Shown: one piece after another, positions 1 through 64,000 of the stretch
Position numbering within the stretch: the stretch's first letter is position 1
Layout of the letters: each line of letters starts with the position of its first letter
Sequence record: OR067838.1
Length of the DNA stretch: 64,000 nt
Direction: 5' to 3' (one strand)
DNA from: Escherichia phage KKP 3954
Program-made: the position numbers and the translations under genes
The notes under the pieces: generated by a model
Databases searched by the model: none
Told to the model about the DNA's origin: nothing
What the model saw: the letters and a program-made list of their open reading frames with translations, nothing else

Positions 1-269
1 CAGACGAACAATCAGACCCTTTGGTATATAATCTATACGGGCAATACCGTTACGGATACAATGCTAAAGGTCGTCAGTTGGACTATGATGCACTTTACGA
101 TGCACTAATAGCTATGGCTAATGATTTGCTTCTCCGTGACCAAAAATGTAAGATCGGCTTACCTATGATTGGCGCTGGACATGCTGGAGGTAATTGGGCT
201 ATCATCCAAGTGATGATTGAAGAAACTTTAGTAAAAACAGGTCACGATGTGACTATTTATAAACTTTAA
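1..269 (+). CDS. hypothetical protein, 3' portion (frame open to window edge; first in-window start is TTG at 21)
   Basis: ORF track; frame has no stop back to position 3, so the gene probably starts upstream of the window; RBS-containing next gene follows. Confidence 0.35.
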   Translation, partial: DEQSDPLVYNLYGQYRYGYNAKGRQLDYDALYDALIAMANDLLLRDQKCKIGLPMIGAGHAGGNWAIIQVMIEETLVKTGHDVTIYKL

Positions 270-281
270 GAGGAGATTAGT

Positions 282-503
282 ATGGGTGTTTTTGCAGGTA
301 TTGTTGCAGTGGTAAGCTTTTTTGTTATTGCTTTTATGCTTAGTTTGATTCCAGCTTGGTTATTGTTGCTGGCTTACAACTATGTTGCTGAAGTTATGGG
401 TCATGCAGATATCACTGTCCCAGTAACCTTCTGGACCGTGGTTTGTGTTTCGTTTATTCTGGCTGTATTACGAGGAATCTTTTCCTCTCATTCAACAAAA
501 TAA
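282..503 (+). CDS. small hydrophobic membrane protein (2-3 predicted TM helices)
   Basis: ORF track; GAGGAG RBS 8 nt upstream of ATG; strongly hydrophobic sequence. Confidence 0.45.
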   Translation: MGVFAGIVAVVSFFVIAFMLSLIPAWLLLLAYNYVAEVMGHADITVPVTFWTVVCVSFILAVLRGIFSSHSTK

Positions 504-506
504 GTG

Positions 507-534
507 TTGACATAGTTCTTAAAAAGAGTAAGAT
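507..534 (+). promoter_or_regulatory. sigma70-like promoter (TTGACA -35, 16-nt spacer, TAAGAT -10) upstream of TerC gene
   Basis: TTGACA at 507-512 and TAAGAT at 529-534 read directly from sequence. Confidence 0.45.
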
Positions 535-584
535 ATATCACATGAAGCGGGGAATAGTTCCCCGCAAAGAGAAAGGAGAAAATA

Positions 585-1559
585 ATGCAACTTGGTTTCC
601 CAATCATTGATGTAGTTGTTTTAGTTGGTATTTTAGCATTGTCTATTGGTATCGATTTCTTTGGTCATAAAGAGAATAAAGAAATTGGAATTAAATCTGC
701 TTTGCTTTGGTCTGTTTTTTGGATTGCTTTAGCTTTAGGATATTACGCATTCATTTGGGTAGAACATGGTAAAGAGTTTGCCGCGCTTTTCCTAAGTGGC
801 TATGTGTTGGAAAAGAGTCTTTCTGTAGATAACCTAATGGTGTTCATGGCAATTTTTGCAAGCTTTGGAATTAAGAGCACACATCTCCAACATAAGATTT
901 TACTTTGGGGGATTGCAGGAGCCATTGTCTTCCGAGGTATTTTTGTTGCAGCAGGCACCGCTTTGTTTAACCTTCATTGGTCGGTCCAAGTGTTGTTCGG
1001 TTTGATTGTAGCTTGGTCTGCCGTGGCTATCATCAAAGGTGGTGATGAAGAAGAGGATATCGATTACTCTAAACATTGGGCTGTTCGTTTAGTAGGTAAA
1101 GTTCTGCCTGTGCACAATGCACTGGATGGTGAAAAGTTCATCACCATTAAGAATGGTATTAAATATGCAACTCCTGCTCTTCTTTGTGTGTTTGTTATTG
1201 AGCTTACAGATATTGTCTTCTCTTTTGATTCAGTTCCGGCTGTGATCGGTGTGACACAAGAACCTGTGCTAGTTTATTCTGCAATGCTGATGGCTGTTCT
1301 TGGTTTACGTGCACTTTTCTTTGTGTTAAGTGTAGCTGTGAAATATCTGGTTCACTTAGAGAAAGCTGTTGCTGTGGTTCTGGTGTTTGTTGGTGCTAAA
1401 CTTATGTATCACCCGTTCGGTGAAACACTTCATGCCAAGTGGTCATTCCTCCCGCATGATATTTCCCCTAACGTAAGTCTGATGATTGTTCTAGGCACAT
1501 TAGCTCTTGGTGTTATTGCAAGCTTTATCTTCCCTGAAAAAGAAGAAGCTGCTGTTTAA
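585..1559 (+). CDS. terC: TerC family integral membrane protein
   Basis: Multi-TM protein with the two TerC signature segments LEKSLSVDNLMVF and ELTDIVFSFDSVPAVIGVT; RBS AAAGGAG upstream. Confidence 0.8.
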   Translation: MQLGFPIIDVVVLVGILALSIGIDFFGHKENKEIGIKSALLWSVFWIALALGYYAFIWVEHGKEFAALFLSGYVLEKSLSVDNLMVFMAIFASFGIKSTHLQHKILLWGIAGAIVFRGIFVAAGTALFNLHWSVQVLFGLIVAWSAVAIIKGGDEEEDIDYSKHWAVRLVGKVLPVHNALDGEKFITIKNGIKYATPALLCVFVIELTDIVFSFDSVPAVIGVTQEPVLVYSAMLMAVLGLRALFFVLSVAVKYLVHLEKAVAVVLVFVGAKLMYHPFGETLHAKWSFLPHDISPNVSLMIVLGTLALGVIASFIFPEKEEAAV

Positions 1560-1566
1560 TAGATGA

Positions 1567-1590
1567 GCCTCCTTCGGGAGGCTATTTTTA
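1567..1590 (+). terminator. rho-independent terminator (GCCTCC-TTCG-GGAGGC then T-tract)
   Basis: Perfect 6-bp GC stem with tetraloop followed by TATTTTTA directly after TerC stop. Confidence 0.6.
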
Positions 1591-1602
1591 TAGGAGAGAC
1601 TT

Positions 1603-1953
1603 ATGAGCAATTTTGATGAAATTCAAAAACTTGTTTGGGATTTACCTGGTGATGTTGATTACGTTTCAGATTATCTTTCAAAAGTTTACCTTGGGGTAAG
1701 CGTTATGATTGTGACCAAAGATCCAATTAACCTTCCTCCTAATGTAGTAGCTTGTTGTGGAAGTGGTTCAGGAGAGGTAGAACCTGTATCTCGTTGGGAA
1801 TTAACCAAGGCTGTTTCAAAACGAAACGGCGAAGTTTTGAATATTGATATCGAACAAATCTGGACTTCTCCAGCCGCCAAGTGGAATGATCCTAATGGTT
1901 GGGATTTGTTCTTCTGGGATAATGAAACTGATGATGAGGTATTTTTAAAATGA
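1603..1953 (+). CDS. hypothetical protein
   Basis: ORF track; RBS GGAGAG upstream of ATG. Confidence 0.5.
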   Translation: MSNFDEIQKLVWDLPGDVDYVSDYLSKVYLGVSVMIVTKDPINLPPNVVACCGSGSGEVEPVSRWELTKAVSKRNGEVLNIDIEQIWTSPAAKWNDPNGWDLFFWDNETDDEVFLK

Positions 1954-2136
1954 AATACTTGTTGGTTGTGTTTGAAAATATTTGTTTTGCAATAGGGTTG
2001 TTTGTTGTAATTTTTGTATTGACAAGCGTAATCAACGGCAGTAAAGTGAGTTTATACCGAGATGGAGAGCAGCTTTATTGCTTCTCTGGAGATTTCAAAC
2101 ACAGATGTATTAATAGTCAAAACGAGGAAAGCAAAT

Positions 2137-2574
2137 ATGAAAAAACTAGCCCTGATTTTAATTGGTTGTATCTTTTTAACAGCTTGCGAGGATGAAACAA
2201 ATCCTACACAATATCAACAACCTCCTCAACAATACGCTCAACAAGGATCTGACGGAGATACAACTATTATCAACAATGGTGGCGGTTCTAGTAGTAGCGG
2301 TGTTGGTGAGTTTGCTACAGGTATGTTGTTAGGACATATGATGAGCGGTGGTAGTAATCGTAGCGGCGGGGATTATAACGATAACAGAACGATTATTAAT
2401 AAACATTATAACACACCTAAACCGAAAACTAATTTTTATGGTAAGCCTAAACAAGAGATAAAAACTTATGAAAAGCCAAGACAAACTTTTAAAACAAATA
2501 GCAGCTATACAACTCGTAAATCTTACAATAGCCCTTTAAGTAAAAAGAGTTCATCTCGTAGCAAGCGACGTTAA
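2137..2574 (+). CDS. putative lipoprotein, Gly/Ser-rich (start at internal ATG of track ORF 2062..2574)
   Basis: MKKLALILIGCIFLTAC signal with lipobox LTAC; GAGGAAA RBS before ATG at 2137. Confidence 0.55.
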   Translation: MKKLALILIGCIFLTACEDETNPTQYQQPPQQYAQQGSDGDTTIINNGGGSSSSGVGEFATGMLLGHMMSGGSNRSGGDYNDNRTIINKHYNTPKPKTNFYGKPKQEIKTYEKPRQTFKTNSSYTTRKSYNSPLSKKSSSRSKRR

Positions 2575-2588
2575 TAAGGAGAAAAATA

Positions 2589-3182
2589 ATGACAATTTCT
2601 ATTCGTACTTCCATCGTAGGTGTTAAAAGGTTGCCTAATGCTTTGCAAATCACACGTGCTTTGAGGGATACGTTCTCTGCTGTGGATGAGCATAAGATGC
2701 TTGATAATCTGTCAAATTGGCCCTATTTTCATTATTTTAAAAATGAAGACGACGAGTTTATAGATGCTGTTTCTTATGGTTATGATTTCGGTAAGGAGGT
2801 TTCTCCTGAAGAATTTGTAGCTACGGTATTCCCAAATGGTTTCCCTACTCGCAGTAAACGTAAAAAAGGACCAAAAAACAAGAAACGTGCTACTAATAAA
2901 GCTACCATTTTCTTTACTGATGGGACACAGTATACGATTAAAGATTTTGAAGAAGTATCTTATACAGCAGGTGGGAATCTTTCTTTCTACACCATCAAAA
3001 AACAAAACTCTACGTTCAGCCATGTTTCTAACATGATTGAAATGTTAGTAGAAGATATTGAAAGCGTGGCTGTGTTAGGTATGCATAAAAGCTTTTTAAT
3101 TACAAATATTTCAGATTTCAGTGCACGTTTATCTGGCCCTGATTTTGAAGCCACGACCACGCATTTCACTTTTAAGGTGTAA
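2589..3182 (+). CDS. hypothetical protein
   Basis: ORF track; AGGAGAAA RBS upstream. Confidence 0.5.
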   Translation: MTISIRTSIVGVKRLPNALQITRALRDTFSAVDEHKMLDNLSNWPYFHYFKNEDDEFIDAVSYGYDFGKEVSPEEFVATVFPNGFPTRSKRKKGPKNKKRATNKATIFFTDGTQYTIKDFEEVSYTAGGNLSFYTIKKQNSTFSHVSNMIEMLVEDIESVAVLGMHKSFLITNISDFSARLSGPDFEATTTHFTFKV

Positions 3183-3185
3183 GTT

Positions 3186-3776
3186 ATGTATACCGAGAGA
3201 GACTTGCAACTCTTGTGGTGGGAAGTGATGCAGGAAATAAAAGAAGATTTTCCTGTTTACTACAACATGTTACGTGAAGCAGGATATAAAGCTTGTGTTA
3301 GAAACAAAGTGAATAACTCTTTCGGTTGGTGCAACTACCGAGATAAAATTGTTGTTGTAAATTGGCACTTGCATAAGAACTCTACAAGAGATATGATCGT
3401 GGATACAATGAAGCACGAAATTGCTCATGCTATTGATGGTTGTATGGGTAAGTTTAGTCGGCACGGTGCTCATTGGCAAAAACTGGCAGCAGAATTAGGG
3501 GCTAATCCTAAAGCCACTTCCAAAGAGCCGTTGAACCACGAATATAAATATGTTCTTGTTCTGGTAGATAGGTTTGCGACAAGATGTGTTAGAGGTTATA
3601 ATCGTAAACCTAATCGCATGTACCCAGGTAAGCAACCTAATATGTGGTTGAAATCAGATAAAGAAGGGACCGAAGGAAAATTATGGTTGTATAAATGGGA
3701 CGATTGGGTTAAAGTAGCTAAAGAATACGGTGTTTCACCATATATAAGAGATGCAGAAGAGGAGAATGAAGAATGA
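3186..3776 (+). CDS. SprT-like zinc metalloprotease domain protein
   Basis: HEIAH zinc-binding motif followed by HGAHW, as in SprT-like domains; translationally coupled (ATGA overlap) with next gene. Confidence 0.55.
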   Translation: MYTERDLQLLWWEVMQEIKEDFPVYYNMLREAGYKACVRNKVNNSFGWCNYRDKIVVVNWHLHKNSTRDMIVDTMKHEIAHAIDGCMGKFSRHGAHWQKLAAELGANPKATSKEPLNHEYKYVLVLVDRFATRCVRGYNRKPNRMYPGKQPNMWLKSDKEGTEGKLWLYKWDDWVKVAKEYGVSPYIRDAEEENEE

Positions 3777-4885
3777 CAAGTCCATTTTTAAAAGCAGCTA
3801 CTGGTGGTCAGAAGAAGCCTGAAATGAGCGTATTTGCTGCAACAACAGATGCAAGTAAATCTGTATTCGCTCCAAGCGTGTTAGATGCCAGTCCTGTTTA
3901 TGCACCAGCGGCACCGCAAGAAGTTCCAGTTTTGCCTTCTATGACCCGACAAGAGATCGAAGAGATTGGGGCAGAGGCAGGAACAACCTTGCGTTCCTTG
4001 AATGCCGAGGTATTAAAACATCAACGTAGTAATCAAGGAGATCAGATGAGTGAACGACTCACAGCTTTGATTAAACAGGCAAAACAACTTGATCCAAACT
4101 CTATTAAACAAAGCAAAGGTATTACTAAACTCATTAAAAAAGTTATGGGTATGAAAGAAGACCTGTTTGGGGAGTTTGATAATGTTAATAACCGTATTGA
4201 AGAGTTGGTAAAGAACCTTCAAATGGATATTCGCAAAGAAGAAGATTCCTTGGTATATCTTGAAAAGCTACATCAAGCTATTGGACAATATGCCGCAAGT
4301 TTGAACCGAGATATGCAGCTTCTAACAGCAACCTACGAAAAAGAAGAACAAGCTTTGGCTGCTCTTCCAGAAGATGCGGTAGAACAGCGACAAGTGATCC
4401 GAGATACTTTGGATCTTCTGGAGATTCGTATTGCGGATTTAAAAGCATTGCGCCTACTGTGTGTCCAAATGGGACCACGTGTGCAAGGTATGCAAAAAGT
4501 TTCTGCAAGCTTAATGCGATCTGCGCGTAACATAGTAAATAATGTTATTCCTGCTTACTCTGCTAACTTCTCAATGTATATTGAGAGCTTGCGTCAAATG
4601 AAAGCCGCAGAGACGCAGAATAACGTTCTTGATGAATTTAACCTGGCAATTAAACTGGGTAGCGATCTTGCCACACAGAATCAGATCGAAGCAGCAGCAC
4701 TGGCTAACCGTCAAGTGTTGGATATTGAAACTCTGCGTCACGATCAGGAAAACTTGGTTAAGATGTTGGAAGAAACTAACCGCATCAATACGGAAGCCCG
4801 TGCTGCTCGTGTTGATTATATTAATGAAGTTCAATCTCTGGAAGACGGGATGGTAGCTGCTGTGAAACGAGGGCTTGGTAAATGA
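3773..4885 (+). CDS. telA: TelA-like (toxic anion resistance family) protein, alpha-helical/coiled-coil
   Basis: About 370 aa, helical, Q/E/L-rich; size, composition and Ter-gene context fit the TelA/KlaB family; family assignment from memory, not searched. Confidence 0.5.
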   Translation: MTSPFLKAATGGQKKPEMSVFAATTDASKSVFAPSVLDASPVYAPAAPQEVPVLPSMTRQEIEEIGAEAGTTLRSLNAEVLKHQRSNQGDQMSERLTALIKQAKQLDPNSIKQSKGITKLIKKVMGMKEDLFGEFDNVNNRIEELVKNLQMDIRKEEDSLVYLEKLHQAIGQYAASLNRDMQLLTATYEKEEQALAALPEDAVEQRQVIRDTLDLLEIRIADLKALRLLCVQMGPRVQGMQKVSASLMRSARNIVNNVIPAYSANFSMYIESLRQMKAAETQNNVLDEFNLAIKLGSDLATQNQIEAAALANRQVLDIETLRHDQENLVKMLEETNRINTEARAARVDYINEVQSLEDGMVAAVKRGLGK

Positions 4886-5077
4886 GAATCCGTATCTATA
4901 TAATTGATGAAGACATTGGTGTCCGTTATGATGACGAAAAACGATTCGCACCGATGGGAGGCATATACCCCCAAGTGTTCTAGCAGTTTGTCGTGATTGT
5001 TATATTTATGAAGGTTGTCGTAACTTCCGTAAATTCGAACTCCTTGCAGATATTGACTTCAATGAGGAGGAGGAGTA

Positions 5078-5251
5078 ATGAAAATATTACGAGTGAATAT
5101 TGAAACTGCTTGGTGTGGATGTAATGAGGTTGTGGATATCGAAATTGAAGATGATATGTCTCAAGAGGATATAGAAGATCTTGCGCACGAAACCTTTCAG
5201 GACTATTGTAATTACGGGTTCCATATTTTAGAGGAGGAAGAGGATGTTTAA
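5078..5251 (+). CDS. small acidic protein (57 aa; below ORF-track length cutoff)
   Basis: ATG at 5078 preceded by GAGGAGGAGGAG RBS; ends at TAA 5249-5251, 4-nt overlap with next gene start. Confidence 0.4.
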   Translation: MKILRVNIETAWCGCNEVVDIEIEDDMSQEDIEDLAHETFQDYCNYGFHILEEEEDV

Positions 5252-5447
5252 CTACGATAACGATCCTAATATTATCCAGTTAACCCGACAAGAACTGATC
5301 ACAATCATTGAAGATGCTTTTATTGATGGCTGGAATACACAAGATAATGACTGGGGTGGACCTGAAGCTTTTCTAGAACATCATAAAGCGTATGGAGAAT
5401 TTTGCGAAACCACTGTAGCTCTTGATAATCTGAAGGAGGGTTTGTAA
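5244..5447 (+). CDS. small acidic hypothetical protein
   Basis: ORF track; GAGGAGGAAGAGG RBS upstream. Confidence 0.45.
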   Translation: MFNYDNDPNIIQLTRQELITIIEDAFIDGWNTQDNDWGGPEAFLEHHKAYGEFCETTVALDNLKEGL

Positions 5448-6010
5448 TGGGTTGTTTTAGTTTTTTGTGTAAGGAATCGGGCAAAGCTGCCCTTTCTACT
5501 TCTTTCGACGGATCACCTTGCTATCTCTTTCTTTTGAAGGATGGTGTTGTTATTGAAGAGATGTATGGCAACTATGATAGTTATGGTTGTGTTTTCTCTG
5601 GAAAGGAGGATGAAAATGGCGTTCGTGAGCGGTTCGAATGGGCTATGGATTGGGGTAAGGTTTGTGATTTAATGCATTCCTCGAATCCAAGGGACGGTAT
5701 CGCTATGGTGCTGGAAGAGTATTTTACAGGCGAGATCCCTACAGAACAATCTGACGGAGATCCTAATCAAGGTTGGGGTGATGGGGAAGAAGATCCAGAT
5801 TGTTTTTTCAGCACAGAAAAGAATAAGTTTAAACGTGTTGACAACCCTTATCACAAAGTGCATAATACTCTCATTGAAACAGAAGATAACAAGATGGAAA
5901 TTGAAGAAGATGATCCTCTTGTAACACTTCCTATAAGCGAGTTGCAAAAGATCACTAAAGAAGCTTACGATTTGGGCTTCAAAATTGGTAAAGGAGGTAT
6001 ACGTGTTTAG
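5447..6010 (+). CDS. hypothetical protein
   Basis: ORF track; AAGGAGG RBS; coupled to flanking genes. Confidence 0.5.
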   Translation: MGCFSFLCKESGKAALSTSFDGSPCYLFLLKDGVVIEEMYGNYDSYGCVFSGKEDENGVRERFEWAMDWGKVCDLMHSSNPRDGIAMVLEEYFTGEIPTEQSDGDPNQGWGDGEEDPDCFFSTEKNKFKRVDNPYHKVHNTLIETEDNKMEIEEDDPLVTLPISELQKITKEAYDLGFKIGKGGIRV

Positions 6011-6281
6011 ATTCAATATTCAAGAAGAAAAGTGCCAGGATTTACCTATTGCTTTCGAAGATCTTGGCATAGGGGCCACATTCATGTATTATGATGCCTA
6101 TGAAGACGCAGGGTTGGATACCTACCGTAACTTGGTGTTCATTAAAAATTCCACAAACAGTGCGATCTGTATTAATGGATCACTAGCACAACGAGGCTAT
6201 ACTCATTGCATCCCACCAGATACAAATATGGTGGAAGTAGATTTAGAAGTTACCAATATTACACTTAAGAAGGAGAAATAA
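6003..6281 (+). CDS. hypothetical protein, paralog of 7305..7574 (GTG start after AAGGAGG)
   Basis: GTG at 6003 five nt after AAGGAGG; C-terminus VEVDLEVTNITLKK matches LEVELTVTGITLK of 7305..7574. Confidence 0.5.
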   Translation: MFRFNIQEEKCQDLPIAFEDLGIGATFMYYDAYEDAGLDTYRNLVFIKNSTNSAICINGSLAQRGYTHCIPPDTNMVEVDLEVTNITLKKEK

Positions 6282-6282
6282 T

Positions 6283-7079
6283 ATGTCCGAGAAAATCAGC
6301 CTGAAAAAACGTCAAGAAAACCTTGCTTTCTCTCTGAAAAAGAATAAGAACCTGAACGAAGGTAAGATTGTTCTTCGTGTAGCATGTGCTCTAGATATTT
6401 CTGGTAGTATGCATGGTCTATATACTCGTGGGGTAGTGAGTGATTTTGTAGGTAAACTGCTTCCTTTTGGTATGCTGTTCGACGATAATGAACAAATTGA
6501 CATGTGGGCCTTCAATACGAGTTCTCAAGAGCTTACTCCAGCAACAGCAGACGTTTACGATGACTACGTTGGTAAATGTATGCGTAATGTTCGTATCGGA
6601 GGTGGAACAAATTACGCCCCTGTAATGGCAGATATCTACGATGAGTATTTTGGCACTGTTACCAAATATGTTACCACTAAACAAGTGGTATACAAGAGGA
6701 GGCTCCAAAGAAAGGCTTCTTTAATCGTCTGCTTGGTAAAACTGAAACAGTATCGGTAGAGCGTGAAAAAGTTGTAGCTGTATCTGAACCAGGTGCTGAT
6801 GTTACTCCTGGCGTTGTATTCTTCCAGACAGACGGTGAGAATGGTGATCCTAGTGCTGTTCGTCGTCTTATTGAAGAGAATAAGAATAAGCCTATCTATT
6901 GGTTCATGGTTGGCGTTGGTAATGAGAAGTTCAGCTTCCTGAAAGAACTGGCAAATGCTTATGACAATGTTGGTTTTATTGGCATTAAAGATTTAGACTT
7001 GACAGATTCAGAGCTTTATGACAAACTCTTATCTGAAGAGTTCGGAGAGTGGGTTGTTAAAGTAGGTGCTAAAAAATGA
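6283..7079 (+). CDS. vWA domain protein with TerD-like N-terminal motif; reading frame broken near 6690-6710 (track ORF 6283..6759 continues in another frame to 7079)
   Basis: MIDAS motif DISGSM and GGGTNYAP in first frame; the vWA TDG segment (VVFFQTDGENGD) lies in the downstream frame, which has no start codon of its own until about 6907. Confidence 0.55.
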
Positions 7080-7324
7080 TCGACGAGCTTGCCTCTCAAG
7101 TCGTAGAAAATTATTGGCGCGAGAGAGAAGCTTTCATTATGCGCAGTCTCAAAGAATATTTCATTGGGACTGTGAGGATGGAAGATATTGTAAGTAGAGT
7201 AGAGATTCATGTATGGCCTGATTATGAAGAATGGGTTGACAAAGAAAATGAAAATGCTATAATTCTTCGTATATACAAACCGGAGATAACATTAGGAGGA
7301 AGAAGTGTTAAACTTCGAAATTGA
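7076..7324 (+). CDS. hypothetical protein
   Basis: ORF track; ATG overlaps preceding stop. Confidence 0.45.
   Translation: MIDELASQVVENYWREREAFIMRSLKEYFIGTVRMEDIVSRVEIHVWPDYEEWVDKENENAIILRIYKPEITLGGRSVKLRN
7236..7263 (+). promoter_or_regulatory. near-consensus sigma70 promoter (TTGACA, 16-nt spacer, TATAAT) inside 7076..7324, upstream of TerD cassette
   Basis: TTGACA 7236-7241 and TATAAT 7258-7263 read directly. Confidence 0.5.
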
Positions 7325-7574
7325 TGAGCAAAAAGTAAATAAACGATGCCTTACCATTAAAGATTTGGATGTAGGAGATACTTTCGTCTATGAAAATGCA
7401 TTTGACGAAAATGGTTTAGACCTTAGTGAAGTAATTGTTTATTTAAAAGTAGATGATGGGGAAAATGATTATTCTGCTGTAGAACTAAACCATCATGCAC
7501 AATTAGTAGCAATCCAAAACACATCTAAGCTTTTGGAAGTAGAATTGACTGTAACTGGTATTACACTTAAATAA
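7305..7574 (+). CDS. hypothetical protein, paralog of 6003..6281
   Basis: GTG start after AGGAGGA; shared C-terminal motif with 6003..6281. Confidence 0.5.
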   Translation: MLNFEIDEQKVNKRCLTIKDLDVGDTFVYENAFDENGLDLSEVIVYLKVDDGENDYSAVELNHHAQLVAIQNTSKLLEVELTVTGITLK

Positions 7575-7589
7575 TAGAGGAGACAAAAG

Positions 7590-8192
7590 ATGACTGATAA
7601 AATTTCCCTGAAAAAAGGCTCTAGCGAAAAAATTTCCCTGAAGAAAGTTGCTCCGGCTCTGAAAGAACTGCGCCTGGAATTCTCTTGGAAATCTGATTCT
7701 AAACTGGATCTGGATGTAAGTGCACTGGTTTGTCGTCATAATGCCGCTGGCAATCCTGAAATGCTGTCTGCACGTCATCTGGTTTGCTATGCTAACAAGT
7801 TTGATCCTGAACGTTCTACCTTCGCTGGTGACGATGTTCGTGATGGAACTGGCAGCATGGAGCAGATTGATATTACTCTGGCTAAAATCTCTCCTGATGC
7901 ACAAGAGATTGCCTTTGTTCTGACCATTGATGATGATACAGGTCTGAAACGTTTTGGTCATGCTTCTGAAGGTATGCTTAAAATCTTCGACTCCGAGCGC
8001 AATGTGGAAATTCTGGATTTTGACTTCCTGGCTCCTGAAGTAGCTGGCAACACAATCTGCCACGTGGCTTCCTTGGTTCGTGAAGATGGGGAATGGAAAC
8101 TGAAAGCATATGGTGTAGGTAAAGCTGGTCTGGATATTTGCGATGTGGTGATGGCCTTCGGTGGTAAAAAAGAATGGTATGAATGTCCATAA
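7590..8192 (+). CDS. terD: TerD family protein
   Basis: Aligns by eye along its length to E. coli TerD: duplicated ISLKK N-terminus, GDDVRDGTGSMEQIDITL matching the GDNRTGEGDGDDE calcium-binding region, GEWKLKAYGVGKAGL near C-terminus. Confidence 0.85.
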   Translation: MTDKISLKKGSSEKISLKKVAPALKELRLEFSWKSDSKLDLDVSALVCRHNAAGNPEMLSARHLVCYANKFDPERSTFAGDDVRDGTGSMEQIDITLAKISPDAQEIAFVLTIDDDTGLKRFGHASEGMLKIFDSERNVEILDFDFLAPEVAGNTICHVASLVREDGEWKLKAYGVGKAGLDICDVVMAFGGKKEWYECP

Positions 8193-8210
8193 TAATTAAC
8201 AAATGATTTT

Positions 8211-8234
8211 GAGGGGGAGAAATCCCCCTCTTGC
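8211..8234 (+). terminator. GC-rich hairpin (GAGGGGGA-GAAA-TCCCCCTC) after TerD
   Basis: 8-bp perfect stem read directly; weak T-tract. Confidence 0.5.
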
Positions 8235-8259
8235 AATAAAGCCTCTATCGTGTTATACT
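8231..8259 (+). promoter_or_regulatory. sigma70-like promoter (TTGCAA, 17-nt spacer, TATACT)
   Basis: Hexamers read directly; intergenic, upstream of 8292 gene. Confidence 0.5.
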
Positions 8260-8291
8260 AGAAGTTCGTTAACTTAAAAAGGAGGCAAAAT

Positions 8292-8813
8292 TTGCTGATA
8301 AAAAACTTTGTAACAGTTGCGTTACTATCCTTAACTGCTTTTACATTTACACCTGTTGTGGCGAAAGCCGAAGCTGCAAACGTAAAAACCGCTAAAGTAG
8401 TTCACAAATATACAAAGCAATATAATGATAAAATTCTATTAGCTTGTGCAATTTACGCAGAAGGTCGCGGTCTGGGTAAAAAGGGAATGAATGCCGTTGG
8501 GAATGTGGTAATCAATAGAAGAAATGATGCCTACTTTCCTAACACAGTCAGAGGAGTCTTGTTCCAGAAAGGGCAATTCTCATATGCGAAAACTTTTAAC
8601 GTAACAGAGAAAGATAAGTGGCAGGAAGCAAAAGCAATAGCGGAGCGTTTACTTTATTTAGAGAAACATTTTCCTGAATTGCGGTCTGTTTTAGATGTTA
8701 CTAAAGGTGCTCTATACTTCAAGAAGCGGAATATAAAGACACACTGGGAGCGTGATATGCGTCTTGTTTATCGAGATAAAGTGCATGGTTTCTATCTACC
8801 AAAGGGGAGTTAA
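8292..8813 (+). CDS. secreted cell wall hydrolase, SleB-like (Hydrolase_2) domain with N-terminal signal peptide; candidate endolysin
   Basis: Signal peptide then AIYAEGRG...VINRR...FQKGQFS, typical of SleB-type hydrolases; TTG start 7 nt after AAGGAGG. Confidence 0.6.
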   Translation: MLIKNFVTVALLSLTAFTFTPVVAKAEAANVKTAKVVHKYTKQYNDKILLACAIYAEGRGLGKKGMNAVGNVVINRRNDAYFPNTVRGVLFQKGQFSYAKTFNVTEKDKWQEAKAIAERLLYLEKHFPELRSVLDVTKGALYFKKRNIKTHWERDMRLVYRDKVHGFYLPKGS

Positions 8814-8815
8814 AA

Positions 8816-9099
8816 TGCAAGAAGATAATACTGTTGTTGTAGCAAGTTACCTGGTTGTCGGTCTTACCGAAGAGGACGTATACTACACCCGTAAGCATTT
8901 GGAAGCATACGCTACTTTGTTTATGGAAGATGAAAAGGATGTAGATAAATACAGTATTGATATGATCAACGACAGTATTTATCCTTGTATGGTTCTTAAA
9001 GTAGATGCTGTGTTGTGGGAGCGTTTTGCAAGGACTCATGATGCTGTAGAATGCTCCGCAGTAATGTCTCAAAACAACATTTTAGGGGAGATTCACTGA
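8816..9099 (+). CDS. hypothetical protein (start at ATG 8816 rather than track start 8752)
   Basis: AAGGGGAG RBS before ATG 8816. Confidence 0.45.
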
Positions 9100-9329
9100 T
9101 GGGAGAAGTCATTGAAGTCAATTTTCGCACTAAACAAAAAGTGCAAAAATATGTCGTTATTAAAAACATTTGCGTTGTCTGCTTCAATACTGTAATATAC
9201 GATTCACGACGCGGAGAAAACGAAAATGAACCTTACATTGAAATTTCTAAGAACAAAGGTCAATGTATTTGTAAGAACTGTGCAGTAGCTATTAAGGAGG
9301 TTGTAAATGAAAACGCTTGGGACCAATGA
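9099..9329 (+). CDS. small zinc-ribbon protein (CxxC...CxxC)
   Basis: ATG 9099 overlaps previous stop; two CxxC pairs. Confidence 0.45.
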   Translation: MGEVIEVNFRTKQKVQKYVVIKNICVVCFNTVIYDSRRGENENEPYIEISKNKGQCICKNCAVAIKEVVNENAWDQ

Positions 9330-9498
9330 AACTGGCGAGATCTCTCTTCAAGAAGTGACAAACGACAAACTGATTAAACTACGGGATGTAGCTCGTGACC
9401 ATCTCCAAGAATCTTTTAAAGAATATATGGAAGCACGAGATCGTGTCATCCAAATCCAACAAGAAATGATTAAACGTGGGATTGTAGCTGACAGTTAA
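9307..9498 (+). CDS. small hypothetical protein
   Basis: ORF track; AAGGAGG RBS. Confidence 0.45.
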   Translation: MKTLGTNETGEISLQEVTNDKLIKLRDVARDHLQESFKEYMEARDRVIQIQQEMIKRGIVADS

Positions 9499-9514
9499 TA
9501 TAACGGAGGGGAGA

Positions 9515-10078
9515 ATGATTTATTATATTACTCCCTATCTGACAGGAAATATCGGCAAGGCTATCAATGAAGCTATTGCCGTTCTTCCAGATGATAGTTG
9601 GGTGTGTTTAAGAGATACCGATACGATGTTCCTCCTACCTGATCAACCATCTATGCTTGAAGAGCTTGTTATGTCAAACCCGCCTTTTGATGTAATAGGT
9701 GCAACTTGTAACAGGTTAGGTAGTGGTTATCAGCTTTTCTCTAACCAAATTAACGATGATCCAGATATTCTAAACCATATAGAATATGCTAAGATTGCAA
9801 GAGAATATCATAAAGTGAGTGTTGAAGAAGTTCCTTTTGGAACACCTCTGGCAGGTTTCTTTTTGCTTTTTAGAAAATCATTGTGGAATGAAATTCCTTT
9901 CGAAGAAAAATCTATCCAATTTGACTTAATTTTCTCTCGCACTTTACATGAAAAAGGAAAGAGGTTAGGATTGATGCGGGGAATGTATCTGTTTCACATT
10001 TACAGATTAGGTCAAACAAATCCTCAACGGTCTATACATCATTTATTACACTGTCACGATCACAGTAAAACTATTTAG
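9515..10078 (+). CDS. hypothetical protein, possible GT-A-like glycosyltransferase (DTD motif)
   Basis: ORF track; GGAGGGGAG RBS; weak motif similarity only. Confidence 0.35.
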   Translation: MIYYITPYLTGNIGKAINEAIAVLPDDSWVCLRDTDTMFLLPDQPSMLEELVMSNPPFDVIGATCNRLGSGYQLFSNQINDDPDILNHIEYAKIAREYHKVSVEEVPFGTPLAGFFLLFRKSLWNEIPFEEKSIQFDLIFSRTLHEKGKRLGLMRGMYLFHIYRLGQTNPQRSIHHLLHCHDHSKTI

Positions 10079-10086
10079 GAGAGAAA

Positions 10087-10770
10087 ATGGAAAATATTAA
10101 AATCGGAGTGGGTGTTATCACTGTAGGTGTCCGTCCACTTAAAGACTACCTTGTAACAGATCCACATGCAGATTTTCGAGTATTCAACGATCCAGATCGT
10201 AAAGGTGTAGCTTACGCCAGGAATGAACTTATGCACCAGTTTTATGAAGAAGGTTATGATTATTGGTTTATTTTTGACGACGATTGCTACCCAATCATGG
10301 AGGGATGGGAAACATATTTTGTAGATCAAGCTGTCTCTGGAGGATGGGATTTCTTTGGTATGCCGGAGTATTTCAAAGATAAAGTTGTTGGGAGTAAAGG
10401 AGAAGTTATTCTCTGGGAACTTGCAATGTGTCAATTTGCAATGTATTCTCGTGCCGTTGTTGAGAAGATGGGTTATTTCCGCCCTTACACTCACGGCTAT
10501 GGTTTTGAAGATGCTGAATGGGTACACCGTTTGAAAGCTGCTGGTTTGAATCAGGGTATTCAGGCAATACCTTGTCCACTTCGTATCATGGCTTATATCC
10601 ACCCAGACGATGTTTTTGGAAACAATCCTATGCCTTTTGCTAATCTGACAAAAGAAGAGAAAGAAGCTGCTATTGGCATTAACTGGGAAGAATATAAAGC
10701 GTCTTTAGAAGATATTAAAAATGGGAAAATCCGAATTTCTTATGAGGAGGCACTGGCACATGTCAAATAA
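10087..10770 (+). CDS. glycosyltransferase family 2-like protein
   Basis: GT-A features: N-terminal GVGVITVG, AYARNEL, FIFDDDC acidic motif. Confidence 0.55.
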   Translation: MENIKIGVGVITVGVRPLKDYLVTDPHADFRVFNDPDRKGVAYARNELMHQFYEEGYDYWFIFDDDCYPIMEGWETYFVDQAVSGGWDFFGMPEYFKDKVVGSKGEVILWELAMCQFAMYSRAVVEKMGYFRPYTHGYGFEDAEWVHRLKAAGLNQGIQAIPCPLRIMAYIHPDDVFGNNPMPFANLTKEEKEAAIGINWEEYKASLEDIKNGKIRISYEEALAHVK

Positions 10771-11707
10771 AAAATGGACTAAACTGAAAATTGATGCAAA
10801 ACCTCACAGTGGTTGTGATTATCATCGTATTGTTATACCATTTAACAACAATAATTTTCAGCCTAAGAAAGATGTTGTCGTGTTTAACCGTATTCATTCT
10901 AAAGGGGCAGAATATGTTCTGTCCCTGAAACGTCAAGGTGTTAAGATTATTGTAGATTTAGATGATTTCTACCAACTTAATCCAGAACATTATTTAGCAA
11001 GTTTATATGAGTCAAACACTCATGCTATTGTAGCTATGGTTAAGCTTGCCGATGTGGTCATTGTGACTACGGAATATTTGGCATATAAGATCCGTCACTT
11101 AAATAGGAATGTTGTTGTGATCCGAAATGCACTTCCTTTTGATAGCGGACAATTCACTTTGTCAAATGATCGTTCATCCGGTACCCCTGTTGTATGGGCT
11201 GGCGGTGCTAGTCACGAACCCGATTTACGACTAGTCTCTAATACTTTCGATGATGAACTTCTTACTATTGCAGGATATGAAGCATCGCAGAGTATCACGG
11301 GGCAAGAGTGGATTAAGATCCGTAGAAATTTACCAAACGCCAAATATAAAGCTGCTGTAAAAGATTTAGATAATTACATGAGTGTTTACGAAAGTCATGC
11401 TATTGCTATAGCTCCTTTGGTAGACAATGATTTTAATAATTGTAAAAGTAATCTCAAAATCCTTGAAGCTGGGGCAAAAGGTATTCCGATTGTTTGTTCT
11501 AAGGTATTACCTTATTTTAACCCTGTGGATGCTCGCGCTGTTGCTTACGCAGAGAATAAAGCAGAATGGCATTACGAAATTGTTAAACTTCTTCGCAATC
11601 CGAACTATCGGGAAGATCGCGGCTTGTTCTTAGCGGAACATGTTCGAACACATTATAATCTGGCAGATGCAAACGAATTGCGACGCCAGGTTATTGAAAG
11701 CTTGTAG
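10760..11707 (+). CDS. putative glycosyltransferase (GT-B-like), paralog of 11715..12659
   Basis: ATG 10760 after GAGGAGG; shares CDYHRIVIPF, DLDD, WAGG, KSNLKILEAGAKGIP and VRTHY blocks with next gene. Confidence 0.5.
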   Translation: MSNKKWTKLKIDAKPHSGCDYHRIVIPFNNNNFQPKKDVVVFNRIHSKGAEYVLSLKRQGVKIIVDLDDFYQLNPEHYLASLYESNTHAIVAMVKLADVVIVTTEYLAYKIRHLNRNVVVIRNALPFDSGQFTLSNDRSSGTPVVWAGGASHEPDLRLVSNTFDDELLTIAGYEASQSITGQEWIKIRRNLPNAKYKAAVKDLDNYMSVYESHAIAIAPLVDNDFNNCKSNLKILEAGAKGIPIVCSKVLPYFNPVDARAVAYAENKAEWHYEIVKLLRNPNYREDRGLFLAEHVRTHYNLADANELRRQVIESL

Positions 11708-11714
11708 GTGAAGT

Positions 11715-12659
11715 ATGGGACAAATAATTCTTGACAATCGTAACGGAATCAATTATAGTGTCTGCGATTTCCATAGGGTAGTGCTGCCTTACTCAAGGCA
11801 GTTCTCTTCACAACCTAAACACAACGTTTTCGTTTTTAACGGAGTGCCAACAAAAGGTAAAGAGGGCTTTTTAGCCCTTAAAAACCTAGGCTTTAAAATG
11901 GTTATGGATTTGGATGACTCTTTAGTTATTCCAAAAGGACACATGTTAGAAGGTATTTTTGAATCCGGTATTCGTGAACATTTAAAATGGTTTTTAGAGC
12001 ACAGTGATCTTGTTACAACTACGACACCTGCCTTGCAAGTTGAACTTTCACAATACAATGATAATGTGCACATAATCCCTAATGGACTTCCTTATGATGA
12101 AGGTCAATTTGTGTTGACCCGTGATCGCTACTCCAAAACTCCATTAGTCTGGGCTGGAAGTGAAACACATAAACAAGATTTGGCTATCTTACCCGATTTT
12201 GGTAAAGATCTTACAATATGTGGTTTTCGTAGGGATTCTGAAGTTTTAAGTAGTCGTGAATGGTCTTTAATCAGAGAAAATGTAGCACCAACTTGTGTTT
12301 ATGAAGGTGTAAGACCATATGCCAACTACATGGAATCTTACGATGGTCATCAAATCAGTCTTGCACCATTGATCGATAACGTGTTTAATAATGCAAAAAG
12401 CAATCTTAAAATTCTTGAGGCAGGTGCTAAGGGTTTACCTTTAATCTGCTCTCCTCGTGAGAATTATCATACACAAGAGTTTAAAGATTTGTTATTCTTT
12501 GCTGAAACACCTTCCGAGTGGAAAGATATTACGGAATACTTATTAAGTGCTCCCGATGTTTGCATGGAGAAAGGATTAGCATTAGCTAAGTATGTCAGGA
12601 CTCATTATCACATTGATGTGTTGAATGAGCGTCGTAGACTTTTATTTGAGGAGCTATAA
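11715..12659 (+). CDS. putative glycosyltransferase (GT-B-like), paralog of 10760..11707
   Basis: Tandem paralog; KSNLKILEAGAKGLPLICS motif. Confidence 0.5.
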   Translation: MGQIILDNRNGINYSVCDFHRVVLPYSRQFSSQPKHNVFVFNGVPTKGKEGFLALKNLGFKMVMDLDDSLVIPKGHMLEGIFESGIREHLKWFLEHSDLVTTTTPALQVELSQYNDNVHIIPNGLPYDEGQFVLTRDRYSKTPLVWAGSETHKQDLAILPDFGKDLTICGFRRDSEVLSSREWSLIRENVAPTCVYEGVRPYANYMESYDGHQISLAPLIDNVFNNAKSNLKILEAGAKGLPLICSPRENYHTQEFKDLLFFAETPSEWKDITEYLLSAPDVCMEKGLALAKYVRTHYHIDVLNERRRLLFEEL

Positions 12660-12937
12660 TGATTAACACTTTTGATTTTGAATACACCACTCGTAACGGG
12701 AAAGCCTTGGTCGTGGAGGTGGATTACTATTATGAAGAACCTAATCCACTTTCTCGTGAAAGTGATTGGGATTACCACGGAGGGCTTTTAATTGACGGTA
12801 TTCGTTTTTATGAAGGATCTACAGAAGTTTTTGAAAAAGATTTAAATGTAACTGTAGCAGAAATTGCTTTCCAATTTAGAAAGCACATGGAAGAACTAGA
12901 AGCAGAATATATGATGGAGACTAACGAACCATTTTAA
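12659..12937 (+). CDS. hypothetical protein
   Basis: ORF track; coupled start. Confidence 0.45.
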   Translation: MINTFDFEYTTRNGKALVVEVDYYYEEPNPLSRESDWDYHGGLLIDGIRFYEGSTEVFEKDLNVTVAEIAFQFRKHMEELEAEYMMETNEPF

Positions 12938-12949
12938 CAGGAGAACAAA

Positions 12950-14728
12950 GTGTCGCACATTATAACTAAATATGGATTTGATGTTGATCTTAGCAAGGAA
13001 GGACATACAGGTTGTCCGCGCTGCATGAAAAATGGCAAGGATCGCTCTCGTAATAACCTGATGGTTTACGGATTAGATTCTAATGGAGAGCATAAAGGTG
13101 CTAAGTGCTTTGCGTGTGAATACACTATTCCTAGCGTAGAATGGTTACGAGAAAATGGTGAAGTTTTAGAAGAAGAGGAGGAGATTGTGGGTTCGGAATT
13201 TAATAAACAGATTCATCGTAAAATTGTTCAAGAAACATCAACCAACCCACGTGGTTATCGAGGCATTAAAGAAAAAGTTTCATCTTTCTATGGTGTTCGT
13301 TATGAATACCGTCAGGAAGGGGATCAGATGGTAGTAGAAAGTTGTTTATATCCGACTACCATCGGTAAAGAATTGGTTGGTTTTAAGCGTCGTATTCATC
13401 CTAAAGATTTCAGTAAACCTATTGGTCAAGTAGGTAAAGATGTAGATCTTTTTGGACAAATTCGTTTTGCAGACCGTTCTCATACTGTTGTAATTACAGG
13501 TGGTGAACACGATGCTCTGGCAGCTTATCAAATGCTATCTGAAAACTTGGACAGTAAATATGAGCTTCCAGCCGTAGTAAGTGGCACAACTGGTGAAACC
13601 AGTATGTATAAACAAGTTCAGGCACAATATCCTTTCTTTGAAAAATTTAAGAAGATTATTGTTTGCATGGATAACGACAAAGCAGGTAATGAGGCATTTG
13701 AAAATATTGTTAAGGTGCTGCCTCGTAACAAAGTCTACCGTATGCAGATGGATCTTAAGGATGCCAATCAGTATCTGGAAGAAGGCCGTGCAAAAGATTT
13801 CGTAAAAGCTTTTTGGAGTGCTCGTCTATACACCCCAGCAGGTGTTTATGCTTCTAATGTCTTGTATGAAGCTGCATTGGAATGCTTGGAATCCAAGATG
13901 ATTACCTTGCCTCCTTTTATGCGTGTTGCTGCAAACATGTTGGGTGGTGGTTTAGTAGAAGAAGAGATTACAGTCATCCTGGCAAAGACCAGTATCGGTA
14001 AAACTTTGATGGTGAACGAGATCACCAAACATATTATTGTTGCACACCCAGAACATACCCTAGGTATTCTGTCCTTGGAAGCGACTTATAAAAAGTATTC
14101 TCGTAACCTGTTATCCTCTTTCCTACACATTCCTCTACACAGGAAAACACCGGAAGAGAAATTTCAAATCTTGGAAGAGAATAAAGAAAAAATCCTAGAT
14201 TTTTACGAAAGAGAAGATGGATCACCACGTTTTTACGTGTGTGATGATCGTGGAGCAGATGTGGAGTCTATCAAAGAAAAAGTTTTGGAGATGATCATCT
14301 ATTTTGGAGTAACAATTCTTGTTATCGACCCTTATTCTGATTTGCTTTCTGGTATGGATGTTCAAGCCCAGGAAGAGTTAGCAACATGGTTGAAGCGAAT
14401 CATGAAAGAGTATGCTATAACTATTATCGTCATCTCACACGTTAAGAAGTCAGCTAATGGTGGCAATGAGCACTTAACAGAGGACGATGCAATGGGTAGT
14501 AGTTTCTTGGCTAAAGGTGCTGGTATTACCTTGGCTTTGGAACGAGATAAGGCTGCTGAAGATCCTGTAGAACGTAATACAACTCATTGCTTTATCCTAA
14601 AAAACCGTGAGTTCTCGGAGACTGGTCCAGCAGGGCAGTTTTACTATGACATTAGAACTGCAACTCTTCACGACAAAGAGCAGTATTTTAACAACCCTGC
14701 TAACTTACCTACGGATAGCAACTACTAA
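12950..14728 (+). CDS. DNA primase/helicase (T7 gp4-like: Zn-ribbon, TOPRIM-type primase, DnaB-like helicase)
   Basis: CPRC...CFAC zinc ribbon at N-terminus; P-loop ILAKTSIGKT in C-terminal half; GTG start after CAGGAG. Confidence 0.8.
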   Translation: MSHIITKYGFDVDLSKEGHTGCPRCMKNGKDRSRNNLMVYGLDSNGEHKGAKCFACEYTIPSVEWLRENGEVLEEEEEIVGSEFNKQIHRKIVQETSTNPRGYRGIKEKVSSFYGVRYEYRQEGDQMVVESCLYPTTIGKELVGFKRRIHPKDFSKPIGQVGKDVDLFGQIRFADRSHTVVITGGEHDALAAYQMLSENLDSKYELPAVVSGTTGETSMYKQVQAQYPFFEKFKKIIVCMDNDKAGNEAFENIVKVLPRNKVYRMQMDLKDANQYLEEGRAKDFVKAFWSARLYTPAGVYASNVLYEAALECLESKMITLPPFMRVAANMLGGGLVEEEITVILAKTSIGKTLMVNEITKHIIVAHPEHTLGILSLEATYKKYSRNLLSSFLHIPLHRKTPEEKFQILEENKEKILDFYEREDGSPRFYVCDDRGADVESIKEKVLEMIIYFGVTILVIDPYSDLLSGMDVQAQEELATWLKRIMKEYAITIIVISHVKKSANGGNEHLTEDDAMGSSFLAKGAGITLALERDKAAEDPVERNTTHCFILKNREFSETGPAGQFYYDIRTATLHDKEQYFNNPANLPTDSNY

Positions 14729-14747
14729 GGGCTTCGGCCCTTTTATT
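14727..14747 (+). terminator. rho-independent terminator (GGGC-TTCG-GCCC then TTTT)
   Basis: Read directly after primase-helicase stop. Confidence 0.55.
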
Positions 14748-14758
14748 AAAAATACCTG

Positions 14759-14787
14759 TTGACAACTTTGCGGAAGGGACTTATACT
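14759..14787 (+). promoter_or_regulatory. sigma70-like promoter (TTGACA, 17-nt spacer, TATACT)
   Basis: Hexamers read directly, intergenic. Confidence 0.55.
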
Positions 14788-14820
14788 TGTCTCATCAACC
14801 AAACAAGAGGAGAAGTAAAA

Positions 14821-15252
14821 ATGCGTATGACAATCGATCTGAATGCAAAAGTTAAAGCTGCTGGTGCTCTGGGTGCTGGTGTTATTAAACACAAACAAGC
14901 GTTGGCATTTGCCATCCCACACATGATTGTTGAGGATCATCCTGAAGAGTTTGCTGTAAAAGTTGTTGAGAACAATGTCTCTGTTATTGAACATCTTCCA
15001 ACTGGACGTTCTTACCGTGTTGTTTCTTCTAAAGGTTTTCGTTTCGATGTAAGCCCTTCTTTCACAAAAGGTGCTGGTCGTAGTAAAGTGGGTATTCTTT
15101 CTTACAAATATTATATCGATAAAGTTGCAGATGGTGTTGCATTCTGTCGTGTAAGTGAAGGTAAAGTAGATATCATCTTTAAAAATACCAAAAACATGGT
15201 TATTTCTGATGATGGTAAAGTGGACCTCACTATTGAGTTCGCTAACAACTAA
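14821..15252 (+). CDS. hypothetical protein
   Basis: ORF track; GAGGAGAAG RBS. Confidence 0.5.
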   Translation: MRMTIDLNAKVKAAGALGAGVIKHKQALAFAIPHMIVEDHPEEFAVKVVENNVSVIEHLPTGRSYRVVSSKGFRFDVSPSFTKGAGRSKVGILSYKYYIDKVADGVAFCRVSEGKVDIIFKNTKNMVISDDGKVDLTIEFANN

Positions 15253-15261
15253 GGAGGACTA

Positions 15262-16056
15262 TTGAGCAAGTTGAACACACTTGATCAATATTACACTAAC
15301 CCCGCTTATGCGGGGTTCTTATGTGATAAGATCAAAGAAATTTTTGGAGAGGAAGCTAACTACGTAGAACCATCTGCGGGAGAAGGAGCTTTCTCTTCTT
15401 GTTTTAAAAACATAACTTCTTTTGATATTGACCCTAAGTTTGAAGATTGTATTGAGGCAGATTTTTTAGCTCAATCTGTTGAGTCTGTTGGTAGTGTAAC
15501 TGCTTTTGTCGGTAATCCTCCATTTGGAAAAAATGCTAGTCTTGCCATTAAATTCTTTAACCATTGTGCTGAAATGCTGGATAACGAAGGTGGTATTTGT
15601 TTTATCTTGCCTCGCACATTTCAAAAAATCTTTTTTGCACACAAACTAAATCCCCATATGCATCTTCTTTACGAAGAAGAATGTCCAAAAGGATCTTTTA
15701 TTCTTCATGGAGAACCTTGGGATGTTCCTTGTGTATTCCAGATATGGATTAAACGCAACGAGAAGCGTTCTCCCGTTGTTTTAGGAGAGAATCGACTATT
15801 CGTATTAGGTAACAGTAAAGACTACGATATAGCCGTTAGGAGAGCGGGAGCAAGTGCAGGTAAAGTGTTATCAGAAGAAGATTCTTTATCTGAAGCATCT
15901 ACCTATTTTTTAAAAGCCTTGACTTCTGATCTTAAAACGCGTATCATTGAGGCTTACCCGTTACTTAAAGCTGAAGCTAGTAAAACTGCGGGAGTAAGAA
16001 GTTTAAGTTTAAAAGAACTTCAGTGGGTTCTGGAGAACATTAGAAAGGAGGAATAG
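15262..16056 (+). CDS. DNA N6-adenine methyltransferase
   Basis: AdoMet motif EPSAGEGAF and catalytic NPPF motif; TTG start after AAGGAGG. Confidence 0.65.
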   Translation: MSKLNTLDQYYTNPAYAGFLCDKIKEIFGEEANYVEPSAGEGAFSSCFKNITSFDIDPKFEDCIEADFLAQSVESVGSVTAFVGNPPFGKNASLAIKFFNHCAEMLDNEGGICFILPRTFQKIFFAHKLNPHMHLLYEEECPKGSFILHGEPWDVPCVFQIWIKRNEKRSPVVLGENRLFVLGNSKDYDIAVRRAGASAGKVLSEEDSLSEASTYFLKALTSDLKTRIIEAYPLLKAEASKTAGVRSLSLKELQWVLENIRKEE

Positions 16057-18653
16057 TGAGTAAGTTTACATGGGATATTGAAGCAAACGGATTGTTGAAT
16101 AATGACACTATTGATTATTTAGCTAGTCCTTATCGTCTCAAAGACACATTTCAAATGCACTGTATTGTCTTAGAGAACCATGAAACAGGAGAAATAGTAG
16201 CTTTCCACGATGGCCCTAAATACATCTTTGATGGGCGTCCTTATGAAGAGTCAGATGGTAAATACACATATGTTCTTAAAGAGTATGTGGCGCAAGATTA
16301 CACACATTTTCAACTAAAAGATTTCCCAGACTTTATTAATCATGAAGGTTATTTTAAAGATAAGCCTGAATATCTGGTTGAAATGGCTGTGGCTCACAAC
16401 GGTATCAACTATGACTGGTTGGCTACAAAACTGTTTTATGGTTTAGATTACAGTGTTAAATATAATACGTGGGGCAAAAATAAGGTAAAACTTATTGACT
16501 CCTTGATTTTGAGTAAAGTGTTAAACCCAGATCGAAAGATTGAGGGCAAATCAGGACATAGTTTGGCAGCACTTTCTCGAAAGGCAGGGGGTGATGTAAA
16601 AATAGATTTCCGTAAAGAGATTCCAGAAGAAGATCGATTTAAGACTTTTGCTGCTGATATGCTTTATTACTGTATCTATGACAACAAAGCCAATACGAGC
16701 GTATATAATTACCTTATGGAAGAATGGGGTGATTATGATAAATGGGAAGGTCCATTTGAACTTGAACAACGTGTAGCAGACATTATTACACGCCAGGAAC
16801 ACCGTGGGTTTGCTTTTAACATGAAGCAAGCAGAAGAGAACCTTGCTTTTTTGGATGCAGAAATGGAGCGTCTTCGTTTACTCGTTGAGCCTATTTTGCC
16901 ACCTAAACCAGCAACAAAAGGTTATCTTAAGGCTTTTATTCCACCTAAGTTGCAAATTAAAAAGAACTTAGAGCCAACTAACCATATGATCAATTTTGCT
17001 AAGAAACATGATGGTCATTTGGAAGAGAGGGATGGAGATTGGTGGTTAGTGATGTTGGGGAAAGAATGGAAACTGCCAGTTGCAGCAGATGAGCCTTTGT
17101 GTGATCCTAATATCCCTGCAACATTGAACGATACTACCCATATTAAAAACTGGCTTGTAGGATTAGGTTGGGTACCGTCTGAATATAAAGATAAAGACTT
17201 GACTCTTAAATCTGGCACCAAGATTAAAAAGAGCGAGGAAGAACTTCAGAAAGGTATTCGAGCTTACGTTGAGCAAACTCTATCTTCTAATTTTTGTCAG
17301 GATCGTTGTGATCATCTGGAGTGCACACCGGAAACCTTGGAGAGGAAGATTCAAGAGCGTATAGCAAAAGGTAAAGGTCGCGGTCTTAAAGTATTGACTA
17401 ACCCATGTTTTACCAAAGGTCAGGAAAAAGAAATTTGTCCTAACCTGCAAGCTTTGGGTGAGAAATTTCCTTATGCTACACAGATTGTAGAATACTTAAC
17501 GTATAAACACCGTAGGAACTCTATTTTAGGTGGTGGTGCCGATTGGGAAGAAGACGAAGAAGATCAAGAATACGATAAAGGTTTCTTAGCCGCAGTAAGG
17601 GCGGATGGTCGTATTCCTACCCCAGCCGCTACATGTGATGCTGCAACCTCTCGTATGAAGCATAGATCTGTAGCTAATATTCCTCGTGTCACATCTTTGT
17701 TTGGATGGGAGATGCGTAACTTGTTTGGTGTAGAGGTTCCTAAATACTTCCAGATTGGCTACGACTTCGACTCTTTGGAAGCAAAAATTGAATCACACTA
17801 CTGTTGGCGGTACGAGCCGGAGCCACACGAATATTGTAACGCTCTGTTGTTAGAGAAACCTAACGATGTTCACACAATGATGGCAAAACGTATCACTGAA
17901 ACTATTGGACGTAAATTTGAACGTAGTCCTGCTAAATCTGTTAAGTATGGTATTACCTATGGTGCACAAGCCGACAAGGTTGCTAAAACAATTGGTAGCG
18001 ATAAGTTTACAGGTCAGTTGGTGTTCGATGCTTTCTGGGAAGCTGCCTTCCCACTGGCACGTCTTAAAGAACGTTTAAACGATTTCTGGGTTAAAACTGG
18101 TAAACAATATGTTTTGGGTATTGACGGTCGTAAGGTTCCTACTCGTTCTGCTCACGCGATTCTTAACTCTTTGTTCCAAAGCGGTGGGGTTATCTGTGCT
18201 AAACGTGCAATGGTTATTTATGACGACATGATCGAAGAAGAAGGGCTAAGTGTTGACTTCTTTAAAGATGACTGGAAGAATAAAGACTTCGTGCAACAAA
18301 TGATTGCATACCACGATGAAGCCCAGCTTGAAGTTTCTCGTAACCTTGTAGAATTCAAATGGTTTTCACCTGAATCATTAGGTTGGAAGAAAGTAGACGA
18401 TCCTGAAGAACAAAAGAAAATTGATAAAGAATGCCTTGCTAAAGTCGAAGAATGGAAGCATAATAAGGAAAAAGAGACAGGGCAAATTTGGGCTAACATT
18501 CATGAATCTCCCAAAGGTGGATGGTTTACAGCCTATAGTCGGGCAGGTGAACTTGCTGCTTTAGCTGTTACTAAGGCTGGAGAATTTTACAATCTTAACG
18601 TTCAGCTTACTGCCGGATATGATGTGGGTAATTCTTGGGCGTCCTGTCACTAG
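16056..18653 (+). CDS. DNA polymerase, family A, with 3'-5' exonuclease domain
   Basis: 865 aa; N-terminal exo motif WDIEANGL; size and context typical of phage PolA; GTG start after AAAGGAGG. Confidence 0.85.
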   Translation: MSKFTWDIEANGLLNNDTIDYLASPYRLKDTFQMHCIVLENHETGEIVAFHDGPKYIFDGRPYEESDGKYTYVLKEYVAQDYTHFQLKDFPDFINHEGYFKDKPEYLVEMAVAHNGINYDWLATKLFYGLDYSVKYNTWGKNKVKLIDSLILSKVLNPDRKIEGKSGHSLAALSRKAGGDVKIDFRKEIPEEDRFKTFAADMLYYCIYDNKANTSVYNYLMEEWGDYDKWEGPFELEQRVADIITRQEHRGFAFNMKQAEENLAFLDAEMERLRLLVEPILPPKPATKGYLKAFIPPKLQIKKNLEPTNHMINFAKKHDGHLEERDGDWWLVMLGKEWKLPVAADEPLCDPNIPATLNDTTHIKNWLVGLGWVPSEYKDKDLTLKSGTKIKKSEEELQKGIRAYVEQTLSSNFCQDRCDHLECTPETLERKIQERIAKGKGRGLKVLTNPCFTKGQEKEICPNLQALGEKFPYATQIVEYLTYKHRRNSILGGGADWEEDEEDQEYDKGFLAAVRADGRIPTPAATCDAATSRMKHRSVANIPRVTSLFGWEMRNLFGVEVPKYFQIGYDFDSLEAKIESHYCWRYEPEPHEYCNALLLEKPNDVHTMMAKRITETIGRKFERSPAKSVKYGITYGAQADKVAKTIGSDKFTGQLVFDAFWEAAFPLARLKERLNDFWVKTGKQYVLGIDGRKVPTRSAHAILNSLFQSGGVICAKRAMVIYDDMIEEEGLSVDFFKDDWKNKDFVQQMIAYHDEAQLEVSRNLVEFKWFSPESLGWKKVDDPEEQKKIDKECLAKVEEWKHNKEKETGQIWANIHESPKGGWFTAYSRAGELAALAVTKAGEFYNLNVQLTAGYDVGNSWASCH

Positions 18654-18671
18654 TTAACTTATTGTTTTATA

Positions 18672-18691
18672 AGGGGCTTCTGCCCCTTTAT
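18672..18691 (+). terminator. rho-independent terminator (AGGGGC-TTCT-GCCCCT then TTTAT)
   Basis: Read directly after polymerase stop. Confidence 0.55.
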
Positions 18692-18701
18692 AGGAGGAGA
18701 T

Positions 18702-18893
18702 ATGCATTACGATTTAGATTGTTTTGGTATGCCTTACCTACCAGATGAATTTGAAGGTGAAGAAGAACGTGAATGGGATGATGGGGATATCCGTTGTTGG
18801 TCTTGTGGTAAAGATATGTCTTACGAACAACATATGCACAATGATGGTTTCTGCATACATTGTTATAATGAAATTGATCTGGAGGAAGATTAA
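18702..18893 (+). CDS. small zinc-ribbon protein
   Basis: ORF track; GGAGGAG RBS; CWSC...CIHC. Confidence 0.45.
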   Translation: MHYDLDCFGMPYLPDEFEGEEEREWDDGDIRCWSCGKDMSYEQHMHNDGFCIHCYNEIDLEED

Positions 18894-19060
18894 TGGGAAA
18901 TGGTATCATGATTTGCTATAAAATTGTGCGTATTGTCGGAGACGAAGTTACCACTCGGTATTTTATGATAGAGTCTCAAGCCGATGAGGTTTACAATGAC
19001 TGGCTTGAAAAAGGTGGATACGATTTTGTATCTAAAGAAACTTTCCGTTTAGAAGTATAA
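18893..19060 (+). CDS. small hypothetical protein (55 aa; below ORF-track cutoff)
   Basis: ATG 18893 overlapping previous stop, GGAGGA RBS 7 nt upstream. Confidence 0.35.
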   Translation: MGNGIMICYKIVRIVGDEVTTRYFMIESQADEVYNDWLEKGGYDFVSKETFRLEV

Positions 19061-19070
19061 GGAGAAAACA

Positions 19071-19289
19071 ATGCGTAAATTAGTGAGCTTTAATGTTTCA
19101 ATTCTTGTTGATGAACAAAATGAAGATGTTATTAAAGGTCTTGCAAATAAGATTGCAGGTGGAATGACGGAAGCTGAAGTGTGGGAAGAATGTGCTCGAC
19201 TTTATGAGGAAGGTGTTATTGAGGTCTTGGGGGATGAGATTAATATGGACGATGTTGTAAAAGTAACTGTGGAGCGTATCAATGACTAA
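19071..19289 (+). CDS. small acidic hypothetical protein
   Basis: ORF track; AAGGAGAAA RBS. Confidence 0.45.
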   Translation: MRKLVSFNVSILVDEQNEDVIKGLANKIAGGMTEAEVWEECARLYEEGVIEVLGDEINMDDVVKVTVERIND

Positions 19290-19875
19290 ATCAAAACAAA
19301 TCAATATTGCCAAAGAGATTCTTACCGTATTAAAGATCGCTGATCCTAATTCTGTCTTGGCTGGCGGTGCTGTTCGTGATTGGCGTATTCTTGATATTGC
19401 TGGACGTGATCTGGATTTCTACACATCCCTTCCTGCACATCGATCAGAAGAGCAAATACAAGAATTGATTGCATCTGCTTTGATGGGAACTAATGTTCGT
19501 AAACTAGGAAACAAAGAGGCTTCTGACAATTATGAGGGTGTTACTGGTCTTAAACACGTTTTTGAGTTTGAACGTGATGGTCAGCTTTGCAACCTTATGA
19601 TTATGGAACCAAGCGTAATGACAACCTTTCTAAATGAGTTTGATCTGTCCATCTGCCAGGCTGCATTTGATGGGAAGGATTGCTATTATTCTAAAGATTT
19701 TGAAACAACCTTGGAAACAGGGATCTGCTTCTTGCACAAAGATGTTAGAGAAGATGCCAAACACGTTATTAAAATTGCTACACGTTTCCCATATCTTCGT
19801 TTTGTGAAAGAGGTTAAGGTTCCACGTCCACCTCAAGTAGATACCAGATTAGAAGAAGATGATATTCCTTGGTAA
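19282..19875 (+). CDS. putative nucleotidyltransferase-fold protein
   Basis: GGAVRDWRILDIAGRDLDF fits the pol-beta superfamily pattern G[GS]...DxD. Confidence 0.45.
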   Translation: MTKSKQINIAKEILTVLKIADPNSVLAGGAVRDWRILDIAGRDLDFYTSLPAHRSEEQIQELIASALMGTNVRKLGNKEASDNYEGVTGLKHVFEFERDGQLCNLMIMEPSVMTTFLNEFDLSICQAAFDGKDCYYSKDFETTLETGICFLHKDVREDAKHVIKIATRFPYLRFVKEVKVPRPPQVDTRLEEDDIPW

Positions 19876-19882
19876 TTAAAGC

Positions 19883-19912
19883 TTGACAATATTAAACATT
19901 TTATGATAGGAT
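19883..19912 (+). promoter_or_regulatory. sigma70-like promoter (TTGACA; -10 TAGGAT), possibly giving a leaderless or very short-leader transcript for 19921 gene
   Basis: TTGACA 19883-19888; no SD before ATG 19921. Confidence 0.35.
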
Positions 19913-19920
19913 AGCATTCA

Positions 19921-20313
19921 ATGACTGAACGTTCTAAGATAGCTGTTGAAACTGTTTATGGAAACTATACCAGTTTAACACTAGTTGAGAAAAATGTTGT
20001 AGGTCTTGACAACTCTTTTTATTTTCAGATTTTGGTTATTCAAGGTGGAAACAAGAAGCTAACTGCTCGTGTTGAAGCATCTGAAATAATTGAAACCACT
20101 GTTACAAACAAAGAATTCATTTCACTGCAAGATACAATCCGAAACGTTATAGACGAAGAAGGCAAAGCTGCCACAATTAAACTCGGAGGTTTTCCAGTGC
20201 AAATAGTTCATTTCCCTAATGGTGAAATTGGAGTTGGAATAGGTAAAGGTAAATACCTGTTAGAGCAAGATGATATGGAAAGACTCCGCTCTTTCTGTGC
20301 AAAATTAATGTAA
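19921..20313 (+). CDS. hypothetical protein
   Basis: ORF track. Confidence 0.45.
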   Translation: MTERSKIAVETVYGNYTSLTLVEKNVVGLDNSFYFQILVIQGGNKKLTARVEASEIIETTVTNKEFISLQDTIRNVIDEEGKAATIKLGGFPVQIVHFPNGEIGVGIGKGKYLLEQDDMERLRSFCAKLM

Positions 20314-20329
20314 TGTAGAGGAGATAATA

Positions 20330-21217
20330 ATGTCCGTAATTAATACTGAAACTGATCGTAAAGGCAAAACCGTAACTTATGCAACTGGTATCGTAGACTA
20401 CGTTAAACTGGATAAATTCGCCGAACCTAAAACTTTTCATTGGGAAGGAAAAACGATTGTTTCAACTCACCGAGCTTCTCTTGTTCTGAAAGAGAAAGGT
20501 GCTAAACCAGATGAGAAAGGTGTTTGGATTTCTCTTGGTGACATTGAACTGAAAGAAGGTTATGAAAACCTGCAAGTCAAAGAAGGTGATAACTGGATCA
20601 CTATTGAAAAAGGTGTAGAAGTAAGTATTGATATTGATCGCGTTGATAATAAAGGCGGTAAAACTTACTACAATACTAAAAAATCTCGTATTACAGTATT
20701 GTCTACCGATGGTGTTCAGAAGTCTAACAAATCTTCTGGCAATAAGGGTTCCAACGATGCTGCTCCTAAGCAGTCCTATAAAAAACGTGATACTGTAGGT
20801 CTGGAAACTGGTCACGCAGTAAATGGTGCACTGGAACTGATTCGTAATGGTGTTAAAGGCGATGCTTTCGATATCGCTGGGGTTGTTCAATCTGCAACTG
20901 TCACACTGAAATCGGAAATTGCTGAATCTCGTGGCGTTGATATTAATGATTATGATCTTGGGGCATCTGTTGGTCACGCTATCCTCAATGCTTGTAAAGA
21001 CCATACCGTTAAGACTGTATCTGTAGAAGATCTGATTGATTCTGCTCGTAAAGTTCTGGCTCTGTCTGATAAAGTTGCTGCTGCCATTCGTGGTTCCGCA
21101 GAACAGCCTAAGAAAGAAGAGAAGAAAGAAGTTAAGAAACCTGAACCACAACCAGAACCAACTCCAAGTAATCAAGAAGAACCTCCAATGGACTTCGACG
21201 ATGATATTCCATTCTGA
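20330..21217 (+). CDS. ssb: single-stranded DNA-binding protein with E. coli SSB-like acidic C-terminal tail
   Basis: C-terminus EPPMDFDDDIPF is the same as the E. coli SSB tail; strong RBS GAGGAG. Confidence 0.7.
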   Translation: MSVINTETDRKGKTVTYATGIVDYVKLDKFAEPKTFHWEGKTIVSTHRASLVLKEKGAKPDEKGVWISLGDIELKEGYENLQVKEGDNWITIEKGVEVSIDIDRVDNKGGKTYYNTKKSRITVLSTDGVQKSNKSSGNKGSNDAAPKQSYKKRDTVGLETGHAVNGALELIRNGVKGDAFDIAGVVQSATVTLKSEIAESRGVDINDYDLGASVGHAILNACKDHTVKTVSVEDLIDSARKVLALSDKVAAAIRGSAEQPKKEEKKEVKKPEPQPEPTPSNQEEPPMDFDDDIPF

Positions 21218-21251
21218 TCTTATTGATTTATAAAGAGTTTTTATAAAAGAA

Positions 21252-21280
21252 AAGGGAACCCGCAAAGGTTCCCTTTTTTA
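21252..21280. terminator. bidirectional rho-independent terminator between convergent plus and minus gene blocks
   Basis: AAGGGAACC-CGCAAA-GGTTCCCTT flanked by A-tract and T-tract. Confidence 0.65.
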
Positions 21281-23956
21281 TTAGTCGTAATATTTCAAAC
21301 CTGTAATGAACTTCGATCCCCAATCCGCACTTGCGGCGGTGAACGTCAACATCCAAGTTGTAGCTGTACCAGTGAAGACCTCTCGTTGCACAATACCATC
21401 AGTGTGGTAAATGTCCACGCCAGTATGTCCATTCTTAGGAATAGTGAAGGTAACAGCACTGGTAGTGTCTCGTGCATAAGAACAAACAAATGGTGTCCCC
21501 GCCCAAACTGGATTTGTCATATCCCCCATCTCAAGCTGTGGAACCCAAGCAATAAGACCTGCCATACCATCTCCTGCGAAAGTGTCTGATCCACTTGCAT
21601 TCAAAGCTATAATCTCATAGGTTATAGATGCTTGTTTGGCAACTGTCACTTTGTGTAGAATTACACGATACCAACCATTCCCCATATCGATTATGTTTGC
21701 ATCTGCACCTGTAAATGTTCCAGCTACAAGATCATAAGTCCCTTCGTTAATCTCATCTCCTGAAGTCAATTTGAGTTTCACTTTAGTGATCCCATCTGGC
21801 TTCAAGAATACGGATGCCGCCCAGTGCTTACCTGCTGTAATATCAGAAGCTGTATTCACTGCTGATAAAATATGTTGTCCTGAAGTTGTAGAAGGTGTTA
21901 ACTTGTAAGTGTTAGCCGTAGTTCCAACCGGAGAGTTGATTGTTGATGCTGTGACTGTCAAGTTCGTCTTCAACCACGGGGAAGCTGTTGTCAAGTTATT
22001 GTTGATAAAGATATGTATACGGTTGGCTGCTACAACACGTCTACCTTGTGGAGTTGTACCAACATATTCTAAAGGTGCTACGGGAGCAGAACTCTCTGTA
22101 GGTACAAGGATATCTCCAGAAGCCCTGGCATAACGGTTACTCCTGTTGACCTTTACATCCGCCGGAATAGTTTCTTGCGTCAAATCATAGTCCATCACAA
22201 TCACCACAGCATTCACTGCGAGATAAGAACTATCTTCGGCAGTTACCACACCTTGATAAGTTGCTCTACAACCGATACGACAATCCCCATCAGCAACCGC
22301 TGTAATAACGCCTGTAACGGGGTCAACTGTTGCTACCGTAGGATCATTAGAGAAATACTCAACAACCATACCAGGTAAGCTTGCTGCCCCTGTTGGCGTT
22401 ATTTCTGCTACCATTGTTTGTGTTGTTCCTACATCCATCGCAGATAAGCTAGGAGTGTAAACGCTCAATGTTGAAGCATATCCTCCAGAGGTATCTGATA
22501 AAGTTGTTCCTTCAGCGTTTAAGGCTGTCATACCTGCATCAAAACCACCTTCTGCATGGAAAGTCATTAAACCAGTAGATGATATTGTCATGTTTGCAGG
22601 GGCAGAAGAAGTGTATTTAATATTGAAAAGTTTACCTCCTTCTGGGCTAACAGAATGTGTCAACTGTTTAGTTCCACCTACAATACAAATTCCTAAAGAA
22701 TCTGTAGTTAAGCCAGTTGCCAGAACATCACCCGTAATCACGGAGCTTGCTATTGGTGTGAATTTATTATAGTTTAGACCACTATTGAACAGATACGAAG
22801 CTTTCCCATCTTTCCAAATACCGGAATAATACATATCTCCATTATAAACGAAAAAGGTTCCTTGATAACCTAATTGGTTAGTAACATCCATATTCAGCGT
22901 ATGAACGCTTGTGAGCTTGTTTATATCCCAAGAACCCACTCCTTCAGGTTTAACTGGTTTTCCCACTTGGAGTGGATCTCCGCTCGCAGAATCATACCCC
23001 AAACCTAAGTTTGCAGTGTAGTTCTTACCAATAGCCCACAAGGAATTATTGATCCCAACGAAAAAAGAGTGGCGGCTTGGTGGAAACTTCCATGTTGAGA
23101 AACCTGCTGCAAAGGTATCCAGTTTAGTGTAGGTTGTTTCTGTATTAGATCTAACATATAAGTAGTTTACCATACCCGTGCCACCGGAGGTATCTCCTAC
23201 AACTATTGTCTGGGAAACTGTATTGATGTAATCTTTGACATACACTGTTTCAGTAGCGGATATCTTGGCATTGACAAAAGCTGTTGTTGTGTTATTATTA
23301 CCTGCTAAACCTTTACTAGCTCCACAAACACGCAAGGTTCCCACATTGTTGACATAAGAGCATTGGTTGTAACCTGCATCAAAAGCAACTGCTGCACTCG
23401 TTATTTGACGAGGAGTAGAAACTTCGTTAGTAGTACTTGCACCTAAACTGCCTACTGTGTTTTGACCCGATCCATAAAGAACGCCACTATTCATTAACCA
23501 GAGAGTGTTATTATATCCTCCCTTAACCTCTTTAAGATTGGCTAAAGAGATAGTCCCCGTTATTACAGATGGAAAGCTGGTCCAAGTAGTTACACATGCA
23601 TCCATACCACCTGCTGCTATAGATCCTACCAACCCTGCTGTCAATCCTGAATATTGCCATCCCCCACTATTAGTTTTAATAATAAAACAACGATCTGCGG
23701 TAAACACATCCGCTACTACAGTAGAAGCTAAGTAGAAATTATTGAATCGTGCACTACGAGTTCCATCTGCAATCTCACCAAAAAGGTTTGCACCTTGAGT
23801 AAACAATCTACCATCGTTAAGCAAAATTGCTAAACTACTGTTAGAATTACCAGCATTGTCTGGGTAATCTAAAGTGATTACTTTTTTAACAATACCCGCT
23901 GGCAGAGGAACGACACCAGTACTGGTCATAATAGTAAATATTGGAATTGGAAACAT
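21281..23956 (-). CDS. tail fiber/tailspike-like protein (receptor-binding candidate)
   Basis: 891 aa, Gly/Thr/Ser/Asn-rich; GGAGGG RBS; last gene of tail block. Confidence 0.55.
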   Translation of the reverse strand: MFPIPIFTIMTSTGVVPLPAGIVKKVITLDYPDNAGNSNSSLAILLNDGRLFTQGANLFGEIADGTRSARFNNFYLASTVVADVFTADRCFIIKTNSGGWQYSGLTAGLVGSIAAGGMDACVTTWTSFPSVITGTISLANLKEVKGGYNNTLWLMNSGVLYGSGQNTVGSLGASTTNEVSTPRQITSAAVAFDAGYNQCSYVNNVGTLRVCGASKGLAGNNNTTTAFVNAKISATETVYVKDYINTVSQTIVVGDTSGGTGMVNYLYVRSNTETTYTKLDTFAAGFSTWKFPPSRHSFFVGINNSLWAIGKNYTANLGLGYDSASGDPLQVGKPVKPEGVGSWDINKLTSVHTLNMDVTNQLGYQGTFFVYNGDMYYSGIWKDGKASYLFNSGLNYNKFTPIASSVITGDVLATGLTTDSLGICIVGGTKQLTHSVSPEGGKLFNIKYTSSAPANMTISSTGLMTFHAEGGFDAGMTALNAEGTTLSDTSGGYASTLSVYTPSLSAMDVGTTQTMVAEITPTGAASLPGMVVEYFSNDPTVATVDPVTGVITAVADGDCRIGCRATYQGVVTAEDSSYLAVNAVVIVMDYDLTQETIPADVKVNRSNRYARASGDILVPTESSAPVAPLEYVGTTPQGRRVVAANRIHIFINNNLTTASPWLKTNLTVTASTINSPVGTTANTYKLTPSTTSGQHILSAVNTASDITAGKHWAASVFLKPDGITKVKLKLTSGDEINEGTYDLVAGTFTGADANIIDMGNGWYRVILHKVTVAKQASITYEIIALNASGSDTFAGDGMAGLIAWVPQLEMGDMTNPVWAGTPFVCSYARDTTSAVTFTIPKNGHTGVDIYHTDGIVQREVFTGTATTWMLTFTAASADWGSKFITGLKYYD

Positions 23957-23969
23957 TTAAACCCTCCAT

Positions 23970-23995
23970 AAAAAGAAAGCCCCTTTCGGGGCTTC
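23970..23995 (-). terminator. rho-independent terminator on minus strand
   Basis: GAAGCCCC-GAAA-GGGGCTTTC then TTTTT on minus strand. Confidence 0.5.
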
Positions 23996-23997
23996 TG

Positions 23998-26022
23998 CTA
24001 TCGTGTTACAACAACCATGTCCACGATATCACCCACACCAGGATACGTTAATTGCAAAATTGTTACTGCGTTAGCAGTAGTTGCTATTTCTGTATCATTC
24101 AGTGCTCCATAAGACGCATCTAGTGTAACCGTGTGTCCCGTTGTATCTTGAATCAAATAAATCATTGCTGAAAACGCTTTAGGTTTTGTAGAGCCAGTGA
24201 CACCAGGCCATGCTCCAACTGTCAGAGCGTCAGTTACTGTAACAACATACATATTGGAAGTTCCAGAAGGAGTCCAAGATGCTCCAGAGTTGGTAGTAGT
24301 TGTTTCAAGTTCCATGAAACCTGCTGTAACTCTAGTTGGTGTTATAGCTTCCGTAGGATCTGATCCTGATATTTCGATCCAGTTTCCATCAGAACGACCA
24401 TACGTCAAGCCGTCTTGAGGGGCTTCTGGTATACTAGGAAGAGTTCCTATAAGTGTCCACGTAGAAGAATCTGTTTTCTTAAACACTGCTCCAGTGGTAG
24501 TATTGAAGGCGTAATCATTGATAACACCGTCTCCTGCGACTGGATTAGTTGTTGCTACAAACCACTGTGCGCCGTCCTTACCGTTGGTCCCATCAATACC
24601 GTTGGTTCCGTTTGTTCCAGGATCACCCTTATCTCCTTTATCCCCTTTTTCACCTTTGTCGCCTTTAATACTTCCCATGTCAACAAAAGATGCGGAATTG
24701 GTGTCTTGATCGTAGGTATAGATGTAAAGATTACTAGTGTCTTCAGTTAAGTAGGCATCGCCATAGTTATTGTAAACAGGTAGAGCTTCACTGTTCGGAA
24801 CATGACCTTTAGCTGTAATTGATGTTCCTCCAAGACTACCAACATTCATCCATTCCGTAGCATCTTGAACCCAAACATACAAATCATTATTAATTTTATA
24901 TGCGTCACCTACTTCTCCAGTCGGAGGAAGTTCAGCTTCGCTGTTCAGAACCCCGATAATCTCTAAACCTGATCCTGTTGCACCCACTGGTCCTTGTGGA
25001 CCTAATTCGCCTTGTGGTCCTCGTTCTCCTTGCTCTCCCTTGTCTCCTTTTGGACCTTTAAGCGAGGCAATAAAATCTACTTCTGTCCCTTCATTACCAG
25101 CATCCAGCCAACTTTGATATGCAGATTTCCCTTCATCTCCATCTGTTCCATCTAGACCGTCTTTACCTGCCTCACCTTGTGGACCTTGAGGACCAACAAT
25201 ATTACCCATGTTGACCCAAGCTGTCCCATTGGAGACATAAAGATTACCACTGATAGAATAAGCTTGGCTTACGTTTTCAGAGTTAGGTTGTGGTAAGTTA
25301 CTTGTAGAAGGCAAATCCCCACGATAATCAAAACCATTAGCGTTGACACCAGGTGCACCCTGTGGACCTGTAGGACCAACGTCTCCTTTATCACCTTTTA
25401 TAGAGGCAAGAAAGTCATAAACAGATCCTGTATTACCATCTGCCAACCATACCTCGTAAGCTGATTTCCCTTCTGGTCCAAGAGAAGAAATAAGTTTCCA
25501 AACAGAACCGTCCCAAGCGTAAATCACATCACCTACGATATAACCATCCCCTGCAACGTTACCTGTAGATGGTAGTTCACTAGTGCTTGCTAATGATCCT
25601 TTAATATTAAGTTGAGCACCAGTATCCCCTTTCAAAGAAGCAAGCCATTGTGCTTCTGTTCCAACAAAACCATTATCAAGTGCGATCTGATAAGCCGATT
25701 TACCAGCTTCAGGTATTGCTTCTGACAAATCATCGATCTGTTGTTGCACTGCCGTAAACTTGGCATTGATAATTGCTATATCATCAGCGGTCCCAACACT
25801 TTGCCATGCAAGGGAAGAAATACCACCTGTGGTGGCTGGCGTAGAGTTTGCTGGAACTACTTTAGGAAAAGTTCCTTTCCATTGGTAATAATTCCCTTCT
25901 GCCGCTAACAGCAAAACTTCACGGGAATTACGTAATGTAAAACCTGCCTCAAAGCTGCGACGTTTTCGATAAGTAGCTTCTACCAGATCGGCTATCGCAC
26001 TATTAGGTCTTGTTAAATTCAT
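23998..26022 (-). CDS. collagen-like repeat tail fiber protein
   Basis: Several Gly-X-Y runs (GPQGPQGEAGKDGLDGTDG, GDKGEKGDKGDKGDPG) and three repeats of GKSAYxxWLxxGxxGxxxDFxASLKG. Confidence 0.6.
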   Translation of the reverse strand: MNLTRPNSAIADLVEATYRKRRSFEAGFTLRNSREVLLLAAEGNYYQWKGTFPKVVPANSTPATTGGISSLAWQSVGTADDIAIINAKFTAVQQQIDDLSEAIPEAGKSAYQIALDNGFVGTEAQWLASLKGDTGAQLNIKGSLASTSELPSTGNVAGDGYIVGDVIYAWDGSVWKLISSLGPEGKSAYEVWLADGNTGSVYDFLASIKGDKGDVGPTGPQGAPGVNANGFDYRGDLPSTSNLPQPNSENVSQAYSISGNLYVSNGTAWVNMGNIVGPQGPQGEAGKDGLDGTDGDEGKSAYQSWLDAGNEGTEVDFIASLKGPKGDKGEQGERGPQGELGPQGPVGATGSGLEIIGVLNSEAELPPTGEVGDAYKINNDLYVWVQDATEWMNVGSLGGTSITAKGHVPNSEALPVYNNYGDAYLTEDTSNLYIYTYDQDTNSASFVDMGSIKGDKGEKGDKGDKGDPGTNGTNGIDGTNGKDGAQWFVATTNPVAGDGVINDYAFNTTTGAVFKKTDSSTWTLIGTLPSIPEAPQDGLTYGRSDGNWIEISGSDPTEAITPTRVTAGFMELETTTTNSGASWTPSGTSNMYVVTVTDALTVGAWPGVTGSTKPKAFSAMIYLIQDTTGHTVTLDASYGALNDTEIATTANAVTILQLTYPGVGDIVDMVVVTR

Positions 26023-26059
26023 TTATCTCTCCTATCATTAGACCATTCTATTGGAAGAA

Positions 26060-26079
26060 GAGGGGGAATCCCCCTCTAT
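26060..26079. repeat. 19-bp perfect GC-rich palindrome AGAGGGGGA-A-TCCCCCTCT (hairpin/terminator or protein-binding site)
   Basis: Read directly; core resembles the hairpin at 8211-8230. Confidence 0.45.
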
Positions 26080-26083
26080 TCCA

Positions 26084-28801
26084 TTAGGTTGTTGGCACAT
26101 CTACTACTGGCGTTGGGCGAATAACCGCAGTATTACCTACAGAAACATTACTGGAATCATTAGGTATGGTTTTAATTCTAACTCCAGCACTTGTAGGCGT
26201 TACAATTGGATCTGCAATGTCTATTTTAACTGGGTTAGTCCACGTATCATTATCTTGATAAGGTGCACGAGTAATAACTGTGTCCAAATCTGCTCCACCT
26301 ACGCCAGCACCAGGAATACGGATACGTGTCCCTGCTGACAGAGGGTAATGATACAACCAAGAAGCATTTGTTGCTGTCCCGTTAGGAGTCAAGTTCTGTG
26401 TCAGGAAGGTATCTCCTGCCTGTGTAGCTCGAATACCGAAAGCTGGGATATCTGGAATATATGCCCCACTTGTTGTTACAAGGAAGAACGTATTATCCGC
26501 CTTGACTATCATATCACCTTTGTCAAACTCTTTCCCTGTTGGGAAATGCATTCCATCAATGTTTCGACTAGGATTAGGCTCTAAGTAATAAACTTTGCCC
26601 GTTGTCCCTACAATAGCTCCAATACCACCTGCGATATTGGTATACATATTAGCTTCAACATTACAGTTGACACGATGAATATCCGAGTAACGGCAACGGC
26701 TCCACTGTGGACGACCAGTAACCATCGTCTTGCCATCTGGGTAACAGTTTACGTTAACCATTTCAAGAACAGATTTTTCTCTACGGAAGAATCCATCATA
26801 AAATGTCCCTGGACCAGATTCAGGTTGACCAACACAATCGAAGATATTACAGGTAATGTTAGACATTGAAAGCCAAGAAGCTATACCGAACAACTGCAAT
26901 GCAGCGCAACGAATATTTTCAAAGCTAACTCTGTTTTCATAACCTGGACCAGCGGAAACTCCCGCAAAAACACGCCCAGTTTTGGTGTGAATGTTACGAA
27001 CAGAATAGTTAAAGCATGGATTTGAAGGTCTGCCCTGTGCCGGAACTACCGGATTACCTTCTTCGTCCAGAACTGCGTTAGTTCCCCACTCCAAATAAAT
27101 CATACGGATATTACTTGCAAGTGTGCTACCGTCTGTTTTAGGCTCTCCATAAACACCGTCAATCGTAAAATCTTTACTTCCATACATTACAACTGCGCCA
27201 GTTGCCAAACCTGTCCCAACAGATACAGTCTGGTCTGGATCGCCATGAATGTTTTCGATAGAGATATTACGACCAACTTCTACATGGACAATCTGACGAC
27301 AACGTTTTGCAAAAACGTTACGAATTGTAATATTCTTGCAATATTGATCATCAGGGATTCCGTAACCATATGGTCCTTTACCAGCTACACCGATACCGAT
27401 ACCCCAGTTGGACAGAGGAATAGGAGCGTTAGTCCCATCGATATTAGACAGGTAAATATTCTCAATCACACAACCATCGTCATAATGTTTATTGATGACG
27501 TTCAGTTCTATTGCATCACCTTGCATGTCCATGAAGGTAAGGTTACGGAAGACACCACGTGTTACTGGTTCCCCTGTTCCTTGTTGAAGGATGCCATACA
27601 ACCCGTTTTTAAAAATACAGTTATCAATTTCAAAAATACCTGATATTGGGTTGCCTTGGAATACCAAGCTACCAACTTGACCTGCGCGAGGAGCACCGTC
27701 CCACAAACAATCGAACATGCGCACAGCACCACCCCAATACATAACACGAGAGTTACGGAAAGTTGTGCCTTCTACTGTAGCATTTTGCACACGATAGTCG
27801 CGTTGACCACGGAACACACCCCCACGCAAAGTGATACCTTGAATATCAAAAGAGCTTGTCGTGAAAGTCATATCGCAACCGTAAGCATCGAGAATCTTGC
27901 TTTTCGAAGCTTTTGCTGCTAACAGTGCCGCTTGGAAAGCTGCTTCTGGTGTGGTATATGTTGTTGTGTTGTTAGCAAATTCTGACAAGTAGACAACATC
28001 GAATAAATCGTTGTATGTTCCACCACGAGGGGTTAACAGTCCTTCTGTATTGGTCAGAACCCATGCATTTGGACCTAATCCACCGCTTGTCTCCAATGTA
28101 TCAGAGGCCAAAATACTTTTTGGTAAACTTCCAGCCCAACGATAACGACCAGCACCACGTCCAATCGTCTGATTTTTAGCTGTCAGAGTTACGTTATTAC
28201 CAAAGCTTGTAGGCAAATGAACAAACTGTCCACGTTCAACAGCTAGTGCAGAAAGATCTACAGACCCCCCAGAATAAGTCATTACTCCAGAAACAGACAA
28301 GGATGTTAAAGTTCCTGTGATGTTAGGAGGTAATGTGTAGGAAGACTGTGCTACTGGATCATACAGAGCTTTAATCCCTGTTAACGATTGACCTGCTGTT
28401 GCGTAAGCCACCTCATCATCTAACAAACCATATTTACGAGCAATAGTTTGCAGAGGGACTTTATCCATGCTTTCTGTTAGTTCTTCCGTTTTTGTTTCTA
28501 AACTAACAAGACGGTTCTCTAGATTAGGATCTGTATCTGCTGAAGCTACGATTTTACCAATATAAGCAAAAAGCTTGTTTGGTAGTCCTGTTGCAGGATC
28601 GTGTCCCAAAGGTTCAGATAAGATGATCTTACTATCTTCTATACGGAAAGCTTCTCCCAGAACCTGAATAACACCGTTGATAGTAACAATAGCACTGTCA
28701 AAAATATAAGGAGGACTAATTACTGTTTCATAACCCGTTGCACCAGAATATACCCACGGGGTGACTTCTGTTGCTAATTGTTCTGTTTTCAGTCCCCACA
28801 A
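26084..28801 (-). CDS. tailspike protein with parallel beta-helix (pectate lyase-like) repeats; probably the C-terminal body of a gene whose N-terminus is 28819..29139
   Basis: 905 aa with beta-helix-like repeats (NITIRNVF, NISIENIHGD); TTG start without RBS; frame open upstream into previous ORF. Confidence 0.55.
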   Translation of the reverse strand: MWGLKTEQLATEVTPWVYSGATGYETVISPPYIFDSAIVTINGVIQVLGEAFRIEDSKIILSEPLGHDPATGLPNKLFAYIGKIVASADTDPNLENRLVSLETKTEELTESMDKVPLQTIARKYGLLDDEVAYATAGQSLTGIKALYDPVAQSSYTLPPNITGTLTSLSVSGVMTYSGGSVDLSALAVERGQFVHLPTSFGNNVTLTAKNQTIGRGAGRYRWAGSLPKSILASDTLETSGGLGPNAWVLTNTEGLLTPRGGTYNDLFDVVYLSEFANNTTTYTTPEAAFQAALLAAKASKSKILDAYGCDMTFTTSSFDIQGITLRGGVFRGQRDYRVQNATVEGTTFRNSRVMYWGGAVRMFDCLWDGAPRAGQVGSLVFQGNPISGIFEIDNCIFKNGLYGILQQGTGEPVTRGVFRNLTFMDMQGDAIELNVINKHYDDGCVIENIYLSNIDGTNAPIPLSNWGIGIGVAGKGPYGYGIPDDQYCKNITIRNVFAKRCRQIVHVEVGRNISIENIHGDPDQTVSVGTGLATGAVVMYGSKDFTIDGVYGEPKTDGSTLASNIRMIYLEWGTNAVLDEEGNPVVPAQGRPSNPCFNYSVRNIHTKTGRVFAGVSAGPGYENRVSFENIRCAALQLFGIASWLSMSNITCNIFDCVGQPESGPGTFYDGFFRREKSVLEMVNVNCYPDGKTMVTGRPQWSRCRYSDIHRVNCNVEANMYTNIAGGIGAIVGTTGKVYYLEPNPSRNIDGMHFPTGKEFDKGDMIVKADNTFFLVTTSGAYIPDIPAFGIRATQAGDTFLTQNLTPNGTATNASWLYHYPLSAGTRIRIPGAGVGGADLDTVITRAPYQDNDTWTNPVKIDIADPIVTPTSAGVRIKTIPNDSSNVSVGNTAVIRPTPVVDVPTT

Positions 28802-28818
28802 TACCCAGTTATTATCCC

Positions 28819-29139
28819 CTACTGGAGAATACCTTGCATAGGGATTGGGTTTACCAATGTAGCATTAGGAGCATAATAATAACCGCTCAATACCCCATTC
28901 TGGAAATAACGCAGTTGGTTAAAAACCGTTTCATTTGTGCCTTGCGCCCAATCCAATGGACTTTTAAAGAAAAAGTTGTCAACAAGGGCTTTTCTCAGGG
29001 TTGGTATCAACCCTGATTCTGTTTCAATACTCTCTGTAGCACTTCCATTAATAACATCATGGAGTTGGTTAGACGAGAAAATAACCAGATCTACGCCCTG
29101 TTCAAGAGACGTTGCTGGATATGTTGGGAATGTTGCCAT
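28819..29139 (-). CDS. tailspike N-terminal domain (likely same gene as 26084..28801, separated by a -1 frame break)
   Basis: ATG with AAGGGG RBS; downstream ORF frame is open from 28862. Confidence 0.5.
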   Translation of the reverse strand: MATFPTYPATSLEQGVDLVIFSSNQLHDVINGSATESIETESGLIPTLRKALVDNFFFKSPLDWAQGTNETVFNQLRYFQNGVLSGYYYAPNATLVNPIPMQGILQ

Positions 29140-29142
29140 TAA

Positions 29143-29478
29143 TTACCCCTTATTCTGTATACGTTTAACTATGTCATCTAGCATCATTTGAATAGTAGCA
29201 TTCTTGAGGTCCATAATCTTTTCAATCTTTTGCTCAAGAGTGTTATTATTTGCCATTAATGTAGAGTTAATTTGATTTAGCATCTGGGTAAGTTCGGCTT
29301 TAGTTGCATAAGTTGATTCAACAAAGACCAACTTCTTCTCTAGCTCTCGACTTTTCTCCTCCATTTCCTCAAGATCAGAGCCGAATTTATCCATTTTTTG
29401 TTTGAAAAAGAACCAGATGACTCCGATTAAAGGGATGATTGCATCCTTTGCAAGTCCCCATGCTTCTTGAAATTCCAT
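29143..29478 (-). CDS. hypothetical protein with N-terminal TM helix and coiled coil
   Basis: ORF track; hydrophobic N-terminal segment IIPLIGVIWFFF. Confidence 0.45.
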   Translation of the reverse strand: MEFQEAWGLAKDAIIPLIGVIWFFFKQKMDKFGSDLEEMEEKSRELEKKLVFVESTYATKAELTQMLNQINSTLMANNNTLEQKIEKIMDLKNATIQMMLDDIVKRIQNKG

Positions 29479-29487
29479 AGTGATCCC

Positions 29488-30033
29488 TTATTCCGTCGGT
29501 AATGTAGGCCAATCTATAGCGTAAGGATAGTTTTTTTGAAGCGGAACACGGTTTAGTTTAACCACATAAACTTGAAGATTTTTAAGATAAGTTAATTCAT
29601 CTTCAGTAGCCATTTCTAAATCTTTAGCATATTGTAAAGGTGTTATAAGTGCTACCGCTGTTTCTTGTAAAGAGCGAATCTTTGCACTAGCTTGTGTCAT
29701 CAACTCTTCACGGGAATACTCTTTATCCTTAAGAGTTAAGGTTTCTAAATCCAAAACCTTGTTCCTAATATCCTCAAAAGTATCTATATTAAAGTCTACT
29801 TGTGCTATAGAAAGATCTTCAGGGCAAAGTAGTGTAGGATCAGTATTCCAAAACACAATACGATTTTGATCATCAAAAACGACTTTCATTTTGTCGTTAT
29901 TGAATTCTGTGCTACGTAAATCATACCAATCGTAACCTTGATCACAACGAAGGAAAAGAATGTTCTCTGCTTCTACCAATTCTTTTAGTTCAGGATCTTC
30001 AGGAATATACTTTTTAAAATTTGTAAATATCAT
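29488..30033 (-). CDS. hypothetical protein (tail fiber-associated)
   Basis: ORF track; position between fiber genes. Confidence 0.45.
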   Translation of the reverse strand: MIFTNFKKYIPEDPELKELVEAENILFLRCDQGYDWYDLRSTEFNNDKMKVVFDDQNRIVFWNTDPTLLCPEDLSIAQVDFNIDTFEDIRNKVLDLETLTLKDKEYSREELMTQASAKIRSLQETAVALITPLQYAKDLEMATEDELTYLKNLQVYVVKLNRVPLQKNYPYAIDWPTLPTE

Positions 30034-31095
30034 TTAGCCTCCAATATCATACCAGTTTCCGTTAACGTTGCGCTGGAGGCGTTTGAAGTAAACCCCACCA
30101 ATGTTATCCGCAGAACTACGACCTGTTTCCTGAACAATAATACCAGAAAGAACATAACCAGAAGAACAGATATAAGTCCAAGAAACTTCGTTCCCTGGTG
30201 GATAATACACACCTTGGCTAGTATAACGAATATCTCTTACAAAGGTTCCATTAGCATAGTTGTAGTTATTTGTAATCTGATTTTGATGATTACTTTCTAC
30301 ATTGTTTATACGGGAAGAGAGGTTGCTGTTAACACTATTCAGGTTGTTTTGAACAGTGTTAATATTCGTCTGCAATGTGTTCTGAAGAGAAGTCAAACGA
30401 GAATTCAGATAATCTAAGCGAACCAAGGCATTTCCGTTAGAAGTGTCTTGTCCATTGTTTGATCTTGGATTATCTATTAGAACATAACCTGCATCATATA
30501 AACGAACACCTGCGGCTACACTACCTGTGCTAGGATTTCTACGATAAATATAAAGCTGACCTCCACTTTGGTATTCGGCAGAAATCTCACCATTAGTCTG
30601 TCCTGCAAAGTTCTTGAAAAACAGGGTTGCAGGATCTGTTGTGGAAATACCATTAACATAAACATCACCACCATAAATAGCACCACCTGCATCACGTTTT
30701 ACCAACACATTTGGTGTTACTATTGAACTAGTAGCATCTGTAATGTTTGCCGATAAGTGATTATGACTGTTGTCTTGAACTTGGATAGATAAAGTAACTT
30801 CTTTATTACCATTCCAAGTAGCTTCACCAGTAGCATCACCTGCCATTGTAATCTTAGTTCCAACTAAAGGCAAGTAAGTATCAGGTAAAGTTGGAAGAAA
30901 GTCATCCACCAAATAGCGAATCCATAAACCGATATTATTAAGAATCCAGTTCATTTCTTCGCAAGTCATGATTTGACCATAATCCATACCAACTGTGCGG
31001 ATGGTTTCTTTAGGTCTAATTTTGTTTGTGTTTAAAGTTCCTGGGAGCGTTACAGTTTGTGTAGCCCAGTCAGGATAATATATTGGCTTCGCCAT
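30034..31095 (-). CDS. tail fiber protein (Asn-rich coiled-coil segment)
   Basis: ORF track; NNLNSVNSNLSSRINNVESN repeat typical of fiber shafts. Confidence 0.5.
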   Translation of the reverse strand: MAKPIYYPDWATQTVTLPGTLNTNKIRPKETIRTVGMDYGQIMTCEEMNWILNNIGLWIRYLVDDFLPTLPDTYLPLVGTKITMAGDATGEATWNGNKEVTLSIQVQDNSHNHLSANITDATSSIVTPNVLVKRDAGGAIYGGDVYVNGISTTDPATLFFKNFAGQTNGEISAEYQSGGQLYIYRRNPSTGSVAAGVRLYDAGYVLIDNPRSNNGQDTSNGNALVRLDYLNSRLTSLQNTLQTNINTVQNNLNSVNSNLSSRINNVESNHQNQITNNYNYANGTFVRDIRYTSQGVYYPPGNEVSWTYICSSGYVLSGIIVQETGRSSADNIGGVYFKRLQRNVNGNWYDIGG

Positions 31096-31104
31096 TTAAA
31101 CTCC

Positions 31105-31734
31105 TTAATCTATTTGCTTGAGAAGCGTATACATGCGTCCTGTTTCATCCCCAGTAGATTCCATGTATAGGGAACCTAAACCACCAATACCATGAGGCGG
31201 TTTGGTAGCATAATAAGAACTAAAACCAAAAGCTGATCCTGCTTTTGCTCCAAGACGGTAGCTACTAATAATAGGGAAAACACTTAGCAACTGTTCTAAA
31301 GCTTGATCAGATTGAAGACACAGGTTGTAGAAAAACACATCAAAGGTTTTATTCAAACCTACGTAAGTATTAAGCGTTTCACGCTCTGTTCCTGTGAAAC
31401 GGGCGAAGATATCAATTATGTCACCACGAGTCCCCGATGAGGCTACGCGGTAAGCCCTGATTTTTAATATTGTTCTATACTCTTCATCATCAGAGCCATT
31501 ACGTTCGATCCCCATTTCTTCTCCTAAGATATCTAGGTATTTGCCTGTGGCTGTGGAGATCAAGCGGTGTTTAGCAAGATAGATCATTGCCTGATCTATC
31601 TTTTGCTTTTCACTGGATACGATGTAGAGGAGCTTGACAATGTTAGGAGAAGATTTAAAATCTTCAATCAGAAGGTTTTTAACGTCTTCATTGATACTGG
31701 CCCAAGTTGTTACATGGTCAACACTCACTGCCAT
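31105..31734 (-). CDS. putative baseplate protein
   Basis: ORF track; gene order. Confidence 0.4.
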   Translation of the reverse strand: MAVSVDHVTTWASINEDVKNLLIEDFKSSPNIVKLLYIVSSEKQKIDQAMIYLAKHRLISTATGKYLDILGEEMGIERNGSDDEEYRTILKIRAYRVASSGTRGDIIDIFARFTGTERETLNTYVGLNKTFDVFFYNLCLQSDQALEQLLSVFPIISSYRLGAKAGSAFGFSSYYATKPPHGIGGLGSLYMESTGDETGRMYTLLKQID

Positions 31735-31736
31735 TT

Positions 31737-33224
31737 TTACACTCCATACTCGTAAGAAATGTTATCAAGGTCAAAAGAAGGGACAACATTATAAGCAGGA
31801 ACTATATTATTCTCTGTATATTTACTGTCATCCTCAGTATTAAGTTTAACATAAACACGAAGAGAAGTCAAGCGTCCAAAAGCAAGTGCTGCATAAATAA
31901 CACCTTTGATTTGATCGTTCGTTACTGAAGAACCTAATTCAAAGTAAGCTTGCAGGTTTTGTAAAGCTTCTACAATGTTTTGTTTTTCTGTTCCACTTAA
32001 AGTTGTTCCGTTGACAGTTTGATAAACAAGTTTTACGGAATACATAGCAGAGGCTCCAGGAGAGAAACGAATAATTTCTTGTCCTCCGTCTTCTGTTGTA
32101 ACTGTTATGTTCGTTGTTCCATGTGTCAAAGTGTTGATTGGTTTAGTTTTATAAATAACCTCGGCAACTTCTTCAGCACTTCCTCCATAAACTATAGTCT
32201 GGAAAGTCATAGCTGGAGCATGTTCTTGATCATGCAATGTAGGGTTATCATAAATCTTCACCTTGGTAACACCATCGGTAAGCAACAGTGCTTTCACAAT
32301 AGCTGCACGTGTCCCTGCATTAGCTTCGTCTACGTTGTCATTGAAACGAGAACGGAATTCTGCATCTGTCTCAACGTCTCGACCAGGAGAAAATGAATAG
32401 AAGTTACCACTATCAAGATAACCTGTGAAGGTAGAAGAGATACCTGTAATGGACTCTACACCCACCGGATTATATCCTTTCTCTGCTGCAACTACCGGAA
32501 TTTCACTCCATTTGGTTCCAACTGGAACACTAGCATAAAATTTGATAGGAGTTACTAGTCCCACTGGAGTATCATTGGTTAAAGAAGTAAAACCAATTGA
32601 CAAGTTACCAGAATCAGAAAATACAAGACTACGATCAGCCTCTGTTAAGTTTGCCTTGATAAAAGTTTCAAGATCGGCTATAAATGTAGAAGAACCAGGT
32701 GCAAGTGTTTTACTGTTTAGTCCTCCATCTATCGCACTTTGTGCATAAAAGGTAATATTTGGAACACCTGTAGCAGTTGCATTAGCACGAGAAATTTGAT
32801 AAGCTGCAATCTTAGCATTCAACATAGTTGGTGTGCTAACATAGTAGTTCATATCGCTATCAGAGTTGAAGTAAATATCTGTGCCTAACTCGTAAGTCCA
32901 AGCTGCTTTGTTATTACTTTTAACATATGCATAACCTGTGCTTGCTGCTGCCCCTGCTCGATAGAAACCACGTTTAGAAAAGATTTCGTCAAGATAAATA
33001 CCTTCTGCACCATCCAGTGTTTGAGTATTATAAACCCCTTGCATACCTTCCCACAATGTGTAATCTGTGTATGCAATTATTCTAAACAGTTGTCCGATCA
33101 CAGTATCTTCCGAAGTGGCTGCATCTGCACCAAATGTGTTTTTTACTGCTGTCATGTAGTTGTTTAAAACATCGTCAAAAGTCGGGATTACAAATCCCGC
33201 ATCTGTCAAACCATATTCGTCCAT
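31737..33224 (-). CDS. putative baseplate wedge (J-like) protein
   Basis: ORF track; size and position. Confidence 0.4.
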   Translation of the reverse strand: MDEYGLTDAGFVIPTFDDVLNNYMTAVKNTFGADAATSEDTVIGQLFRIIAYTDYTLWEGMQGVYNTQTLDGAEGIYLDEIFSKRGFYRAGAAASTGYAYVKSNNKAAWTYELGTDIYFNSDSDMNYYVSTPTMLNAKIAAYQISRANATATGVPNITFYAQSAIDGGLNSKTLAPGSSTFIADLETFIKANLTEADRSLVFSDSGNLSIGFTSLTNDTPVGLVTPIKFYASVPVGTKWSEIPVVAAEKGYNPVGVESITGISSTFTGYLDSGNFYSFSPGRDVETDAEFRSRFNDNVDEANAGTRAAIVKALLLTDGVTKVKIYDNPTLHDQEHAPAMTFQTIVYGGSAEEVAEVIYKTKPINTLTHGTTNITVTTEDGGQEIIRFSPGASAMYSVKLVYQTVNGTTLSGTEKQNIVEALQNLQAYFELGSSVTNDQIKGVIYAALAFGRLTSLRVYVKLNTEDDSKYTENNIVPAYNVVPSFDLDNISYEYGV

Positions 33225-33466
33225 TAGTCATCCTCTTTGGTAGATTGTGATCTGCCCCAACGTAAATCAATAAGATTTTTCATGAGGCGAGAAGGGGTTA
33301 TCATGAAAACAAAAGCCCAACCCATCCATTCAGGAATTTCTTTTTCTATTCCTAAAAAGATAAACATGCCTGTCATAACCGACATGCCTACAGCGTTCCA
33401 GACTTTAGTAGAACTGACTTTATTATCAGGATATATACAGAACATACCTATTAAAAATTTTCTCAT
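33224..33466 (-). CDS. small membrane protein (2 predicted TM helices)
   Basis: ORF track; hydrophobic. Confidence 0.4.
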   Translation of the reverse strand: MRKFLIGMFCIYPDNKVSSTKVWNAVGMSVMTGMFIFLGIEKEIPEWMGWAFVFMITPSRLMKNLIDLRWGRSQSTKEDD

Positions 33467-33768
33467 AGTGCGTTCTCATTACTTTTTAAATCACGAGATA
33501 CAGCTAATTCCCCAAGGTCTACAGAACCCGCTGAATGCACAAATACAGCAGCACTAAGACTAATGGCAGTAGTACCTGGGGCAATATCAGCAGGTAGGGA
33601 ATACGCCCTTTGCGTCTCCTTGTCATAGATAACCTTATACCCACCCAAATCCACACCAACTGAGAAATAAACAACTTCTGATTGCTTAACTCCGAAGTGA
33701 CGGGCTATAGCTTGCTTGTTAGTTTGTTTTGCTACCGAGCCTGTTGGCTGAGTAAACATTTCATTCAT
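33463..33768 (-). CDS. hypothetical protein
   Basis: ORF track. Confidence 0.45.
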   Translation of the reverse strand: MNEMFTQPTGSVAKQTNKQAIARHFGVKQSEVVYFSVGVDLGGYKVIYDKETQRAYSLPADIAPGTTAISLSAAVFVHSAGSVDLGELAVSRDLKSNENAL

Positions 33769-33820
33769 GGATTAATCCTCGTGTTTTAGTTTTAAATGCC
33801 CCGCCGAAGCGGGGTTTTGT

Positions 33821-36217
33821 TTAGTCGGTTATGCTTGATATCGCTGCATACTGGTTCACGGATACAGGAGTTGCGTCTATTCTAGTGTTTCTCGATGATG
33901 ACCTAACCATCAGAAACACCATAGCGCGTCCAGATCCGTCAACATACTTGAGTATCCCTGTTGTATTTGCGGATATTTGTTGTAGGAATATCTGTCCTTG
34001 CGTTGTCGATGTAATAACAGCCGGAGTAGACACCACGGCTGAACCGATTATAAATACACTTATTTTTCCGGATAATTGATACAAAAGCGCCGCAGTTCCA
34101 GAAAACGTACCGGATGCCAATGTAACATTTATATCCCCCGACAACCGGATATACGCGCTTGGTGATGCCGTTATTGTTACGGATGAAGCGTTTATACGAA
34201 ACCCTTTATAACTGGTTACGACTCTGGTAAGTGAGACAGACCCTGTTACATTTATAACGAAGTCGCCGCGAAAACCACCTTTTTGTCTAACGATGTTTAC
34301 AATTTCTATCGCCCGCTCCAGAGATGCTACAGCCCTACCAGAAACAAATCCGGAGTTCTCATCGTTACCAGTTGCAGGGTTAACAAAGATTTCTCTCGTG
34401 AAATCCATCCCTAAATAGTTTACAGCAGACCAGTTACCAATACTTCCATAATCAGTAATAGCAGGGCTTACATTCTCTACGCGCAATGGTGCATTAGTGA
34501 ATGTTCCACCAACCATCCCATTAGAGAACCCTCCGACTGGGGGCATACCACGAGCAATAACTTTACGCTCAGTACCATCTTGACCACAGAAGAAGAACCC
34601 ATAGGAAAGACAGGTATAGTTAATTTGCGACCAGTTATCCAAATCTATATAACTGTTAGCTATCACAAAATTGTGACGCATAATCATATTGCCGCCTACA
34701 TCTTCTACGTGCGGCTTTCGTAAGTGAATGTCTGTATCGTTAAATGCGAACGCCTGCCTCCACCATTCAACGACAGGTTCGTCGATAACAAAATCACGAA
34801 CTGTATCGCAAGTTATACCAGTATTCTGATTTTTTCCTTCAGCAGTCCATGCCGTTGCTGGATAGACTAATTCTGGATTGTCGGCGTTAGCACCAACTCG
34901 TGCAACATAAGGATTGGTTATACGTAGCCCGGCGTTTGCCTTATAAAGATGGATACCCTGACGCATAGCCAGCACTTTAGGGGAACGGAAATCAGCACCC
35001 CATGACCATCTAAAATACATTCCTAACATGGGTGCTGATACCAGATTACCGCCACGTTCTGTGATTCCTATACTGGTTTTTGTACCTTTACATCCAGGGG
35101 ACATTGAGAAGTTAAGACCTATCTTGACACCGCCAGAACATGCTACTGATAGGTCGAATAGGAATCCATCTGACATCGTGATATAACCGTTCACATCGGT
35201 AATATCGTTGTCAGGCGTGCCGATTAAAGCGCCAGTTTTCCTCACATAAGAAATACCTGACAACTCAAAAACAACTGGTTCTGTAGCAGCGGTGTTTAAA
35301 TCCGTCGGAGCATAATAAAAACCAACTGGTATTTGTCTGTTGAAATAGGTCTGCGCACCAACCTGATCGTAATGTACATGACGCATAAGCAGGAGCGGAA
35401 CAGCAGACTCTACACGAGAAGTAAACACCACATGAACTGGTTTAAGGCTATATTTATATGCCTCCAAAGCTGTAGCGTTGGCGTAAGATGATGCCATACC
35501 CGCTGTGATATAAGAGTTCAGAGCGTTGATTTTTTCTGTGCCTGTTCCGGCGAAATCATCAACGTAAAGCTCATTAATCAGTTTCGCATACAATCCATTC
35601 ACGATTGGCATCGGCGTGACTTCGGAAACAATCTCCCATCTGGATCCACCAGTTGACACTTTCTGACCCAGAATAAGAGTTGCATCAGCAGCCATAGCCT
35701 GGATATTACTAAAGCCGTGCACATAACGATCTCCACCCTCACTAGAGATGTTTTCTTTAAGAGATGCATCGCCAACACTAACCCACGCTCCTAATTTAAC
35801 CTCACCTGTGCTATCTGGAGTTGAACCAGTTGGAACTATTTTTGGTAGGTCACTATCCCAAGTGTAGCACTGACCACCTGCAATATACCAAACAGCATCA
35901 GTAGATGTGGATACAGTAGCCCCCTCTTCAAAACTACCATCAACAAGTGTTAACCCCGCTTCAGCAAGACTACGACGCCACTGTTCACGATCATTAAGAA
36001 GATTGTTATTCAACTCTTCCTGAACAGTATTACCATTTGAGGATTGTATTAAATCTGCTCCATCTGTATCTTTCAACTGGGTGGCTAAAACCACCCCAGT
36101 GTCAGTAAGAAAGTTGGAAACTGTGCTTTTAACAGTTTTATCAGGTTGATCTAAAACCAGGTAATCTGAACCATTAACTTTTGATGTTTCGGGTAAATTA
36201 GTAATTGTAGTTGACAT
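33821..36217 (-). CDS. tailspike/tail fiber protein
   Basis: 798 aa; GGAG RBS; Gly/Ser/Thr-rich body consistent with a beta-structure enzyme domain. Confidence 0.55.
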   Translation of the reverse strand: MSTTITNLPETSKVNGSDYLVLDQPDKTVKSTVSNFLTDTGVVLATQLKDTDGADLIQSSNGNTVQEELNNNLLNDREQWRRSLAEAGLTLVDGSFEEGATVSTSTDAVWYIAGGQCYTWDSDLPKIVPTGSTPDSTGEVKLGAWVSVGDASLKENISSEGGDRYVHGFSNIQAMAADATLILGQKVSTGGSRWEIVSEVTPMPIVNGLYAKLINELYVDDFAGTGTEKINALNSYITAGMASSYANATALEAYKYSLKPVHVVFTSRVESAVPLLLMRHVHYDQVGAQTYFNRQIPVGFYYAPTDLNTAATEPVVFELSGISYVRKTGALIGTPDNDITDVNGYITMSDGFLFDLSVACSGGVKIGLNFSMSPGCKGTKTSIGITERGGNLVSAPMLGMYFRWSWGADFRSPKVLAMRQGIHLYKANAGLRITNPYVARVGANADNPELVYPATAWTAEGKNQNTGITCDTVRDFVIDEPVVEWWRQAFAFNDTDIHLRKPHVEDVGGNMIMRHNFVIANSYIDLDNWSQINYTCLSYGFFFCGQDGTERKVIARGMPPVGGFSNGMVGGTFTNAPLRVENVSPAITDYGSIGNWSAVNYLGMDFTREIFVNPATGNDENSGFVSGRAVASLERAIEIVNIVRQKGGFRGDFVINVTGSVSLTRVVTSYKGFRINASSVTITASPSAYIRLSGDINVTLASGTFSGTAALLYQLSGKISVFIIGSAVVSTPAVITSTTQGQIFLQQISANTTGILKYVDGSGRAMVFLMVRSSSRNTRIDATPVSVNQYAAISSITD

Positions 36218-36225
36218 TTTTACTC

Positions 36226-38379
36226 CTATATATAAAATTTTTGTGTTGTTACTAAATCTTCTCCAGATTTAGTGGCTAATGTAATTCCACTTATGGTGGC
36301 AATCTCAACATTTACCTGTTTAAGAGTGATATCCTGTAAATAAACGTTCAAAGGCACGTTACCCATATAGAAAACTTGGGATTGAGAATTAACTACCGTG
36401 ATAGAATCATGCATTATTTGAGGATAGGCCCATATATATTGTGTAAGTCCGTCAAACTTATTGGCGTTCAACACTATGTTACCTATAATCATCTTCCAAA
36501 GATATGTGCGGTAGTTTGATTTAGGATCAAAGCCATACAAAGGTGCAAGAGTAGCATCTGGAACAAAACCTGAAAGGTAGTGAATATCAGAATATTCAAA
36601 ACCTAATTTTTCATGTGGTATAGTAATTGCATCAAATGCTTTCATCATCTTACCTTCCAGAAGCCAGTCATAACACTCTGAACAGTAAAAATCAAAAGCT
36701 TCAGGAATGTAGTAATCAGACGGGAAGTTAACTTTCTCCATCAAACCGTTGCCGATAATTGATGGCAAGAACGGAAGCAATGTTACCTTGGCTCCTGGGT
36801 AAGTTGCTCTAGTATCTGTTGCAAACTTTGTAACTCTTAATCCTAGTTTACGAGACAAAAATGCATAGTATTCGTCAAACGGCGTTCCTGTTTTATAATT
36901 ATCTATTGTTCCTGCATCTTGTGCAAATAAACCTGTTTCTGTGTTGAATGCCAGTTTGGTAGTGTAATCATATATGCAAGGCATTTTACTTGCTGTATTA
37001 TACCACCACCAAGGCTCACCAATTTGAATGACAACTGGAATATTATTAGCTTGCGAAATAGATGCTATTTTATTAATAACATTTTGCAAATATTCCATAC
37101 CTTCGTCAATAGTTGGAGACAATACGTAACTAGGAGGCTCATACCCTGTTGCTGCAAGAGCATCGTTCCAATCATGCTGGACCCATTCTACAGGACAAAC
37201 TGTGCTCATCAACTCAAAACTTAAAGAGTTCATTATTGTGTAACCCTTCTCGTTCGCTATAGCATGGAAACTATTTAGCCAAGCTTCTGTAGCGGGATTC
37301 AGGAAGACAGATCTATTTAAAGCCCAAGATGTTCCGTTCCATGAGAACTCATAATAGTGAGACATTCCATTGTAATGGTTAATCATTCCACGATAACCTA
37401 GCGCATATGTATTATAAATAACTCTCTCTGGAGTCAGGTTATACATATCATCATAAGATGTGCACATGCGAATATCATGTTCAGGCTGGACAAGGTTGCT
37501 GACTTTCATCATACTATAACCAGAAGTAGGTTCAAGAAGAGTGAAAGTAAACCAAGCCTCTTGACTGTCAATAGGTACAATCTCTTCTATTTCTTCATAC
37601 CTCGTTGTAATCAAAGAGAAGAAAATATCATCTACAGCACTCATATCCAAAGGAATATCATTATTAGGACCAGAGAAGATATTACCAAAATCTAATTTGA
37701 TTGTGGCTGTTTTACCATCTTCTGAAATATCTGAAGCGTAGAATCCTAAACTGACATAATGAACACTTTTATCCAAGAGAGTTACAGTCAAAGTCGGCAC
37801 CAAAGGTTCTTCTTTAAAACCTGGCATGTTTTGACTAATTTCCATTTTAAACCAAAGTTTCTCTGAACTTAAATCTGTGTGGGGTAAATACCCAACACCT
37901 TTATGGTCATATTTGTCAACTGTGCTCCAGATAACCCCTGCCAAACCTGCTGCTGTTCTGTTTACAAATCTTGCAGTAAAAGAGTCTCCATGAGATACAA
38001 TAGAACAACTTTCCGTTGCTTGAGAATCTATTGTCCAATACATAGGAGAGAACATTTTAACGTCTTTTGTAGTCCAAGTTATTGGAGTAGTATTTTCTTG
38101 GATCGTAGTTATAATACAATTGATGGTCGTTTCAACCATCATGTTATTTTGACTAATCCCTGAAACTTGGAGGGAGAAGTTAAGATCTATTGAGTTCTTT
38201 GGTCGTTCAAATACTTCAACCACAATGGTAGCAGAATCAGCATCATCAGGGAACACAAGTGTTCCCGATTTTGCAATATAATCTCTACCAGCGACTGCTG
38301 TTCCATCAACAGTCGTGTAGTTAAATGAACTCGCATTTACTCTCTTGTCTCGCGTGACAGTAAATATAGCTTGTTTCAT
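36226..38379 (-). CDS. tail fiber-associated protein
   Basis: 717 aa; AAGGGG RBS. Confidence 0.5.
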   Translation of the reverse strand: MKQAIFTVTRDKRVNASSFNYTTVDGTAVAGRDYIAKSGTLVFPDDADSATIVVEVFERPKNSIDLNFSLQVSGISQNNMMVETTINCIITTIQENTTPITWTTKDVKMFSPMYWTIDSQATESCSIVSHGDSFTARFVNRTAAGLAGVIWSTVDKYDHKGVGYLPHTDLSSEKLWFKMEISQNMPGFKEEPLVPTLTVTLLDKSVHYVSLGFYASDISEDGKTATIKLDFGNIFSGPNNDIPLDMSAVDDIFFSLITTRYEEIEEIVPIDSQEAWFTFTLLEPTSGYSMMKVSNLVQPEHDIRMCTSYDDMYNLTPERVIYNTYALGYRGMINHYNGMSHYYEFSWNGTSWALNRSVFLNPATEAWLNSFHAIANEKGYTIMNSLSFELMSTVCPVEWVQHDWNDALAATGYEPPSYVLSPTIDEGMEYLQNVINKIASISQANNIPVVIQIGEPWWWYNTASKMPCIYDYTTKLAFNTETGLFAQDAGTIDNYKTGTPFDEYYAFLSRKLGLRVTKFATDTRATYPGAKVTLLPFLPSIIGNGLMEKVNFPSDYYIPEAFDFYCSECYDWLLEGKMMKAFDAITIPHEKLGFEYSDIHYLSGFVPDATLAPLYGFDPKSNYRTYLWKMIIGNIVLNANKFDGLTQYIWAYPQIMHDSITVVNSQSQVFYMGNVPLNVYLQDITLKQVNVEIATISGITLATKSGEDLVTTQKFYI

Positions 38380-38387
38380 TTTACCCC

Positions 38388-39305
38388 TTACTCGGTAACG
38401 TCCACACTAATGTTTGCCATTGTCAAAACAGTAAGTGCAGGAATATTGCTCGAATCCAAAACAGGTAATGCATTTTGGGGATTAAGTTTTTTGTATAAAG
38501 CATACAACCCAAAACCACGTAACAACTCTCCAGCGTGGAAGCCAAAGAAGACTCCGTTATCACTATCTGGTCTAGGAGCGGAACTCCAACAGCCATTCAT
38601 AACATGATTAGGACCAAGAACAATATAATTTTCCTGAATAAGTTCAAAACAGCGGTCTGCTACTATTTTAATGTTAGGAATTTCTGAATCATACCCAGCC
38701 ATCCCCATTATAGCACATCCTGCCATAAAGAGCGCAGACATGTGACTTGTAAAGTCATCTACAGGTGCTGCCACTTCTCCGTTGGGATAAAATATTGTTG
38801 GTGTTCTTCCTTCGTTGTTGTCTTGGAACCACTTTAGATAGTTGATCCAGTTTTTACAAACTGTTAAAAGTTTTTCAGGAACTTCTGCCCCTCGTTGTTT
38901 CAGTTCGTATACTGTATGACACGCACAGAAGAATGCTCGTGCTTCATAACCATCCCAAGCTTTATCGTTCCAATGATACATTGTGAACTCATTCTTGTTT
39001 CCGTATTTATGAGCATCCCAACGATCCCAAACATAAGCTTGTGCCATTGGTCCAGGCATCACAGGGGCAAACTTATTATAAAACCACATTTGTGAATCAT
39101 ATAAAAAGTCTATACTGTTGTTCATACGAACCCAATCAATATCTCTCCCTTTAAAACAATATAAGGATGGGTATTGATAACCTGGGTAAGGAATACCACG
39201 CCAACCGTCATATAAGGCTGTGTTAGGATCACTGATATTGGAAAATGGAATGATTCCTGGAGTATAATTCAAACTGTTAAGTTTGTAGTCCAGTATTGTA
39301 TACAA
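38388..39305 (-). CDS. hypothetical protein (TTG start, no RBS; frame open upstream into 39269..41266)
   Basis: ORF track; 37-nt overlap with upstream gene. Confidence 0.45.
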   Translation of the reverse strand: MYTILDYKLNSLNYTPGIIPFSNISDPNTALYDGWRGIPYPGYQYPSLYCFKGRDIDWVRMNNSIDFLYDSQMWFYNKFAPVMPGPMAQAYVWDRWDAHKYGNKNEFTMYHWNDKAWDGYEARAFFCACHTVYELKQRGAEVPEKLLTVCKNWINYLKWFQDNNEGRTPTIFYPNGEVAAPVDDFTSHMSALFMAGCAIMGMAGYDSEIPNIKIVADRCFELIQENYIVLGPNHVMNGCWSSAPRPDSDNGVFFGFHAGELLRGFGLYALYKKLNPQNALPVLDSSNIPALTVLTMANISVDVTE

Positions 39306-41266
39306 TCTCCAAGTTTTGCTGTATAAGGATTTTCAGATGAAACTGTAACCCTGAAATACATTGTGTAATCATCACCAGTGGCTGAAGAATACAAAGATGG
39401 TATATCGTTAACGCAATAAAAATCGATTGCCCCTGTCAAGCCATTTGCAGGTTCAGAATCCAATGCAATATTGATCTGATCAACAGCAGTCAGGTTTATT
39501 GACGAAGGTTTTGCCTCTGTGTCTTCGTGATTAGGTTGCCAAGTACTTAATTTGAAATCGGCAGGACTTAAAGCTTTAGTAACCCATGCAGAATTTGTTT
39601 TTTCTAACATGGCCCACCATCTCCAACCTGCGGAATCCGTAATAGTGATGTTAAAATCATCTGCGTATGAACGATACGTAATAGATTTTAAATTGGCTGT
39701 TTTAGTTGGTGTTAACCAAAACCCAACAGTAAAACCACCATCTGAATCCATATTAGCAGAAACTATCTGATCACTATTTGTCCCAGCAATACCAGTTGCA
39801 TATTTATATTGTATCACAGTATTGCTTCCCCAGTCAACAATGATTCTAGGTTCAGCAATAATATATACACCACCCCCAGGAGGTTCGGTGCGCATAAAAC
39901 TGGATAGAGGTATATCCATCTTAGTCATATTAGCTGCACCAAGAGGTAAGCCACAACGATATGTCACTGTATCTGTTTCACTCTTAGTCTTGCTTAATTC
40001 TAACTCTGGACGGAAAAGAACACCTTCCCCTGCATCATCTACACCTTGAAACTCAATACGCAGTTTTGAATTCTGATCCACTCTGAACCAAACTGCCTGT
40101 TGTTCTAGAGTTGTTTGTGCTGCAACATCTTGGCGAATTACTGTGTATCCTAACTCGTCACGAGAATATTTAGGTATTGCTGTAGATGGGTATGAGTAAT
40201 CATACGAGATACCGTCTGTAAAAGGAATTATTGCTGTAGTAGATCTACGGAAGAATTTATCAAACATATCAATGTTTGAGTAGTCTTGGCACAGCAATAA
40301 AGAAGATTGCCAGCAAAGCCAGTATTTTCTCTCTCCTGTGATCTGATACATCAGGTAGTTTGCATCACACCACCACGTTTCAGCATCGGAAGCATTATCT
40401 TGATAACCTAACTCTACCGGAACGTTTACAGGACGGTTATGCCACATCTCATTACGCTTAAGCAGATATCCACCGTGTTCTACAGGGTTGCATGTAGCGT
40501 AGTTGAATTTATAGTCACCGTTCACAGAAGCATTTTTAAGCTGCACTGTTCCATATTCTGCGAAGCTGTGACCTGTAGATAAAATGTTACCATCCCAATC
40601 AACTTTACGTCCTAGACGATCTATAATCCATTCAACGTCCCACTGATCTCCATATTCTTTCCAGTTGGTTGAACCATCTGGGTTAATTGCATAAACTGTT
40701 GCGTTAACGGAGTTCCAACCAAGATTACCATTGAAAGCAAACCAAGCTTTATCTAAGTATTCCCCCCAATGCGGTGCACCTTTAGGAATAACAGTCCTTC
40801 CGTTAATCCAAGTCATCATGCTACCTTTGAACCCGCCGTGCGTAGGATACCCATCATCTGTGAGAGGGTAATGTGCTAAACGTGGTTCTTTACCATTGAT
40901 GATCCAGTTGGGACGATATTTAGCTGGAGGATCAGGAATAGGTTGGCCCCCGAAGAAGTGATCTATATAAGCTTGCCAATACTTTTCGGCAGATTCAAGA
41001 TATTTTTTATCCCCTGTAGCCAAATATGCATAAGCAAAACCAGTGATAAGCACAGATTGACCTTCGGTAGTAGCGTCACCGTTTGGTTGCCCTTCCTGCG
41101 CTGTCCAGTTAATAAAGTGTCTGTTGTTCGCCAATACGTTTTGTGGGTTGATAATGTAGTGCTGAACCGTAGGATCTATGGTAAGCCCAGTATTTCTTTC
41201 CAAAAACTGAACCAACCCTTCAATCAACTGAAACGTGTTGTCAATATTGTGCTTAACTCTTGACAT
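39269..41266 (-). CDS. tail fiber/tailspike-like protein
   Basis: 665 aa ORF. Confidence 0.5.
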   Translation of the reverse strand: MSRVKHNIDNTFQLIEGLVQFLERNTGLTIDPTVQHYIINPQNVLANNRHFINWTAQEGQPNGDATTEGQSVLITGFAYAYLATGDKKYLESAEKYWQAYIDHFFGGQPIPDPPAKYRPNWIINGKEPRLAHYPLTDDGYPTHGGFKGSMMTWINGRTVIPKGAPHWGEYLDKAWFAFNGNLGWNSVNATVYAINPDGSTNWKEYGDQWDVEWIIDRLGRKVDWDGNILSTGHSFAEYGTVQLKNASVNGDYKFNYATCNPVEHGGYLLKRNEMWHNRPVNVPVELGYQDNASDAETWWCDANYLMYQITGERKYWLCWQSSLLLCQDYSNIDMFDKFFRRSTTAIIPFTDGISYDYSYPSTAIPKYSRDELGYTVIRQDVAAQTTLEQQAVWFRVDQNSKLRIEFQGVDDAGEGVLFRPELELSKTKSETDTVTYRCGLPLGAANMTKMDIPLSSFMRTEPPGGGVYIIAEPRIIVDWGSNTVIQYKYATGIAGTNSDQIVSANMDSDGGFTVGFWLTPTKTANLKSITYRSYADDFNITITDSAGWRWWAMLEKTNSAWVTKALSPADFKLSTWQPNHEDTEAKPSSINLTAVDQINIALDSEPANGLTGAIDFYCVNDIPSLYSSATGDDYTMYFRVTVSSENPYTAKLGDCIQYWTTNLTV

Positions 41267-41739
41267 TAAATAACTCCTGCTAAAACTAAGCTACCTGTCC
41301 AAGTTGCACCATTATCATAACTGATAAACTCAAAAGTGTCTGTTGCACCTTGACGATAACTCAAAACTGGGGAACGACCAAAACTCCATTTTACAGAAGA
41401 AGGCCATACGACTTTATTTGCACCACTTCCTTGACGCAAAGATAAAGTAAAGTTTAAAACTGCATTCGTTGCTACTGGAATATTAGTAAAACTAATTGTG
41501 CACGTTGCAGAAGATAAGGTTGCCGAAAAATATTCTGCTGAACTAATATCTAATGCCAAGGTGCTAGTTACTGTTCCCCGTGCATTTAAACGGTTTCTAG
41601 TTACCCCTGCACCACTCAATAGCACTTTCAAAGAAGTCTTCTTTGTTATTCCAGCCTGATCTGTTACAAAGAAATCTGTATCAGATACAGAGGTTGTTTG
41701 TGTAAGATCAGAAACTTTGATCGTAGTTAAATCTGCCAT
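41266..41739 (-). CDS. putative baseplate/tail protein
   Basis: ORF track; coupled starts. Confidence 0.45.
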   Translation of the reverse strand: MADLTTIKVSDLTQTTSVSDTDFFVTDQAGITKKTSLKVLLSGAGVTRNRLNARGTVTSTLALDISSAEYFSATLSSATCTISFTNIPVATNAVLNFTLSLRQGSGANKVVWPSSVKWSFGRSPVLSYRQGATDTFEFISYDNGATWTGSLVLAGVI

Positions 41740-42365
41740 TATTCTTCTACTCCTGTCATAGCTGTTATACCGAAATTATTGTTTGTAGCTAATGCATCAC
41801 CTTTTTCGTTAACCATGATTCTTTCCCCTGCTGACTCTGTAGACCATTCATTCCACCAAGTAGAGTAGGTATCACGTGGCAAACCAACAAAGTTGATAAA
41901 GCGATAAAGTCTATTCGAATTCTCAACAATACTGTAAGCTTCACAAATGATCGCTGCATTGTCTTCACCAGCTTCAGGGTAAATAAACTCTTCAGAAGGT
42001 TGAGTATTGAATATAGATGTTACTGTATCTGCTCCAACTGTGACCATAACTGTCATTGAGTAATAACGTTGATCCATGTCATAAGCAGATTTATAACTGT
42101 TTATTGTATCTATGTAAACGTTTTTGGCAATCTCTGCTAAAAATATTCTGTCTACAATATCTTTCTTTCTGGCAACACCAATAATCTCTTGTAAGTAAGG
42201 AACACCGAAGTTAGTATTTAAAAACCACTCTCCACGATACGTGTTCAGAGTTATCCCAAGAGTTTGTGCTGCAATTTCTGTTCTGGTTGTGGTGAGGACC
42301 AAATCCCCATCATCCATGATGAGGTCGTTGTTTGGTCCAAGCTTTAAGTCAAAAGGGATTCCCAT
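41739..42365 (-). CDS. putative baseplate protein
   Basis: ORF track. Confidence 0.45.
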   Translation of the reverse strand: MGIPFDLKLGPNNDLIMDDGDLVLTTTRTEIAAQTLGITLNTYRGEWFLNTNFGVPYLQEIIGVARKKDIVDRIFLAEIAKNVYIDTINSYKSAYDMDQRYYSMTVMVTVGADTVTSIFNTQPSEEFIYPEAGEDNAAIICEAYSIVENSNRLYRFINFVGLPRDTYSTWWNEWSTESAGERIMVNEKGDALATNNNFGITAMTGVEE

Positions 42366-42366
42366 G

Positions 42367-43101
42367 TTAGGCTCCTGTTGGTTTTAAGGACTCGGCACTT
42401 GAGCTACCGCTCTGAATGTTACGAACCGTGTGCGTGTGAGTATGGAATCCGATGCCATTACCATCTGTCATCAAACCGTTCTGATCTATTTTAAGACCAT
42501 TAATATCTGCTACGCCGCCTTTGAAAGTTAAATTACCACCTTTTAGATCCAAAGTCCCTGTGCCATCTGTAATAGTAATACCAGAGGTAGTAATATCTAT
42601 TCTCATCCCTTGACTATTCCATATTGAAATATTACCTGTAGGGTCGAAAGAAGCGTATGTGTTTTTGTTATTAGAAATAACTACCTTTTCAGAATCTACG
42701 GCTTCTGTTGAATCTGTTCCTGTAGCTATTTTGGGAATAAAACAAATAGGGTATAATCCACAAGGCTGCATAAAAGTGGATGACGAAGAGGTTTCCCCAC
42801 TAGTTTGCAGTGCATTAGAAGGATCTCTTTCAGAAAATATAACAGTTCCTAAATCGCCAGCTTTAATAGGGAATGAGATTCTTCCTGTCCCACCACCATT
42901 AACCATAAAAGGAACGTCTTCAAAAGTAGGATAATCTATTTCATCTTCACTAGATCGTGTGTTTTTAACAATAGACTCTAAAGTGACAGTTTTAGCACCA
43001 TAATTAACGCCAGTCACACGGACTGGCAAGGCTGTATGGACTTCTGCTAATTGTTCTGTCATTAAGCCACGCATTGCTGTGACAAAATTCAATGCATCCA
43101 T
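42367..43101 (-). CDS. putative baseplate spike/assembly protein
   Basis: ORF track. Confidence 0.45.
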   Translation of the reverse strand: MDALNFVTAMRGLMTEQLAEVHTALPVRVTGVNYGAKTVTLESIVKNTRSSEDEIDYPTFEDVPFMVNGGGTGRISFPIKAGDLGTVIFSERDPSNALQTSGETSSSSTFMQPCGLYPICFIPKIATGTDSTEAVDSEKVVISNNKNTYASFDPTGNISIWNSQGMRIDITTSGITITDGTGTLDLKGGNLTFKGGVADINGLKIDQNGLMTDGNGIGFHTHTHTVRNIQSGSSSAESLKPTGA

Positions 43102-44111
43102 TATTTCTCCTTAGTCATTATTTCAGACACGGATACACACTCCACTTCAGTAACCCACTCTTTACCCTCTTTATCACCATTGTGAGAAACAGAAACAACT
43201 TTAAATGGACCATCATAATCTCGGCTTTTTAACCAGATTGTTTTTTCTGGTAAAATTGCACCGTTCATTTGGCATTTAAATTTAACACCATCTGTAGGTT
43301 TCTTTGCCTTCTTAGAGGACTTGGTAACTTTTTTAGTAGGTTTAATATCGTTGTGGAATGGTTCTGGACTTCCTATCAGACCAGTTTCAGGGCTAATATA
43401 GGCGCTACGTGCACTAGACATTTGTGAACGAGGAGTGACATAAACAGATCCATCTTGTATTGACACATTGTGATCAATACTTTTACAAATATGTTCTAGG
43501 TAATGTGAAGTGTTTCCACACATAGCTGTTGCTGAAGATAAGGTTTGATCATTATCTACGTGTATATTACCTTCTGTAGTTCCTAAATCCTTTACCAAAT
43601 CTGTAACAACACGTTTGATTTTAGTTCCTTTTGGATAACTGCGGCTTGTTCTTGCTTCTGCAATGTTAATACCGCCATCCAAACAGTGTAAAGTGGTTTT
43701 CCTGTCTACCGAGTCAAAAGTATCACTAACCCACTGGATAGTTCCTTTGAAGACCATAACCAACTCTTCACCTTCGTATCCTACCGCTAAAGCAACAGCC
43801 AAGTTATTTCGGATACCACGGTTTATATAGTTAACAGTATCATCCGAAAGGTTATAAACTACAATCTCTGCTTGGTTAGGATCTTTGTTATTATCTTTCT
43901 TAATGCTGAAGGTTATTTGATGGTCTTGCAACAAATACAAATTAGAAGAGGATTTTTCTGTTGTCCCTAACTTGGTATCCAAATCTACCGTAGATTTAAA
44001 TGCCGAGTTCTTAGTTCTCTTCTGTATTGTGTTTGTGGCAGAACCAATTAATAATTTGTATGCCCTGTTTAAATTAGGGGCAGGAGCTTTTGTATACTCT
44101 CTTTCTGCCAT
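43101..44111 (-). CDS. putative baseplate hub/tail protein
   Basis: ORF track. Confidence 0.45.
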   Translation of the reverse strand: MAEREYTKAPAPNLNRAYKLLIGSATNTIQKRTKNSAFKSTVDLDTKLGTTEKSSSNLYLLQDHQITFSIKKDNNKDPNQAEIVVYNLSDDTVNYINRGIRNNLAVALAVGYEGEELVMVFKGTIQWVSDTFDSVDRKTTLHCLDGGINIAEARTSRSYPKGTKIKRVVTDLVKDLGTTEGNIHVDNDQTLSSATAMCGNTSHYLEHICKSIDHNVSIQDGSVYVTPRSQMSSARSAYISPETGLIGSPEPFHNDIKPTKKVTKSSKKAKKPTDGVKFKCQMNGAILPEKTIWLKSRDYDGPFKVVSVSHNGDKEGKEWVTEVECVSVSEIMTKEK

Positions 44112-44120
44112 ATTATCTCC

Positions 44121-44535
44121 TTACGCCTGATTAGGTTTGTTATCAATATAAACCAATACAAAACGTTTATCTCGACCTGTAGTTGTATACCCAGGACGAC
44201 CATTAATCTTAACTGTATCTACTATATACAATTGACCATCTGGCACACTTTCAAGATATTTATAAGGTTTAAGAAGATCTAAACCATTTGTAACTTTGAA
44301 ACTTATACTTGGATCATCTCCAGATAATCCTATCTGACATTGCCAAGACTCGTCCCTAGTGTTCCACCTTAAACGAATGTCATAATCAACTCCATCCAAT
44401 GTAACTGTATATGTTTGATCAGGTATACTCTTCAGTTTTCAGATACCATGCAAAATAAGTAGAATGGTCCTCCAGATAAACTGCACTGTAGCCTGTATTA
44501 CTTGTAGACCTTGTTGTTTTAGAATAAGTTGTCAC
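44121..44535 (-). CDS. hypothetical tail protein; track ORF 44121..44399 (TTG, no RBS) plus probable N-terminal extension from GTG 44535 (RBS GGAGG), joined by a +1 frame break at a T4 run
   Basis: GTG 6 nt after GGAGG; downstream frame open across junction; break at plus 44436-44439. Confidence 0.4.
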
Positions 44536-44537
44536 TA

Positions 44538-45239
44538 TTAACCTCCGTTGTTTGTTGGGGTATTAGTAGCTTCAGCAGTTCTTACTGTAATATCTGACTT
44601 AGGACCATTCGAAGCAACTTGACCTTTCACATCACCACCAGTTGACTTATTTGGTGCTGTTTTTACAGCAATAGCGTTAGTAGTGGCCTTAGAAACGAGA
44701 CGGATTTGTTCAAACTCTAAATCAAATTGCATAGCAAATTCAGATTTATAATCATACGAATAACCTTTGAGGATAACATTTTCAAAAGTTCTGTGTTCTG
44801 TCAAAAGAACTATTGGTTGTCTTGCCTCAAATATTTGGTCTAGATATTCTATTGCTTGAGAAATCCTTGCTCCATTTACACCTGCACTGTATAATTGATC
44901 TCGCATAAGCCGAATTGGTGTTTCGGTAATTATACCTGAAAGTTTAAATCTGTTGTTTTTTATTTGAACGTGGTCACTTACATCCGATCCTGATTCTACT
45001 GGAAAACTTGTAACATCTGCCTCACGAGTTACACCTACTTCAGGGACCGAATCGAAAGTAATTGCTTTAAAGTTTTGAATGTATTGATCACTTGAACTAT
45101 TATAAACACTTGCTAAAATGCAGAAACCATTATCACCCTTTACAGTAGATGCCGAGGTATTTTTATTCTCGGTAGAGTTGATTTCCTGTTCTGCCTTATA
45201 GACGGCTCTCACCGACTGTTGTGGAGTCATTGCTGCCAT
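44538..45239 (-). CDS. putative tail protein
   Basis: ORF track. Confidence 0.45.
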   Translation of the reverse strand: MAAMTPQQSVRAVYKAEQEINSTENKNTSASTVKGDNGFCILASVYNSSSDQYIQNFKAITFDSVPEVGVTREADVTSFPVESGSDVSDHVQIKNNRFKLSGIITETPIRLMRDQLYSAGVNGARISQAIEYLDQIFEARQPIVLLTEHRTFENVILKGYSYDYKSEFAMQFDLEFEQIRLVSKATTNAIAVKTAPNKSTGGDVKGQVASNGPKSDITVRTAEATNTPTNNGG

Positions 45240-45365
45240 GATAACCTCGTAGTAATGATAATGCCAAAAGGAAGATGCAAGATCTTCCCATATTGATTAT
45301 TGTAACACATATAGAAACTTCGTGTCAAGGAAAACGAAAATACCCCGCCGAAGCGAGGTATTTTA

Positions 45366-47355
45366 TTAACCACCAGTGTTAGATTGTCCACTTAGAGTTG
45401 AAAGAGACAAACGTTGGAAAATACTATTTCCGCTATTTTGAATTCTTGCATCAAGAATATTTCCAAACTCGGAAGAAGGGCTGATCGTAACTTTGATAAG
45501 ATCACTTGGTATTGCTACCGTATTCTCAACAACAGGTTGATTACGAGCCAAACTTACGTTAGGTGTATAGGCTGATTCACGTAAATCTTCAAGAGGATTA
45601 CCAAATCCAAAAGCACGTGTCCTTGTTTGTTCTCCTCTCCACATACGACCAATATCTTGTGTATCAATACCTGTTAAATTATACAACCAATCTGCTACAG
45701 GATTGCTGTCTCCACTTTGCGTTGCCTCGTATGCTTTTTGTGCCAAAGATTTATTAGGATCTGTGTTGTCTCCGAAGGTATCTGGGAATGTTTCTTTAAG
45801 CCAATTGGTAAAAGATCCGAAACCATCTCCTAATTCTTTAGCAAAACCACCAAGTTGAACTGTTGTTTTACCAAGTTCTTCACCTAAATCTTTGGCGAAC
45901 TGATCTAGCACTTTAACGTTATCCAACCAAGAATCATCTTTAGGTAAAGCTTTTACAAAACCTTCTAAGAAATGGTTCTGCATACCTTGACCTACAAGCT
46001 GAACTGTTGCAGCAAAACGAGTAAACTCTTTAGAAGCATCTATTTGTTCTTGAGTTAATGTTGCACCTGTTCTTTGAAGCATTTTCAATACTTCATTATA
46101 CCCTTCGCCGTTTTTACTAAACATACGTTGGTAGTGCATAAGGTCATCACCAAGGTTTTCAAGAAGTCGCCCGATTTGAGCGGAGTTCATACCTCGACGC
46201 TCACCTTCATTAACAGTAGCCTGAATAAAAGCTAAAGGATCGTTCTGTAAAGGTTTAAGCTGTTCTGGATTCCATCCAAACAAGTTCATAATGTCAGTTA
46301 TGCCATTATCACCGCCTTTCCACTTCCCTTCTTTCTCATTCCACTTTGCAGCTAAAACTGTATTACCAAGACGTTCACGAACGTCTTTAATATTATCTAT
46401 TGATTTAATAATATTTGCAGAGTCTACACCGTTCTGTTCACCCCAAGCTGTCATTGCCAAAATAGCGTTGGCGTTTGTCTGAACGTTTTCAGCACCACGG
46501 CTTACAAGTTTAATTCTTTCGTTAGTATTCATCAACGTGTTACCAACTACAGAACCACCTGCAAACAGCCCAGCACCTATTAAAGAGGATGCAATCATGC
46601 GTGGATTAAGACCTGCCGCACCTTCTTTTAATTGTCCATATCGACGATCACGATCACGTTTTTGTTGAGCTAATTCACGCTTACGGTTGCGTTCTATATC
46701 TCTAAGTTCACGATTTCGCATACGTATACGCATTTTAGCTTCTGCTTCTAACTCTCTACGAATACGGCGACGACCGCGAACCTCGTCTTCTATTTCAGCA
46801 TTCTTTTCACGATGCGATCTGCGTAAAGCATCCAACTGGTGAGCAAGAGCTTGGTTCATACGTTGAAGAGTTATTTCACCCTTTTTGTATTGCTCTACAG
46901 CTTTACCCATAACATCTCTAGCTTCTTGCATAGCGCCAGGACTGGCTTTACTAAATGCTCTTGCTCTGTAGTTAAAGTTCTGCAAACGAAGATTACCTAA
47001 GTCTTCCCTACGTGCTGCTGCTTTAGCTTCGCGTTCAGCAGCTTTACGAGCTTTTTTCTTCTTCTCTTCCTTGCGGGGTTTTAGGAGTTCTAGGTCTGCC
47101 AGATCCGCCTACAGGAGCACCCGCTCCAGCGGGAGTAGGTGCTCGCATAGGTTTTTGACTTTGAGTTTGAGCTTTCTTAAGTTCACGCTCAATCTCTTTC
47201 ATTTGTTGTCTAAACTTGGTCATGTTCATAGTGGGTTGCATTTTATTTGCAAACTTCTGAACACTCAACACGGCATCTTTTGCTTCCTTGAGACTGTTCT
47301 TGTCCACCTTAAACGTAACCACGTTACTAATTTTGGAGGCGTTAATTTCTAACAA
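45366..47355 (-). CDS. tail tape measure protein; two ORFs (47044..47355 and 45366..46985) joined by a +1 frame break at a 6-nt homopolymer
   Basis: TTG start after GAGGA; both parts K/R/E-rich helical; break at plus T6 47053-47058; removing one base fuses the frames. Confidence 0.55.
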
Positions 47356-47375
47356 AGTATGTTCCTCGTGTTGGA

Positions 47376-48124
47376 TTAAACAAGTTTCTTAAACAAATCT
47401 GACATTTTATTTGTCTGGTTTTGATGTTTTCTCTTTATTGAAGTGTCTTTAACATACATGGCTTCAACATACTCTTCGTATGTTAAATACTCATATAGTT
47501 TTAAAAGATAATCTACACCGTAGTTATCCAATGTTTTCAGTGTTTCCGAGGTATCTTTAACGACTTTGCAAAGAATAACCTCATACCACTTCAAAGTAAG
47601 GGTTTTCGTTGCTGTGTCGATAGCATGTTCAATCGCAGGTGTTAATTTGCTGCTAAACTCGTCATCGCCTGAAGCTGTGTGAACAGTTTTCCGAAACCTC
47701 GTTTGAAAAAAGGGCCGTAGTTTACCTCCAGAACTTTAGCAGTAAGATCTAACACTAGTTCTGGGTGAGCCATAAATAATTCATCAAAATTTTCTGCAAC
47801 GTTATAACCGTCTTGAGTATAAACCTCATCTAAAATTTTACGCAAAAAGACAGTTAAATTCTTTTCTTCCAAACCTGCAAAAAGTTGGATCAGTGCCATA
47901 GCAATACGTGACTCAAGGTCTTCGTCTGCGGACATTGTTGCTGTGCTATACATAGTCATAGGAACAACCAGAACACTACCCAATTCTGGAATCCTGTCAA
48001 ACACTTTAGATGGACTCCACTTCATAATACGGAAAGTAACAGATCTGTTTCCATCTAACGGAATCTCAACTACTTCTTCTGGTCGAGCATATTTTTGAAT
48101 TGTGTTATCTTGTTCTTGTGACAT
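47376..48124 (-). CDS. tail assembly chaperone, long form produced by -1 ribosomal frameshift (G-T type)
   Basis: Slippery heptamer U UUU UUC on mRNA (plus 47705-47711); -1 frame open from there to stop at 47376; gene sits between tube and tape measure. Confidence 0.5.
47642..48124 (-). CDS. tail assembly chaperone, short form
   Basis: 160-aa ORF between tube and tape measure genes. Confidence 0.55.
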   Translation of the reverse strand: MSQEQDNTIQKYARPEEVVEIPLDGNRSVTFRIMKWSPSKVFDRIPELGSVLVVPMTMYSTATMSADEDLESRIAMALIQLFAGLEEKNLTVFLRKILDEVYTQDGYNVAENFDELFMAHPELVLDLTAKVLEVNYGPFFKRGFGKLFTQLQAMTSLAAN

Positions 48125-48140
48125 ATTTTCCTCTCTAATG

Positions 48141-48163
48141 ATAAAAAGGGCATTTCTGCCCTT
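48141..48163 (-). terminator. rho-independent terminator after tube gene
   Basis: AAGGGCA-GAAA-TGCCCTT then TTTTTAT on minus strand. Confidence 0.5.
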
Positions 48164-48169
48164 TATTTA

Positions 48170-48649
48170 TTATTGAATTGTCAGAGCAGAGATTGAGTTA
48201 AGGGTGCTCAAACCTACACCAACTTCATTACGCAGAAGGCTTGCATCTTTAAGACCAATAACCCATTGGTTCTCTGTAATCATTTCGCCAATAGTATCTT
48301 CAGGCTGACTTTGAATCCATCCAATCGTGCTAATGTAATAGCCACGTGGGTCTTCCAAGTAAACACTGAATGCTACTTGACGAGTAGAATACATTGTTTG
48401 TGCATATGTTGCAAGTACTTCGTTAGCTGGAGATGTGCGTTGCAAAGACATTGTGAGTGTTCCCAAACGGTTACGACTCAAAGCTAGTGAAACGTCGCCA
48501 TCAGTCCCTGAATAAGGGTTGATAATATCGTTAGATTTAGCAATAACGATTTTAGTATCAGCCGCAAAACCCCACGGTTCCCAACCACCTAATGAAAGGA
48601 TAACTTGAGATGGGTCGTAGGCCATTACGCCAGTAAGCATTTTATCCAT
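48170..48649 (-). CDS. tail tube protein
   Basis: 159 aa, directly downstream of sheath; AAGAGGA RBS. Confidence 0.55.
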   Translation of the reverse strand: MDKMLTGVMAYDPSQVILSLGGWEPWGFAADTKIVIAKSNDIINPYSGTDGDVSLALSRNRLGTLTMSLQRTSPANEVLATYAQTMYSTRQVAFSVYLEDPRGYYISTIGWIQSQPEDTIGEMITENQWVIGLKDASLLRNEVGVGLSTLNSISALTIQ

Positions 48650-48661
48650 TATAGATCCTCT

Positions 48662-50072
48662 TTATTTTGATAACGGGGGGCTTAACCCCCGCCGTATTAG
48701 TTTGCAAGTACGGTTAGTCAGGACGTTGACCTGAACTTTAACGTAATGGAAGAAGCCAGCGTAAACATATTCAATCTTCATCCCATCAACCAGACGAGCA
48801 TTGATTTGCGCATCGGTCATATCGGCACGAGAAGGAATATAAACAATAGGTTTCAGATCGACACGCAAACCAGTCTCTTCAGAAGTAACAACTTCATTAG
48901 CGATGGAACCGTTGAGGATACCTACTTGGATCGGGTTAGCCAGAACAGCTTGTCGAATCAAAGCCAGACCGTTTGAAGTAGCACGAACACCACCACCCAG
49001 CATAGACTGTTGTTTAAACAGTGTAAACAGTGATTCTTCTGTGCGAGCTTTAAACCACAAAGCATGAACAACATAGTCAACAAAGAAACCGCTAACCATC
49101 AATCCATCACGATAGAACAGAGTTCCATGCTCTTTACGATAGATGTTACCGTTCTGTTGAACAATATTGTTTTCCGAAGTCTGATCCAGTTTCTCGATCT
49201 CTACTCCTACCAGTGTTTTACCGTGAAGGGTAGTTAAACCAGGTTGACGAGAACAGATTGCACCAACAACTGCTGCTTCTGGGAATACAGAATCTGCATC
49301 AGTCATCCACAAAGCAAAGCAAGTGTTATTATAACCGAGGTCATTCAGTCGTTCCAGAACGTTATCTTCTGCTTTCGTTTTAATTCCAGGTTCAGAGCTA
49401 GAGAAGAAGTAAACTTTATCATTCTCTTCTACCCATGCAGCCAAAGCTAGAACATCTTCTGTTTCATGGGAATCTGAAAGGGTCCAGAACCAGCTACTAT
49501 CAATATCATGCAGAGCAGCGATATCTTCCGTAATAGCATTAGCATAGACAGTTTCTTGAGTGAAACCTGTGCTGTCAATAGAACCAAACTTACCTTCTAC
49601 TGGAGTGAAAGTCATTGCAGCGCCGTTGTTAGCTACTGTAAACAGTGGGCCATAAACAAGATCTGCATTGATCATTTCAGTCAGACCAACTACAATCTCT
49701 TGTGCAGTTGCAGTGTCATCAGCAATGAATTTAAATTCTTTTTTCTTGGGTACCATTTTTGATGGTAATTGTGTAAGTTGCACTATCTTCTACGATTGGA
49801 GTTAGAGTAAAGTTTGTAACTTCACGCTTACCAACCATGACTTGATCTGGTGGGAACAAACCGTTAAACAGTTTGACTGCCATAATATACGCTGGATCAT
49901 TTAATCCATAACCTGCTTCCAAAAGTGCATCGGAAGAAGAGTAATATTGAATCGCTTCGCCAGTTACGTTCTGACCTGTAAGGATCAGAGGAATATCGAA
50001 CTGGGTTTCACGAATTGATGTAGCACCATACAGTAAAGTTACGGTTGCTACCTTTTCACGAAAAGTTGCCAT
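48662..50072 (-). CDS. tail sheath protein; two ORFs (49731..50072 and 48662..49783) joined by a +1 frame break at a 6-nt homopolymer
   Basis: AGGAG RBS before ATG 50072; break at plus T6 49739-49744; combined about 470 aa upstream of tube gene. Confidence 0.55.
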
Positions 50073-50106
50073 TTATGCTCCTGTTAGAAACTTAATTCCA
50101 ATGAGT

Positions 50107-50766
50107 TTATTCGGTAGGGTTGTTAAATAATGATCCATTTTGATTGACTGACGAGTATTCGCCTGGAACCAAAGTAATTGCATAAACCCTGTTTAGAATT
50201 AAATCTAAAGGGATAGGATCATTGTAACTATCTCTGAATGAACGGATGTGCATGTTGATTGCTTCTATTGGTGTAGTAGCAATATCTTCAATACTCATAC
50301 GAGTGTTGAACGTCATAACCATACGCGCTCTTAATTCAGTCTTATCTCCGTCTACAATCGTATTGGCTTGAGCTATATTAGAGGCTCCTAAAAAACCAAG
50401 ACCTTTAGAATAGAGATGTTTGTATTTTAATTCCTCTGCACCACGGAGAGCAGCCAGAACATAGCTCATCAAAGTGGTAGGTCTTCCACGATAGGCTACA
50501 AGTTCAATCTCGTAGGTATTATCCATCTCGTAGGAATACATATCATTTTGAATAGAGCTTCGGTAAGACCAACCTCCAGAATCGCTGGAAGTGATAATAC
50601 GTAGTGCTAGGTAAGGAGTATCCGGTTTAATGAATGGCTTATCCATAACATAGACTGGCAACCCCACTAATTCTTGAAGGAAGCCACCTATATTTAAGTA
50701 GATGGCATTTTCGTATGCTTCTATTTGTTGGTAAATATTAGCCAAAGTTTCCTCCTTCTGTTCCAT
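50107..50766 (-). CDS. putative tail completion/neck protein
   Basis: ORF track; gene order. Confidence 0.4.
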   Translation of the reverse strand: MEQKEETLANIYQQIEAYENAIYLNIGGFLQELVGLPVYVMDKPFIKPDTPYLALRIITSSDSGGWSYRSSIQNDMYSYEMDNTYEIELVAYRGRPTTLMSYVLAALRGAEELKYKHLYSKGLGFLGASNIAQANTIVDGDKTELRARMVMTFNTRMSIEDIATTPIEAINMHIRSFRDSYNDPIPLDLILNRVYAITLVPGEYSSVNQNGSLFNNPTE

Positions 50767-51187
50767 AAGACCAGGAGTTGTTTTGATCGTCTAATATTGC
50801 AACACAGTGATGATGGACTAAGAAAGATGTTCTGGTCCAATCTTTAAGGGAATAAACAGAATACCATTTACCATCTATCAGTATCTGATCTGATAACTGT
50901 TCTGTTCCTTGTTGTAACCCCTTCATTTCTGTTTTAGTCCAGAAACTATATTGAGCCTTAGATCTGTAACCTTCAGGTAGTGCATTCAGTGTTTTACCAG
51001 ATATCGGTTGTAAGCTTGCCGCTTCAATAGTAAATGGTTCATATTCTACACTACTTTCTAAGTTAGCAATAACTGAACCAACCGCCTCTTTGTAGACTCG
51101 TCTACGACCTTGGTATTCAGTTAGATCAAGGAGAGTAAATTGATCTAGTAACACTTGTATCTCCTTTTTAGTATACATCAAAAACAA
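50738..51187 (-). CDS. putative neck/head-tail joining protein
   Basis: ORF track. Confidence 0.4.
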   Translation of the reverse strand: MFLMYTKKEIQVLLDQFTLLDLTEYQGRRRVYKEAVGSVIANLESSVEYEPFTIEAASLQPISGKTLNALPEGYRSKAQYSFWTKTEMKGLQQGTEQLSDQILIDGKWYSVYSLKDWTRTSFLVHHHCVAILDDQNNSWSYGTEGGNFG

Positions 51188-51199
51188 AGTTTATGCAAG

Positions 51200-51688
51200 T
51201 TATTTTTTAGACTTGCTTTTTGTGATTTTTGTTTCGATTGCATTTATCATGTATGCCGTATCTATTAAGATATGATTAGAATAGTTGCCTTTATCTTGTC
51301 GTATCTTAATTGTCACAGGAGATAAAGGACGATAACGTTGCATTGCAATCGCTTGAGCTATTCCTTCTCTAGAGGCTCTCGCTATAGGCTCAAAAACAGC
51401 TAACCCAACATTATTCATTAAGTAATTTGCAAACACCTGCTTCATCTTTTTAGCGATATTGTTCTGTGAGATAACAGCACCATCTGTTATAAAAGGGCGA
51501 GCAGGTATGTTATTTGTTTCATTACCATATTGTTGAATAGCTGCTATTGCAGGAATAGTGAGATCTGATTCAGGATGCCTTTTGTTTGTTAAAAAACCAG
51601 CTTCGATTTGAACTTGTTCAAGGTCCATCATCTTTTTGATAATGGTTTCCCAATCCGTATCATCACCTGGTAAGATCTCACTTTCCAT
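51200..51688 (-). CDS. putative head-tail joining protein
   Basis: ORF track. Confidence 0.4.
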   Translation of the reverse strand: MESEILPGDDTDWETIIKKMMDLEQVQIEAGFLTNKRHPESDLTIPAIAAIQQYGNETNNIPARPFITDGAVISQNNIAKKMKQVFANYLMNNVGLAVFEPIARASREGIAQAIAMQRYRPLSPVTIKIRQDKGNYSNHILIDTAYMINAIETKITKSKSKK

Positions 51689-52236
51689 TATTTGTCCCTA
51701 CGATAAAAAGAAACAGGTCCATAATTTCGCAAATAATTAACGTTGCGTGTATTACGATCAACACTTGCAACATTACCAAGACCATTTACAGAGTTAGGAT
51801 CGCTGTTTACTCGATCAATCTCACGAGCATCAACACCACCAATAAGAACTTTACTGGTTGCTCCTCGTCCTGCCATGCACCCAGGAATAACCATAAGACC
51901 ATTTAAATAGTTATGATAAATATCTTCCCACGGAGACTTATAAGTTACTTGACCGTTGTTAAATTTAACTTCAACTTCGACTTCACCCATCTTTTCTCTG
52001 CGGGACATAGCTCCTCCTGTTTGAGTATTGTTATTAAGAACATCGTTGTTCCATAAATACTCTAAAACAGAAATCAAGCTGTTCCACAATACTGCACACT
52101 TATCCTTATCTTCATTCCCTATAATATCAATCCAAGTCTGGATGATCTGAATCAGCATTGCATCTGGCAATACTTCTTGAGAAGGGTTATAAACAAGAAT
52201 TCGGATCAGTGGTGCCAACTCTACCGCATTCAGCAT
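51688..52236 (-). CDS. putative head completion protein
   Basis: ORF track. Confidence 0.4.
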   Translation of the reverse strand: MLNAVELAPLIRILVYNPSQEVLPDAMLIQIIQTWIDIIGNEDKDKCAVLWNSLISVLEYLWNNDVLNNNTQTGGAMSRREKMGEVEVEVKFNNGQVTYKSPWEDIYHNYLNGLMVIPGCMAGRGATSKVLIGGVDAREIDRVNSDPNSVNGLGNVASVDRNTRNVNYLRNYGPVSFYRRDK

Positions 52237-52245
52237 AAGCCCACC

Positions 52246-52644
52246 TTATTTTTTACGAAGGGAACGTTTTTTAGCTGGAGTGTCTACCGCTTCTACTTTT
52301 AAAACTTCTTCTTTGATTTTTACAGGTGCATAGTCTTCGTAACTTACAAGATAGTAACCCATGTGTTCTTCACTTGCAAAAGGATGCACAAGAATACCTG
52401 TTTCTTCTCTCAAACGCGTGAGGAAGTGAATGAAGTTTCCACCTAATGCAATACGACCATCTTTCAGATAGAAAGACATTGGTGGCGCAGATACTAATGT
52501 TTTATCAGCATCAATCAGTGGTGAAAGCGATTCGAAATCACGAATCATTTCGTGATAACTAAAGTAACGTTTCAATTCTGGGTTTGACATATCAATCTCC
52601 TCATTGTAAACTCTTGTTGTAAACAGAAAAGGCTCGCCCATCAC
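52246..52644 (-). CDS. putative head-tail connector protein
   Basis: ORF track. Confidence 0.4.
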   Translation of the reverse strand: MMGEPFLFTTRVYNEEIDMSNPELKRYFSYHEMIRDFESLSPLIDADKTLVSAPPMSFYLKDGRIALGGNFIHFLTRLREETGILVHPFASEEHMGYYLVSYEDYAPVKIKEEVLKVEAVDTPAKKRSLRKK

Positions 52645-52654
52645 GGACGAGCCT
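52621..52654 (-). terminator. rho-independent terminator after major capsid gene
   Basis: AGGCTCG stem with 11-nt loop then TTTCTGTTT on minus strand. Confidence 0.5.
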
Positions 52655-52674
52655 CTAATATTAACAGAGTTCTG

Positions 52675-53676
52675 TTAAGCCGTAGTCAGTTTAACTACCA
52701 GTTCTGGACGGGTGTTAACTGCGAGCAGCGAGAATTCAGACTGAAGCTGAATGGTGCGGTGCTGGCTGATCATGAAGGTATACAGTTCACGAGCCTGGGT
52801 GTTAGCCAGTTCTGGAGTATCCGCAGGAGCGTAGTGCGCCTGGAACATACCTTCGATACCCATAGGCAGAACATATGCTTCACCAGCAGGGATGTTACCG
52901 TGGATATCTTCAATGTAAGTTACACCGTTCCATTCGAACACCTGAACATCCATGTTACCGCTAAGGCGGTCACGCAGAAGGTTAGGAGTTCCCTGGAAAT
53001 ACTGATATGCCTGGCGAACAAATGGAGAGTTAACCAGAGATGCGAAAAATTCACGAGAACACAGAGCTACGATACGGGTAGCGGTAGAGCCATCTTGTTT
53101 AGTATCGATGATGTAAGCACGAGCTTCTTGTTCGATAGTGGCTGCTGGAGAAACAGTGGTAGAAGCAAAGTCTACAGCAACAGATTTCTGGGTAGCACCC
53201 CATTCGGTATACCAGTTGTATGCAGAGTTAGCTGCACCACCTACGCCGTTATAGGCACGACCCATAACTGCTTCTGCAAAGATTTTCTCTTTGGTTTTTG
53301 CTACGTCACGCAGAATCTGGGACATATAGCGGTTAACAACTTCAGCGTCTGTGCGCAGAGAGTCATTGATTCCTGCCATCGCAAAGCTACGGAAAGATTG
53401 AATATCTTGAGCTTTGATGTTTTTATCCAGAGGGAAGAACGGAATACGGAACGCTTTCAGTTCTGGATTTTTCATGGTCAGGAAGTTACGCTCACCACCA
53501 CGCTCACGAGCGGAGATCAGAGCATCTTCAGCTTTTTCTTTACCGATTTCAATAGCGGTAGTTGAATGATAGTCAACGCTGAACAGATTCAGGCTGGCAA
53601 TCAGTGTATCAGGGGAATCCTGAAGTTCGATCATAGGGCTGAAATCTACAACCTGATCTAAAATTACTGCTGGCAT
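52675..53676 (-). CDS. major capsid protein (lambda gpE-like)
   Basis: 333 aa; C-terminal region resembles lambda E protein end; high-expression context with terminator. Confidence 0.7.
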   Translation of the reverse strand: MPAVILDQVVDFSPMIELQDSPDTLIASLNLFSVDYHSTTAIEIGKEKAEDALISARERGGERNFLTMKNPELKAFRIPFFPLDKNIKAQDIQSFRSFAMAGINDSLRTDAEVVNRYMSQILRDVAKTKEKIFAEAVMGRAYNGVGGAANSAYNWYTEWGATQKSVAVDFASTTVSPAATIEQEARAYIIDTKQDGSTATRIVALCSREFFASLVNSPFVRQAYQYFQGTPNLLRDRLSGNMDVQVFEWNGVTYIEDIHGNIPAGEAYVLPMGIEGMFQAHYAPADTPELANTQARELYTFMISQHRTIQLQSEFSLLAVNTRPELVVKLTTA

Positions 53677-53697
53677 TATATTAATCTCCTATTAAAA

Positions 53698-53973
53698 TTA
53701 AGAAGTGAAAACGACTTTTTCGGTCAGTTTCAGATCATGTGTTTCCAGTGCTGCTACGCCAGCGTCATCTACCAGGGAGCCATCTTTGTAGTATACTGCA
53801 AAGCGGTTCAGAGTAAGATCACGTACGCCAACAACTGCGGTGAAAGTGTCACCTACTGCTACATCATCAATACCGAACAGAGCATCAGTCCAAATCAGAA
53901 CTTTAGCAGCATCGGCAGCTTCAGCTTTAGCAGCTTCAGTGTTGTCAGCTTTCAGGATAGAACCAATTTTCAT
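53698..53973 (-). CDS. putative head decoration protein
   Basis: 91 aa, immediately upstream of capsid gene as in lambda D-E order. Confidence 0.4.
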   Translation of the reverse strand: MKIGSILKADNTEAAKAEAADAAKVLIWTDALFGIDDVAVGDTFTAVVGVRDLTLNRFAVYYKDGSLVDDAGVAALETHDLKLTEKVVFTS

Positions 53974-54117
53974 GGTTGCTGTTTTAACCAGGTTAACTTC
54001 ACGTATACACAGTGTCCAAGGTCAGAGCTAAACACTCCACCCAGAACCAGGTGTCCGAATTCCTGGCGAGAGTTAGATAAAGTAATTCCTTTAGCCATTT
54101 AATTTAATCTCCTAAGA

Positions 54118-55233
54118 TTATTGTTTCTGGGCTTTTTTAAGTTCAGCAGCTTTCTGACTAATCAGTTCAGAAGAAGATTTAGCTACAGGTTGAGTATTGA
54201 TCACATCAACACCACGTTCTGCTCCAAATTCTTTCTTAACTGCGTCCACTTCTGCACGTGCTTTTTCGAATGCTTTGACGATAGTTTCAGCGATATCTTT
54301 ATTATCTACCAGATATTTAACGAGAGCTTCAACTTTGTCTTCTTCTACGAAAGAATAGGATTTAACAACAGTTGTATATTCTTCTTCGATACGAGCTTGT
54401 TCAGCTTTACGAAGTTCTTCTGCTTCCTGTTCTGCCTTAGCGATTTTTTCCTGTGCTTCAAGTTCTGCGGCTGCACGTGCATCTGCGGCTGCTTTTTCTA
54501 CAGCTTCAGCGATCTGTGCTTTCATCAGTTCTTGGAATTCAGCAGATTTCAGGAATTCTTCTTTGTTGATATTTTCCAAAGGGGTTTCTCCTTTATTGAT
54601 TCCAGTTGTGTTTGCAGATTTATCACCTGCGGGGTTAGCCTCTGCATCCACAGAGTTTGTATTAGCTTTAGCGTGAGCTTTCACTAAATAATCTTTAACT
54701 TGACTTTGTTTCAAGGAACTCTTAACGAGATTACTCAAAGCATCGTCTAAAACGTCCTCAAAGAAATCAATGGAGATCATTACATCACCATCAACAACTT
54801 GATAATCAGTAACACGAACAACAGGTTTAGCAACCTCTTCAACTTCAACATTCAGTCCGTCAACTTTAAAGCCAACAGAGAACATACCGTTATCTGAACA
54901 GAAAATTGCAACGTTCGCATCGAAGTCAGCATCAATAACGTAAACCCAATCCCAACCAGCTTCAAATTTTTCACGCACTTTTTCAGAGATGCGATCCATC
55001 ACTTGTTGAATATAGCTTTTACGTAACTCTGTAACATCTTCTCCCATTTTAGTGAGAGCTTCTAACTTTTCAAAAGTTATGTCTGGAGATCCGTCTGACT
55101 TAAATAAAAGGGGGGTATTATAACCAGATGCCGCTCCACCTTGAAAATCAAAAGTGTAAGCAATATGAGCACCTAGTGACTCTTCCGTAGCTTTTCCTGA
55201 AAAGTCTACGTTAGTTAAATATGTATTTGCCAC
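54118..55233 (-). CDS. putative scaffolding protein
   Basis: Acidic, A/E/K-rich helical protein between portal and capsid genes. Confidence 0.5.
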   Translation of the reverse strand: MANTYLTNVDFSGKATEESLGAHIAYTFDFQGGAASGYNTPLLFKSDGSPDITFEKLEALTKMGEDVTELRKSYIQQVMDRISEKVREKFEAGWDWVYVIDADFDANVAIFCSDNGMFSVGFKVDGLNVEVEEVAKPVVRVTDYQVVDGDVMISIDFFEDVLDDALSNLVKSSLKQSQVKDYLVKAHAKANTNSVDAEANPAGDKSANTTGINKGETPLENINKEEFLKSAEFQELMKAQIAEAVEKAAADARAAAELEAQEKIAKAEQEAEELRKAEQARIEEEYTTVVKSYSFVEEDKVEALVKYLVDNKDIAETIVKAFEKARAEVDAVKKEFGAERGVDVINTQPVAKSSSELISQKAAELKKAQKQ

Positions 55234-55235
55234 GA

Positions 55236-55715
55236 TTAGTCCTTCTTGACTTTAACGCCCATTGCGCCTATACTCAAACCTTTAAGAACGCCGTCTTTAC
55301 GAGCTTGATATAATTCAGGGTCGTTGAATTGGATTTTAACGAGGGGAGTTCCTTCCACAACGAGTTCGTCACCAATGTAACAATCGACTTCATTTACCCA
55401 AGCTTTAATTGGAGAAAACTTATCGGTGTTCTTCATGTGACCAAGATTACCACTAATGTTGGTAATATTCTCATTGAAGTTGTCAACCATCTTCCTGATT
55501 TCCAAATCAGACATGCGCTCTCCGTGGAGATCGTCTTCTTCAGGTGGACAATACAAGACCTCAATAACCTGCATCTTTTCTTCATCAAATTTATTTTGTT
55601 TGACTAAAGTTTCAGGTTTTTGAGATGGTATAGAATCTTGTTGGGATTCAGAATTCTCTTTAAAACCAGCGAAGGTTTTGAAGAGTTCCCACAGTGTATC
55701 TTTATTGAGTTCCAT
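55236..55715 (-). CDS. hypothetical head protein
   Basis: ORF track. Confidence 0.4.
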   Translation of the reverse strand: MELNKDTLWELFKTFAGFKENSESQQDSIPSQKPETLVKQNKFDEEKMQVIEVLYCPPEEDDLHGERMSDLEIRKMVDNFNENITNISGNLGHMKNTDKFSPIKAWVNEVDCYIGDELVVEGTPLVKIQFNDPELYQARKDGVLKGLSIGAMGVKVKKD

Positions 55716-55808
55716 TTGAAACCTCTTAAAAACAGATATCCCATAAATCTTAGTCTACAGGATATTTGTTGTTTTGTCAATAGAAAAATTAAAAAATATT
55801 AAATATTT

Positions 55809-57374
55809 TTAATTCGACAGGTTTTGTGCTGAAGGATCTAAAGCAGAAACAGTATCAGATGTTCCAGTCCCTGCTGTAGCTAAACCATCTCCTGATCGTG
55901 AAGTTTTGTCAGGCATATAGTTATCCATGAATTCAAAGAATTTCTCTTTATTGGCAACAATATCGTCAGGGATGCGATATTCAAAACCAATTTTTTCAAG
56001 GAACTCGTTAATAACTTCTGGGGTTAAAGGTATTGCACCAGAGGCTACCAACTGTTGAATAGCTTTAGCATTTACTTCAATATCAGGATCACCCATTTCA
56101 CCACTGACAAACTTAGGCATATCTTCATCAGAAAGGAAGATATTGTTTAGTCGTAGTGTTTGAGGGATTAGTTGAGAGTTTATAGCTTCTACAACAATAT
56201 CTACATCTCGCTCAATAAAATGAGACAATAGTGTTTGTTTGTTGTCAGAAAGCGCAAAACTTCCTGCATCACCATCACCCATAATCAACACACCCGCACC
56301 AAAGCGGTTATAAATATCTAGTTTGCGTTGTTTGATTAGTGCTTGAGTGTCAAACTGTTTACCCGTGCCATCAACACCTTGGAATACAAGATCGTATTGA
56401 CGCATCACTGTACCTTCATAAACGTCTGAAGGCAATACCATGTAGGCTTGCTCACCAGAGTGCAGGTTAGCGATGTTGGCTTGGAGAACTCGAAGAGATT
56501 GTGCTTCATCCCCAGCAGGATCTAAAGATGCCCTGTTTAGAATGTCACTTGGAACCTTAAGAACTGGCATACCGCCTAAATCTTTAGATACCCCAATAAC
56601 CTCAAATTCCTGAATAAGAGATTTTTCACGCCAGCTACGATATACAGCTAAAAGCGGACTAACTCCTAGTGGGTTATTCTCTGTAATGTTGCTACCAACA
56701 AATAAAACTTTACTGAAAGGAATTTCTTTAATACCCGTTTCTAAAGTTGTATTACCTGGGGCTAACATTGTATTGGTGATATTCTGGTTAACAGACAAGA
56801 TAGAACGTCCGTCTGCCGAATATGTAAAAGGTTGAGCCATGTGAAGAGTATCTTGTGGTCTAAAAGCCAGCTTAGTTAATCGCCAATACCCAAAGTAAGG
56901 ACTCTTAGGATCTTCATCCAACTCATAAACTTTTTCTGCGAATGCAAACCCGTATTGCTTATATGTCAAAAGTGATCTAACATATTGACGTAGAGGGGCT
57001 TGCATATTACGTAACATATAATCAATAAACTTAGCAGCTTTTCTTGACTTTGCCGAGCTTACATTGTATTTTATCTTAAAATCAAAGAATGCTCTATCTA
57101 CAAAGATATACGTAGCATCAAGAGCAGTAGCTACATCAGGGTCTTCACCCATCTCTTTAAAAGTTCGAATACATTCTGGGAAACGAGTCTCATAAGGCTG
57201 CATGAAATTCGTAAATGCTTTGATTGAGTTTAATCCGATCGTTCCTATTTCAGGTGACAGGAGTAACGTTTTCTCTTTCTCTGCTTCTTTTGTTGGAGAG
57301 AGAGCAGCTTTATTTGCAGCACCTTTGTCCCAGTATTCTGACTTTTTAGTATACGTTCTTTTTCCTGTTGACAC
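55809..57374 (-). CDS. portal protein
   Basis: 521 aa directly downstream of large terminase. Confidence 0.6.
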   Translation of the reverse strand: MSTGKRTYTKKSEYWDKGAANKAALSPTKEAEKEKTLLLSPEIGTIGLNSIKAFTNFMQPYETRFPECIRTFKEMGEDPDVATALDATYIFVDRAFFDFKIKYNVSSAKSRKAAKFIDYMLRNMQAPLRQYVRSLLTYKQYGFAFAEKVYELDEDPKSPYFGYWRLTKLAFRPQDTLHMAQPFTYSADGRSILSVNQNITNTMLAPGNTTLETGIKEIPFSKVLFVGSNITENNPLGVSPLLAVYRSWREKSLIQEFEVIGVSKDLGGMPVLKVPSDILNRASLDPAGDEAQSLRVLQANIANLHSGEQAYMVLPSDVYEGTVMRQYDLVFQGVDGTGKQFDTQALIKQRKLDIYNRFGAGVLIMGDGDAGSFALSDNKQTLLSHFIERDVDIVVEAINSQLIPQTLRLNNIFLSDEDMPKFVSGEMGDPDIEVNAKAIQQLVASGAIPLTPEVINEFLEKIGFEYRIPDDIVANKEKFFEFMDNYMPDKTSRSGDGLATAGTGTSDTVSALDPSAQNLSN

Positions 57375-57475
57375 TTGTTCCTCCAGTCAGGTATAAAATC
57401 GTTAAGGCAAGGCTGTATTATATACAACCTCACCTATCTAGTTATAATACACTTTAAAGTGACTTTTGTCAACAA

Positions 57476-59551
57476 TTATCTTTTACGGACACTATACGGT
57501 TGGTGAAATCCGCTGTTCATTCTACTGTATCCTGTAGGAGCATTTGTTGTTGTAGGAATAGCTACTGCCTTGAAAGTATTCTCTTTTGACAGAGTATTGA
57601 AACAAGAAGCAGCAGCATCGGGAATGTCATCTTTAATAGTGGCTGTAGATCTTTCACCATTGAAAGATTCCAATTCTTTATAAAAGTGGGTTAGAGTTTC
57701 CACATTAGGGAAAGAATCTTCAACAATATAAACAAAACCATTTTGACACGCACTACTAAAAGGCATAAAACGCTGAAGCTTTTTCTTGTTGCCTGGCATA
57801 GCATCTGGTTTAACAACAAAACCTTCTAGAATAAGTTTCTTTGCAGACTCTGTATATTCTATTGTTCCAGCACCAGATGGGTCTTTAGGAAGCACTACTG
57901 TAACTTCTGGTCCATCAATCTTACATTGATTAAGAATCAGATTATCCCTTTCCCCAGGTAGTCTTCTAAACCTTCCGAAAATTTTACTTTTCTCATCCAC
58001 AGCGTCATAGTCATAGTCACCAAAGATGTAGATATTACCATCCTGATCTTTACCCATTTTGACAGACGTTGTATAGTCTGGATAACGATAAGTTTCTGTA
58101 GGAACTGAAACAGCTTTATCCCAGGCTCGCATTAGTTTAAGATTGTTAGGAACATCTTTATAAGATATTTTATGTAACCATTCACGTTGAAAGAAAGATT
58201 CTTTCTGAATACGTGCAAACCAACAACCATCCAGAAGCTGTGCTCTTTTAATTGCTGTTTGTGATTTAAGCTGTGCTAAGTAATTAGGGTTAAGCCTAAT
58301 CAGTTCTGGGTTATCAAATATTGTCCCACCAATAAATACGAAAGTTTGTGGTTCAATAACAACTGTCTCCCCTGTATTAGGGTTTTCCATGAAACAGTTT
58401 TCTGGATATTTTTCTTTCAGTTCTTCAGGTGTGTCAGCAAAAACAGGTTCATCGTTAACAATGATGAAATATTTTTGTTTACCACACATATCTTCTCTAG
58501 GATAACCACCCTCATCAAGATAAGGTAACACCCAATTCAAAACCCAACTATCTGCATCGGGGTTACATGTGCACAACATGAAGCTTGTTTCTGATTCTGA
58601 ACGCATACGTCCCAGAAGATAGAGCATTTCATATTGCGTGAAGTGGGTTAACTCGTCAAAACCTACCATTGAATACTGTATACCCTGATGGTTTGTTTCT
58701 GCTGTTACGTTATCATTTTCCAAATGGTCGAATTTGAGGGTTCCACCACCAGTGGCTTCAAAAATGATATCCATTGTACTTTCTTTTACGTGCGGTTGTA
58801 AAGGAAGATACAAACGTTTTGCTTCTGTAAACAGACCACCTGGTTTACGGTGAGCAGTGGTGTTCTTACGAAAAAGTATTCCACCAAACAAAGGATCTTT
58901 GTAGGCGTATTTTAAAGCTTTCAGCAATAGCAGACGAGACTTGCCGCTATTCCCAGTAACGAAGCAGTGATCGCCACGTCTAAAGACAATATAGCTGCTT
59001 GGAGTCTCAAAACAATATTTCTTATCATCTGTTGAAATAACCTCGTGTATTTTTAAGTAAGTGCTCTTTTTACCAGGTATGTTAAAAGGAACACGTTTAC
59101 CGAATGGATTTTCTACATAACCTTGAAGGGGTTTTCCTATTTGCTGTAATGCAATAAGATCTCCTACAAGAATCTCGAAATGTTTCTTTGATTTCTTTTT
59201 CTTATAGAATACAAAACGGTGTTCCATACTAAGTTCTTGGAACAATCCTACACCATTTGTTATTCTGTATAGGTTATCTCCATTTAAATCGTATTCTACA
59301 AAATAAGGTGTTACCAATTCTAAACGCTTATTCTTAGGATTGTATTGGTAAATATCCTCTCCTGAATATTCACTAATCTGTCTCCAACCATCTTTTGTAA
59401 GATATTCCGTTTCAGCAGAAACACATCCAGCGGCACCACCATAAATCATAACTTCTGGCATTAAATCCATTGCAAGAGTCTGTTTACCTGGTTGAGCCTT
59501 TACTTCAATATCTACTCCAGCTAAACTACCTGCTGCCTTTTTCTTTGCCAC
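57476..59551 (-). CDS. terminase large subunit
   Basis: 691 aa; P-loop-like VTGNSGKS; position before portal. Confidence 0.75.
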   Translation of the reverse strand: MAKKKAAGSLAGVDIEVKAQPGKQTLAMDLMPEVMIYGGAAGCVSAETEYLTKDGWRQISEYSGEDIYQYNPKNKRLELVTPYFVEYDLNGDNLYRITNGVGLFQELSMEHRFVFYKKKKSKKHFEILVGDLIALQQIGKPLQGYVENPFGKRVPFNIPGKKSTYLKIHEVISTDDKKYCFETPSSYIVFRRGDHCFVTGNSGKSRLLLLKALKYAYKDPLFGGILFRKNTTAHRKPGGLFTEAKRLYLPLQPHVKESTMDIIFEATGGGTLKFDHLENDNVTAETNHQGIQYSMVGFDELTHFTQYEMLYLLGRMRSESETSFMLCTCNPDADSWVLNWVLPYLDEGGYPREDMCGKQKYFIIVNDEPVFADTPEELKEKYPENCFMENPNTGETVVIEPQTFVFIGGTIFDNPELIRLNPNYLAQLKSQTAIKRAQLLDGCWFARIQKESFFQREWLHKISYKDVPNNLKLMRAWDKAVSVPTETYRYPDYTTSVKMGKDQDGNIYIFGDYDYDAVDEKSKIFGRFRRLPGERDNLILNQCKIDGPEVTVVLPKDPSGAGTIEYTESAKKLILEGFVVKPDAMPGNKKKLQRFMPFSSACQNGFVYIVEDSFPNVETLTHFYKELESFNGERSTATIKDDIPDAAASCFNTLSKENTFKAVAIPTTTNAPTGYSRMNSGFHQPYSVRKR

Positions 59552-59560
59552 ATTTCCTCC

Positions 59561-59905
59561 TTATTCAGCAATAATACCTTTTTCTTGCAGTGTTTTAATA
59601 TATGTTTGTAAACCTAAAACCTTTCGTCTATCTTGCTCCCAAAGAGCGTTGTTTTGAGTTTGGTTGTTAACAACTTCAGATCTACTGACCCCTTTTGCAA
59701 TTTGATTTTTAGTGTATGGCACAGGTGTCGATACTTTATCCATCAAGTCTGAATCTGGACCTTTAACCTTTTCTATGGCTACAGCCTTACACTCATCAAT
59801 AAGAACTGGGGAAACTTTTGTTGATGATGAACAACCCGTCATCATTAGGGGCAAAGCAAGACATACTGCCAGAATTAGTTTTTGCATAATTCGTTGTATC
59901 CTCAT
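59561..59905 (-). CDS. outer-membrane spanin (Rz1-like lipoprotein), overlapping the 3' end of the i-spanin gene
   Basis: Signal peptide with lipobox LMMTGC; about 110-nt out-of-frame overlap with 59796..60206. Confidence 0.55.
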   Translation of the reverse strand: MRIQRIMQKLILAVCLALPLMMTGCSSSTKVSPVLIDECKAVAIEKVKGPDSDLMDKVSTPVPYTKNQIAKGVSRSEVVNNQTQNNALWEQDRRKVLGLQTYIKTLQEKGIIAE

Positions 59906-60206
59906 TGATCGTTTGTTTCTTCTTCTCTAAATCTGCTTTTAATTGTGCATTGTTTTTAGACAAGTTGTTTATTTGAGTATTTAATAATGCTCTTTCTTCA
60001 TCGGCTCTTTTTTGAAGAACATCAAAATCCTGTTTTGCTTTTGCTTGGGCTGCTTGATATAATTGCGTTTGATAGGCAACACCATCTTTGTAGCCAGACT
60101 CACGTATCTTGTTATAAGCAAACATTCCGGTAAGAATAAGAACAACAATTAAAACAAAACCTAATACAGTTTTAGTCTTTAGATTCATTATCTTCTGCTT
60201 CCTCAT
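59796..60206 (-). CDS. inner-membrane spanin (Rz-like): N-terminal TM helix plus coiled coil
   Basis: TM segment TVLGFVLIVVLILTGMFAY then charged helical region. Confidence 0.55.
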   Translation of the reverse strand: MRKQKIMNLKTKTVLGFVLIVVLILTGMFAYNKIRESGYKDGVAYQTQLYQAAQAKAKQDFDVLQKRADEERALLNTQINNLSKNNAQLKADLEKKKQTINEDTTNYAKTNSGSMSCFAPNDDGLFIINKSFPSSY

Positions 60207-60238
60207 AAAATTTTATTTTAGGAAGAGAAGGGGCATTA

Positions 60239-60409
60239 TTAACTATCTTCTTCACTTCCATTGGTTGAGCCTCCACTAGGATCTCTTCCCACGTCTTCTC
60301 TGTCATCATAAAGTTCTTCCTCCAAGTTCCAAGCCCGTGTGTAATCATTCTTTTTATCTTTATGATAAGAAGAACGGTTAAAATCATTTTTAACTACAAA
60401 ATTGCGCAT
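60239..60409 (-). CDS. small acidic hypothetical protein (56 aa; different frame from track ORF 60172..60387)
   Basis: ATG with GAGGAGG RBS 7 nt upstream. Confidence 0.4.
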   Translation of the reverse strand: MRNFVVKNDFNRSSYHKDKKNDYTRAWNLEEELYDDREDVGRDPSGGSTNGSEEDS

Positions 60410-60465
60410 ATTTTATCCTCCTCATATCTGATCTTATCACAAAAGGATATACAATTGCAAGCATT

Positions 60466-60497
60466 AAAAATAAAAAAGCCCCTAACCTTTCGGAGAG
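60466..60497 (-). terminator. hairpin followed by T-tract on minus strand
   Basis: CCCCT...AGGGG stem then CTTTTTTATTTTT on minus strand. Confidence 0.4.
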
Positions 60498-60549
60498 GGG
60501 TGTTAAAAATAACAAGGAGGAGGGCCAAAGCCCCAAGAGAGGAGAGGGA

Positions 60550-60846
60550 TTAGATTACGATCTTTTTAGGAACGTCATCTGTATTCTGCACGGCAGGGGT
60601 TTCTTCTTCCATAGCTTCATAATGTTCTTCTAACCATTCTTCTACTTGCTCTTTAATAGCTTTAGCTGCTTGGAAGCGGAGAGGTTTTGCTGCATCCTTA
60701 TCATTAACAAGTTCAACAATATACCGCATAGCTTCTAAATAATGCTCTGCAAATAATTCTTTTACACTTGCTTGCGCCGCATCCATTGCGTAAATCTGTT
60801 GCATTTCGGCTGTTGGTCTTCCACGACCACGTTTTAGTTTAGGCAT
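60550..60846 (-). CDS. small DNA-binding-like protein (basic N-terminus); possible terminase small subunit or regulator
   Basis: AGGAGGATT RBS; MPKLKRGRGRPT N-terminus. Confidence 0.45.
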   Translation of the reverse strand: MPKLKRGRGRPTAEMQQIYAMDAAQASVKELFAEHYLEAMRYIVELVNDKDAAKPLRFQAAKAIKEQVEEWLEEHYEAMEEETPAVQNTDDVPKKIVI

Positions 60847-60867
60847 AATAAAATCCTCCTAAACTTT

Positions 60868-60896
60868 ATCTTAACATATAAAAAATAATAAGTCAA
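60868..60896 (-). promoter_or_regulatory. sigma70-like promoter on minus strand (TTGACT, 17-nt spacer, TAAGAT)
   Basis: Hexamers read from reverse complement. Confidence 0.45.
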
Positions 60897-60913
60897 GTTT
60901 TATTCAATAGATA

Positions 60914-60938
60914 GCAAAAAGCCTCCAATAAGGAGGCC
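60914..60938 (-). terminator. rho-independent terminator closing the tRNA cluster
   Basis: GCCTCC-TTATT-GGAGGC then TTTTT on minus strand. Confidence 0.55.
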
Positions 60939-61053
60939 AATAAATACTGTTAATTTGAAATGCTTTATTATGATTGTGCGTTAAGGAGTCGCACCCCTCC
61001 ATCTTAGAAGGAACCAGGCAAGGTCTTCAAAGATACCGCTGGCAAGCGATATT

Positions 61054-61132
61054 TGGAGGCGGGAATTGGATTTGAACCAATGATCTCCAGCATATGAAAC
61101 TGGCGAGGACGACCAGACTCCTCTATCCCGCT
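61054..61132 (-). tRNA. tRNA-Met (anticodon CAT), initiator-like
   Basis: Manual fold: T-arm ATTGG-TTCAAAT-CCAAT, anticodon loop TTCATAT; 3' CCA encoded; ends approximate by 1-2 nt. Confidence 0.6.
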
Positions 61133-61138
61133 ATCATG

Positions 61139-61208
61139 TATCCCGTGCTGGATTCGAACCAGCGTCACAATAAATTGTGGATCTCTTATCCTGTAAGTCT
61201 AACGGGAA
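61139..61208 (-). tRNA. tRNA-like gene, aberrant (anticodon arm has only a 4-nt loop); possible pseudogene
   Basis: Good T-arm GCTGG-TTCGAAT-CCAGC and 6-bp acceptor stem, but anticodon region folds as CACAA-TTTA-TTGTG. Confidence 0.4.
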
Positions 61209-61210
61209 AC

Positions 61211-61284
61211 TGGTTGTTTCGACAAGAATCGAACTTGTGTCTCACGATTATCAGTCGTGGGTTCTACCATTGAACTACGAAACA
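61211..61284 (-). tRNA. tRNA-Ile (anticodon GAT)
   Basis: Manual cloverleaf: acceptor TGTTTCG/CGAAACA, loop CTGATAA, T-arm ACAAG-TTCGATT-CTTGT, CCA encoded. Confidence 0.7.
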
Positions 61285-61290
61285 TTTAAT

Positions 61291-61367
61291 TGGTCGGAAT
61301 TGCAGGATTCGAACCTGCGACCCTACGCTCCCAAAGCGTATGCTCTACCAAACTGAGCTAAATTCCG
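61291..61367 (-). tRNA. tRNA-Pro (anticodon TGG)
   Basis: Manual cloverleaf: acceptor CGGAATT/AATTCCG, loop TTTGGGA, T-arm GCAGG-TTCGAAT-CCTGC. Confidence 0.7.
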
Positions 61368-61372
61368 TTATA

Positions 61373-61448
61373 TGGCTGGTCTGTCTGGATTTGAACCAAA
61401 CCTACGACAGTCAAAGTGTCGTGTGCTACCGGACTACACTACAAACCA
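61373..61448 (-). tRNA. tRNA-Gln (anticodon TTG)
   Basis: Manual cloverleaf: anticodon stem CGACA/TGTCG, loop CTTTGAC. Confidence 0.6.
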
Positions 61449-61546
61449 ATAAATCATTTAATGAAGGGCAACCAGAAGAAGTGTGAGAGAAGGAGAAAAC
61501 CATGAGTAAAAGAGAAAGTTTTCTGGCAACCCTTTATTAAATAATT

Positions 61547-61620
61547 TGGAGCGTTCTACGAGGATCGAACTCGTGCCGCCGACTTGGAAGGACGGAATGC
61601 TACCGCTACACCAAGAACGC
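61547..61620 (-). tRNA. tRNA-Gly (anticodon TCC)
   Basis: Manual cloverleaf: acceptor GCGTTCT/AGAACGC, loop CTTCCAA, discriminator U. Confidence 0.6.
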
Positions 61621-61631
61621 CCTATATATTT

Positions 61632-61661
61632 ACTATACTACATTTTACTATTTGTTGTCAA
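61632..61661 (-). promoter_or_regulatory. sigma70-like promoter on minus strand (TTGACA, 18-nt spacer, TATAGT) for the downstream tRNA genes
   Basis: Hexamers read from reverse complement just upstream of tRNA-Gly. Confidence 0.5.
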
Positions 61662-61933
61662 GACTTTTATTGATTGGGACAGTGACGAGTATCCCGTTGG
61701 GTGACTAGCCCTACGTTCGGTAAGCTAACTTAAAATAATACAAAACCAAAGTCAAATATTATTCTTCGTTGCTGTCGATGGGAGAGCCGCTTCTCATTTT
61801 GCCCCATCCAACCCTACTCCGGTCAAGTTTCGGGTGACTCTTTTTGTGATCAACACAATACTAAGAACACTGTCTTTCGAGCAGACCTTGTGCACAGGAA
61901 CGACGATCAATCACAATGCTCTTAATGTTGTGT

Positions 61934-62008
61934 TGGTGCTCCCACACTGAATCGAACAGAGATCCACGGATTACAAAACCGTTGTAATAGCCATTATACT
62001 ATAGGAGC
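61934..62008 (-). tRNA. tRNA-Thr (anticodon TGT)
   Basis: Manual cloverleaf: acceptor GCTCCTA/TGGGAGC, loop TTTGTAA. Confidence 0.6.
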
Positions 62009-62014
62009 AATGCT

Positions 62015-62091
62015 GGGACTCGGCAGGATTCGATACCTGCAATTCCAGAAGCCTATTGGCGACTGGGGGTTTACCTTAACTCTACAAGTCC
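62015..62091 (-). tRNA. tRNA-like gene, anticodon unresolved (irregular anticodon arm, 8-nt T-loop)
   Basis: 7-bp acceptor stem GGACTTG/CGAGTCC and T-arm GCAGG-TATCGAAT-CCTGC, but no canonical 5-bp/7-nt anticodon arm. Confidence 0.4.
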
Positions 62092-62098
62092 ATAATTC

Positions 62099-62184
62099 TG
62101 GCGATGAGTATAGGATTCGAACCTATATTGTTCTTTCGAACACGGATTAACAGTCCGCCGCTTAAACCGTTCAGCCAACTCATC
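62099..62184 (-). tRNA. type-II (long variable arm) tRNA with Asn anticodon GTT
   Basis: Perfect 7-bp acceptor GATGAGT/ACTCATC, discriminator G, CCA encoded; anticodon arm CGGACTGTTAATCCG; variable arm GTTC-GAAA-GAAC. Confidence 0.6.
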
Positions 62185-62190
62185 TTAATT

Positions 62191-62278
62191 TGGTGGTGAG
62201 TGATGGAGTCGAACCACCCGAATCGCAATGATAACAGATTTACAGTCTGCCCCGCTACCCCTACGGAATTAACTCACC
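62191..62278 (-). tRNA. tRNA-Tyr (anticodon GTA), type II
   Basis: Anticodon arm GCAGA-CTGTAAA-TCTGT; discriminator A; CCA encoded. Confidence 0.65.
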
Positions 62279-62409
62279 TAAATACTAATATTTAAATTCT
62301 TTTTAAAATAGCCAGTGTTCGCACCACTAACTATGAGTTATCGGTAAGATGGTGGGGGGCTATCTTCCGAAAGTTTACTCTATTAAAGTAAGCTACATTA
62401 AAAAGAACT

Positions 62410-62495
62410 TGGCGGTAGATGTAGGACTCGAACCTACACGCCGTTTCCGACTACAGTTTAGCAAACTGTCGTGGCTACCATTTCACCAATCTACC
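62410..62495 (-). tRNA. tRNA-Ser (anticodon GCT), type II
   Basis: Anticodon arm ACAGT-TTGCTAA-ACTGT; long variable arm; discriminator G. Confidence 0.7.
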
Positions 62496-62500
62496 TAATC

Positions 62501-62591
62501 TGGCGGAAGGAGGGAGAGTCGAACTCCCAAGGCTCTTTCAAGCTCGGCGGTTTTCAAGACCGTTTTCGTCGCCACATCGATTTGCCCTTCC
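62501..62591 (-). tRNA. tRNA-Ser (anticodon TGA), type II
   Basis: Anticodon loop CTTGAAA; T-arm GGGAG-TTCGACT-CTCCC; long variable arm. Confidence 0.65.
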
Positions 62592-62599
62592 ATACTTAT

Positions 62600-62629
62600 A
62601 ATCTAACATAAAATAATGATTGTTGTCAA
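62600..62629 (-). promoter_or_regulatory. possible sigma70-like promoter on minus strand (TTGACA; -10 TAGATT) upstream of tRNA-Ser
   Basis: Hexamers read from reverse complement. Confidence 0.35.
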
Positions 62630-62825
62630 TACTTTTTTAAAACATTTTACCATGAATGGTGACTCCACCAACCCCCGTTCTCCACGAACGGTGCTCTTCG
62701 AGCATTTATGTCTTCTAATATAACCGTGGCCTTTGTTTATAATGTCTGACATACTTGCCTCATTCTCTGCCACCATGATCAGTAGTGGGTTCAAATCACT
62801 TGAGCTAATTCATGTTAAAATGTTC

Positions 62826-62900
62826 TGGTGTCTTTACAAGGAATCGAACCTTGACTAAGAGTTTAGAAGACTCCTGTGCTATCCATTACACCATAAAGAC
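62826..62900 (-). tRNA. tRNA-Arg (anticodon TCT)
   Basis: Acceptor GTCTTTA/TAAAGAC; loop CTTCTAA; T-arm CAAGG-TTCGATT-CCTTG. Confidence 0.65.
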
Positions 62901-62902
62901 GT

Positions 62903-62977
62903 TGGTGGCCCTGGCTGGTTTCGATCCAGCTACCTATCGGTTATGAGCCGACAGCTCTCCCATTGAGCTACAGGGCC
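62903..62977 (-). tRNA. tRNA with anticodon CAT, Ile2 (lysidine)-type by resemblance to E. coli ileX; alternatively elongator Met
   Basis: Acceptor GGCCCTG/CAGGGCC; loop CTCATAA; 5' and 3' ends resemble E. coli tRNA-Ile2. Confidence 0.6.
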
Positions 62978-63183
62978 ATAAATGTGGTAACAGAGACGCT
63001 GACGATTGTAGAGAACCGCTACATTCTCTAAGACCAAGCCCAACTTTCAGCGTAAAAGTTCTTGAGCCGAGACTATTCCTTTTCCTCTTTGGTAGCTAAC
63101 CTCTGAAGAAGTAGTCTCTAACACTATCCGCAGTGCAAGCCCCTCTTAACAAAAGTCAACGACCCTGTTACCACACTTGATGA

Positions 63184-63210
63184 ACGTATCCTAACATATG
63201 AAGGATACGT
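63184..63210 (-). terminator. 8-bp perfect inverted repeat ACGTATCC...GGATACGT (hairpin downstream of minus-strand gene 63225..63473)
   Basis: Read directly; no clear U-tract. Confidence 0.3.
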
Positions 63211-63224
63211 TTGTCAATAGTTAT

Positions 63225-63473
63225 TTAAGCATATTCTGCTACTTCTTCACTATCTTTCTTTTCCAGAAGAGCAACAACCAAAGCTTCTGCGTTAAAAGTA
63301 TTAATTTCAAGATCCATCTCTCGCATCAGAGCCAAGAAATCAATAACTTTAACATCTTTAGTGATTACAATAGAAGTTGTACCATTGTTTTCAGATGTGT
63401 ATTTTTCTGGATGGAAAAGAAAAACTGCATTGCCGTTACCATCTTCAAACACGTGTTTTTCTAATAGAGACAT
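63225..63473 (-). CDS. small hypothetical protein (start at internal ATG with AGGAGG RBS rather than track start 63539)
   Basis: AGGAGGAACA then ATG (MSLLEKH...). Confidence 0.45.
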   Translation of the reverse strand: MSLLEKHVFEDGNGNAVFLFHPEKYTSENNGTTSIVITKDVKVIDFLALMREMDLEINTFNAEALVVALLEKKDSEEVAEYA

Positions 63474-63481
63474 TGTTCCTC

Positions 63482-63733
63482 CTAATCTGTTAGTTGTTCG
63501 TCCTCTACCAAGTTTGACACGAGAACGTCTGTTATACATTGATGCTGATAAACCCTTTCGGGACTATCATCAAAAGCCAAACCTGTGCAAATAGAACAGA
63601 GGTCTGATTCCTTGATGACTCCATTTTTATCACGTCTGGAGTGGTTTGTCAAATGCCTATTACAAGCACGGCACCTAAAATAAAAGCTATTTTGCATATA
63701 TCCTTCGAACCCCAAATGGGGAGTGATCGGCAT
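63482..63733 (-). CDS. small zinc-ribbon protein
   Basis: ORF track; CRAC...CSIC. Confidence 0.45.
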   Translation of the reverse strand: MPITPHLGFEGYMQNSFYFRCRACNRHLTNHSRRDKNGVIKESDLCSICTGLAFDDSPERVYQHQCITDVLVSNLVEDEQLTD

Positions 63734-63770
63734 CTCCTCACTTCTAGTTTAGCACGAAGGATATCTTAAG

Positions 63771-63956
63771 TCAACTAGGAATAATTTTATCCCTTTTGGT
63801 TTCATAACCAGTCCAATCTAAATCCTCCCAGCCTTCATCATCGTCTAACACATTGTCATCGTCATAAGATGCAATGTTATAAATAGAACGTGGATTACAA
63901 GACATACAATCTTTAATAGGCACATGATGCCATTTGCACGGATTATCACTAATCAT
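63771..63956 (-). CDS. small cysteine-containing acidic protein
   Basis: ORF track. Confidence 0.4.
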   Translation of the reverse strand: MISDNPCKWHHVPIKDCMSCNPRSIYNIASYDDDNVLDDDEGWEDLDWTGYETKRDKIIPS

Positions 63957-64000
63957 TGCACACCTCCATTCTTGTTAAGATGTTTCATGTATTGTACTTC

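Follow-up and report, generated by a model that had tools for sequence, protein, structure and literature searches.

The multivalent adsorption apparatus of phage phi92 (Justusliebigvirus, Stephanstirmvirinae) was described by Schwarzer et al. 2012 (PMC13450770), and the model is also presented in PMC8594841. According to the cryo-EM data, three fibre types with six copies each are seated on the wedge protein gp145, which forms together with gp146 the platform for fibre attachment, and fibre II branches from the base of fibre I (PMC13450770). The tip of fibre I was assigned to gp143 and fibre III to gp147, a protein similar to Mu GpS and P2 gpH (PMC13450770, PMC8594841), while fibre II was left without protein assignment and gp141 and gp142 were never mentioned (PMC13450770). 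Such multivalent recognition sets ("Swiss-army-knife") of phAPEC8/phi92-type E. coli phages are already known. The window analysed here, a stretch of 64,000 nucleotides of Escherichia phage KKP 3954 (OR067838.1), was assigned by nucleotide comparison to the genus Phapecoctavirus (phAPEC8-like myophages), as its 20-kb block at 21281..41266 showed ~97% nucleotide identity to phAPEC8-type phages; the 798-aa protein encoded in it was 100% identical to a database protein of KKP 3954. Every gene in this block had a positional homologue in phi92, from gp137 through gp152, and the order was collinear gene-for-gene. An earlier note had placed six ORFs of 891, 674, about 1010 (split), 798, 717 and 665 aa in this block, and all of them appeared on the minus strand in the ORF listing with those sizes and positions, the split one as 905+106 aa. 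Judging by homology, the block very probably constitutes a host-recognition module working like the phi92 apparatus. The claim of multiple receptor-binding or depolymerase-like tail proteins agreed with the phi92 model, except that the 665-aa ORF did not belong to a fibre or spike and that the 891-aa protein may lie elsewhere than on the tail. Since the cryo-EM study gave no assignment for fibre II and did not mention gp141 or gp142, we infer the placement of the 958-, 717-, 674- and 1017-aa proteins described below.

To begin with the attachment platform, the baseplate wedge proteins of 209 and 495 aa (Baseplate_J; 31105..33224, minus strand) were orthologous to phi92 gp146 and gp145, with 87% and 81% identity, respectively. 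Next to them, a short tail fibre of 353 aa (30034..31095, minus strand) was found to be 74% identical to phi92 gp147 over aa 1-267, followed by a tail-fibre assembly chaperone (Caudo_TAP; 29488..30033, minus strand) in the position of phi92 gp148. This Mu/P2-type fibre is presumed to be the terminal receptor binder for the LPS core. Both genes had been missed by the earlier note. Moreover, a 101-aa ORF (33463..33768, minus strand) was paralogous, at 45% identity, to the colanidase spike's N-terminal module and was kept in relatives (88% identity); it could represent either an adaptor or a remnant.

The variable slot was occupied by the 798-aa tailspike. Its anchor (aa 1-152; 35762..36217, minus strand) contained a Tail_spike_N domain, its first 54 aa being 94% identical to phi92 gp143 and the remainder sharing 87-90% identity with the spikes that other Phapecoctavirus genomes carry at this position. 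The receptor-binding body (aa 153-798; 33821..35761, minus strand) was the only block segment without a counterpart in the closest Phapecoctavirus relatives. Its amino acid identity was 85% to the tailspikes of P22-like prophages in O112ac E. coli and 79% to a Gamaleyavirus protein. Elsewhere, it was joined to at least four further types of anchor, and a phi92-like metagenome phage carried it in the equivalent slot. Furthermore, aa 285-788 matched CBA120 TSP1 (PDB 4oj5; E=2e-37, ~25% identity). On this distribution, the body is considered a horizontally exchanged module, as described for the receptor-binding domains of P22-like prophage tailspikes and Gamaleyavirus proteins (PMC10408124), a study whose serogroups did not include O112ac. 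Of 5,426 complete E. coli genomes, 8 carried the O112ac wzy, and all three that harboured this body were among these 8, an association that comprises three host strains, two of them near-clonal, at 85% rather than 100% identity. The spike is a rare swapped-in one and, by this association, is probably aimed at the O112ac O-antigen. The O112ac backbone is the same as that of S. dysenteriae type 2.

The spike gene at 26084..29139 (minus strand; 1,017 aa when intact) was homologous to phi92 gp150, whose colanic-acid-degrading activity is cited in PMC13450770. The N-terminal 103 aa were 81% identical to gp150 and the catalytic body 33%, and the region matched the crystallised gp150 tailspike (PDB 6e0v) with E=6e-79, from which a specificity for colanic acid is inferred. 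The beta-helix (pectate lyase-like) repeats attributed earlier to 26084..28801 were not reproduced by the Pfam search, but the region is homologous to the gp150 tailspike, and in a newer Pfam version the phi92-type orthologue is marked with a WcaM family domain. The collagen-like fibre proposed at 23998..26022 was confirmed in a 674-aa protein (minus strand; phi92 gp151 orthologue, 60% identity), which presented a Pfam Collagen match (E=3e-12) and four G-X-Y runs of 6, 8, 10 and 11 triplets. Its anchor domain at aa 12-77 is of the Tail_spike_N family, and aa ~558-674 form a C-terminal knob. In addition, the 717-aa orthologue of phi92 gp142 (36226..38379, minus strand; 77% identity) carried a Calx-beta and an NCTSP_N domain as well as a TIM barrel with homology to N4 gp64 and gp65 (Pfam NCTSP TIM barrel, E=3e-79; N4 Gp64, E=1e-29). 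Infection by relatives of the present phage depends on wecB/nfrB (PMC8594841, PMC8669472), and this protein is proposed as a putative glycan-deacetylase that would recognize the wecB/nfrB-dependent N4 glycan receptor. Overall, contrary to the statement that specificities could not be assigned from sequence, colanic acid, an N4-type glycan, the LPS core and O112ac could be suggested as targets, with differing strength.

For the remaining two large proteins, the earlier reading had to be corrected. The 665-aa tail protein of the earlier note was the front part of a globular one, as the ORFs at 39269-41266 (665 aa) and 38388-39305 (305 aa) form a single 958-aa gene in all relatives (38388..41266, minus strand; phi92 gp141 orthologue, 83-85% identity), intact orthologues being the rule in a cluster of 478 members. 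The model predicts a conserved, non-fibrous protein whose (alpha/alpha)6 barrel, resembling that of glycosidases, is split (helices in 8-104, 295-330 and 699-927) and carries beta-sandwich inserts. No Pfam match was found for it and the profile-to-PDB sequence match reached only E=0.09, the predicted glycosidase assignment being at the fold level only. Together with the gene of a 157-aa phi92 gp140 orthologue (41266..41739, minus strand; 85% identity), its gene makes up a conserved pair that is also present in a Pseudomonas P2/HP1-like prophage. For the 891-aa protein (21281..23956, minus strand), domain searches and structure prediction gave an adhesin: an RCC1-type 7-blade propeller at aa 1-380 (Pfam RCC1; AF2 model with Foldseek matches to UVR8/RCC1), two Big_2 Ig domains at aa 410-580 (Pfam), the Ig part being 62% identical to phi92 gp152, a linker predicted with low confidence, and a domain resembling the GTA head spike fibre at aa ~650-830. 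The latter matched the RcGTA head spike fibre (PDB 6tb9, E=2e-13), and the protein matched NCBIfam GTA_spike_fiber (E=1e-19). As the nearest structural relative of this domain is a head spike fibre, the propeller-Ig-spike-fibre adhesin may not sit on the tail. It is possible, if rather doubtful, that one or both proteins have no role in adsorption, the 958-aa protein being a baseplate brick with an inactive glycosidase fold and the 891-aa protein a Hoc-like Ig decoration of the capsid or neck. The former is unusually conserved for a receptor-binding protein and matches no glycosidase family at the sequence level, but it retains many invariant acidic and aromatic residues (among them E68 and D294/E296), and in distant phages its gene is flanked by those for wedge and fibre proteins. 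Regarding the latter, Ig domains are typical of decoration proteins and one PHROG match was categorised as head and packaging, but its C-terminal third is exchanged among relatives as receptor-binding tips are, and its gene closes the tail-fibre operon; many of its homologues covered only 65% of the query.

Both gene splits in the block were +2 insertions at GTAC sites. The 1017-aa gene, a single CDS in relatives, was divided into 106 + 905 aa at ~28828-28829, where phage SKA64 has GTAC, in agreement with the split of the ~1010-aa protein previously noted, and the 958-aa gene by an extra TA at ~39299 (GTAC to GTATAC, 39298-39303). Since the tail sheath and the tape measure were likewise frame-broken in this record, the breaks are most likely GTAC-associated record errors, both genes being intact in reality. 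A true inactivation of the two genes was judged unlikely; in that case, GTATAC would be a restriction scar (G^TAC cut, fill-in and religation), part of a real lineage-specific purge of GTAC leading to a reduced apparatus. A TA duplication is what filling in the 5'-TA overhang left by G^TAC cutters such as Csp6I/CviQI would be expected to give. Moreover, GTAC occurred 26 times here compared to 71 in phAPEC8 and other Phapecoctavirus genomes, 35 of the 52 shared sites having been lost in the window at only 2% overall divergence, and the depletion is a real trait of the genus (two relatives sequenced independently had 0.33-0.39 of the expected number, phi92-like genomes 0.82-0.86). No conversions of GTAC to ATAC or GTAT were found in the acquired 798-aa spike body, which counts against the error explanation, and the broken genes included plausibly dispensable ones (head decoration and two hypothetical proteins). 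However, the sheath and tape measure are indispensable for a myophage, and the sheath breaks were +1 insertions adjoining retained GTAC sites, by which no escape from restriction is gained. Furthermore, 52% of the GTAC-linked substitutions were nonsynonymous versus 12% in the background, the five changes in the 891-aa protein gave residues absent from every homologue compared, and the converted strand was set by the next base, a k-mer-type signature. Finally, truncation at residue 655 would cost the 958-aa protein half of its (alpha/alpha)6 barrel.

With the genes taken as intact, the 495- and 209-aa wedge proteins would carry several different fibres and spikes together, each for another surface glycan. 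The 798-aa spike in the variable gp143 slot would cut or bind O-antigen (predicted target, O112ac), the 1017-aa spike would clear colanic acid, and the 717-aa putative deacetylase would engage the N4 glycan receptor, while the 674-aa fibre and the 891-aa adhesin, with exchangeable tips, could contribute further specificities. The 353-aa fibre, aided by its chaperone, would then bind the LPS core and trigger contraction. The 958-aa protein with its 157-aa partner would be a non-fibrous peripheral baseplate component, perhaps the arm of fibre I and perhaps enzymatic. Host range would shift as the modules that follow the conserved N-terminal anchors are swapped.

It is improbable that the spikes hang instead on each other via T4 gp10-like XD domains, as in the CBA120/Ackermannviridae-type complex. 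Such an arrangement would fit the Tail_spike_N (TSP1/gp66) domain present in three block proteins, whose N-terminal regions matched CBA120 TSP1, TSP3 and TSP4 and G7C proteins, as well as the branching of phi92 fibre II. However, the spike genes were scattered among baseplate genes rather than in a four-gene tandem, searches of the block proteins against Pfam, PHROGs and PDB sequences detected no XD domain, and the spike N-termini were orthologous to gp143, gp150 and gp151 of phi92, whose fibres attach to the wedge gp145. The branched multi-receptor apparatus proposed earlier is retained as multivalent and partly branched following phi92, with no CBA120-style branching detected in these searches.

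Compared with other known systems, the 798-aa spike shares with CBA120 TSP1 and the Ackermannviridae tailspikes the Tail_spike_N domain and a TSP1-like body, but a different specificity is expected given the ~25% identity. With Lederbergvirus prophage tailspikes and Gamaleyavirus receptor-binding proteins it shares the same body, joined at a sharp junction (aa 153) to a lineage-specific anchor, which here is a Stephanstirmvirinae gp143-type N-terminus in a 150-kb myophage. The (alpha/alpha)6 hydrolases GH8, GH105, GH76 and GH88 (e.g. PDB 3ren, 4xuv and 6shm) showed 9-13% identity to the 958-aa protein with no significant sequence-family match, and its barrel, unlike theirs, is broken up by ~550 residues of beta-sandwich inserts in a phage baseplate protein. 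The 717-aa protein resembles the N4 non-contractile sheath proteins gp64 and gp65 (PDB 9lc0, 9yf4), and relatives of the present phage share the wecB/nfrB-dependent infection phenotype of N4, but both similarities are found here in one Calx-beta-containing protein of a contractile-tailed phage, while gp64/gp65 ensheathe the tail of a podovirus. All block genes were common to phAPEC8, SKA64 and Ro121c4YLVW, from which this phage differs by the replaced spike body and the two frame-broken genes. Where phi92 has an endosialidase in the gp143 slot, this phage has an O-antigen spike resembling CBA120 TSP1. Its colanidase is longer (1,017 versus 804 aa) and includes an extra TSP-N module, its counterpart of the 202-aa Ig protein gp152 is enlarged to 891 aa, and the 101-aa ORF is additional. 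Nevertheless, both phages have the same one-for-one gene order, the same variable slot and N-terminal anchors, and 60-87% identity for the hub, spike, wedge, gp140, gp141, gp142, gp147 and gp151.

The large open reading frames that the earlier note had listed for the distal structural block (891, 674, 905 + 106, 798, 717 and 665 aa) were all found on the minus strand of 21281-41266, and the whole 20 kb was ~97% identical to the phAPEC8-type genomes SKA64, Ro121c4YLVW and phAPEC8 (Phapecoctavirus, Stephanstirmvirinae). When compared by BLASTP with phi92, a phage with a published multivalent adsorption apparatus, 17 of the 19 window proteins had a positional orthologue at 60-87% identity, and the remaining ones matched through their anchors. 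The block extending from the hub to the distal fibre (gp137-gp152) was collinear, with the wedge orthologues included, as in a phi92-type module. In particular, proteins of 336, 244, 208 and 157 aa corresponded to phi92 gp137 (hub), gp138 (spike), gp139 (sheath initiator) and gp140 (83%, 72%, 74% and 85% identity, respectively), the 665- and 305-aa ORFs to gp141 (83-85%), and the 717-aa protein to gp142 (77%). The 798-aa protein occupied the gp143 slot, being 94% identical over its first 54 aa only, while an 80-aa protein matched gp144 (80%), those of 495 and 209 aa matched gp145 and gp146 of the wedge (81% and 87%), and those of 353, 181 and 111 aa matched gp147 (74%), the chaperone gp148 (23%) and gp149 (75%). 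Finally, the 106- and 905-aa ORFs corresponded to gp150 (81% at the N-terminus and 33% in the body), the 674-aa protein to gp151 (60%) and the Ig part of the 891-aa protein to gp152 (62%). No tRNA genes were found inside the block, and the literature search returned no publication on KKP 3954. A strand conflict with phi92 gp153 was also suspected for the ORF at 20330-21217 (both are of 295 aa), and was dropped as the proteins were unrelated.

Elsewhere in the window, four glycosyltransferase genes were clustered at 9515-12656 (+), where the neighbouring genes at ~10760-11704 and 11715-12656 were paralogues (41% identity). Furthermore, the DNA polymerase of the relative Ro121c4YLVW (L001, 140-3373) carried an in-frame insertion of ~245 aa, starting with Cys and ending in GN followed by C, which looks like an intein from these sequence features; the DNA polymerase I gene of the window (16056-18653) had an empty insertion site at ~17800-17804.

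Two genes of the block were split in the record. In annotated relatives, the gene assigned to colanic acid degradation forms one uninterrupted coding sequence of 1017 aa, and another of 958 aa lies upstream of the 717-aa ORF, the record having 2-bp insertions at ~28828-29 and ~39299-300, respectively, so that the colanidase gene has no intact reading frame in it. The first of these splits had been noticed previously, with a product of about 1010 aa, and the second had been missed: the 665-aa ORF is present, but it is not a whole protein, as it comprises residues 1-655 of the 958-aa protein and a short out-of-frame tail. The 958-aa form is the norm, its cluster representative (99% identical) standing for 478 sequences. 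A census of frame breaks in the 64-kb window against one intact relative gave a total of seven frame-broken genes, namely the colanidase and 958-aa genes, and those of the tail sheath (49748 and 48706), the tape measure (47052), the head decoration protein (54004) and two hypothetical proteins of 264 aa (6689) and 65 aa (4968), the last five being broken by indels of 1-2 bp compared to intact relatives. Five breaks were located on or adjoining GTAC sites, GTAC having become GTATAC in three; the colanidase site read GAATAC in the window vs. GTAC in SKA64, and a sheath break consisted of GGTACC turned into GGGTACC. When viral contigs were searched for an exact copy of the junction around GTATAC in the 958-aa gene, 0 matches were obtained, leaving this insertion without independent support. 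Programmed frameshifting was rejected as an explanation for both splits, given that neither site had a slippery heptamer, that the genes were uninterrupted in all relatives and that the sheath and tape measure genes were broken alike. Since neither the sheath nor the tape measure is dispensable to a myophage, the breaks most plausibly arose, with some room left for doubt, from base calling that erred systematically at a modified GTAC motif, together with homopolymer errors, and the colanidase break is probably a sequence error.

The motif itself was depleted, with 26 GTAC sites observed in the window vs. ~198 expected and 71 vs. 216 in close relatives, phi92-like genomes being near expectation. 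Among the 52 sites compared between the window and a 98%-identical relative, 17 survived and 35 were changed, for an overall divergence of 2.0%; the changes led mostly to ATAC or GTAT, and in 3-4 cases to GTATAC, the strand being converted depending on the following base. The GTAC-linked substitutions were nonsynonymous in 52% of cases, vs. a background of 12%. In the 891-aa protein, they yielded residues absent from every homologue compared, and the positions changed from Thr to Ile or Met held Thr, Ser or Ala, never Ile or Met, in the close homologues compared. Real scars of restriction escape, left by a restriction-driven purge of the motif, keep some weight as the origin of these changes, as the genus truly avoids GTAC (0.33-0.39 of expectation in two relatives vs. 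0.82-0.86 in phi92-like genomes) and the horizontally acquired spike body is free of GTAC conversions to ATAC or GTAT; however, such scars would also have broken the sheath and the tape measure, which are indispensable. Whether by error or by scar, the intact products are of 1017 and 958 aa. Moreover, with the frame breaks concentrated at GTAC, automated annotation of this record would misreport split or truncated tail proteins.

The 958-aa protein had no match in Pfam, NCBIfam or PADLOC, and its AlphaFold model was confident (pLDDT 86, pTM 0.82), presenting an (alpha/alpha)6 barrel formed by helices from both chain ends with beta-sandwich inserts between them. The fibre or spike label initially given to the 665-aa ORF was thus replaced by that of a barrel protein, and a truncation at 655 residues would, according to the model, remove half of the barrel. 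The family profile gave no significant glycosidase match against PDB sequences, the best being a GH76 (E=0.09); as its sequence matched none of the glycosidase families significantly, the glycosidase link is a fold assignment derived from the model and not family membership. The residues D64, E68, D294, E296, D333, E388 and D750 were invariant in the family, with no superposition on a GH active site achieved, and the stretch 'TTEGQ' presumably resembles a GH8 motif. Full-length homologues with 43-55% identity were found in many myophages and prophages, forming a compact family of 189 representatives at 50% clustering. Some members (P0279, P0280, P0289 and P0301 in the protein list) were 1,500-1,800 aa long, extending beyond the conserved core. 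In a Pseudomonas P2/HP1-like prophage, the gene order was Baseplate_J, Tail_P2_I, the 157-aa homologue, the 958-aa homologue and a tail fibre gene; being placed between the baseplate genes and the tail fibre gene, the 958-aa homologue is therefore taken as a conserved peripheral baseplate component and not as a fibre. In this P. fluorescens prophage (L014, 8487-11832), the 157-aa and 958-aa homologues had 32% and 46% identity, respectively. A speculative and rather doubtful proposal would be that this pair is an active virion-borne glycanase module, common to a myophage clade ranging from Enterobacteria to Pseudomonas, which would form the fibre I arm and process, with the adjacent N4-gp64-like putative deacetylase, a conserved envelope glycan. 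If true, this would add to the baseplate depolymerases a non-fibrous class that has so far gone unrecognised. Cryo-EM of phi92 left the pair unassigned, with gp141 and gp142 unmentioned in the paper (PMC13450770), and the glycosidase-type fold of the 958-aa protein hints at a candidate for docking into the unresolved fibre densities of phi92.

The sole segment of the block missing from close relatives was 33725-35762, belonging to the 798-aa tailspike, which consisted of Tail_spike_N and a body resembling CBA120 TSP1 (4oj5, E=2e-37). Behind the conserved anchor, the body was swapped from aa 153, as in a variable slot, and from this residue on it shared 85% identity with the tailspike of a P22-like prophage, located at argW in E. 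coli T2, and 79% with a Gamaleyavirus protein of 1029 aa. In a large protein database, the body was carried by P22 head-binding anchors, by a T7-fibre N-terminus and by proteins of 1025-1030 aa and 643 aa, and a phi92-like scaffold of 148 kb had the same combination of anchor and body in its gp143 slot. This slot therefore exchanges modules with podovirus prophages and N4-like phages. The O112ac wzx/wzy cluster appeared in all three complete E. coli genomes with the body, two of which were near-clonal, and the O112ac wzy in just 8 of 5,426 genomes. Because of this co-occurrence, and because inferring the target of a prophage receptor-binding protein (RBP) from the host O-antigen is established (PMC10408124), the 798-aa spike is predicted to be O112ac-specific, a prediction transferred through 85% sequence identity from three strains of which two are near-clonal. 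The variable spike now has a concrete receptor prediction in O112ac, a distinct pyruvylated O-antigen with a backbone structure common to S. dysenteriae type 2. Two O-polysaccharide loci were located side by side in E. coli T2 (L008, 1-24528) and GPEC87-32-644 (L009, 10555-35868), an O112ac-family wzx/wzy cluster in the galF-gnd interval and an O9-family polymannan ABC-transporter cluster in the wzz-his interval, CUPS04 having the O112ac cluster only. Just downstream of the variable tailspike, a 101-aa ORF (33463-33768, minus strand) was 45% identical to the N-terminal module of the colanidase spike and may be an adaptor or the leftover of an earlier spike gene.

Regarding the other fibres and spikes, the catalytic body of the 1017-aa protein was similar to the crystallised phi92 gp150 (6e0v, E=6e-79, aa 314-888 of the 905-aa ORF), its gene matched the PHROG for colanic acid degradation (E=4e-281), and gp150 is reported to hydrolyse colanic acid (PMC13450770). 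The earlier note had held that enzymatic specificities could not be assigned from sequence, whereas several can be inferred from it. The 717-aa protein comprised Calx-beta and the Pfam domains NCTSP_N (58.8 bits) and TIM-barrel_NCTSP (267 bits, gathering cut-off 27), found in Gp64 and gp65 of phage N4, which it matched with E=1e-29 and E=2e-12, respectively. In N4, these proteins build a non-contractile sheath, with gp65 as the receptor binder; such a sheath role is unlikely for the 717-aa protein on a contractile tail, and the family name does not stand for a function here. In relatives, homologous spikes have been described as glycan deacetylases (PMC8594841, PMC8669472). The collagen-like fibre proposed from the sequence was borne out in the 674-aa protein, formed by a Tail_spike_N anchor, four G-X-Y runs (35 triplets in total; Pfam Collagen, E=3e-12) and a C-terminal knob. 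In the 891-aa protein, a propeller of the RCC1/UVR8 type was accompanied by two Big_2 domains and one GTA head-spike-fibre domain, and the last third of the protein was exchanged among relatives, which by analogy resembles the behaviour of an RBP tip. Finally, the 353-aa protein and its Caudo_TAP chaperone constituted a short fibre of the Mu GpS/P2 gpH type, which corresponds to phi92 fibre III and is presumed to bind the LPS core (PMC13450770, PMC8594841).

Three ORFs, those of 674, 798 and 905 aa, contained Tail_spike_N (E=1e-19 to 2e-9), an N-terminal tailspike (TSP) domain that the block has in common with the branched TSP complex of CBA120 and other Ackermannviridae. However, the four TSPs of the latter are encoded in a tandem locus, while the spike genes of KKP 3954 are scattered among baseplate genes, and the T4 gp10-like XD domains, through which two spikes of that complex bring about branching, gave no match in sequence-level searches (Pfam, PHROGs and PDB sequences); for lack of both features, the block does not correspond to a CBA120-type complex. 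In phi92, cryo-EM (2026) revealed three fibre types, with six copies each, on the wedge protein gp145: an L-shaped fibre I whose tip is gp143, a fibre II that branches off the base of fibre I, and a fibre III formed by gp147 (PMC13450770). Simultaneous display of several fibres and spikes on one virion has been seen for phi92 only (PMC13450770). The main idea of the earlier note, that several glycan-directed proteins are co-encoded as a multivalent and partly branched apparatus, was right, and such an apparatus is already the published picture for the subfamily. Homologies, folds, gene content, the borders of the modules and the association with O112ac were demonstrated by the analysis, and from them the positions on the virion, the enzymatic activities, the receptors and the origin of the frame breaks in error were deduced. 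Since phages of the phi92/phAPEC8 type, with their multiple RBPs, already serve as a textbook example of a broad host range, a collinear block adds little by itself; with the gene content and the variable slot of phi92, the block would, by analogy, work like the phi92 adsorption module.

Follow-up and report, generated by a model that had tools for sequence, protein, structure and literature searches.

The window analyzed here, a stretch of 64,000 nucleotides from Escherichia phage KKP 3954 (sequence record OR067838.1), contains on its (-) strand one open reading frame, running from ATG to stop at positions 23998–26022, whose 674-residue product combines Gly-X-Y tracts with internal repeats. 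This raises the question of what kind of appendage such a protein builds, and of whether its repeats arose by internal duplication and differ in number from one isolate to the next, as the preliminary description of the locus had suggested. All the features discussed below lie on this same (-) strand.

At the DNA level the gene shares 97–99.5% identity with its annotated counterparts ("tail fiber protein") in about 60 Phapecoctavirus (phAPEC8-like) phages, the one in phAPEC8 being G377_gp087 (97.6% identity). The match to PHROG 15437 ('tail fiber protein') covers residues 1–674, and gp151 of phage phi92 aligns collinearly over the full length, without rearrangement, with 406 of 676 residues identical (60%). 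The genomic position is conserved as well. The gene sits inside a tail fiber/baseplate operon, flanked on one side by the orthologue of the colanidase tailspike phi92 gp150 (PDB 6E0V; E = 1e-79) and on the other by another fiber gene, and both it and phi92 gp151 are located downstream of the colanidase gene. In the window the colanidase gene carries a frameshift, either a real mutation or an assembly error. Full-length collinearity together with the kept gene position places the protein in the orthologous group of phi92 gp151 and Phapecoctavirus TfpM2, the latter name being used in PMC12695924, where the protein corresponding to the window gene is given as 681 residues. GenBank records label the orthologues as tail fiber, tail spike or 'collagen triple helix repeat protein', and the Pfam Collagen family (PF01391) is recognized with 46.4 bits for a cut-off of 27.2. 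The gene thus encodes a collagen-like side tail fiber that is already catalogued for E. coli phages of the phAPEC8 type and corresponds to phi92 gp151, and the collagen-like tail fiber of the preliminary description is supported. The phi92 and BASEL papers count the locus among the co-expressed lateral fibers; in the cryo-EM study of phi92 (2026) the fibers were not resolved, and an AF3 model of gp151 disagreed with the fiber II density. Our literature search found no paper joining Phapecoctavirus, tail fiber and collagen, and the rV5 and BASEL papers are silent on the repeats of this fiber protein.

Internal repetition is evident from a self dot-plot of the protein (BLOSUM62, 15-residue windows, score of at least 32), which yields 324 off-diagonal windows, the mean of fifty shuffles being 2.1 and their maximum 9; the best window scores 58 vs. 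a shuffle maximum of 44. The first repeat family, which we call unit A, begins with the pentapeptide GKSAY, found three times in the protein (residues 107, 185, and 298), and ends with L-K-G. Its conserved core comprises 26 residues, not the 35 or so initially reported, and the copies are dispersed rather than in tandem, with spacings of 78 and 113 residues. A1 (GKSAYQIALDNGFVGTEAQWLASLKG, residues 107–132, positions 25627–25704) is recognized by the A-HMM with a domain E value of 4e-18 and contains AF2 helices at residues 110–116 and 123–129; the corresponding values are 9e-14, with helices 188–194 and 201–209, for A2 (GKSAYEVWLADGNTGSVYDFLASIKG, residues 185–210, positions 25393–25470) and 9e-15, with helices 301–307 and 314–321, for A3 (GKSAYQSWLDAGNEGTEVDFIASLKG, residues 298–323, positions 25054–25131). 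Each unit is therefore predicted to be a pair of short helices in a helix-turn-helix arrangement. The AF2 model is that of a monomer with an overall pTM of 0.24 for the full length and is usable for local secondary structure only, A and B units (see below for the latter) having pLDDT values of about 80–86. The count of three given by the preliminary description is right as far as GKSAY is concerned, but the complete pattern that it proposed (WL...DF..ASLKG) suits A2 and A3 only, the wording of A1 being different (IAL...QWLASLKG). Similarly, the collagen-like run said to follow each copy is present directly after A2 (6 triplets) and A3 (10 triplets), but A1 is followed by two triplets only (GDT GAQ). 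Pairwise identities among A1–A3 amount to 50–65% for the protein and 56–65% for the DNA, the longest exact run common to the DNA copies being 5–8 nucleotides, and where copies agree in a residue, its codon also agrees in only about half of the cases. Scans of this protein against Pfam and NCBIfam gave no family match for unit A. Comparison of the A-profile with PDB sequences retrieved only half-matches to ankyrin repeats (DARPins), judged spurious, and DUF2934 was not retained either: A-rich relatives pass the Pfam cut-off for it through summed weak matches, this protein does not.

A second repeat family, absent from the preliminary description, is present in four to five copies. This unit B is about 46 residues long, follows the consensus LP..G..GDaY.v...lYvW.g..W..vG and is modeled by AF2 as four β-strands. 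In B1 (residues 135–180, positions 25483–25620; B-HMM E = 4e-18) the strands cover residues 139–144, 159–163, 166–170, and 175–178, with pLDDT values of approximately 82–86. B2 (residues 229–276, positions 25195–25338; E = 2e-16) again has four AF2 strands, and strands are likewise predicted in B3 (residues 350–398, positions 24829–24975; E = 1e-18) and in B4, which carries a longer insert (residues 399–452, positions 24667–24828; E = 3e-12). The fifth copy, B5 (residues 487–528, positions 24439–24564), is degenerate and falls below detection with the B-HMM; it was recognized as B-like from its alignment with B1–B4, by eye and with MAFFT, and from the AF2 strands at residues 487–490, 504–507, 512–516, and 522–527. 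Like unit A, unit B was not recognized in this protein by Pfam or NCBIfam scans. A marginal match of the B-profile to the phiKZ inner-capsid protein gp184 in the PDB (E = 9e-4) is regarded as uninformative.

The multiple Gly-X-Y tracts noted at the outset resolve into four uninterrupted ones. Tract 1 comprises 6 triplets (residues 210–227, positions 25342–25395), its first glycine being the last glycine of A2. Tract 2, of 8 triplets (residues 277–300, positions 25123–25194), shares its register with the GKS of A3, into which it runs, tract 3 contains 10 triplets (residues 323–352, positions 24967–25056), and tract 4 contains 11 (residues 454–486, positions 24565–24663). The last is the most variable in length, with fewer than 4 to 13 triplets among orthologues, compared with 5–11 for tract 2 and 8–10 for tract 3, and it is the sole site in the gene of short repeats at the DNA level (GDKGEKGDKGDKGD). 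Charged residues make up 29% of the tracts and proline 9.5%, and KGD or KGE motifs occur ten times in the whole protein. The tracts have pLDDT values below 50 in the AF2 monomer, as expected where a segment folds only as a trimer. With A, B, and collagen modules arranged in series, the shaft is indeed modular, as had been proposed.

The shaft is bounded by elements that the preliminary description did not mention, namely an N-terminal Tail_spike_N domain, a foldon-like hairpin (residues 531–552), and a C-terminal knob (residues 572–674). The first (PF18668; residues 12–77, positions 25792–25989) is recognized by Pfam with 70.5 bits for a cut-off of 25. Its phmmer matches are the N-terminal parts of CBA120 TSP1, TSP3, and TSP4, of G7C gp63.1, and of 9vvr (E = 1.8e-13 to 1e-6), and Foldseek returns the same N-domains with probabilities of 0.99–1.00. 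Next comes a short helical neck (residues 80–105, positions 25708–25785), modeled by AF2 as one helix (residues 82–102) and probably a coiled coil. At the other end of the shaft, the hairpin IPEAPQDGLTYGRSDGNWIEIS (positions 24367–24432; AF2 strands 541–544 and 547–550) gives weak phmmer matches to T4 fibritin foldon chains (E = 0.01–0.12). Pfam Fibritin_C (PF07921) does not match this protein at E ≤ 1, although relatives do match, and since the motif occurs elsewhere in arrays of up to 14 copies, residues 531–552 are more likely to be a generic fiber hairpin than specifically a foldon.

The knob (positions 24001–24309) is a β-sandwich assigned to PF26209 (Phage_phiTE_241_C), the family of the C-terminal domain of the phiTE fiber gp241; the assignment comes from a precomputed Pfam match on a 98%-identical protein (P0001), the Pfam scan of the protein itself having given none. 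It agrees with a phmmer match to residues 680–790 of the phiTE fiber 9cuy_g (E = 1.4e-7), with a BFVD match to phiTE K9L5R6 (E = 7e-13), and with a well-defined AF2 model (pLDDT 88.9, pTM 0.72). Entry 9CUY was not accepted as an experimental structure of the knob, its paper modeling only the N-terminal fiber residues. With the C-terminal 145 residues (knob and hairpin) as query, Foldseek returned 86 PDB matches, the sole significant one being gp52 of Pseudomonas phage Pa223 (E = 5e-5), and 236 BFVD matches, which are predicted C-termini of phage tail fibers. Moreover, the same knob caps about 20 further fiber clusters (at 50% identity) that contain no A, B, or collagen units; these relatives were found by exhaustive protein search, a word-indexed search with the same 145 residues giving three fragments only. 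The knob is presumed to be the distal, receptor-contacting tip.

Does the number of repeats vary between isolates? The gene spans 2024–2025 nucleotides in 29 of the 30 best database matches, the exception being SKA64, and in the 23 matches from the genus in a spread sample; all 13 listed full-length members of the 90%-identity cluster are 674 residues long. All orthologues, including those with as little as 58–60% identity, have the order A-B-A-c-B-c-A-c-B-B-c (c, collagen tract), and the number of Gly-X-Y triplets is the only feature of the shaft that changes between lineages. In phi92 gp151 (Justusliebigvirus) the whole series, from the docking domain through A-B-A-c-B-c-A-c-B-B-c-B to hairpin and knob, is the same, the differences from the window protein being restricted to triplet counts and point substitutions (653 vs. 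674 residues). The expected variation in repeat number is therefore not found, and a recent internal duplication, with shaft length differing between isolates through recombination or slippage, appears very unlikely to us and is already largely refuted. The units are plainly homologous to one another, triplet numbers do differ between lineages, and two records depart from the common length; nevertheless, copies with 56–65% DNA identity and exact runs of 5–8 nucleotides offer no substrate for homologous recombination. SKA64 has a 76-nucleotide tandem duplication of unit 1 that shifts the reading frame and so disrupts the gene. EP57 has a 486-nucleotide deletion and is devoid of residues 319–480, but the adjoining fiber genes are truncated too and the genome is 130 kb in length, signs of a record that is defective or wrongly assembled; we rejected it as unsafe evidence of a natural short-shaft variant. 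Diverged copies, exact runs of at most 8 nucleotides, and constant length are not the features of a contingency-type locus with variable copy number, and with isolate-to-isolate repeat variation absent, the gene is neither hypervariable nor phase-variable.

The origin of the units is better understood from their distribution. Searching the 120 best homologues with the HMMs yielded 628 A and 664 B units in many different orders, with 0–19 A and 0–11 B copies per protein. Because the copies have diverged and the same units recur across fiber homologues, we read A and B, from these sequence comparisons, as ancient shared modules that were duplicated long ago or shuffled together, rather than as the product of a recent local expansion. 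Of the initial proposal that the shaft was built by internal duplication, the homology of the units thus stands, whereas their divergence and their occurrence in many fibers do not favor it.

Taken together, the data make it highly probable that the protein is a co-expressed side (lateral) fiber of a phAPEC8-type myovirus, a trimeric beads-on-a-string structure docked through a tailspike-type N-terminal domain. Three chains would form one thin fiber, in which Tail_spike_N would dock the trimer onto the branched tailspike/fiber assembly at the baseplate, as in CBA120 and G7C. Candidate partners for this docking are the colanidase (the gp150 orthologue) and an RCC1/Big_2 fiber of 891 residues. 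After the short helical neck, the shaft would consist of small trimeric nodes, the three helix-turn-helix A units and the five β-stranded B modules, between which four short collagen triple helices, 35 triplets or about 30 nm in all, would run without linkers. With the eight nodes included, we would estimate the thin fiber at roughly 50–70 nm. Since the first (G-K-S) and the last residues (L-K-G) of the A unit keep to the Gly-X-Y register, such nodes could keep the three chains aligned and nucleate the helices, which would be free of hydroxyproline and rich in KGD/KGE. The register is a recurrent property: in 396 of 633 A units the last glycine opens a run of at least three triplets, and in 251 of the 633 a run of at least three triplets precedes in register. 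Modules lie directly against one another, the median gap being between -3 and +4 residues. The foldon-like hairpin may act as a clamp at the end of the shaft, and the tip knob of approximately 100 residues, interchangeable among many phage fibers, is the likely point of receptor contact.

The fold match to Pa223 gp52, a capsid spike, could also be taken to indicate a head or neck fiber (capsid spike or whisker), like gp52 itself or T4 fibritin, with a role as adhesin or assembly aid. Motifs of the foldon type are known above all from T4 fibritin, and a GenBank note on the N-terminal domain in phi92 speaks of a 'potential capsid binding domain'. That domain, however, is the one of the baseplate-attached tailspikes CBA120 TSP1/3/4 and G7C gp63.1, the surrounding operon is that of tail fibers and baseplate, the knob fold is carried by hundreds of annotated tail fibers, and the likeness to Pa223 gp52 concerns knob and hairpin and not the capsid-attachment segment; we thus consider a location on the head or neck unlikely. 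An enzymatically active tailspike (depolymerase) is more improbable than either of the alternatives considered so far, to the point of being hardly credible. The designation 'tail spike protein' in the GenBank records of ESCO5, REC, UP17, and Ro121c4YLVW and an N-terminal domain common to true tailspikes would be in keeping with it, but Pfam, NCBIfam, PDB sequence, and fold searches found no β-helix, hydrolase, or lyase domain that could form a catalytic body, and past the docking domain there are only shaft modules and the knob. The real enzyme is the product of the neighboring gene, the orthologue of the phi92 colanidase. We therefore retain the side fiber.

Several known systems resemble parts of this fiber. 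Ghosh et al. (2012; PMC3368898) demonstrated experimentally that the side-tail proteins EPclA and EPclB of EHEC prophages are trimeric, triple-helical, and dumbbell-shaped; these share with the window protein a short, hydroxyproline-free collagen of bacterial type in which separate trimerization domains flank the tracts, and homologues in Stx phages match residues 275–351 in tblastn with 47% identity. On the other hand, EPcl proteins consist of one collagen domain with PfN, a leucine-poor coiled coil (PCoil), and PfC, whereas here A and B nodes are interspersed with four short tracts, Tail_spike_N being the anchor and PF26209 the knob; the Pfam scan shows none of PfN, PCoil, and PfC (Phage_fiber_C), which leaves the collagen tract alone in common. 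With Pa223 gp52 (PDB 9NY6) the resemblance is structural, this protein being the only significant match to a solved structure for the full-length model as well (E = 2e-4), whose remaining Foldseek matches, apart from those to the TSP N-domains, are noise. Pa223 gp52 forms a homotrimer that has a β-rich stalk and a C-terminal knob called TNF-like by its authors, and the same resemblance was remarked for gp151 by the authors of the phi92 study. Sequence identity is, however, 14%, and gp52 is not a tail fiber: it anchors at the capsid three-fold axes via an asymmetric N-terminal segment and has no collagen tracts, A units, or Tail_spike_N domain.

In the C1q/TNF family and in Bacillus BclA, a trimeric collagen stalk carries a small β-sandwich head, where trimerization starts and the ligand is bound. 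The stalk-plus-head design is the same here, but by analogy only, the link being indirect, via the description of Pa223 gp52; TNF, C1q, and BclA chains are absent among the 86 PDB matches of the knob. The N-terminal domain (PF18668) is shared with the branched tailspike complexes of CBA120 (TSP1–4) and G7C (gp63.1–gp66), fold alignments giving 36–39% identity over about 80 residues. The work of Plattner (2019) and of Prokhorov (2017) on CBA120 and G7C is said to have established that the N-terminal region attaches spike to spike or to the baseplate. In those spikes an enzymatic β-helix or esterase body follows the domain, whereas in the window protein it is followed by a non-enzymatic fiber.

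As far as the gene itself is concerned, the finding is correct but ordinary, this being a well-conserved, already annotated fiber of a common coliphage genus. Nevertheless, the map of docking domain, shaft, and exchangeable knob shows engineers the cut points in phages whose broad host range makes them valuable. Moreover, the A and B modules of the shaft are very widespread, yet were not recognized here by Pfam or NCBIfam scans; their range takes in Escherichia myoviruses, jumbo phages, and the minor tail proteins of actinobacteriophages. It is conceivable, and we put this forward tentatively, that A and B constitute a pan-phage fiber construction kit, in which A would be a dedicated in-register staple nucleating and aligning very short collagen helices. 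The in-register junctions between A units and collagen tracts suggest a way in which phages stabilize such helices. If this is true, the A staple would do in nature what foldon-collagen fusions do by engineering, and would give protein designers a compact means of building short, stable triple helices.

The fibre gene lies at positions 23998–26022 of the window (minus strand), an interval that its open reading frame, 674 amino acids from ATG to stop, fills exactly; the G+C content of the window is about 39%. At the DNA level it is 97–99.5% identical to its counterpart in about 60 genomes of Phapecoctavirus, the phAPEC8-like E. coli myoviruses with genomes of roughly 150 kb, where it is labelled tail fiber protein, tail spike protein, hypothetical protein or "collagen triple helix repeat protein". 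It is already known, with published and annotated counterparts that are all but identical to it, and the preliminary description was right to call it a collagen-like tail fibre; Pfam detects Collagen in the protein. The phi92 orthologue, gp151, is a fibre candidate in the multivalent adsorption apparatus of that phage. A 2026 cryo-EM study of phi92 did not resolve the fibres and could fit no candidate into the fibre II density; its authors find that AF3 models of gp140 and gp151 look like Pa223 gp52. In BASEL, lateral fibres were not clearly assignable to individual genes, and a 2025 Stephanstirmvirinae paper (PMC12695924) employs the gene, as TfpM2, for phylogeny only.

The phAPEC8 counterpart, G377_gp087, is the penultimate gene of the late tail operon and sits between the tailspike that degrades colanic acid and an RCC1/Big_2 fibre protein of 891 residues. 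The latter is found downstream in the window (21281–23956, minus strand), with an N-terminal RCC1-like β-propeller region and Big_2 Ig-like domains; it corresponds to PHROG 11922 ("tail protein") and to "TfpM1", not present in phi92-like phages (PMC12695924). The GC skew flips from positive to negative at about 20000–22000, and the last minus-strand late tail gene ends at 21281, inside this switch zone; at the corresponding point of phAPEC8 the tail operon abuts genes of opposite orientation. Upstream, the tailspike (colanidase, 26084–29139, minus strand), an orthologue of phi92 gp150 (PDB 6E0V, E 1e-79), is split near 28801–28819 into ORFs of 106 and 905 aa because a 2-nt insertion (ATGCAAGGTATTCTCCAGTAG) yields a stop. 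The break region measures 161 nt as against 159 nt in 38/38 related records, and the phAPEC8 colanidase is a single 1017-aa gene; the split reflects a sequencing mistake or else a genuine null allele.

A self dot-plot of the fibre protein (BLOSUM62, 15-aa windows, score ≥32) gave 324 off-diagonal windows, whereas 50 shuffles averaged 2.1 and never exceeded 9, and a top score of 58 against a shuffle maximum of 44. The outcome named in the preliminary description as refuting, a plot lacking significant repeats, is thus not what is seen, and the internal repetition is real. Three units starting with GKSAY (residues 107, 185 and 298) are present as described, but their conserved length (GKSAY...LKG, hereafter A1–A3) is 26 residues rather than about 35, the copies are dispersed, and the collagen run said to follow each of them is reduced to just two triplets behind the first. 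The Gly-X-Y tracts span residues 210–227 (6 triplets, c6), 277–300 (8, c8), 323–352 (10, c10) and 454–486 (11, c11). The dot-plot also reveals a second, overlooked repeat of about 46 residues, the B unit, with the consensus GxGLxIxGxxxxxxxLPxxGxxGDAYxIxxxLYVWxGxxWxNxG, in four HMM-significant copies and a degenerate fifth.

The order of modules is docking domain, helical neck, A1, B1, A2, c6, B2, c8, A3, c10, B3, B4, c11, B5, hairpin, linker and knob. The docking domain is Tail_spike_N (PF18668, residues 12–77, 70.5 bits, cut-off 25). In a search of PDB sequences, residues 17–89 match the N-terminal regions of several spikes, among them CBA120 TSP1/3/4 and G7C gp63.1, residues 531–552 (IPEAPQDGLTYGRSDGNWIEIS) weakly match the T4 fibritin foldon, and residues 560–671 match the phiTE fibre (9cuy_g) at its C-terminus; the C-terminal family is PF26209, Phage_phiTE_241_C. 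The full-length AF2 monomer is poor globally (pLDDT 65.5, pTM 0.24) but clear locally: each A unit is modelled as two short helices and each B unit, B5 included, as a four-strand β module (pLDDT ~80–86), whereas the Gly-X-Y tracts fall below 50, as expected of segments folding only as trimers. The last 145 residues, modelled with 36 sequences, gave a hairpin and a β-sandwich knob (pLDDT 88.9, pTM 0.72). Conservation varies rather little along the protein; the docking domain and A units are the best conserved parts, and B3, the linker and the knob are less so.

Recent internal duplication, as suggested at first, is not supported by the A units, which share just 56–65% DNA identity and exact runs of at most 5–8 nt, and use the same codon at only about half of the residues identical between them. 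Their DNA offers nothing to drive recombination or slippage; short DNA repeats are confined to the collagen tracts. Comparison across related phages likewise gives no support for a repeat number varying between isolates. The gene spans 2024–2025 nt in all Phapecoctavirus records listed except SKA64 (29 of the 30 best matches, plus 23 records of the genus in a spread sample), among the 168 members of the 90%-identity cluster the 13 full-length ones listed all have 674 residues, and the order of A and B units is unchanged in orthologues down to 58–60% identity, phi92 gp151 included. Only triplet counts shift between lineages (5–11 in tract 2, from fewer than 4 up to 13 in tract 4), leading to orthologue lengths of 653–681 residues.

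Two alleles are aberrant, and neither is evidence that copy number varies functionally. SKA64 (OM362897.1; 201–2300 of locus L001), the sole allele seen with an extra repeat, carries a 76-nt tandem duplication of A1 that is out of frame and splits the gene, so that GenBank has only a 5'-truncated CDS of ~550 codons; it is either non-functional or an assembly artefact. That of vB_EcoM_EP57 (OR544956.1; 3001–4539 of locus L002) encodes 512 residues after an in-frame 486-nt deletion (residues 319–480) that takes out the end of A3, two collagen tracts, B3 and B4; neighbouring fibre genes are truncated too, with a split colanidase (238 + 482 aa) and an RCC1 fibre of 542 instead of 891 residues, in a genome of 130.7 kb versus the usual ~150 kb.

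HMMs built from the protein's own A and B units and iterated over the 120 best homologues recovered 628 A and 664 B copies, from 0 to 19 and 0 to 11 per protein, respectively, in many different orders. Judged from these profiles, the two units appear to be a shared construction kit. Adjacent modules abut without linkers (median gaps −3 to +4 residues); in 396/633 A units the final Gly opens a run of three or more triplets, such a run precedes the unit in register in 251/633, and Gly-X-Y runs flank two thirds to three quarters of B units. By tblastn and blastn, Pectobacterium, Erwinia, Ralstonia and Pseudomonas jumbo phages carry the units in their fibre or minor tail proteins, as do phages of Acinetobacter, Cellulophaga, Mammaliicoccus/Staphylococcus, Mycobacterium, Gordonia, Microbacterium and Streptomyces. 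A1 (25612–25711, gene nucleotides 312–411) even has direct blastn matches of 77–87% over 60–100 nt in unrelated phages (Acinetobacter TaPaz and phiAB441, Pseudomonas jumbo phages D6, BRkr and HHBS36_1, Cellulophaga phi19:2), showing either an unusually strong constraint on the motif or its exchange. Pfam and NCBIfam scans of the fibre protein return no family at the A or B units, which are as yet uncurated, and the DUF2934 cut-off is reached by A-rich relatives solely through summed weak matches; profile searches of the PDB found no genuine match for A and at best a marginal one for B.

In an exhaustive search of the last 145 residues against 1.84 billion representatives, the knob (residues 572–674) forms the very C-terminal end of about 20 other fibre clusters (234–1174 aa) devoid of A, B and collagen units; it is an exchangeable tip. 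By fold, the C-terminal part has one significant match in the PDB, gp52 of Pa223 (E 5e-5), a trimeric capsid spike with a C-terminal knob that its authors call TNF-like; searching PDB folds with the C-terminal part gave no direct match to a TNF or C1q chain. The 236 BFVD matches are mostly annotated tail fibres. The hairpin motif EAPxDGxxYxRxxGxW (24367–24432, residues 531–552) occurs in arrays in other, unrelated metagenome proteins (P0139, P0142, P0145), with up to 14 matched stretches per protein by HMMER and 8–11 copies by strict pattern, which suggests that the hairpin is a generic, common repeated fibre element, with the T4 foldon as one example.

Experiments have shown collagen-like phage side-tail proteins to form thermally stable, triple-helical trimers (Ghosh 2012, PMC3368898), and FibU of staphylococcal phage 80alpha is a further collagen-like and non-essential fibre. 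The protein described here would most likely be a homotrimeric side fibre that docks through Tail_spike_N to another fibre or spike of the baseplate region. A plausible partner is the colanidase encoded next to it, in which Tail_spike_N also occurs, further inside the sequence. The shaft may resemble beads on a string, in which helical A and β-structured B nodes keep the three chains in register and four short collagen helices, totalling ~30 nm by computation, act as thin spacers; their stability probably comes from KGD/KGE ion pairs and not from hydroxyproline. Where the shaft ends, the hairpin would act as a clamp, and the knob is the putative receptor contact.

Follow-up and report, generated by a model that had tools for sequence, protein, structure and literature searches.

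In the annotated phAPEC8-like phages (Phapecoctavirus, Stephanstirmvirinae) examined here, the colanidase-type tailspike is encoded by a single gene. One CDS of 3054 nt, specifying 1017 aa, is annotated in ESCO13, Ro121c4YLVW, DE16, EF1-1, 10C3, SKA64 and phAPEC8, under the names 'colanic acid-degrading protein' or 'tail spike protein', and phiWec190, at 77% nucleotide identity, likewise carries one CDS, of 1016 aa. In phAPEC8 the product is gp178 (AFU62749.1, 'putative colanic acid-degrading protein / tail spike protein', 1017 aa). The C-terminal part of the protein is homologous to gp150 of phage phi92 (PDB 6e0v, 6e0w), residues 426-1000 of the ESCO13 ortholog matching 6e0v with E=4e-80 and aligning with gp150 chain residues 95-623.

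Two other described systems are relevant to a gene that is found in two frames. In programmed -1 frameshifting of the kind used by the lambda G/GT-type tail genes and by dnaX, a short overlap links an ORF in frame 0 to one in frame -1. In nanopore sequencing, miscalls of A/G and C/T within motifs that are reverse complements of each other arise from DNA methylation, and they are carried over into assemblies built from such reads alone (Lohde et al. 2024, PMC11610573; bioRxiv 10.64898/2026.01.14.699587). The typical motif-linked error described in these two sources is a substitution, not a 2-nt insertion.

Here we examine a stretch of 64,000 nt (the window) from Escherichia phage KKP 3954 (record OR067838.1), to which it has exact protein matches (WLW41404.1, WLW41405.1 and WLW41413.1), and in which the tailspike is deposited as two proteins.

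The tailspike and its interruption

The tailspike region of the window is 96-98.6% identical to about 60 Phapecoctavirus genomes, and the gene is a single intact ORF in all nine of the relatives that were aligned. It resembles phAPEC8 gp178 and the other Phapecoctavirus orthologs in locus, gene order and length, with 97.5-98.6% nucleotide identity and, after repair, differences at 2 of 1017 residues. However, the orthologs are single ORFs. What sets the window apart is an insertion of 2 nt, private to it, at codon 104, together with two Thr-to-Ile changes, and each of the three lies at GTAC. The features of the locus are as follows.

29139..28819, minus strand: ORF1, 106 aa, with an ATG start, AAGGGG 7 nt 5' of the ATG and a TAG stop at 28821-28819; it comprises tailspike residues 1-103, three out-of-frame residues and the TAG, and is deposited as WLW41405.1
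28801..26084, minus strand: ORF2, 905 aa, with a TTG start; tailspike residues 113-1017, deposited as WLW41404.1
28802..28864, minus strand: open stretch of the downstream frame upstream of the TTG, bounded by a TAA at 28867-28865
28828..28829, minus strand: insertion of TT (AA on the plus strand), GGTA[TT]CTCC where relatives read GGTACTCC or GGGACTCC
27636..27639, gene on minus strand: T501I site, ancestrally GTAC, plus strand now ATAC, coding change ACT to ATT; GTAC is kept in three relatives
27615..27618, gene on minus strand: T508I site, ancestrally GTAC, plus strand now ATAC
29139..26084 without the two bases 28829-28828, minus strand: full gene model, predicted colanidase-type tailspike of 1017 aa

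The two ORFs are separated by 17 nt (28818..28802), and the frame of ORF2 is -1 relative to that of ORF1, which equals a +2 insertion. An earlier note, made from the DNA alone, had described this spacing and the -1 break, together with the ATG and ribosome-binding site of ORF1, and all of these were confirmed. It had also stated that the TTG of ORF2 lacks a ribosome-binding site, and indeed the nearest G-rich stretch, AGGGGA, lies at an abnormal spacing of 13-18 nt upstream. Similarly, the frame of ORF2 is open upstream of the TTG, as had been claimed, but the limit is at 28864 rather than 28862. The proposal of one gene of about 1010 aa, broken by an indel or a recoding event, held for the single gene and for the indel, which is the private 2-nt insertion; recoding was not borne out, and the length in intact orthologs is 1017 aa. 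The break had further been placed between the N-terminal and beta-helix parts. This was wrong: its position, residue 103/104, is within the anchor region at the N-terminus, about 320 residues upstream of the beta-helix/catalytic part. Finally, comparison with orthologs had been named beforehand as the test that could overturn the one-gene model, and all of the annotated relatives examined, including phiWec190, proved to have one CDS, with the two-gene layout seen in none.

Coding continuity across the break is clear. Residues 1-103 of the ortholog query match ORF1 at 100% identity, and residues 104-1017 align to window positions 28828 down to 26087 at 99.7%. From 28827 downward, ahead of the TTG, the downstream frame encodes PVGDNNWV, which is conserved in the intact protein, and the GGG/GGA and AAT/AAC differences from relatives within 28802..28864 are synonymous in this frame. 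Once the TT had been deleted in silico, 1017 codons formed one uninterrupted ORF. Compared with the proteins of Ro121c4YLVW, DE16, 10C3, SKA64 and phAPEC8, the repaired product has only two differences, T501I and T508I, with DNA differences of about 1.4-2.5%, and it differs from the ESCO13 ortholog at 3 of 1017 residues. The single-frame product of 1017 aa would have a mass of about 110 kDa.

The domain organization also crosses the break. In the intact ortholog the N-terminal anchor region consists of matches to phrog_4549 (residues 9-114) and phrog_2710 (residues 122-200); in ORF1 the phrog_4549 match stops at residue 102 (9-102), and the profile therefore spans the break. PF18668 (the TSP1/Gp66-type tailspike N-domain) matches ORF2 residues 190-249, and the CBA120/G7C-type tailspike N-domains in the PDB also match the ortholog. 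In the deposited sequence the anchor ends prematurely at residue 103, whereas anchor and N-domain are on one polypeptide in all of the relatives examined. Further downstream, phrog_6117 ('colanic acid degradation') matches ORF2 residues 74-885 with E=4e-281. We thus predict that the protein is a colanidase tailspike of the Phapecoctavirus/phi92 gp150 type, its putative colanic acid depolymerase activity being suggested by the annotation names and by the homology to gp150. In contrast to phi92 gp150, the window protein has about 425 extra N-terminal residues, containing the phrog_4549 and phrog_2710 anchor and the PF18668 N-domain.

The window contains another tailspike, at 33821..36217 on the minus strand (798 aa). 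Its first 154 or so residues are 89.6% identical to the spike that Ro121c4YLVW has at this position, and the remainder of the protein does not align with it. Its exact protein is a singleton cluster in a collection of 15 billion proteins. The spikes at this position in SKA64 and phAPEC8 are different again (annotated as GDSL-lipase-like and endo-N-acetylneuraminidase-like), and the gene is therefore a swapped receptor-binding module.

The inserted dinucleotide and other frame breaks

At the break the window reads CAAGGTA[TT]CTCCAG, as against CAAGG(T/G)ACTCCAG in nine of nine aligned relatives. The locally closest relatives, 10C3 and SKA64, read GGTACTCC, and the insertion is thus placed inside a GTAC site. 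It is private to this record. In a phage collection where 70 records matched, the KKP 3954 record not being among them, a 66-nt query around the break aligned to a 64-nt span in all 60 of the records listed, and none reached 95% identity; the insertion is therefore absent from the phage records listed. Furthermore, the exact inserted form had no match in IMG/VR, GTDB genomes or JGI metagenomes, no insertion-bearing sequence was present among complete E. coli genomes, and the ORF1 protein had no entry in a look-up of encoding contigs.

The tailspike is not the only interrupted gene. When the whole window was compared with Ro121c4YLVW, and each break also checked against SKA64 and phAPEC8, eight ORFs that are intact in relatives were found to be frame-broken, each break lying no more than 3 nt from a GTAC or in a homopolymer.

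Near 4968: 65-aa hypothetical protein, 1-nt deletion adjoining a C run
6689-6690: 264-aa vWA/TerF-like protein, TA insertion inside GTAC
28828: tailspike, TT insertion inside GTAC
39299-39300: 958-aa structural/fibre (baseplate/fibre) protein, TA insertion inside GTAC
44424: 137-aa protein, net +1 at GGGTAC
47052: tape measure protein, T insertion within a T run
49748: tail sheath, G insertion adjoining GGTACC
54004-54005: head decoration protein, TA insertion inside GTAC

At three of these breaks (6689, 39299 and 54004) the TA insertion turns GTAC into GTATAC, and irregular net +1 changes adjoin GTAC at 44424, 48706 and 49748. Over the window as a whole, 8 of 17 indels lie within 3 nt of GTAC (p about 6e-13), and the remainder are mostly in or beside short homopolymer runs. 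Essential genes are broken among these. As frameshifts early in the tail sheath and tape measure genes could not be survived by a phage that was propagated, the GTAC-linked and homopolymer-linked indels here must be errors, and because the tailspike insertion belongs to the GTAC-linked class, it too is most likely a consensus error.

The same comparison with Ro121c4YLVW showed dense substitutions and compensating 1-nt indels in the tRNA cluster, at 61300-61330 and 62355-62370, which suggests that these slots hold different tRNA genes or alleles.

Substitutions at GTAC sites

The same motif is affected by substitution. GTAC is specifically affected: there are 71 such sites in the homologous 67.5 kb of Ro121c4YLVW but 26 in the window, and for the other 4-mer palindromes the two sequences have about equal numbers. 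When 52 GTAC sites were aligned, the motif was unchanged at 17, had become ATAC at 20 and GTAT, which is the equivalent change of the opposite strand, at 6, and was expanded to GTATAC at 3. Thus, 26 of 35 altered sites read ATAC or GTAT, in which an outermost base of the palindrome has undergone a transition (purine to purine or pyrimidine to pyrimidine). Where GTAC is conserved in Ro121c4YLVW, SKA64 and phAPEC8, the window alone is altered at 21 of 31 sites, or about two thirds. The rate of private change is 15% per nt within conserved GTAC and 1.0% elsewhere, a 15-fold difference, and the private branch of the window is of ordinary length (472 private substitutions). Examples of the privately altered sites are as follows.

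3725, 8410, 21393, 21564, 22017, 23172, 23604, 24596, 27615, 27636, 29159, 30049, 30647, 33435, 33543, 45681, 57351 and 58680: ATAC or GTAT in the window only

Purifying selection is not filtering these changes. Of the coding substitutions within GTAC, 15 are nonsynonymous and 14 synonymous, the figures elsewhere being 132 and 959 (Fisher p=4.5e-7). The nonsynonymous ones mostly replace Thr by Ile or Met through a change at codon position 2. Where GTAC is naturally polymorphic among relatives, the changes fall at varied positions (GCAC, GTGC, GGAC, CTAC), unlike the uniform outer-base transitions of the window. There is also a real avoidance of GTAC in the genus, independent of any artefact. 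Under a Markov model, GTAC is under-represented in the clean relative Ro121c4YLVW (O/E 0.33) as well as in the window (O/E 0.13), and it is the most avoided of the 4-mer palindromes tested, with GATC, TGCA and AGCT at about 0.93-0.96 in that relative.

Explanations for the broken frame

We consider that the tailspike gene is intact in the phage and that the break in its frame arose as an error of basecalling or consensus in the assembly as deposited, with a probability of about 0.82. Two spurious bases would have been called inside GTAC, so that GGTACTCC became GGTATTCTCC, and similar miscalls would have affected about two thirds of the conserved GTAC sites in this record, ATAC or GTAT being the usual outcome and GTATAC the outcome at three. 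Native-DNA nanopore reads, an assembly with no short-read polishing and a modification at GTAC would together give such a pattern. The platform was probably nanopore, judging from other projects of the same laboratory, and base modification at GTAC was probably the trigger. The KKP laboratory's papers of 2023 and 2024, on other phages, describe the Rapid Barcoding kit on native DNA, GridION, Guppy 6.3.8 and Flye 2.8.1, and their text mentions no Illumina use. A literature search returned no paper on KKP 3954 itself and none linking Phapecoctavirus to GTAC.

The pattern is consistent with a motif-linked error in several respects. The discrepancies are concentrated at one short palindromic motif of the methylation type, the miscalls exchange purine for purine or pyrimidine for pyrimidine at reverse-complement positions, and coding constraint is ignored, alongside gene-breaking homopolymer indels. 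With published methylation-induced nanopore errors (PMC11610573; bioRxiv 10.64898/2026.01.14.699587) the window shares A/G or C/T transitions in a reverse-complement pair (here RTAC/GTAY), the involvement of only some instances of the motif, and a SNP-like appearance in the assembly. However, it differs from them in that the motif is GTAC and in that 2-nt insertions occur inside the motif besides substitutions. Two counterpoints apply. GTAC is avoided across the genus, as the O/E of 0.33 in Ro121c4YLVW indicates, so some real loss of GTAC does occur in the lineage. In addition, some of the GTAC changes in the window could be real, because its private branch has an ordinary length.

If the insertion were real, the tailspike would be a pseudogene, or else would be made as a free 106-aa anchor fragment and a C-terminal enzyme of about 905 aa, through reinitiation at the TTG 17 nt past the stop, a state that might be tolerable given several alternative spikes and fibres. 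We regard this as unlikely. The insertion does stand in the deposited sequence, where two proteins are annotated, the TTG is close behind the stop codon of ORF1, and the window has several other fibre or spike genes, any one of which might be dispensable on a laboratory host. However, the 905-aa ORF shows no decay: its downstream codons are all intact, and every difference is synonymous except at the two residues that, after repair, distinguish it from five relatives, and both of these are at GTAC. The lesion is found in no independent isolate and in no other contig searched. The same class of lesion hits genes annotated in relatives as tail sheath, tape measure and baseplate, which should be essential.

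It is very improbable, in our view, that the GTAC changes are real and represent escape from a GTAC-specific restriction. Transitions would then have arisen at methylated cytosine, while G^TAC cleavage, fill-in and religation would have given GTATAC, and the tailspike break would be one such scar, leaving the anchor peptide and the enzyme as separate, free products. Filling in of a 5'-TA overhang, as left by cuts of the Csp6I/CviQI type, is expected to yield GTATAC; the avoidance of GTAC in the genus, stronger still in the window, and the near-uniformity of the outer-base transitions would also suit this explanation. However, the tailspike scar reads GTATTC, not GTATAC, and the net +1 indels beside GTAC at 44424, 48706 and 49748 follow no regular form. 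One in two coding substitutions alters the protein, exchanging Thr for Ile or Met, and natural polymorphisms at GTAC vary in position where those of the window do not. Furthermore, the sheath and tape measure frameshifts would be lethal, and the loss of single sites out of dozens would presumably bring almost no selective benefit. Evolution under GTAC avoidance was rejected as the main cause of the substitutions because the changes are biased towards nonsynonymous ones, fall at a uniform position and are linked to lethal frameshifts.

The remaining explanations can be set aside. Programmed -1 ribosomal frameshifting, or some other recoding event joining ORF1 and ORF2, has a negligible probability. 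Frames 0 and -1 do overlap over about 45 nt (28864-28819), and there is one formal X_XXY_YYZ heptamer, A_AAC_CCA at 28852-28846. However, no slippery sequence had been evident to the earlier note, and the formal heptamer is not conserved, five of nine relatives reading GTTAACCC; a shift there would replace about nine conserved residues; and CCC is not known to be a slippery YYY triplet. Folding of 28850-28700 revealed no stimulatory RNA structure (z=-1.17, with 27 of 200 shuffles folding at least as well). Unlike the lambda G/GT-type genes and dnaX, then, the window has neither a conserved slippery heptamer nor a stimulatory structure, and its two-frame arrangement is conserved in no relative examined. 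The relatives encode the protein in a single frame, with no shift needed, which effectively refutes recoding. The idea that a small N-terminal protein and a tailspike are encoded separately, each from a start of its own, deserves hardly any credence: the source record does annotate two proteins, and ORF1 does have an ATG and a ribosome-binding site, but it is refuted by the annotated relatives examined, all of which, even at 77% nucleotide identity, have one CDS of 1016-1017 aa, while ORF2 has no ribosome-binding site at normal spacing, conserved coding continues 5' of its TTG, and the phrog_4549 profile crosses the junction.

Returning to an error in the deposited consensus, the GTAC changes, if artefactual, possibly reveal a real GTAC-specific modification of the DNA, which is more likely than a real shedding of GTAC sites. 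A candidate source is the phage's own orphan N6-adenine methyltransferase-like gene.

15262..16056, plus strand: methyltransferase-like ORF, 264 aa, directly upstream of the DNA polymerase gene, with the motifs EPSAGEGAF and NPPF

The product is 99.6% identical to the SKA64 'putative DNA N6-adenine methyltransferase'. Searches of Pfam, NCBIfam and the PDB gave no useful match to it, and the only PHROG matches were phrog_5172 (unknown function) and, weakly, phrog_799 ('DNA methyltransferase'). In the same part of the window, the DNA polymerase (16056..18653, plus strand) has 865 aa, as in SKA64 and phAPEC8, compared with 1077 aa in Ro121c4YLVW (16542..19775 of its sequence), where residues 551-794 are without a counterpart in the window and form an in-frame insertion, possibly an intein or homing element. 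Two adjacent paralogues of about 315 aa (10760..12656, plus strand; 41% identity) lie just upstream of the primase/helicase gene, in a run of four genes annotated in SKA64 as glycosyltransferases.

In summary, at least eight genes are wrongly shown as split in the annotation of the record, and in the window alone the record contains a dozen false Thr-to-Ile or Thr-to-Met substitutions, some of them in receptor-binding proteins. These false changes would mislead comparisons of host range or of depolymerases, and they amount to a quality warning for the record. The biological weight of the split itself is small, as the tailspike is an ordinary, well-conserved Phapecoctavirus colanidase spike, and the error signature hints at a modification of virion DNA at GTAC.

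Follow-up and report, generated by a model that had tools for sequence, protein, structure and literature searches.

A baseplate plug gene of Escherichia phage KKP 3954 split by one extra base, most likely a consensus error

Two small open reading frames on the minus strand of Escherichia phage KKP 3954 (OR067838.1; the 64,000 nt stretch analysed is called the window throughout) are, judged from sequence comparison, a single ordinary and already known phage baseplate plug gene, 44535..44121, whose frame is broken by an extra A at position 44424. The extra base is most likely a consensus error and not a property of the phage, a reading to which a probability of roughly 0.8 can be attached. Removal of base 44424 restores a gene of 137 amino acids. 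Translation starts at a GTG at 44535 behind a GGAGG in the end of the Dit-like tube-initiator gene, and the extra base is one of a group of insertions, spread over the window at GTAC-derived sites and in homopolymers, that also breaks five other genes.

The first frame (ORF1, 44535..44419) encodes 38 amino acids followed by a stop, one codon more than the 37 counted in the earlier note, and the second (ORF2, 44399..44121) encodes 92 amino acids from a TTG in a frame offset by +1 relative to the first, as that note had reported and as both a reading of the strand and the ORF list bear out. The GTG (44533..44535) lies behind a Shine–Dalgarno GGAGG (44542..44546), identical in three relatives, from which it is separated by a 6-nt spacer (ttaata); the minus-strand reading thus agrees with the initiation signal described earlier, and in AV126, Mt1B1_P17 and SKA64 the CDS is likewise annotated from this GTG. 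The GGAGG is part of the final codons of the Dit-like gene upstream, whose TAA stop is 2 nt ahead of the GTG. No purine-rich Shine–Dalgarno sequence occurs 5' of the ORF2 TTG (44397..44399), again as previously noted, and by the translation of the AV126 ortholog this TTG is really an internal codon, Leu46.

Both frames can be placed on one orthologous protein. Plug codons 1–37 (44425..44535) are read in the ORF1 frame, are 100% identical to Mt1B1_P17 gp133 down to 44425 by tblastn, and align to residues 4–39 of phi92 gp136, so that the suspicion that ORF1 is the N-terminal part of the real gene was well founded. Codons 38–137 and the stop (44121..44423) are read in the +1 frame, as placed by tblastn and Pfam, and comprise ORF2 plus eight further codons 5' of its TTG; residues 33–137 of the Mt1B1_P17 protein match the window in frame -3. 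Because the two pieces are each 96–100% identical in amino acid sequence to two parts of the same orthologous protein, their arrangement exceeds what chance would give. The earlier note had proposed a gene of about 126 amino acids from 44535; the start and the single gene are upheld by the 414-nt ortholog CDS, whereas the length is 137.

The position of the break differs from the one first proposed, a plus-strand T4 run at 44436..44439. Two stops, a TGA at 44441–44439 in the ORF2 frame and a TGA at 44421–44419 in the ORF1 frame, bound the sole stretch that is open in both frames (44438 to 44422, 17 nt), and the T4 run falls within it. In an alignment of the window with three relatives, however, the run occupies invariant columns, and the only length difference at the locus is one extra A on the coding strand (T on the plus strand) at 44424, where the window reads GAGTATACCTGAT and the relatives read GAGTAT-CCTGAT, or GAGTAC-CCTGAT in AV126; the same base appears in the whole-window indel lists. 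Since the run is invariant and the ORF1 frame keeps full identity to the ortholog through codon 37, beyond the run, the break cannot be placed there. The extra A instead creates the reading ACC TGA, the stop at 44421–44419. It sits in a GTATAC context 12 nt downstream of the T4 run, which removes the homopolymer as a cause, and the resequencing of that run suggested in the earlier note would aim at the wrong bases.

The window belongs to a phAPEC8-like coliphage, a myovirus of the genus Phapecoctavirus (Stephanstirmvirinae). Across the locus it matches about 70 Phapecoctavirus genomes at 95–99.6% identity, and an intact one-frame CDS is found in every relative checked, these being 60 phage records among the matches listed and one metagenome contig. 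AV126, Mt1B1_P17 and SKA64 each carry a single annotated 414-nt CDS here, encoding 137 amino acids from the same GTG, and the N-terminal extension is thus unannotated in OR067838.1 only, the full gene having been annotated already in relatives. All 60 matches listed lack the extra base (they span 199 positions of a 200-nt query or 195 of 196), as do the 30 matches listed for a 1401-nt query, every one of which spans 1400 nt, and the sole metagenome contig carrying the stretch (L008) is intact without the insertion. Exact-pattern scans of IMG/VR found neither the allele with the insertion nor the allele without it, and are uninformative. At least 80% of the 137 residues are recovered in a single tblastn piece from 136 phage records, down to about 70% identity. 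For more distant homologues, in rV5-like and PVP-SE1-like phages and in phages of Rheinheimera and Vibrio, the alignments begin at residues 28–40, in every case upstream of Leu46, which argues against a start equivalent to 44399. The ortholog alignment that the earlier note had called for was thus carried out, and the orthologs do not start at the equivalent of 44399, the outcome it had named as telling against its view.

These alignments bear directly on the arrangement given by the ORF track, in which there would be two genuine genes, one for a peptide of 38 residues and one for a plug protein of 92 residues initiated at TTG 44399. The 92-aa ORF by itself still matches the plug family (Pfam PF22479), and a look-up of its product in an assembly index returned one Logan contig, L007 (ERR4622921_1644), with a gene call of exactly these 92 residues; the same look-up with the 38-aa ORF returned no match. 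L007, however, is a short, noisy assembly of a different Phapecoctavirus, 98.6% identical, which lacks the 44424 insertion and carries three homopolymer deletions opposite window positions 44452, 43241 and 42686. The deletion at 44452, from T4 to T3, splits its plug gene by a different frameshift and yields the identical 92-aa call, an example of how exact-protein look-ups can provide artefactual support for a truncated ORF. With no Shine–Dalgarno sequence before the TTG, annotated orthologs that start at the GTG, and no homologue alignment that begins at Leu46, two separate genes are scarcely credible.

The assignment of the repaired protein to the plug family is secure. It matches PF22479 (Pam3_gp18) with 77 bits against a cut-off of 24.2 (E 1.7e-21), residues 31–131 falling on positions 3–100 of the 101-position profile; it also matches PHROG 349 (1.9e-25) and the 139-aa phi92 gp136 plug chain in the PDB (21vq_E, E 4e-69, residues 2–137 against 4–139), as well as PDB chains of Pam3 gp18 and of a 'spacer protein'. 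The minus-strand gene order is tape measure, Dit-like tube initiator, the two small ORFs, hub and spike, so that the gene lies where a member of this family is expected, between the tube initiator of 233 amino acids (44538..45239; PF21821, E 1.5e-26) upstream and the baseplate hub of 336 amino acids (43101..44111; PF22759, PHROG 196) downstream. A family member should also be a single ORF that includes the first beta-strand (residues ~37–45); this is the case in all relatives and is not the case in the window, a discrepancy that is probably due to sequence error. Initiation at Leu46 would drop residues 34–45 (TEEYPDQTYTVT), whose aligned counterparts in the solved homologues are structured.

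Some product names in the RefSeq entries of relatives are apparently wrong: gp148, named 'DNA methyltransferase', is a prohead serine protease of XkdF-like type (PF14550), two further CDSs with the 'DNA methyltransferase' name match nothing in Pfam, and the 'tail fiber protein' gp134 is a Dit-like tube initiator. The loci concerned are 55239–55718 and 44538–45239 in the window, both on the minus strand, and 24684–25193 and 31610–32293 in record L010.

Programmed frameshifts are known in phage tail modules, lambda G/GT being an example, and it might be supposed that a programmed +1 ribosomal shift joins the two ORFs here, for instance by slippage of tRNA-Lys on A AAA at the A4 run, which does fall within the 17-nt interval that is open in both frames. 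The two-frame arrangement is not conserved, however, every relative examined having a single frame, and frame 0 goes on encoding the residues of the orthologs (TEEY) over the four codons past the run, which a shift at the run would turn into LKSI. Neither a stop nor a rare codon comes after the run, and inspection by eye revealed no stimulatory element. The homology changes frame at UAU|A|CCU (44425/44423), four codons downstream of the A4 run, at a point where a +1 slip would find no re-pairing. The tail frameshift that is known is a -1 event between the tube and tape-measure genes, and a lambda G/GT-type shift was rejected for the plug locus, which lies downstream of both the tape-measure and the Dit genes. 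What the locus shares with lambda G/GT (-1) and with prfB-type +1 sites is a pair of overlapping frames in the tail module and a short A run. In direction of shift and in genomic position it is wrong for lambda G/GT, and unlike programmed frameshifts it has neither a slippery site with a stimulator nor conservation in any relative; recoding at this site is accordingly a most improbable account.

The plug gene is not the only one affected. When the whole window was compared for insertions and deletions with AV126, Mt1B1_P17 and BI-EHEC, the region shared by all of them held ten indels that only the window has. By tblastn, frameshifts in the window split 6 of the 51 Mt1B1_P17 proteins with a match, and the same test found none split in AV126 and one in BI-EHEC; in each gene split in the window, the two halves are 96–100% identical in amino acid sequence to the ortholog. 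Besides the gp133 plug (+1 at 44424), the split genes are a gp120-like tailspike annotated for colanic acid degradation (+2 at ~28829), a gp128-like tail protein (+2 at ~39300, where GTAC became GTATAC at 39301), the gp135 tape measure (+1 in an A run at ~47057, leaving ORFs 47044..47355 and 45366..46985), the gp139 tail sheath (+1 at GGTACC, ~49750, and a further +1 in its last codons at 48707) and the gp146 head decoration protein (+2 at ~54006, again GTAC to GTATAC).

For six of the ten unique indels, a relative has a GTAC site no more than 2 nt away (binomial P ~1e-11), among them the two exact changes of GTAC to GTATAC and the plug site itself, which is GTAC in the closest relative, AV126; another three are changes in homopolymer length. 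Single-base length differences outside coding sequences were also observed, at window positions 48680, 26067, 55788, 62069, 61900, 63127 and 18655, in the G/C runs of terminator-like hairpins, in intergenic A/T runs and in the tRNA region at 61–64 kb. These are mostly unique to the window; that at 55788 belongs to AV126, the window agreeing with Mt1B1_P17 and BI-EHEC, and that at 62069 is seen against BI-EHEC only.

The same motif is altered by substitution. Of the 21 ancestral GTAC sites in the region that all three relatives cover, 11 show a substitution unique to the window, against 0.6 expected, and every one is a G>A or C>T change of the outer base. About half of the GTAC sites that relatives conserve appear in the window as ATAC or GTAT (for example at 21393, 22017, 23604, 24596, 27615, 29159, 30647, 31165, 33435, 42655, 45681, 57351 and 58680). 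Window-unique substitutions are not enriched at Dam (GATC) or Dcm (CCWGG) motifs, the other two tested, and between AV126 and Mt1B1_P17 24 of 30–32 GTAC sites are unchanged, with few substitutions of mixed type. Substitutions at GTAC sites are nonsynonymous and synonymous in the ratio 9:8, compared with 144:789 elsewhere (P 4e-4), and of the G>A and C>T changes within coding sequences, scored against Mt1B1_P17, 9 of 15 (60%) are nonsynonymous. The changes therefore ignore coding constraint, as errors would, and from the sequence patterns they look like systematic miscalls made where the GTAC motif is modified.

Two features of BI-EHEC (OL505078.1) concern the same motif. That record carries two +1 GTAC insertions of its own, opposite window positions ~23178 and ~23604 (CCGTACTCACC against CCGTAC-CACC), which split its gp118 tail gene, and at window positions 42655 and 57351 the window and BI-EHEC have changed on opposite sides of the GTAC (GTAT against ATAC). 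The effect thus recurs in an independent record.

Motif-specific miscalls accompanied by homopolymer errors are the signature of a long-read consensus from DNA bearing a modification on which the basecaller was not trained, and long-read basecalling at a modified GTAC motif is a possible technical cause of the insertion at 44424. Five further frameshifts unique to the window, together with the indels and substitutions linked to GTAC, point to systematic consensus errors and not biology; with its sheath, tape-measure, plug and tail genes broken, a phage would be unable to form plaques, and the break in the plug gene is for this reason, too, best regarded as an error. Against this reading stand the fact that 44424 does not lie within a homopolymer, the classical site of such errors, and the indirect nature of the argument, the error being inferred from comparison and not observed in reads or quality values. 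A single intact gene would be expected to yield a peptide spanning TEEYPDQTYTVTLDGVDYDIR.

It is also conceivable, though unlikely, that the frameshift is a genuine and recent mutation, the plug gene being a pseudogene or its product being supplied by rare frameshifting, by reinitiation at TTG 44399 or by co-infection with wild-type phage. The extra base is, after all, present in the sequence as given, the flanking halves are as close to the orthologs (96–100%) as a very recent event predicts, GTAC sites are under real pressure across the genus, and the changes of GTAC to GTATAC (+2; 39301 and 54006) are the outcome expected when a G^TAC cut is filled in and religated; if the 44424 site is taken alone, a very recent event in a mixed or defective stock could account for it. 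The plug is, however, a conserved structural part of the baseplate, and a 92-aa product would be without residues 37–45, which are conserved even in the distant solved homologues. The allele occurs in no other record among the matches listed and the metagenome contig, and the five further essential structural genes are broken with no compensating indels, a state incompatible with plaque formation. Either those five lethal frameshifts must be real as well, or 44424 must have a separate cause.

Among the 256 tetranucleotides, GTAC is the one most strongly under-represented, both in the window and in the relatives L004, L005 and L006, with a Markov-corrected observed/expected ratio of 0.13–0.26, and the 64 kb contain 26 sites where about 200 would be expected; this compositional bias indicates strong avoidance, at the level of the genus, of a GTAC-specific restriction activity. 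A stretch of the window of ~2.6–2.9 kb (33497–36106) is without a nucleotide match in any of AV126, Mt1B1_P17 and BI-EHEC and probably represents an exchanged tail-fibre or receptor-binding module. Of the 26 window GTAC sites, 5 fall in this stretch (33572, 34107, 34572, 35082 and 35374), a density much greater than in the rest and consistent with recent acquisition from elsewhere.

A more far-reaching interpretation holds that the GTAC changes, 44424 included, record a real GTAC-directed process acting on the phage DNA, in one form of which methylated C in GTAC would be deaminated, and fill-in and religation of G^TAC cuts would give GTATAC. If that were true, the sequence would capture a phage population under mutation at the very tetranucleotide that its genus avoids most. 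In a milder version the changes would be miscalls that betray a GTAC-specific modification, not reported before, in the virion DNA of Phapecoctavirus, made by the host or by the phage. This interpretation is very improbable. For a phage-encoded GTAC methyltransferase, the three 'DNA methyltransferase' annotations of Mt1B1_P17 were considered and have no Pfam methyltransferase match, and a literature search combining GTAC with Phapecoctavirus returned nothing specific. The BASEL study describes this phage group as highly susceptible to restriction–modification systems. Both the annotations unbacked by Pfam and this susceptibility count against the putative GTAC modification.

Consensus error being the preferred explanation, the consequences are largely for annotation. 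The plug should be given as one CDS of 137 amino acids from GTG 44535, or flagged as frameshifted, and a like correction is needed in the five other structural genes before the sequence is put to comparative or structural use. The split itself brings no new biology, the plug gene being already known, annotated in full in relatives and structurally solved in phi92. The GTAC pattern alone merits a further look, mainly as a flag of data quality: it warns that OR067838.1, and probably BI-EHEC also, carries systematic errors, and it may hint at modified GTAC in the DNA of Phapecoctavirus-type phages.

The role of the protein can be gauged from two solved relatives, phi92 and Pam3, in which six Ig-like copies around a trimeric hub lock the wedge heterotrimers onto it (PMC13450770; PMC9942802). 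In phi92 six copies of gp136, with an Ig-like fold, surround the hub and form the docking site of the wedge, and the genes run in the order gp135 tube initiator, gp136 plug, gp137 hub and then gp138 (PMC13450770). In Pam3 six gp18 monomers lie between the wedge and the hub–spike and fasten the wedge's helical bundle to the hub (PMC9942802). By analogy with both structures, the window protein would be expected to have the Ig-like two-sheet fold and to act in six copies as the docking point between hub and wedge.

Cyanophage Pam3 gp18 (7yfz_h) belongs to the same family, PF22479, and shares the arrangement of six Ig-like monomers between hub and wedge, but it is a protein of 106 amino acids without the ~30-residue N-terminal extension found in Stephanstirmvirinae, and the direct sequence match of the Pam3 chain to the window protein is weak (E 0.003). 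The phi92 plug (gp136; 21vq_E) resembles the window plug more fully, aligning with it through the N-terminal 45 residues, and phi92 shares the order of tape measure, tube initiator, plug, hub and spike as well as the subfamily Stephanstirmvirinae; it belongs to another genus, with ~70–75% identity for phi92-like phages, and its gene is uninterrupted where that of the window has a 1-nt insertion. The Phapecoctavirus orthologs, such as Mt1B1_P17 gp133 (YP_009987058.1, 'virion structural protein'), AV126 WPK38091.1 and phAPEC8_00164, are 97–100% identical in amino acid sequence, have the GTG start and Shine–Dalgarno sequence in common with the window and encode 137 amino acids, and they differ from it in having no extra base opposite 44424.
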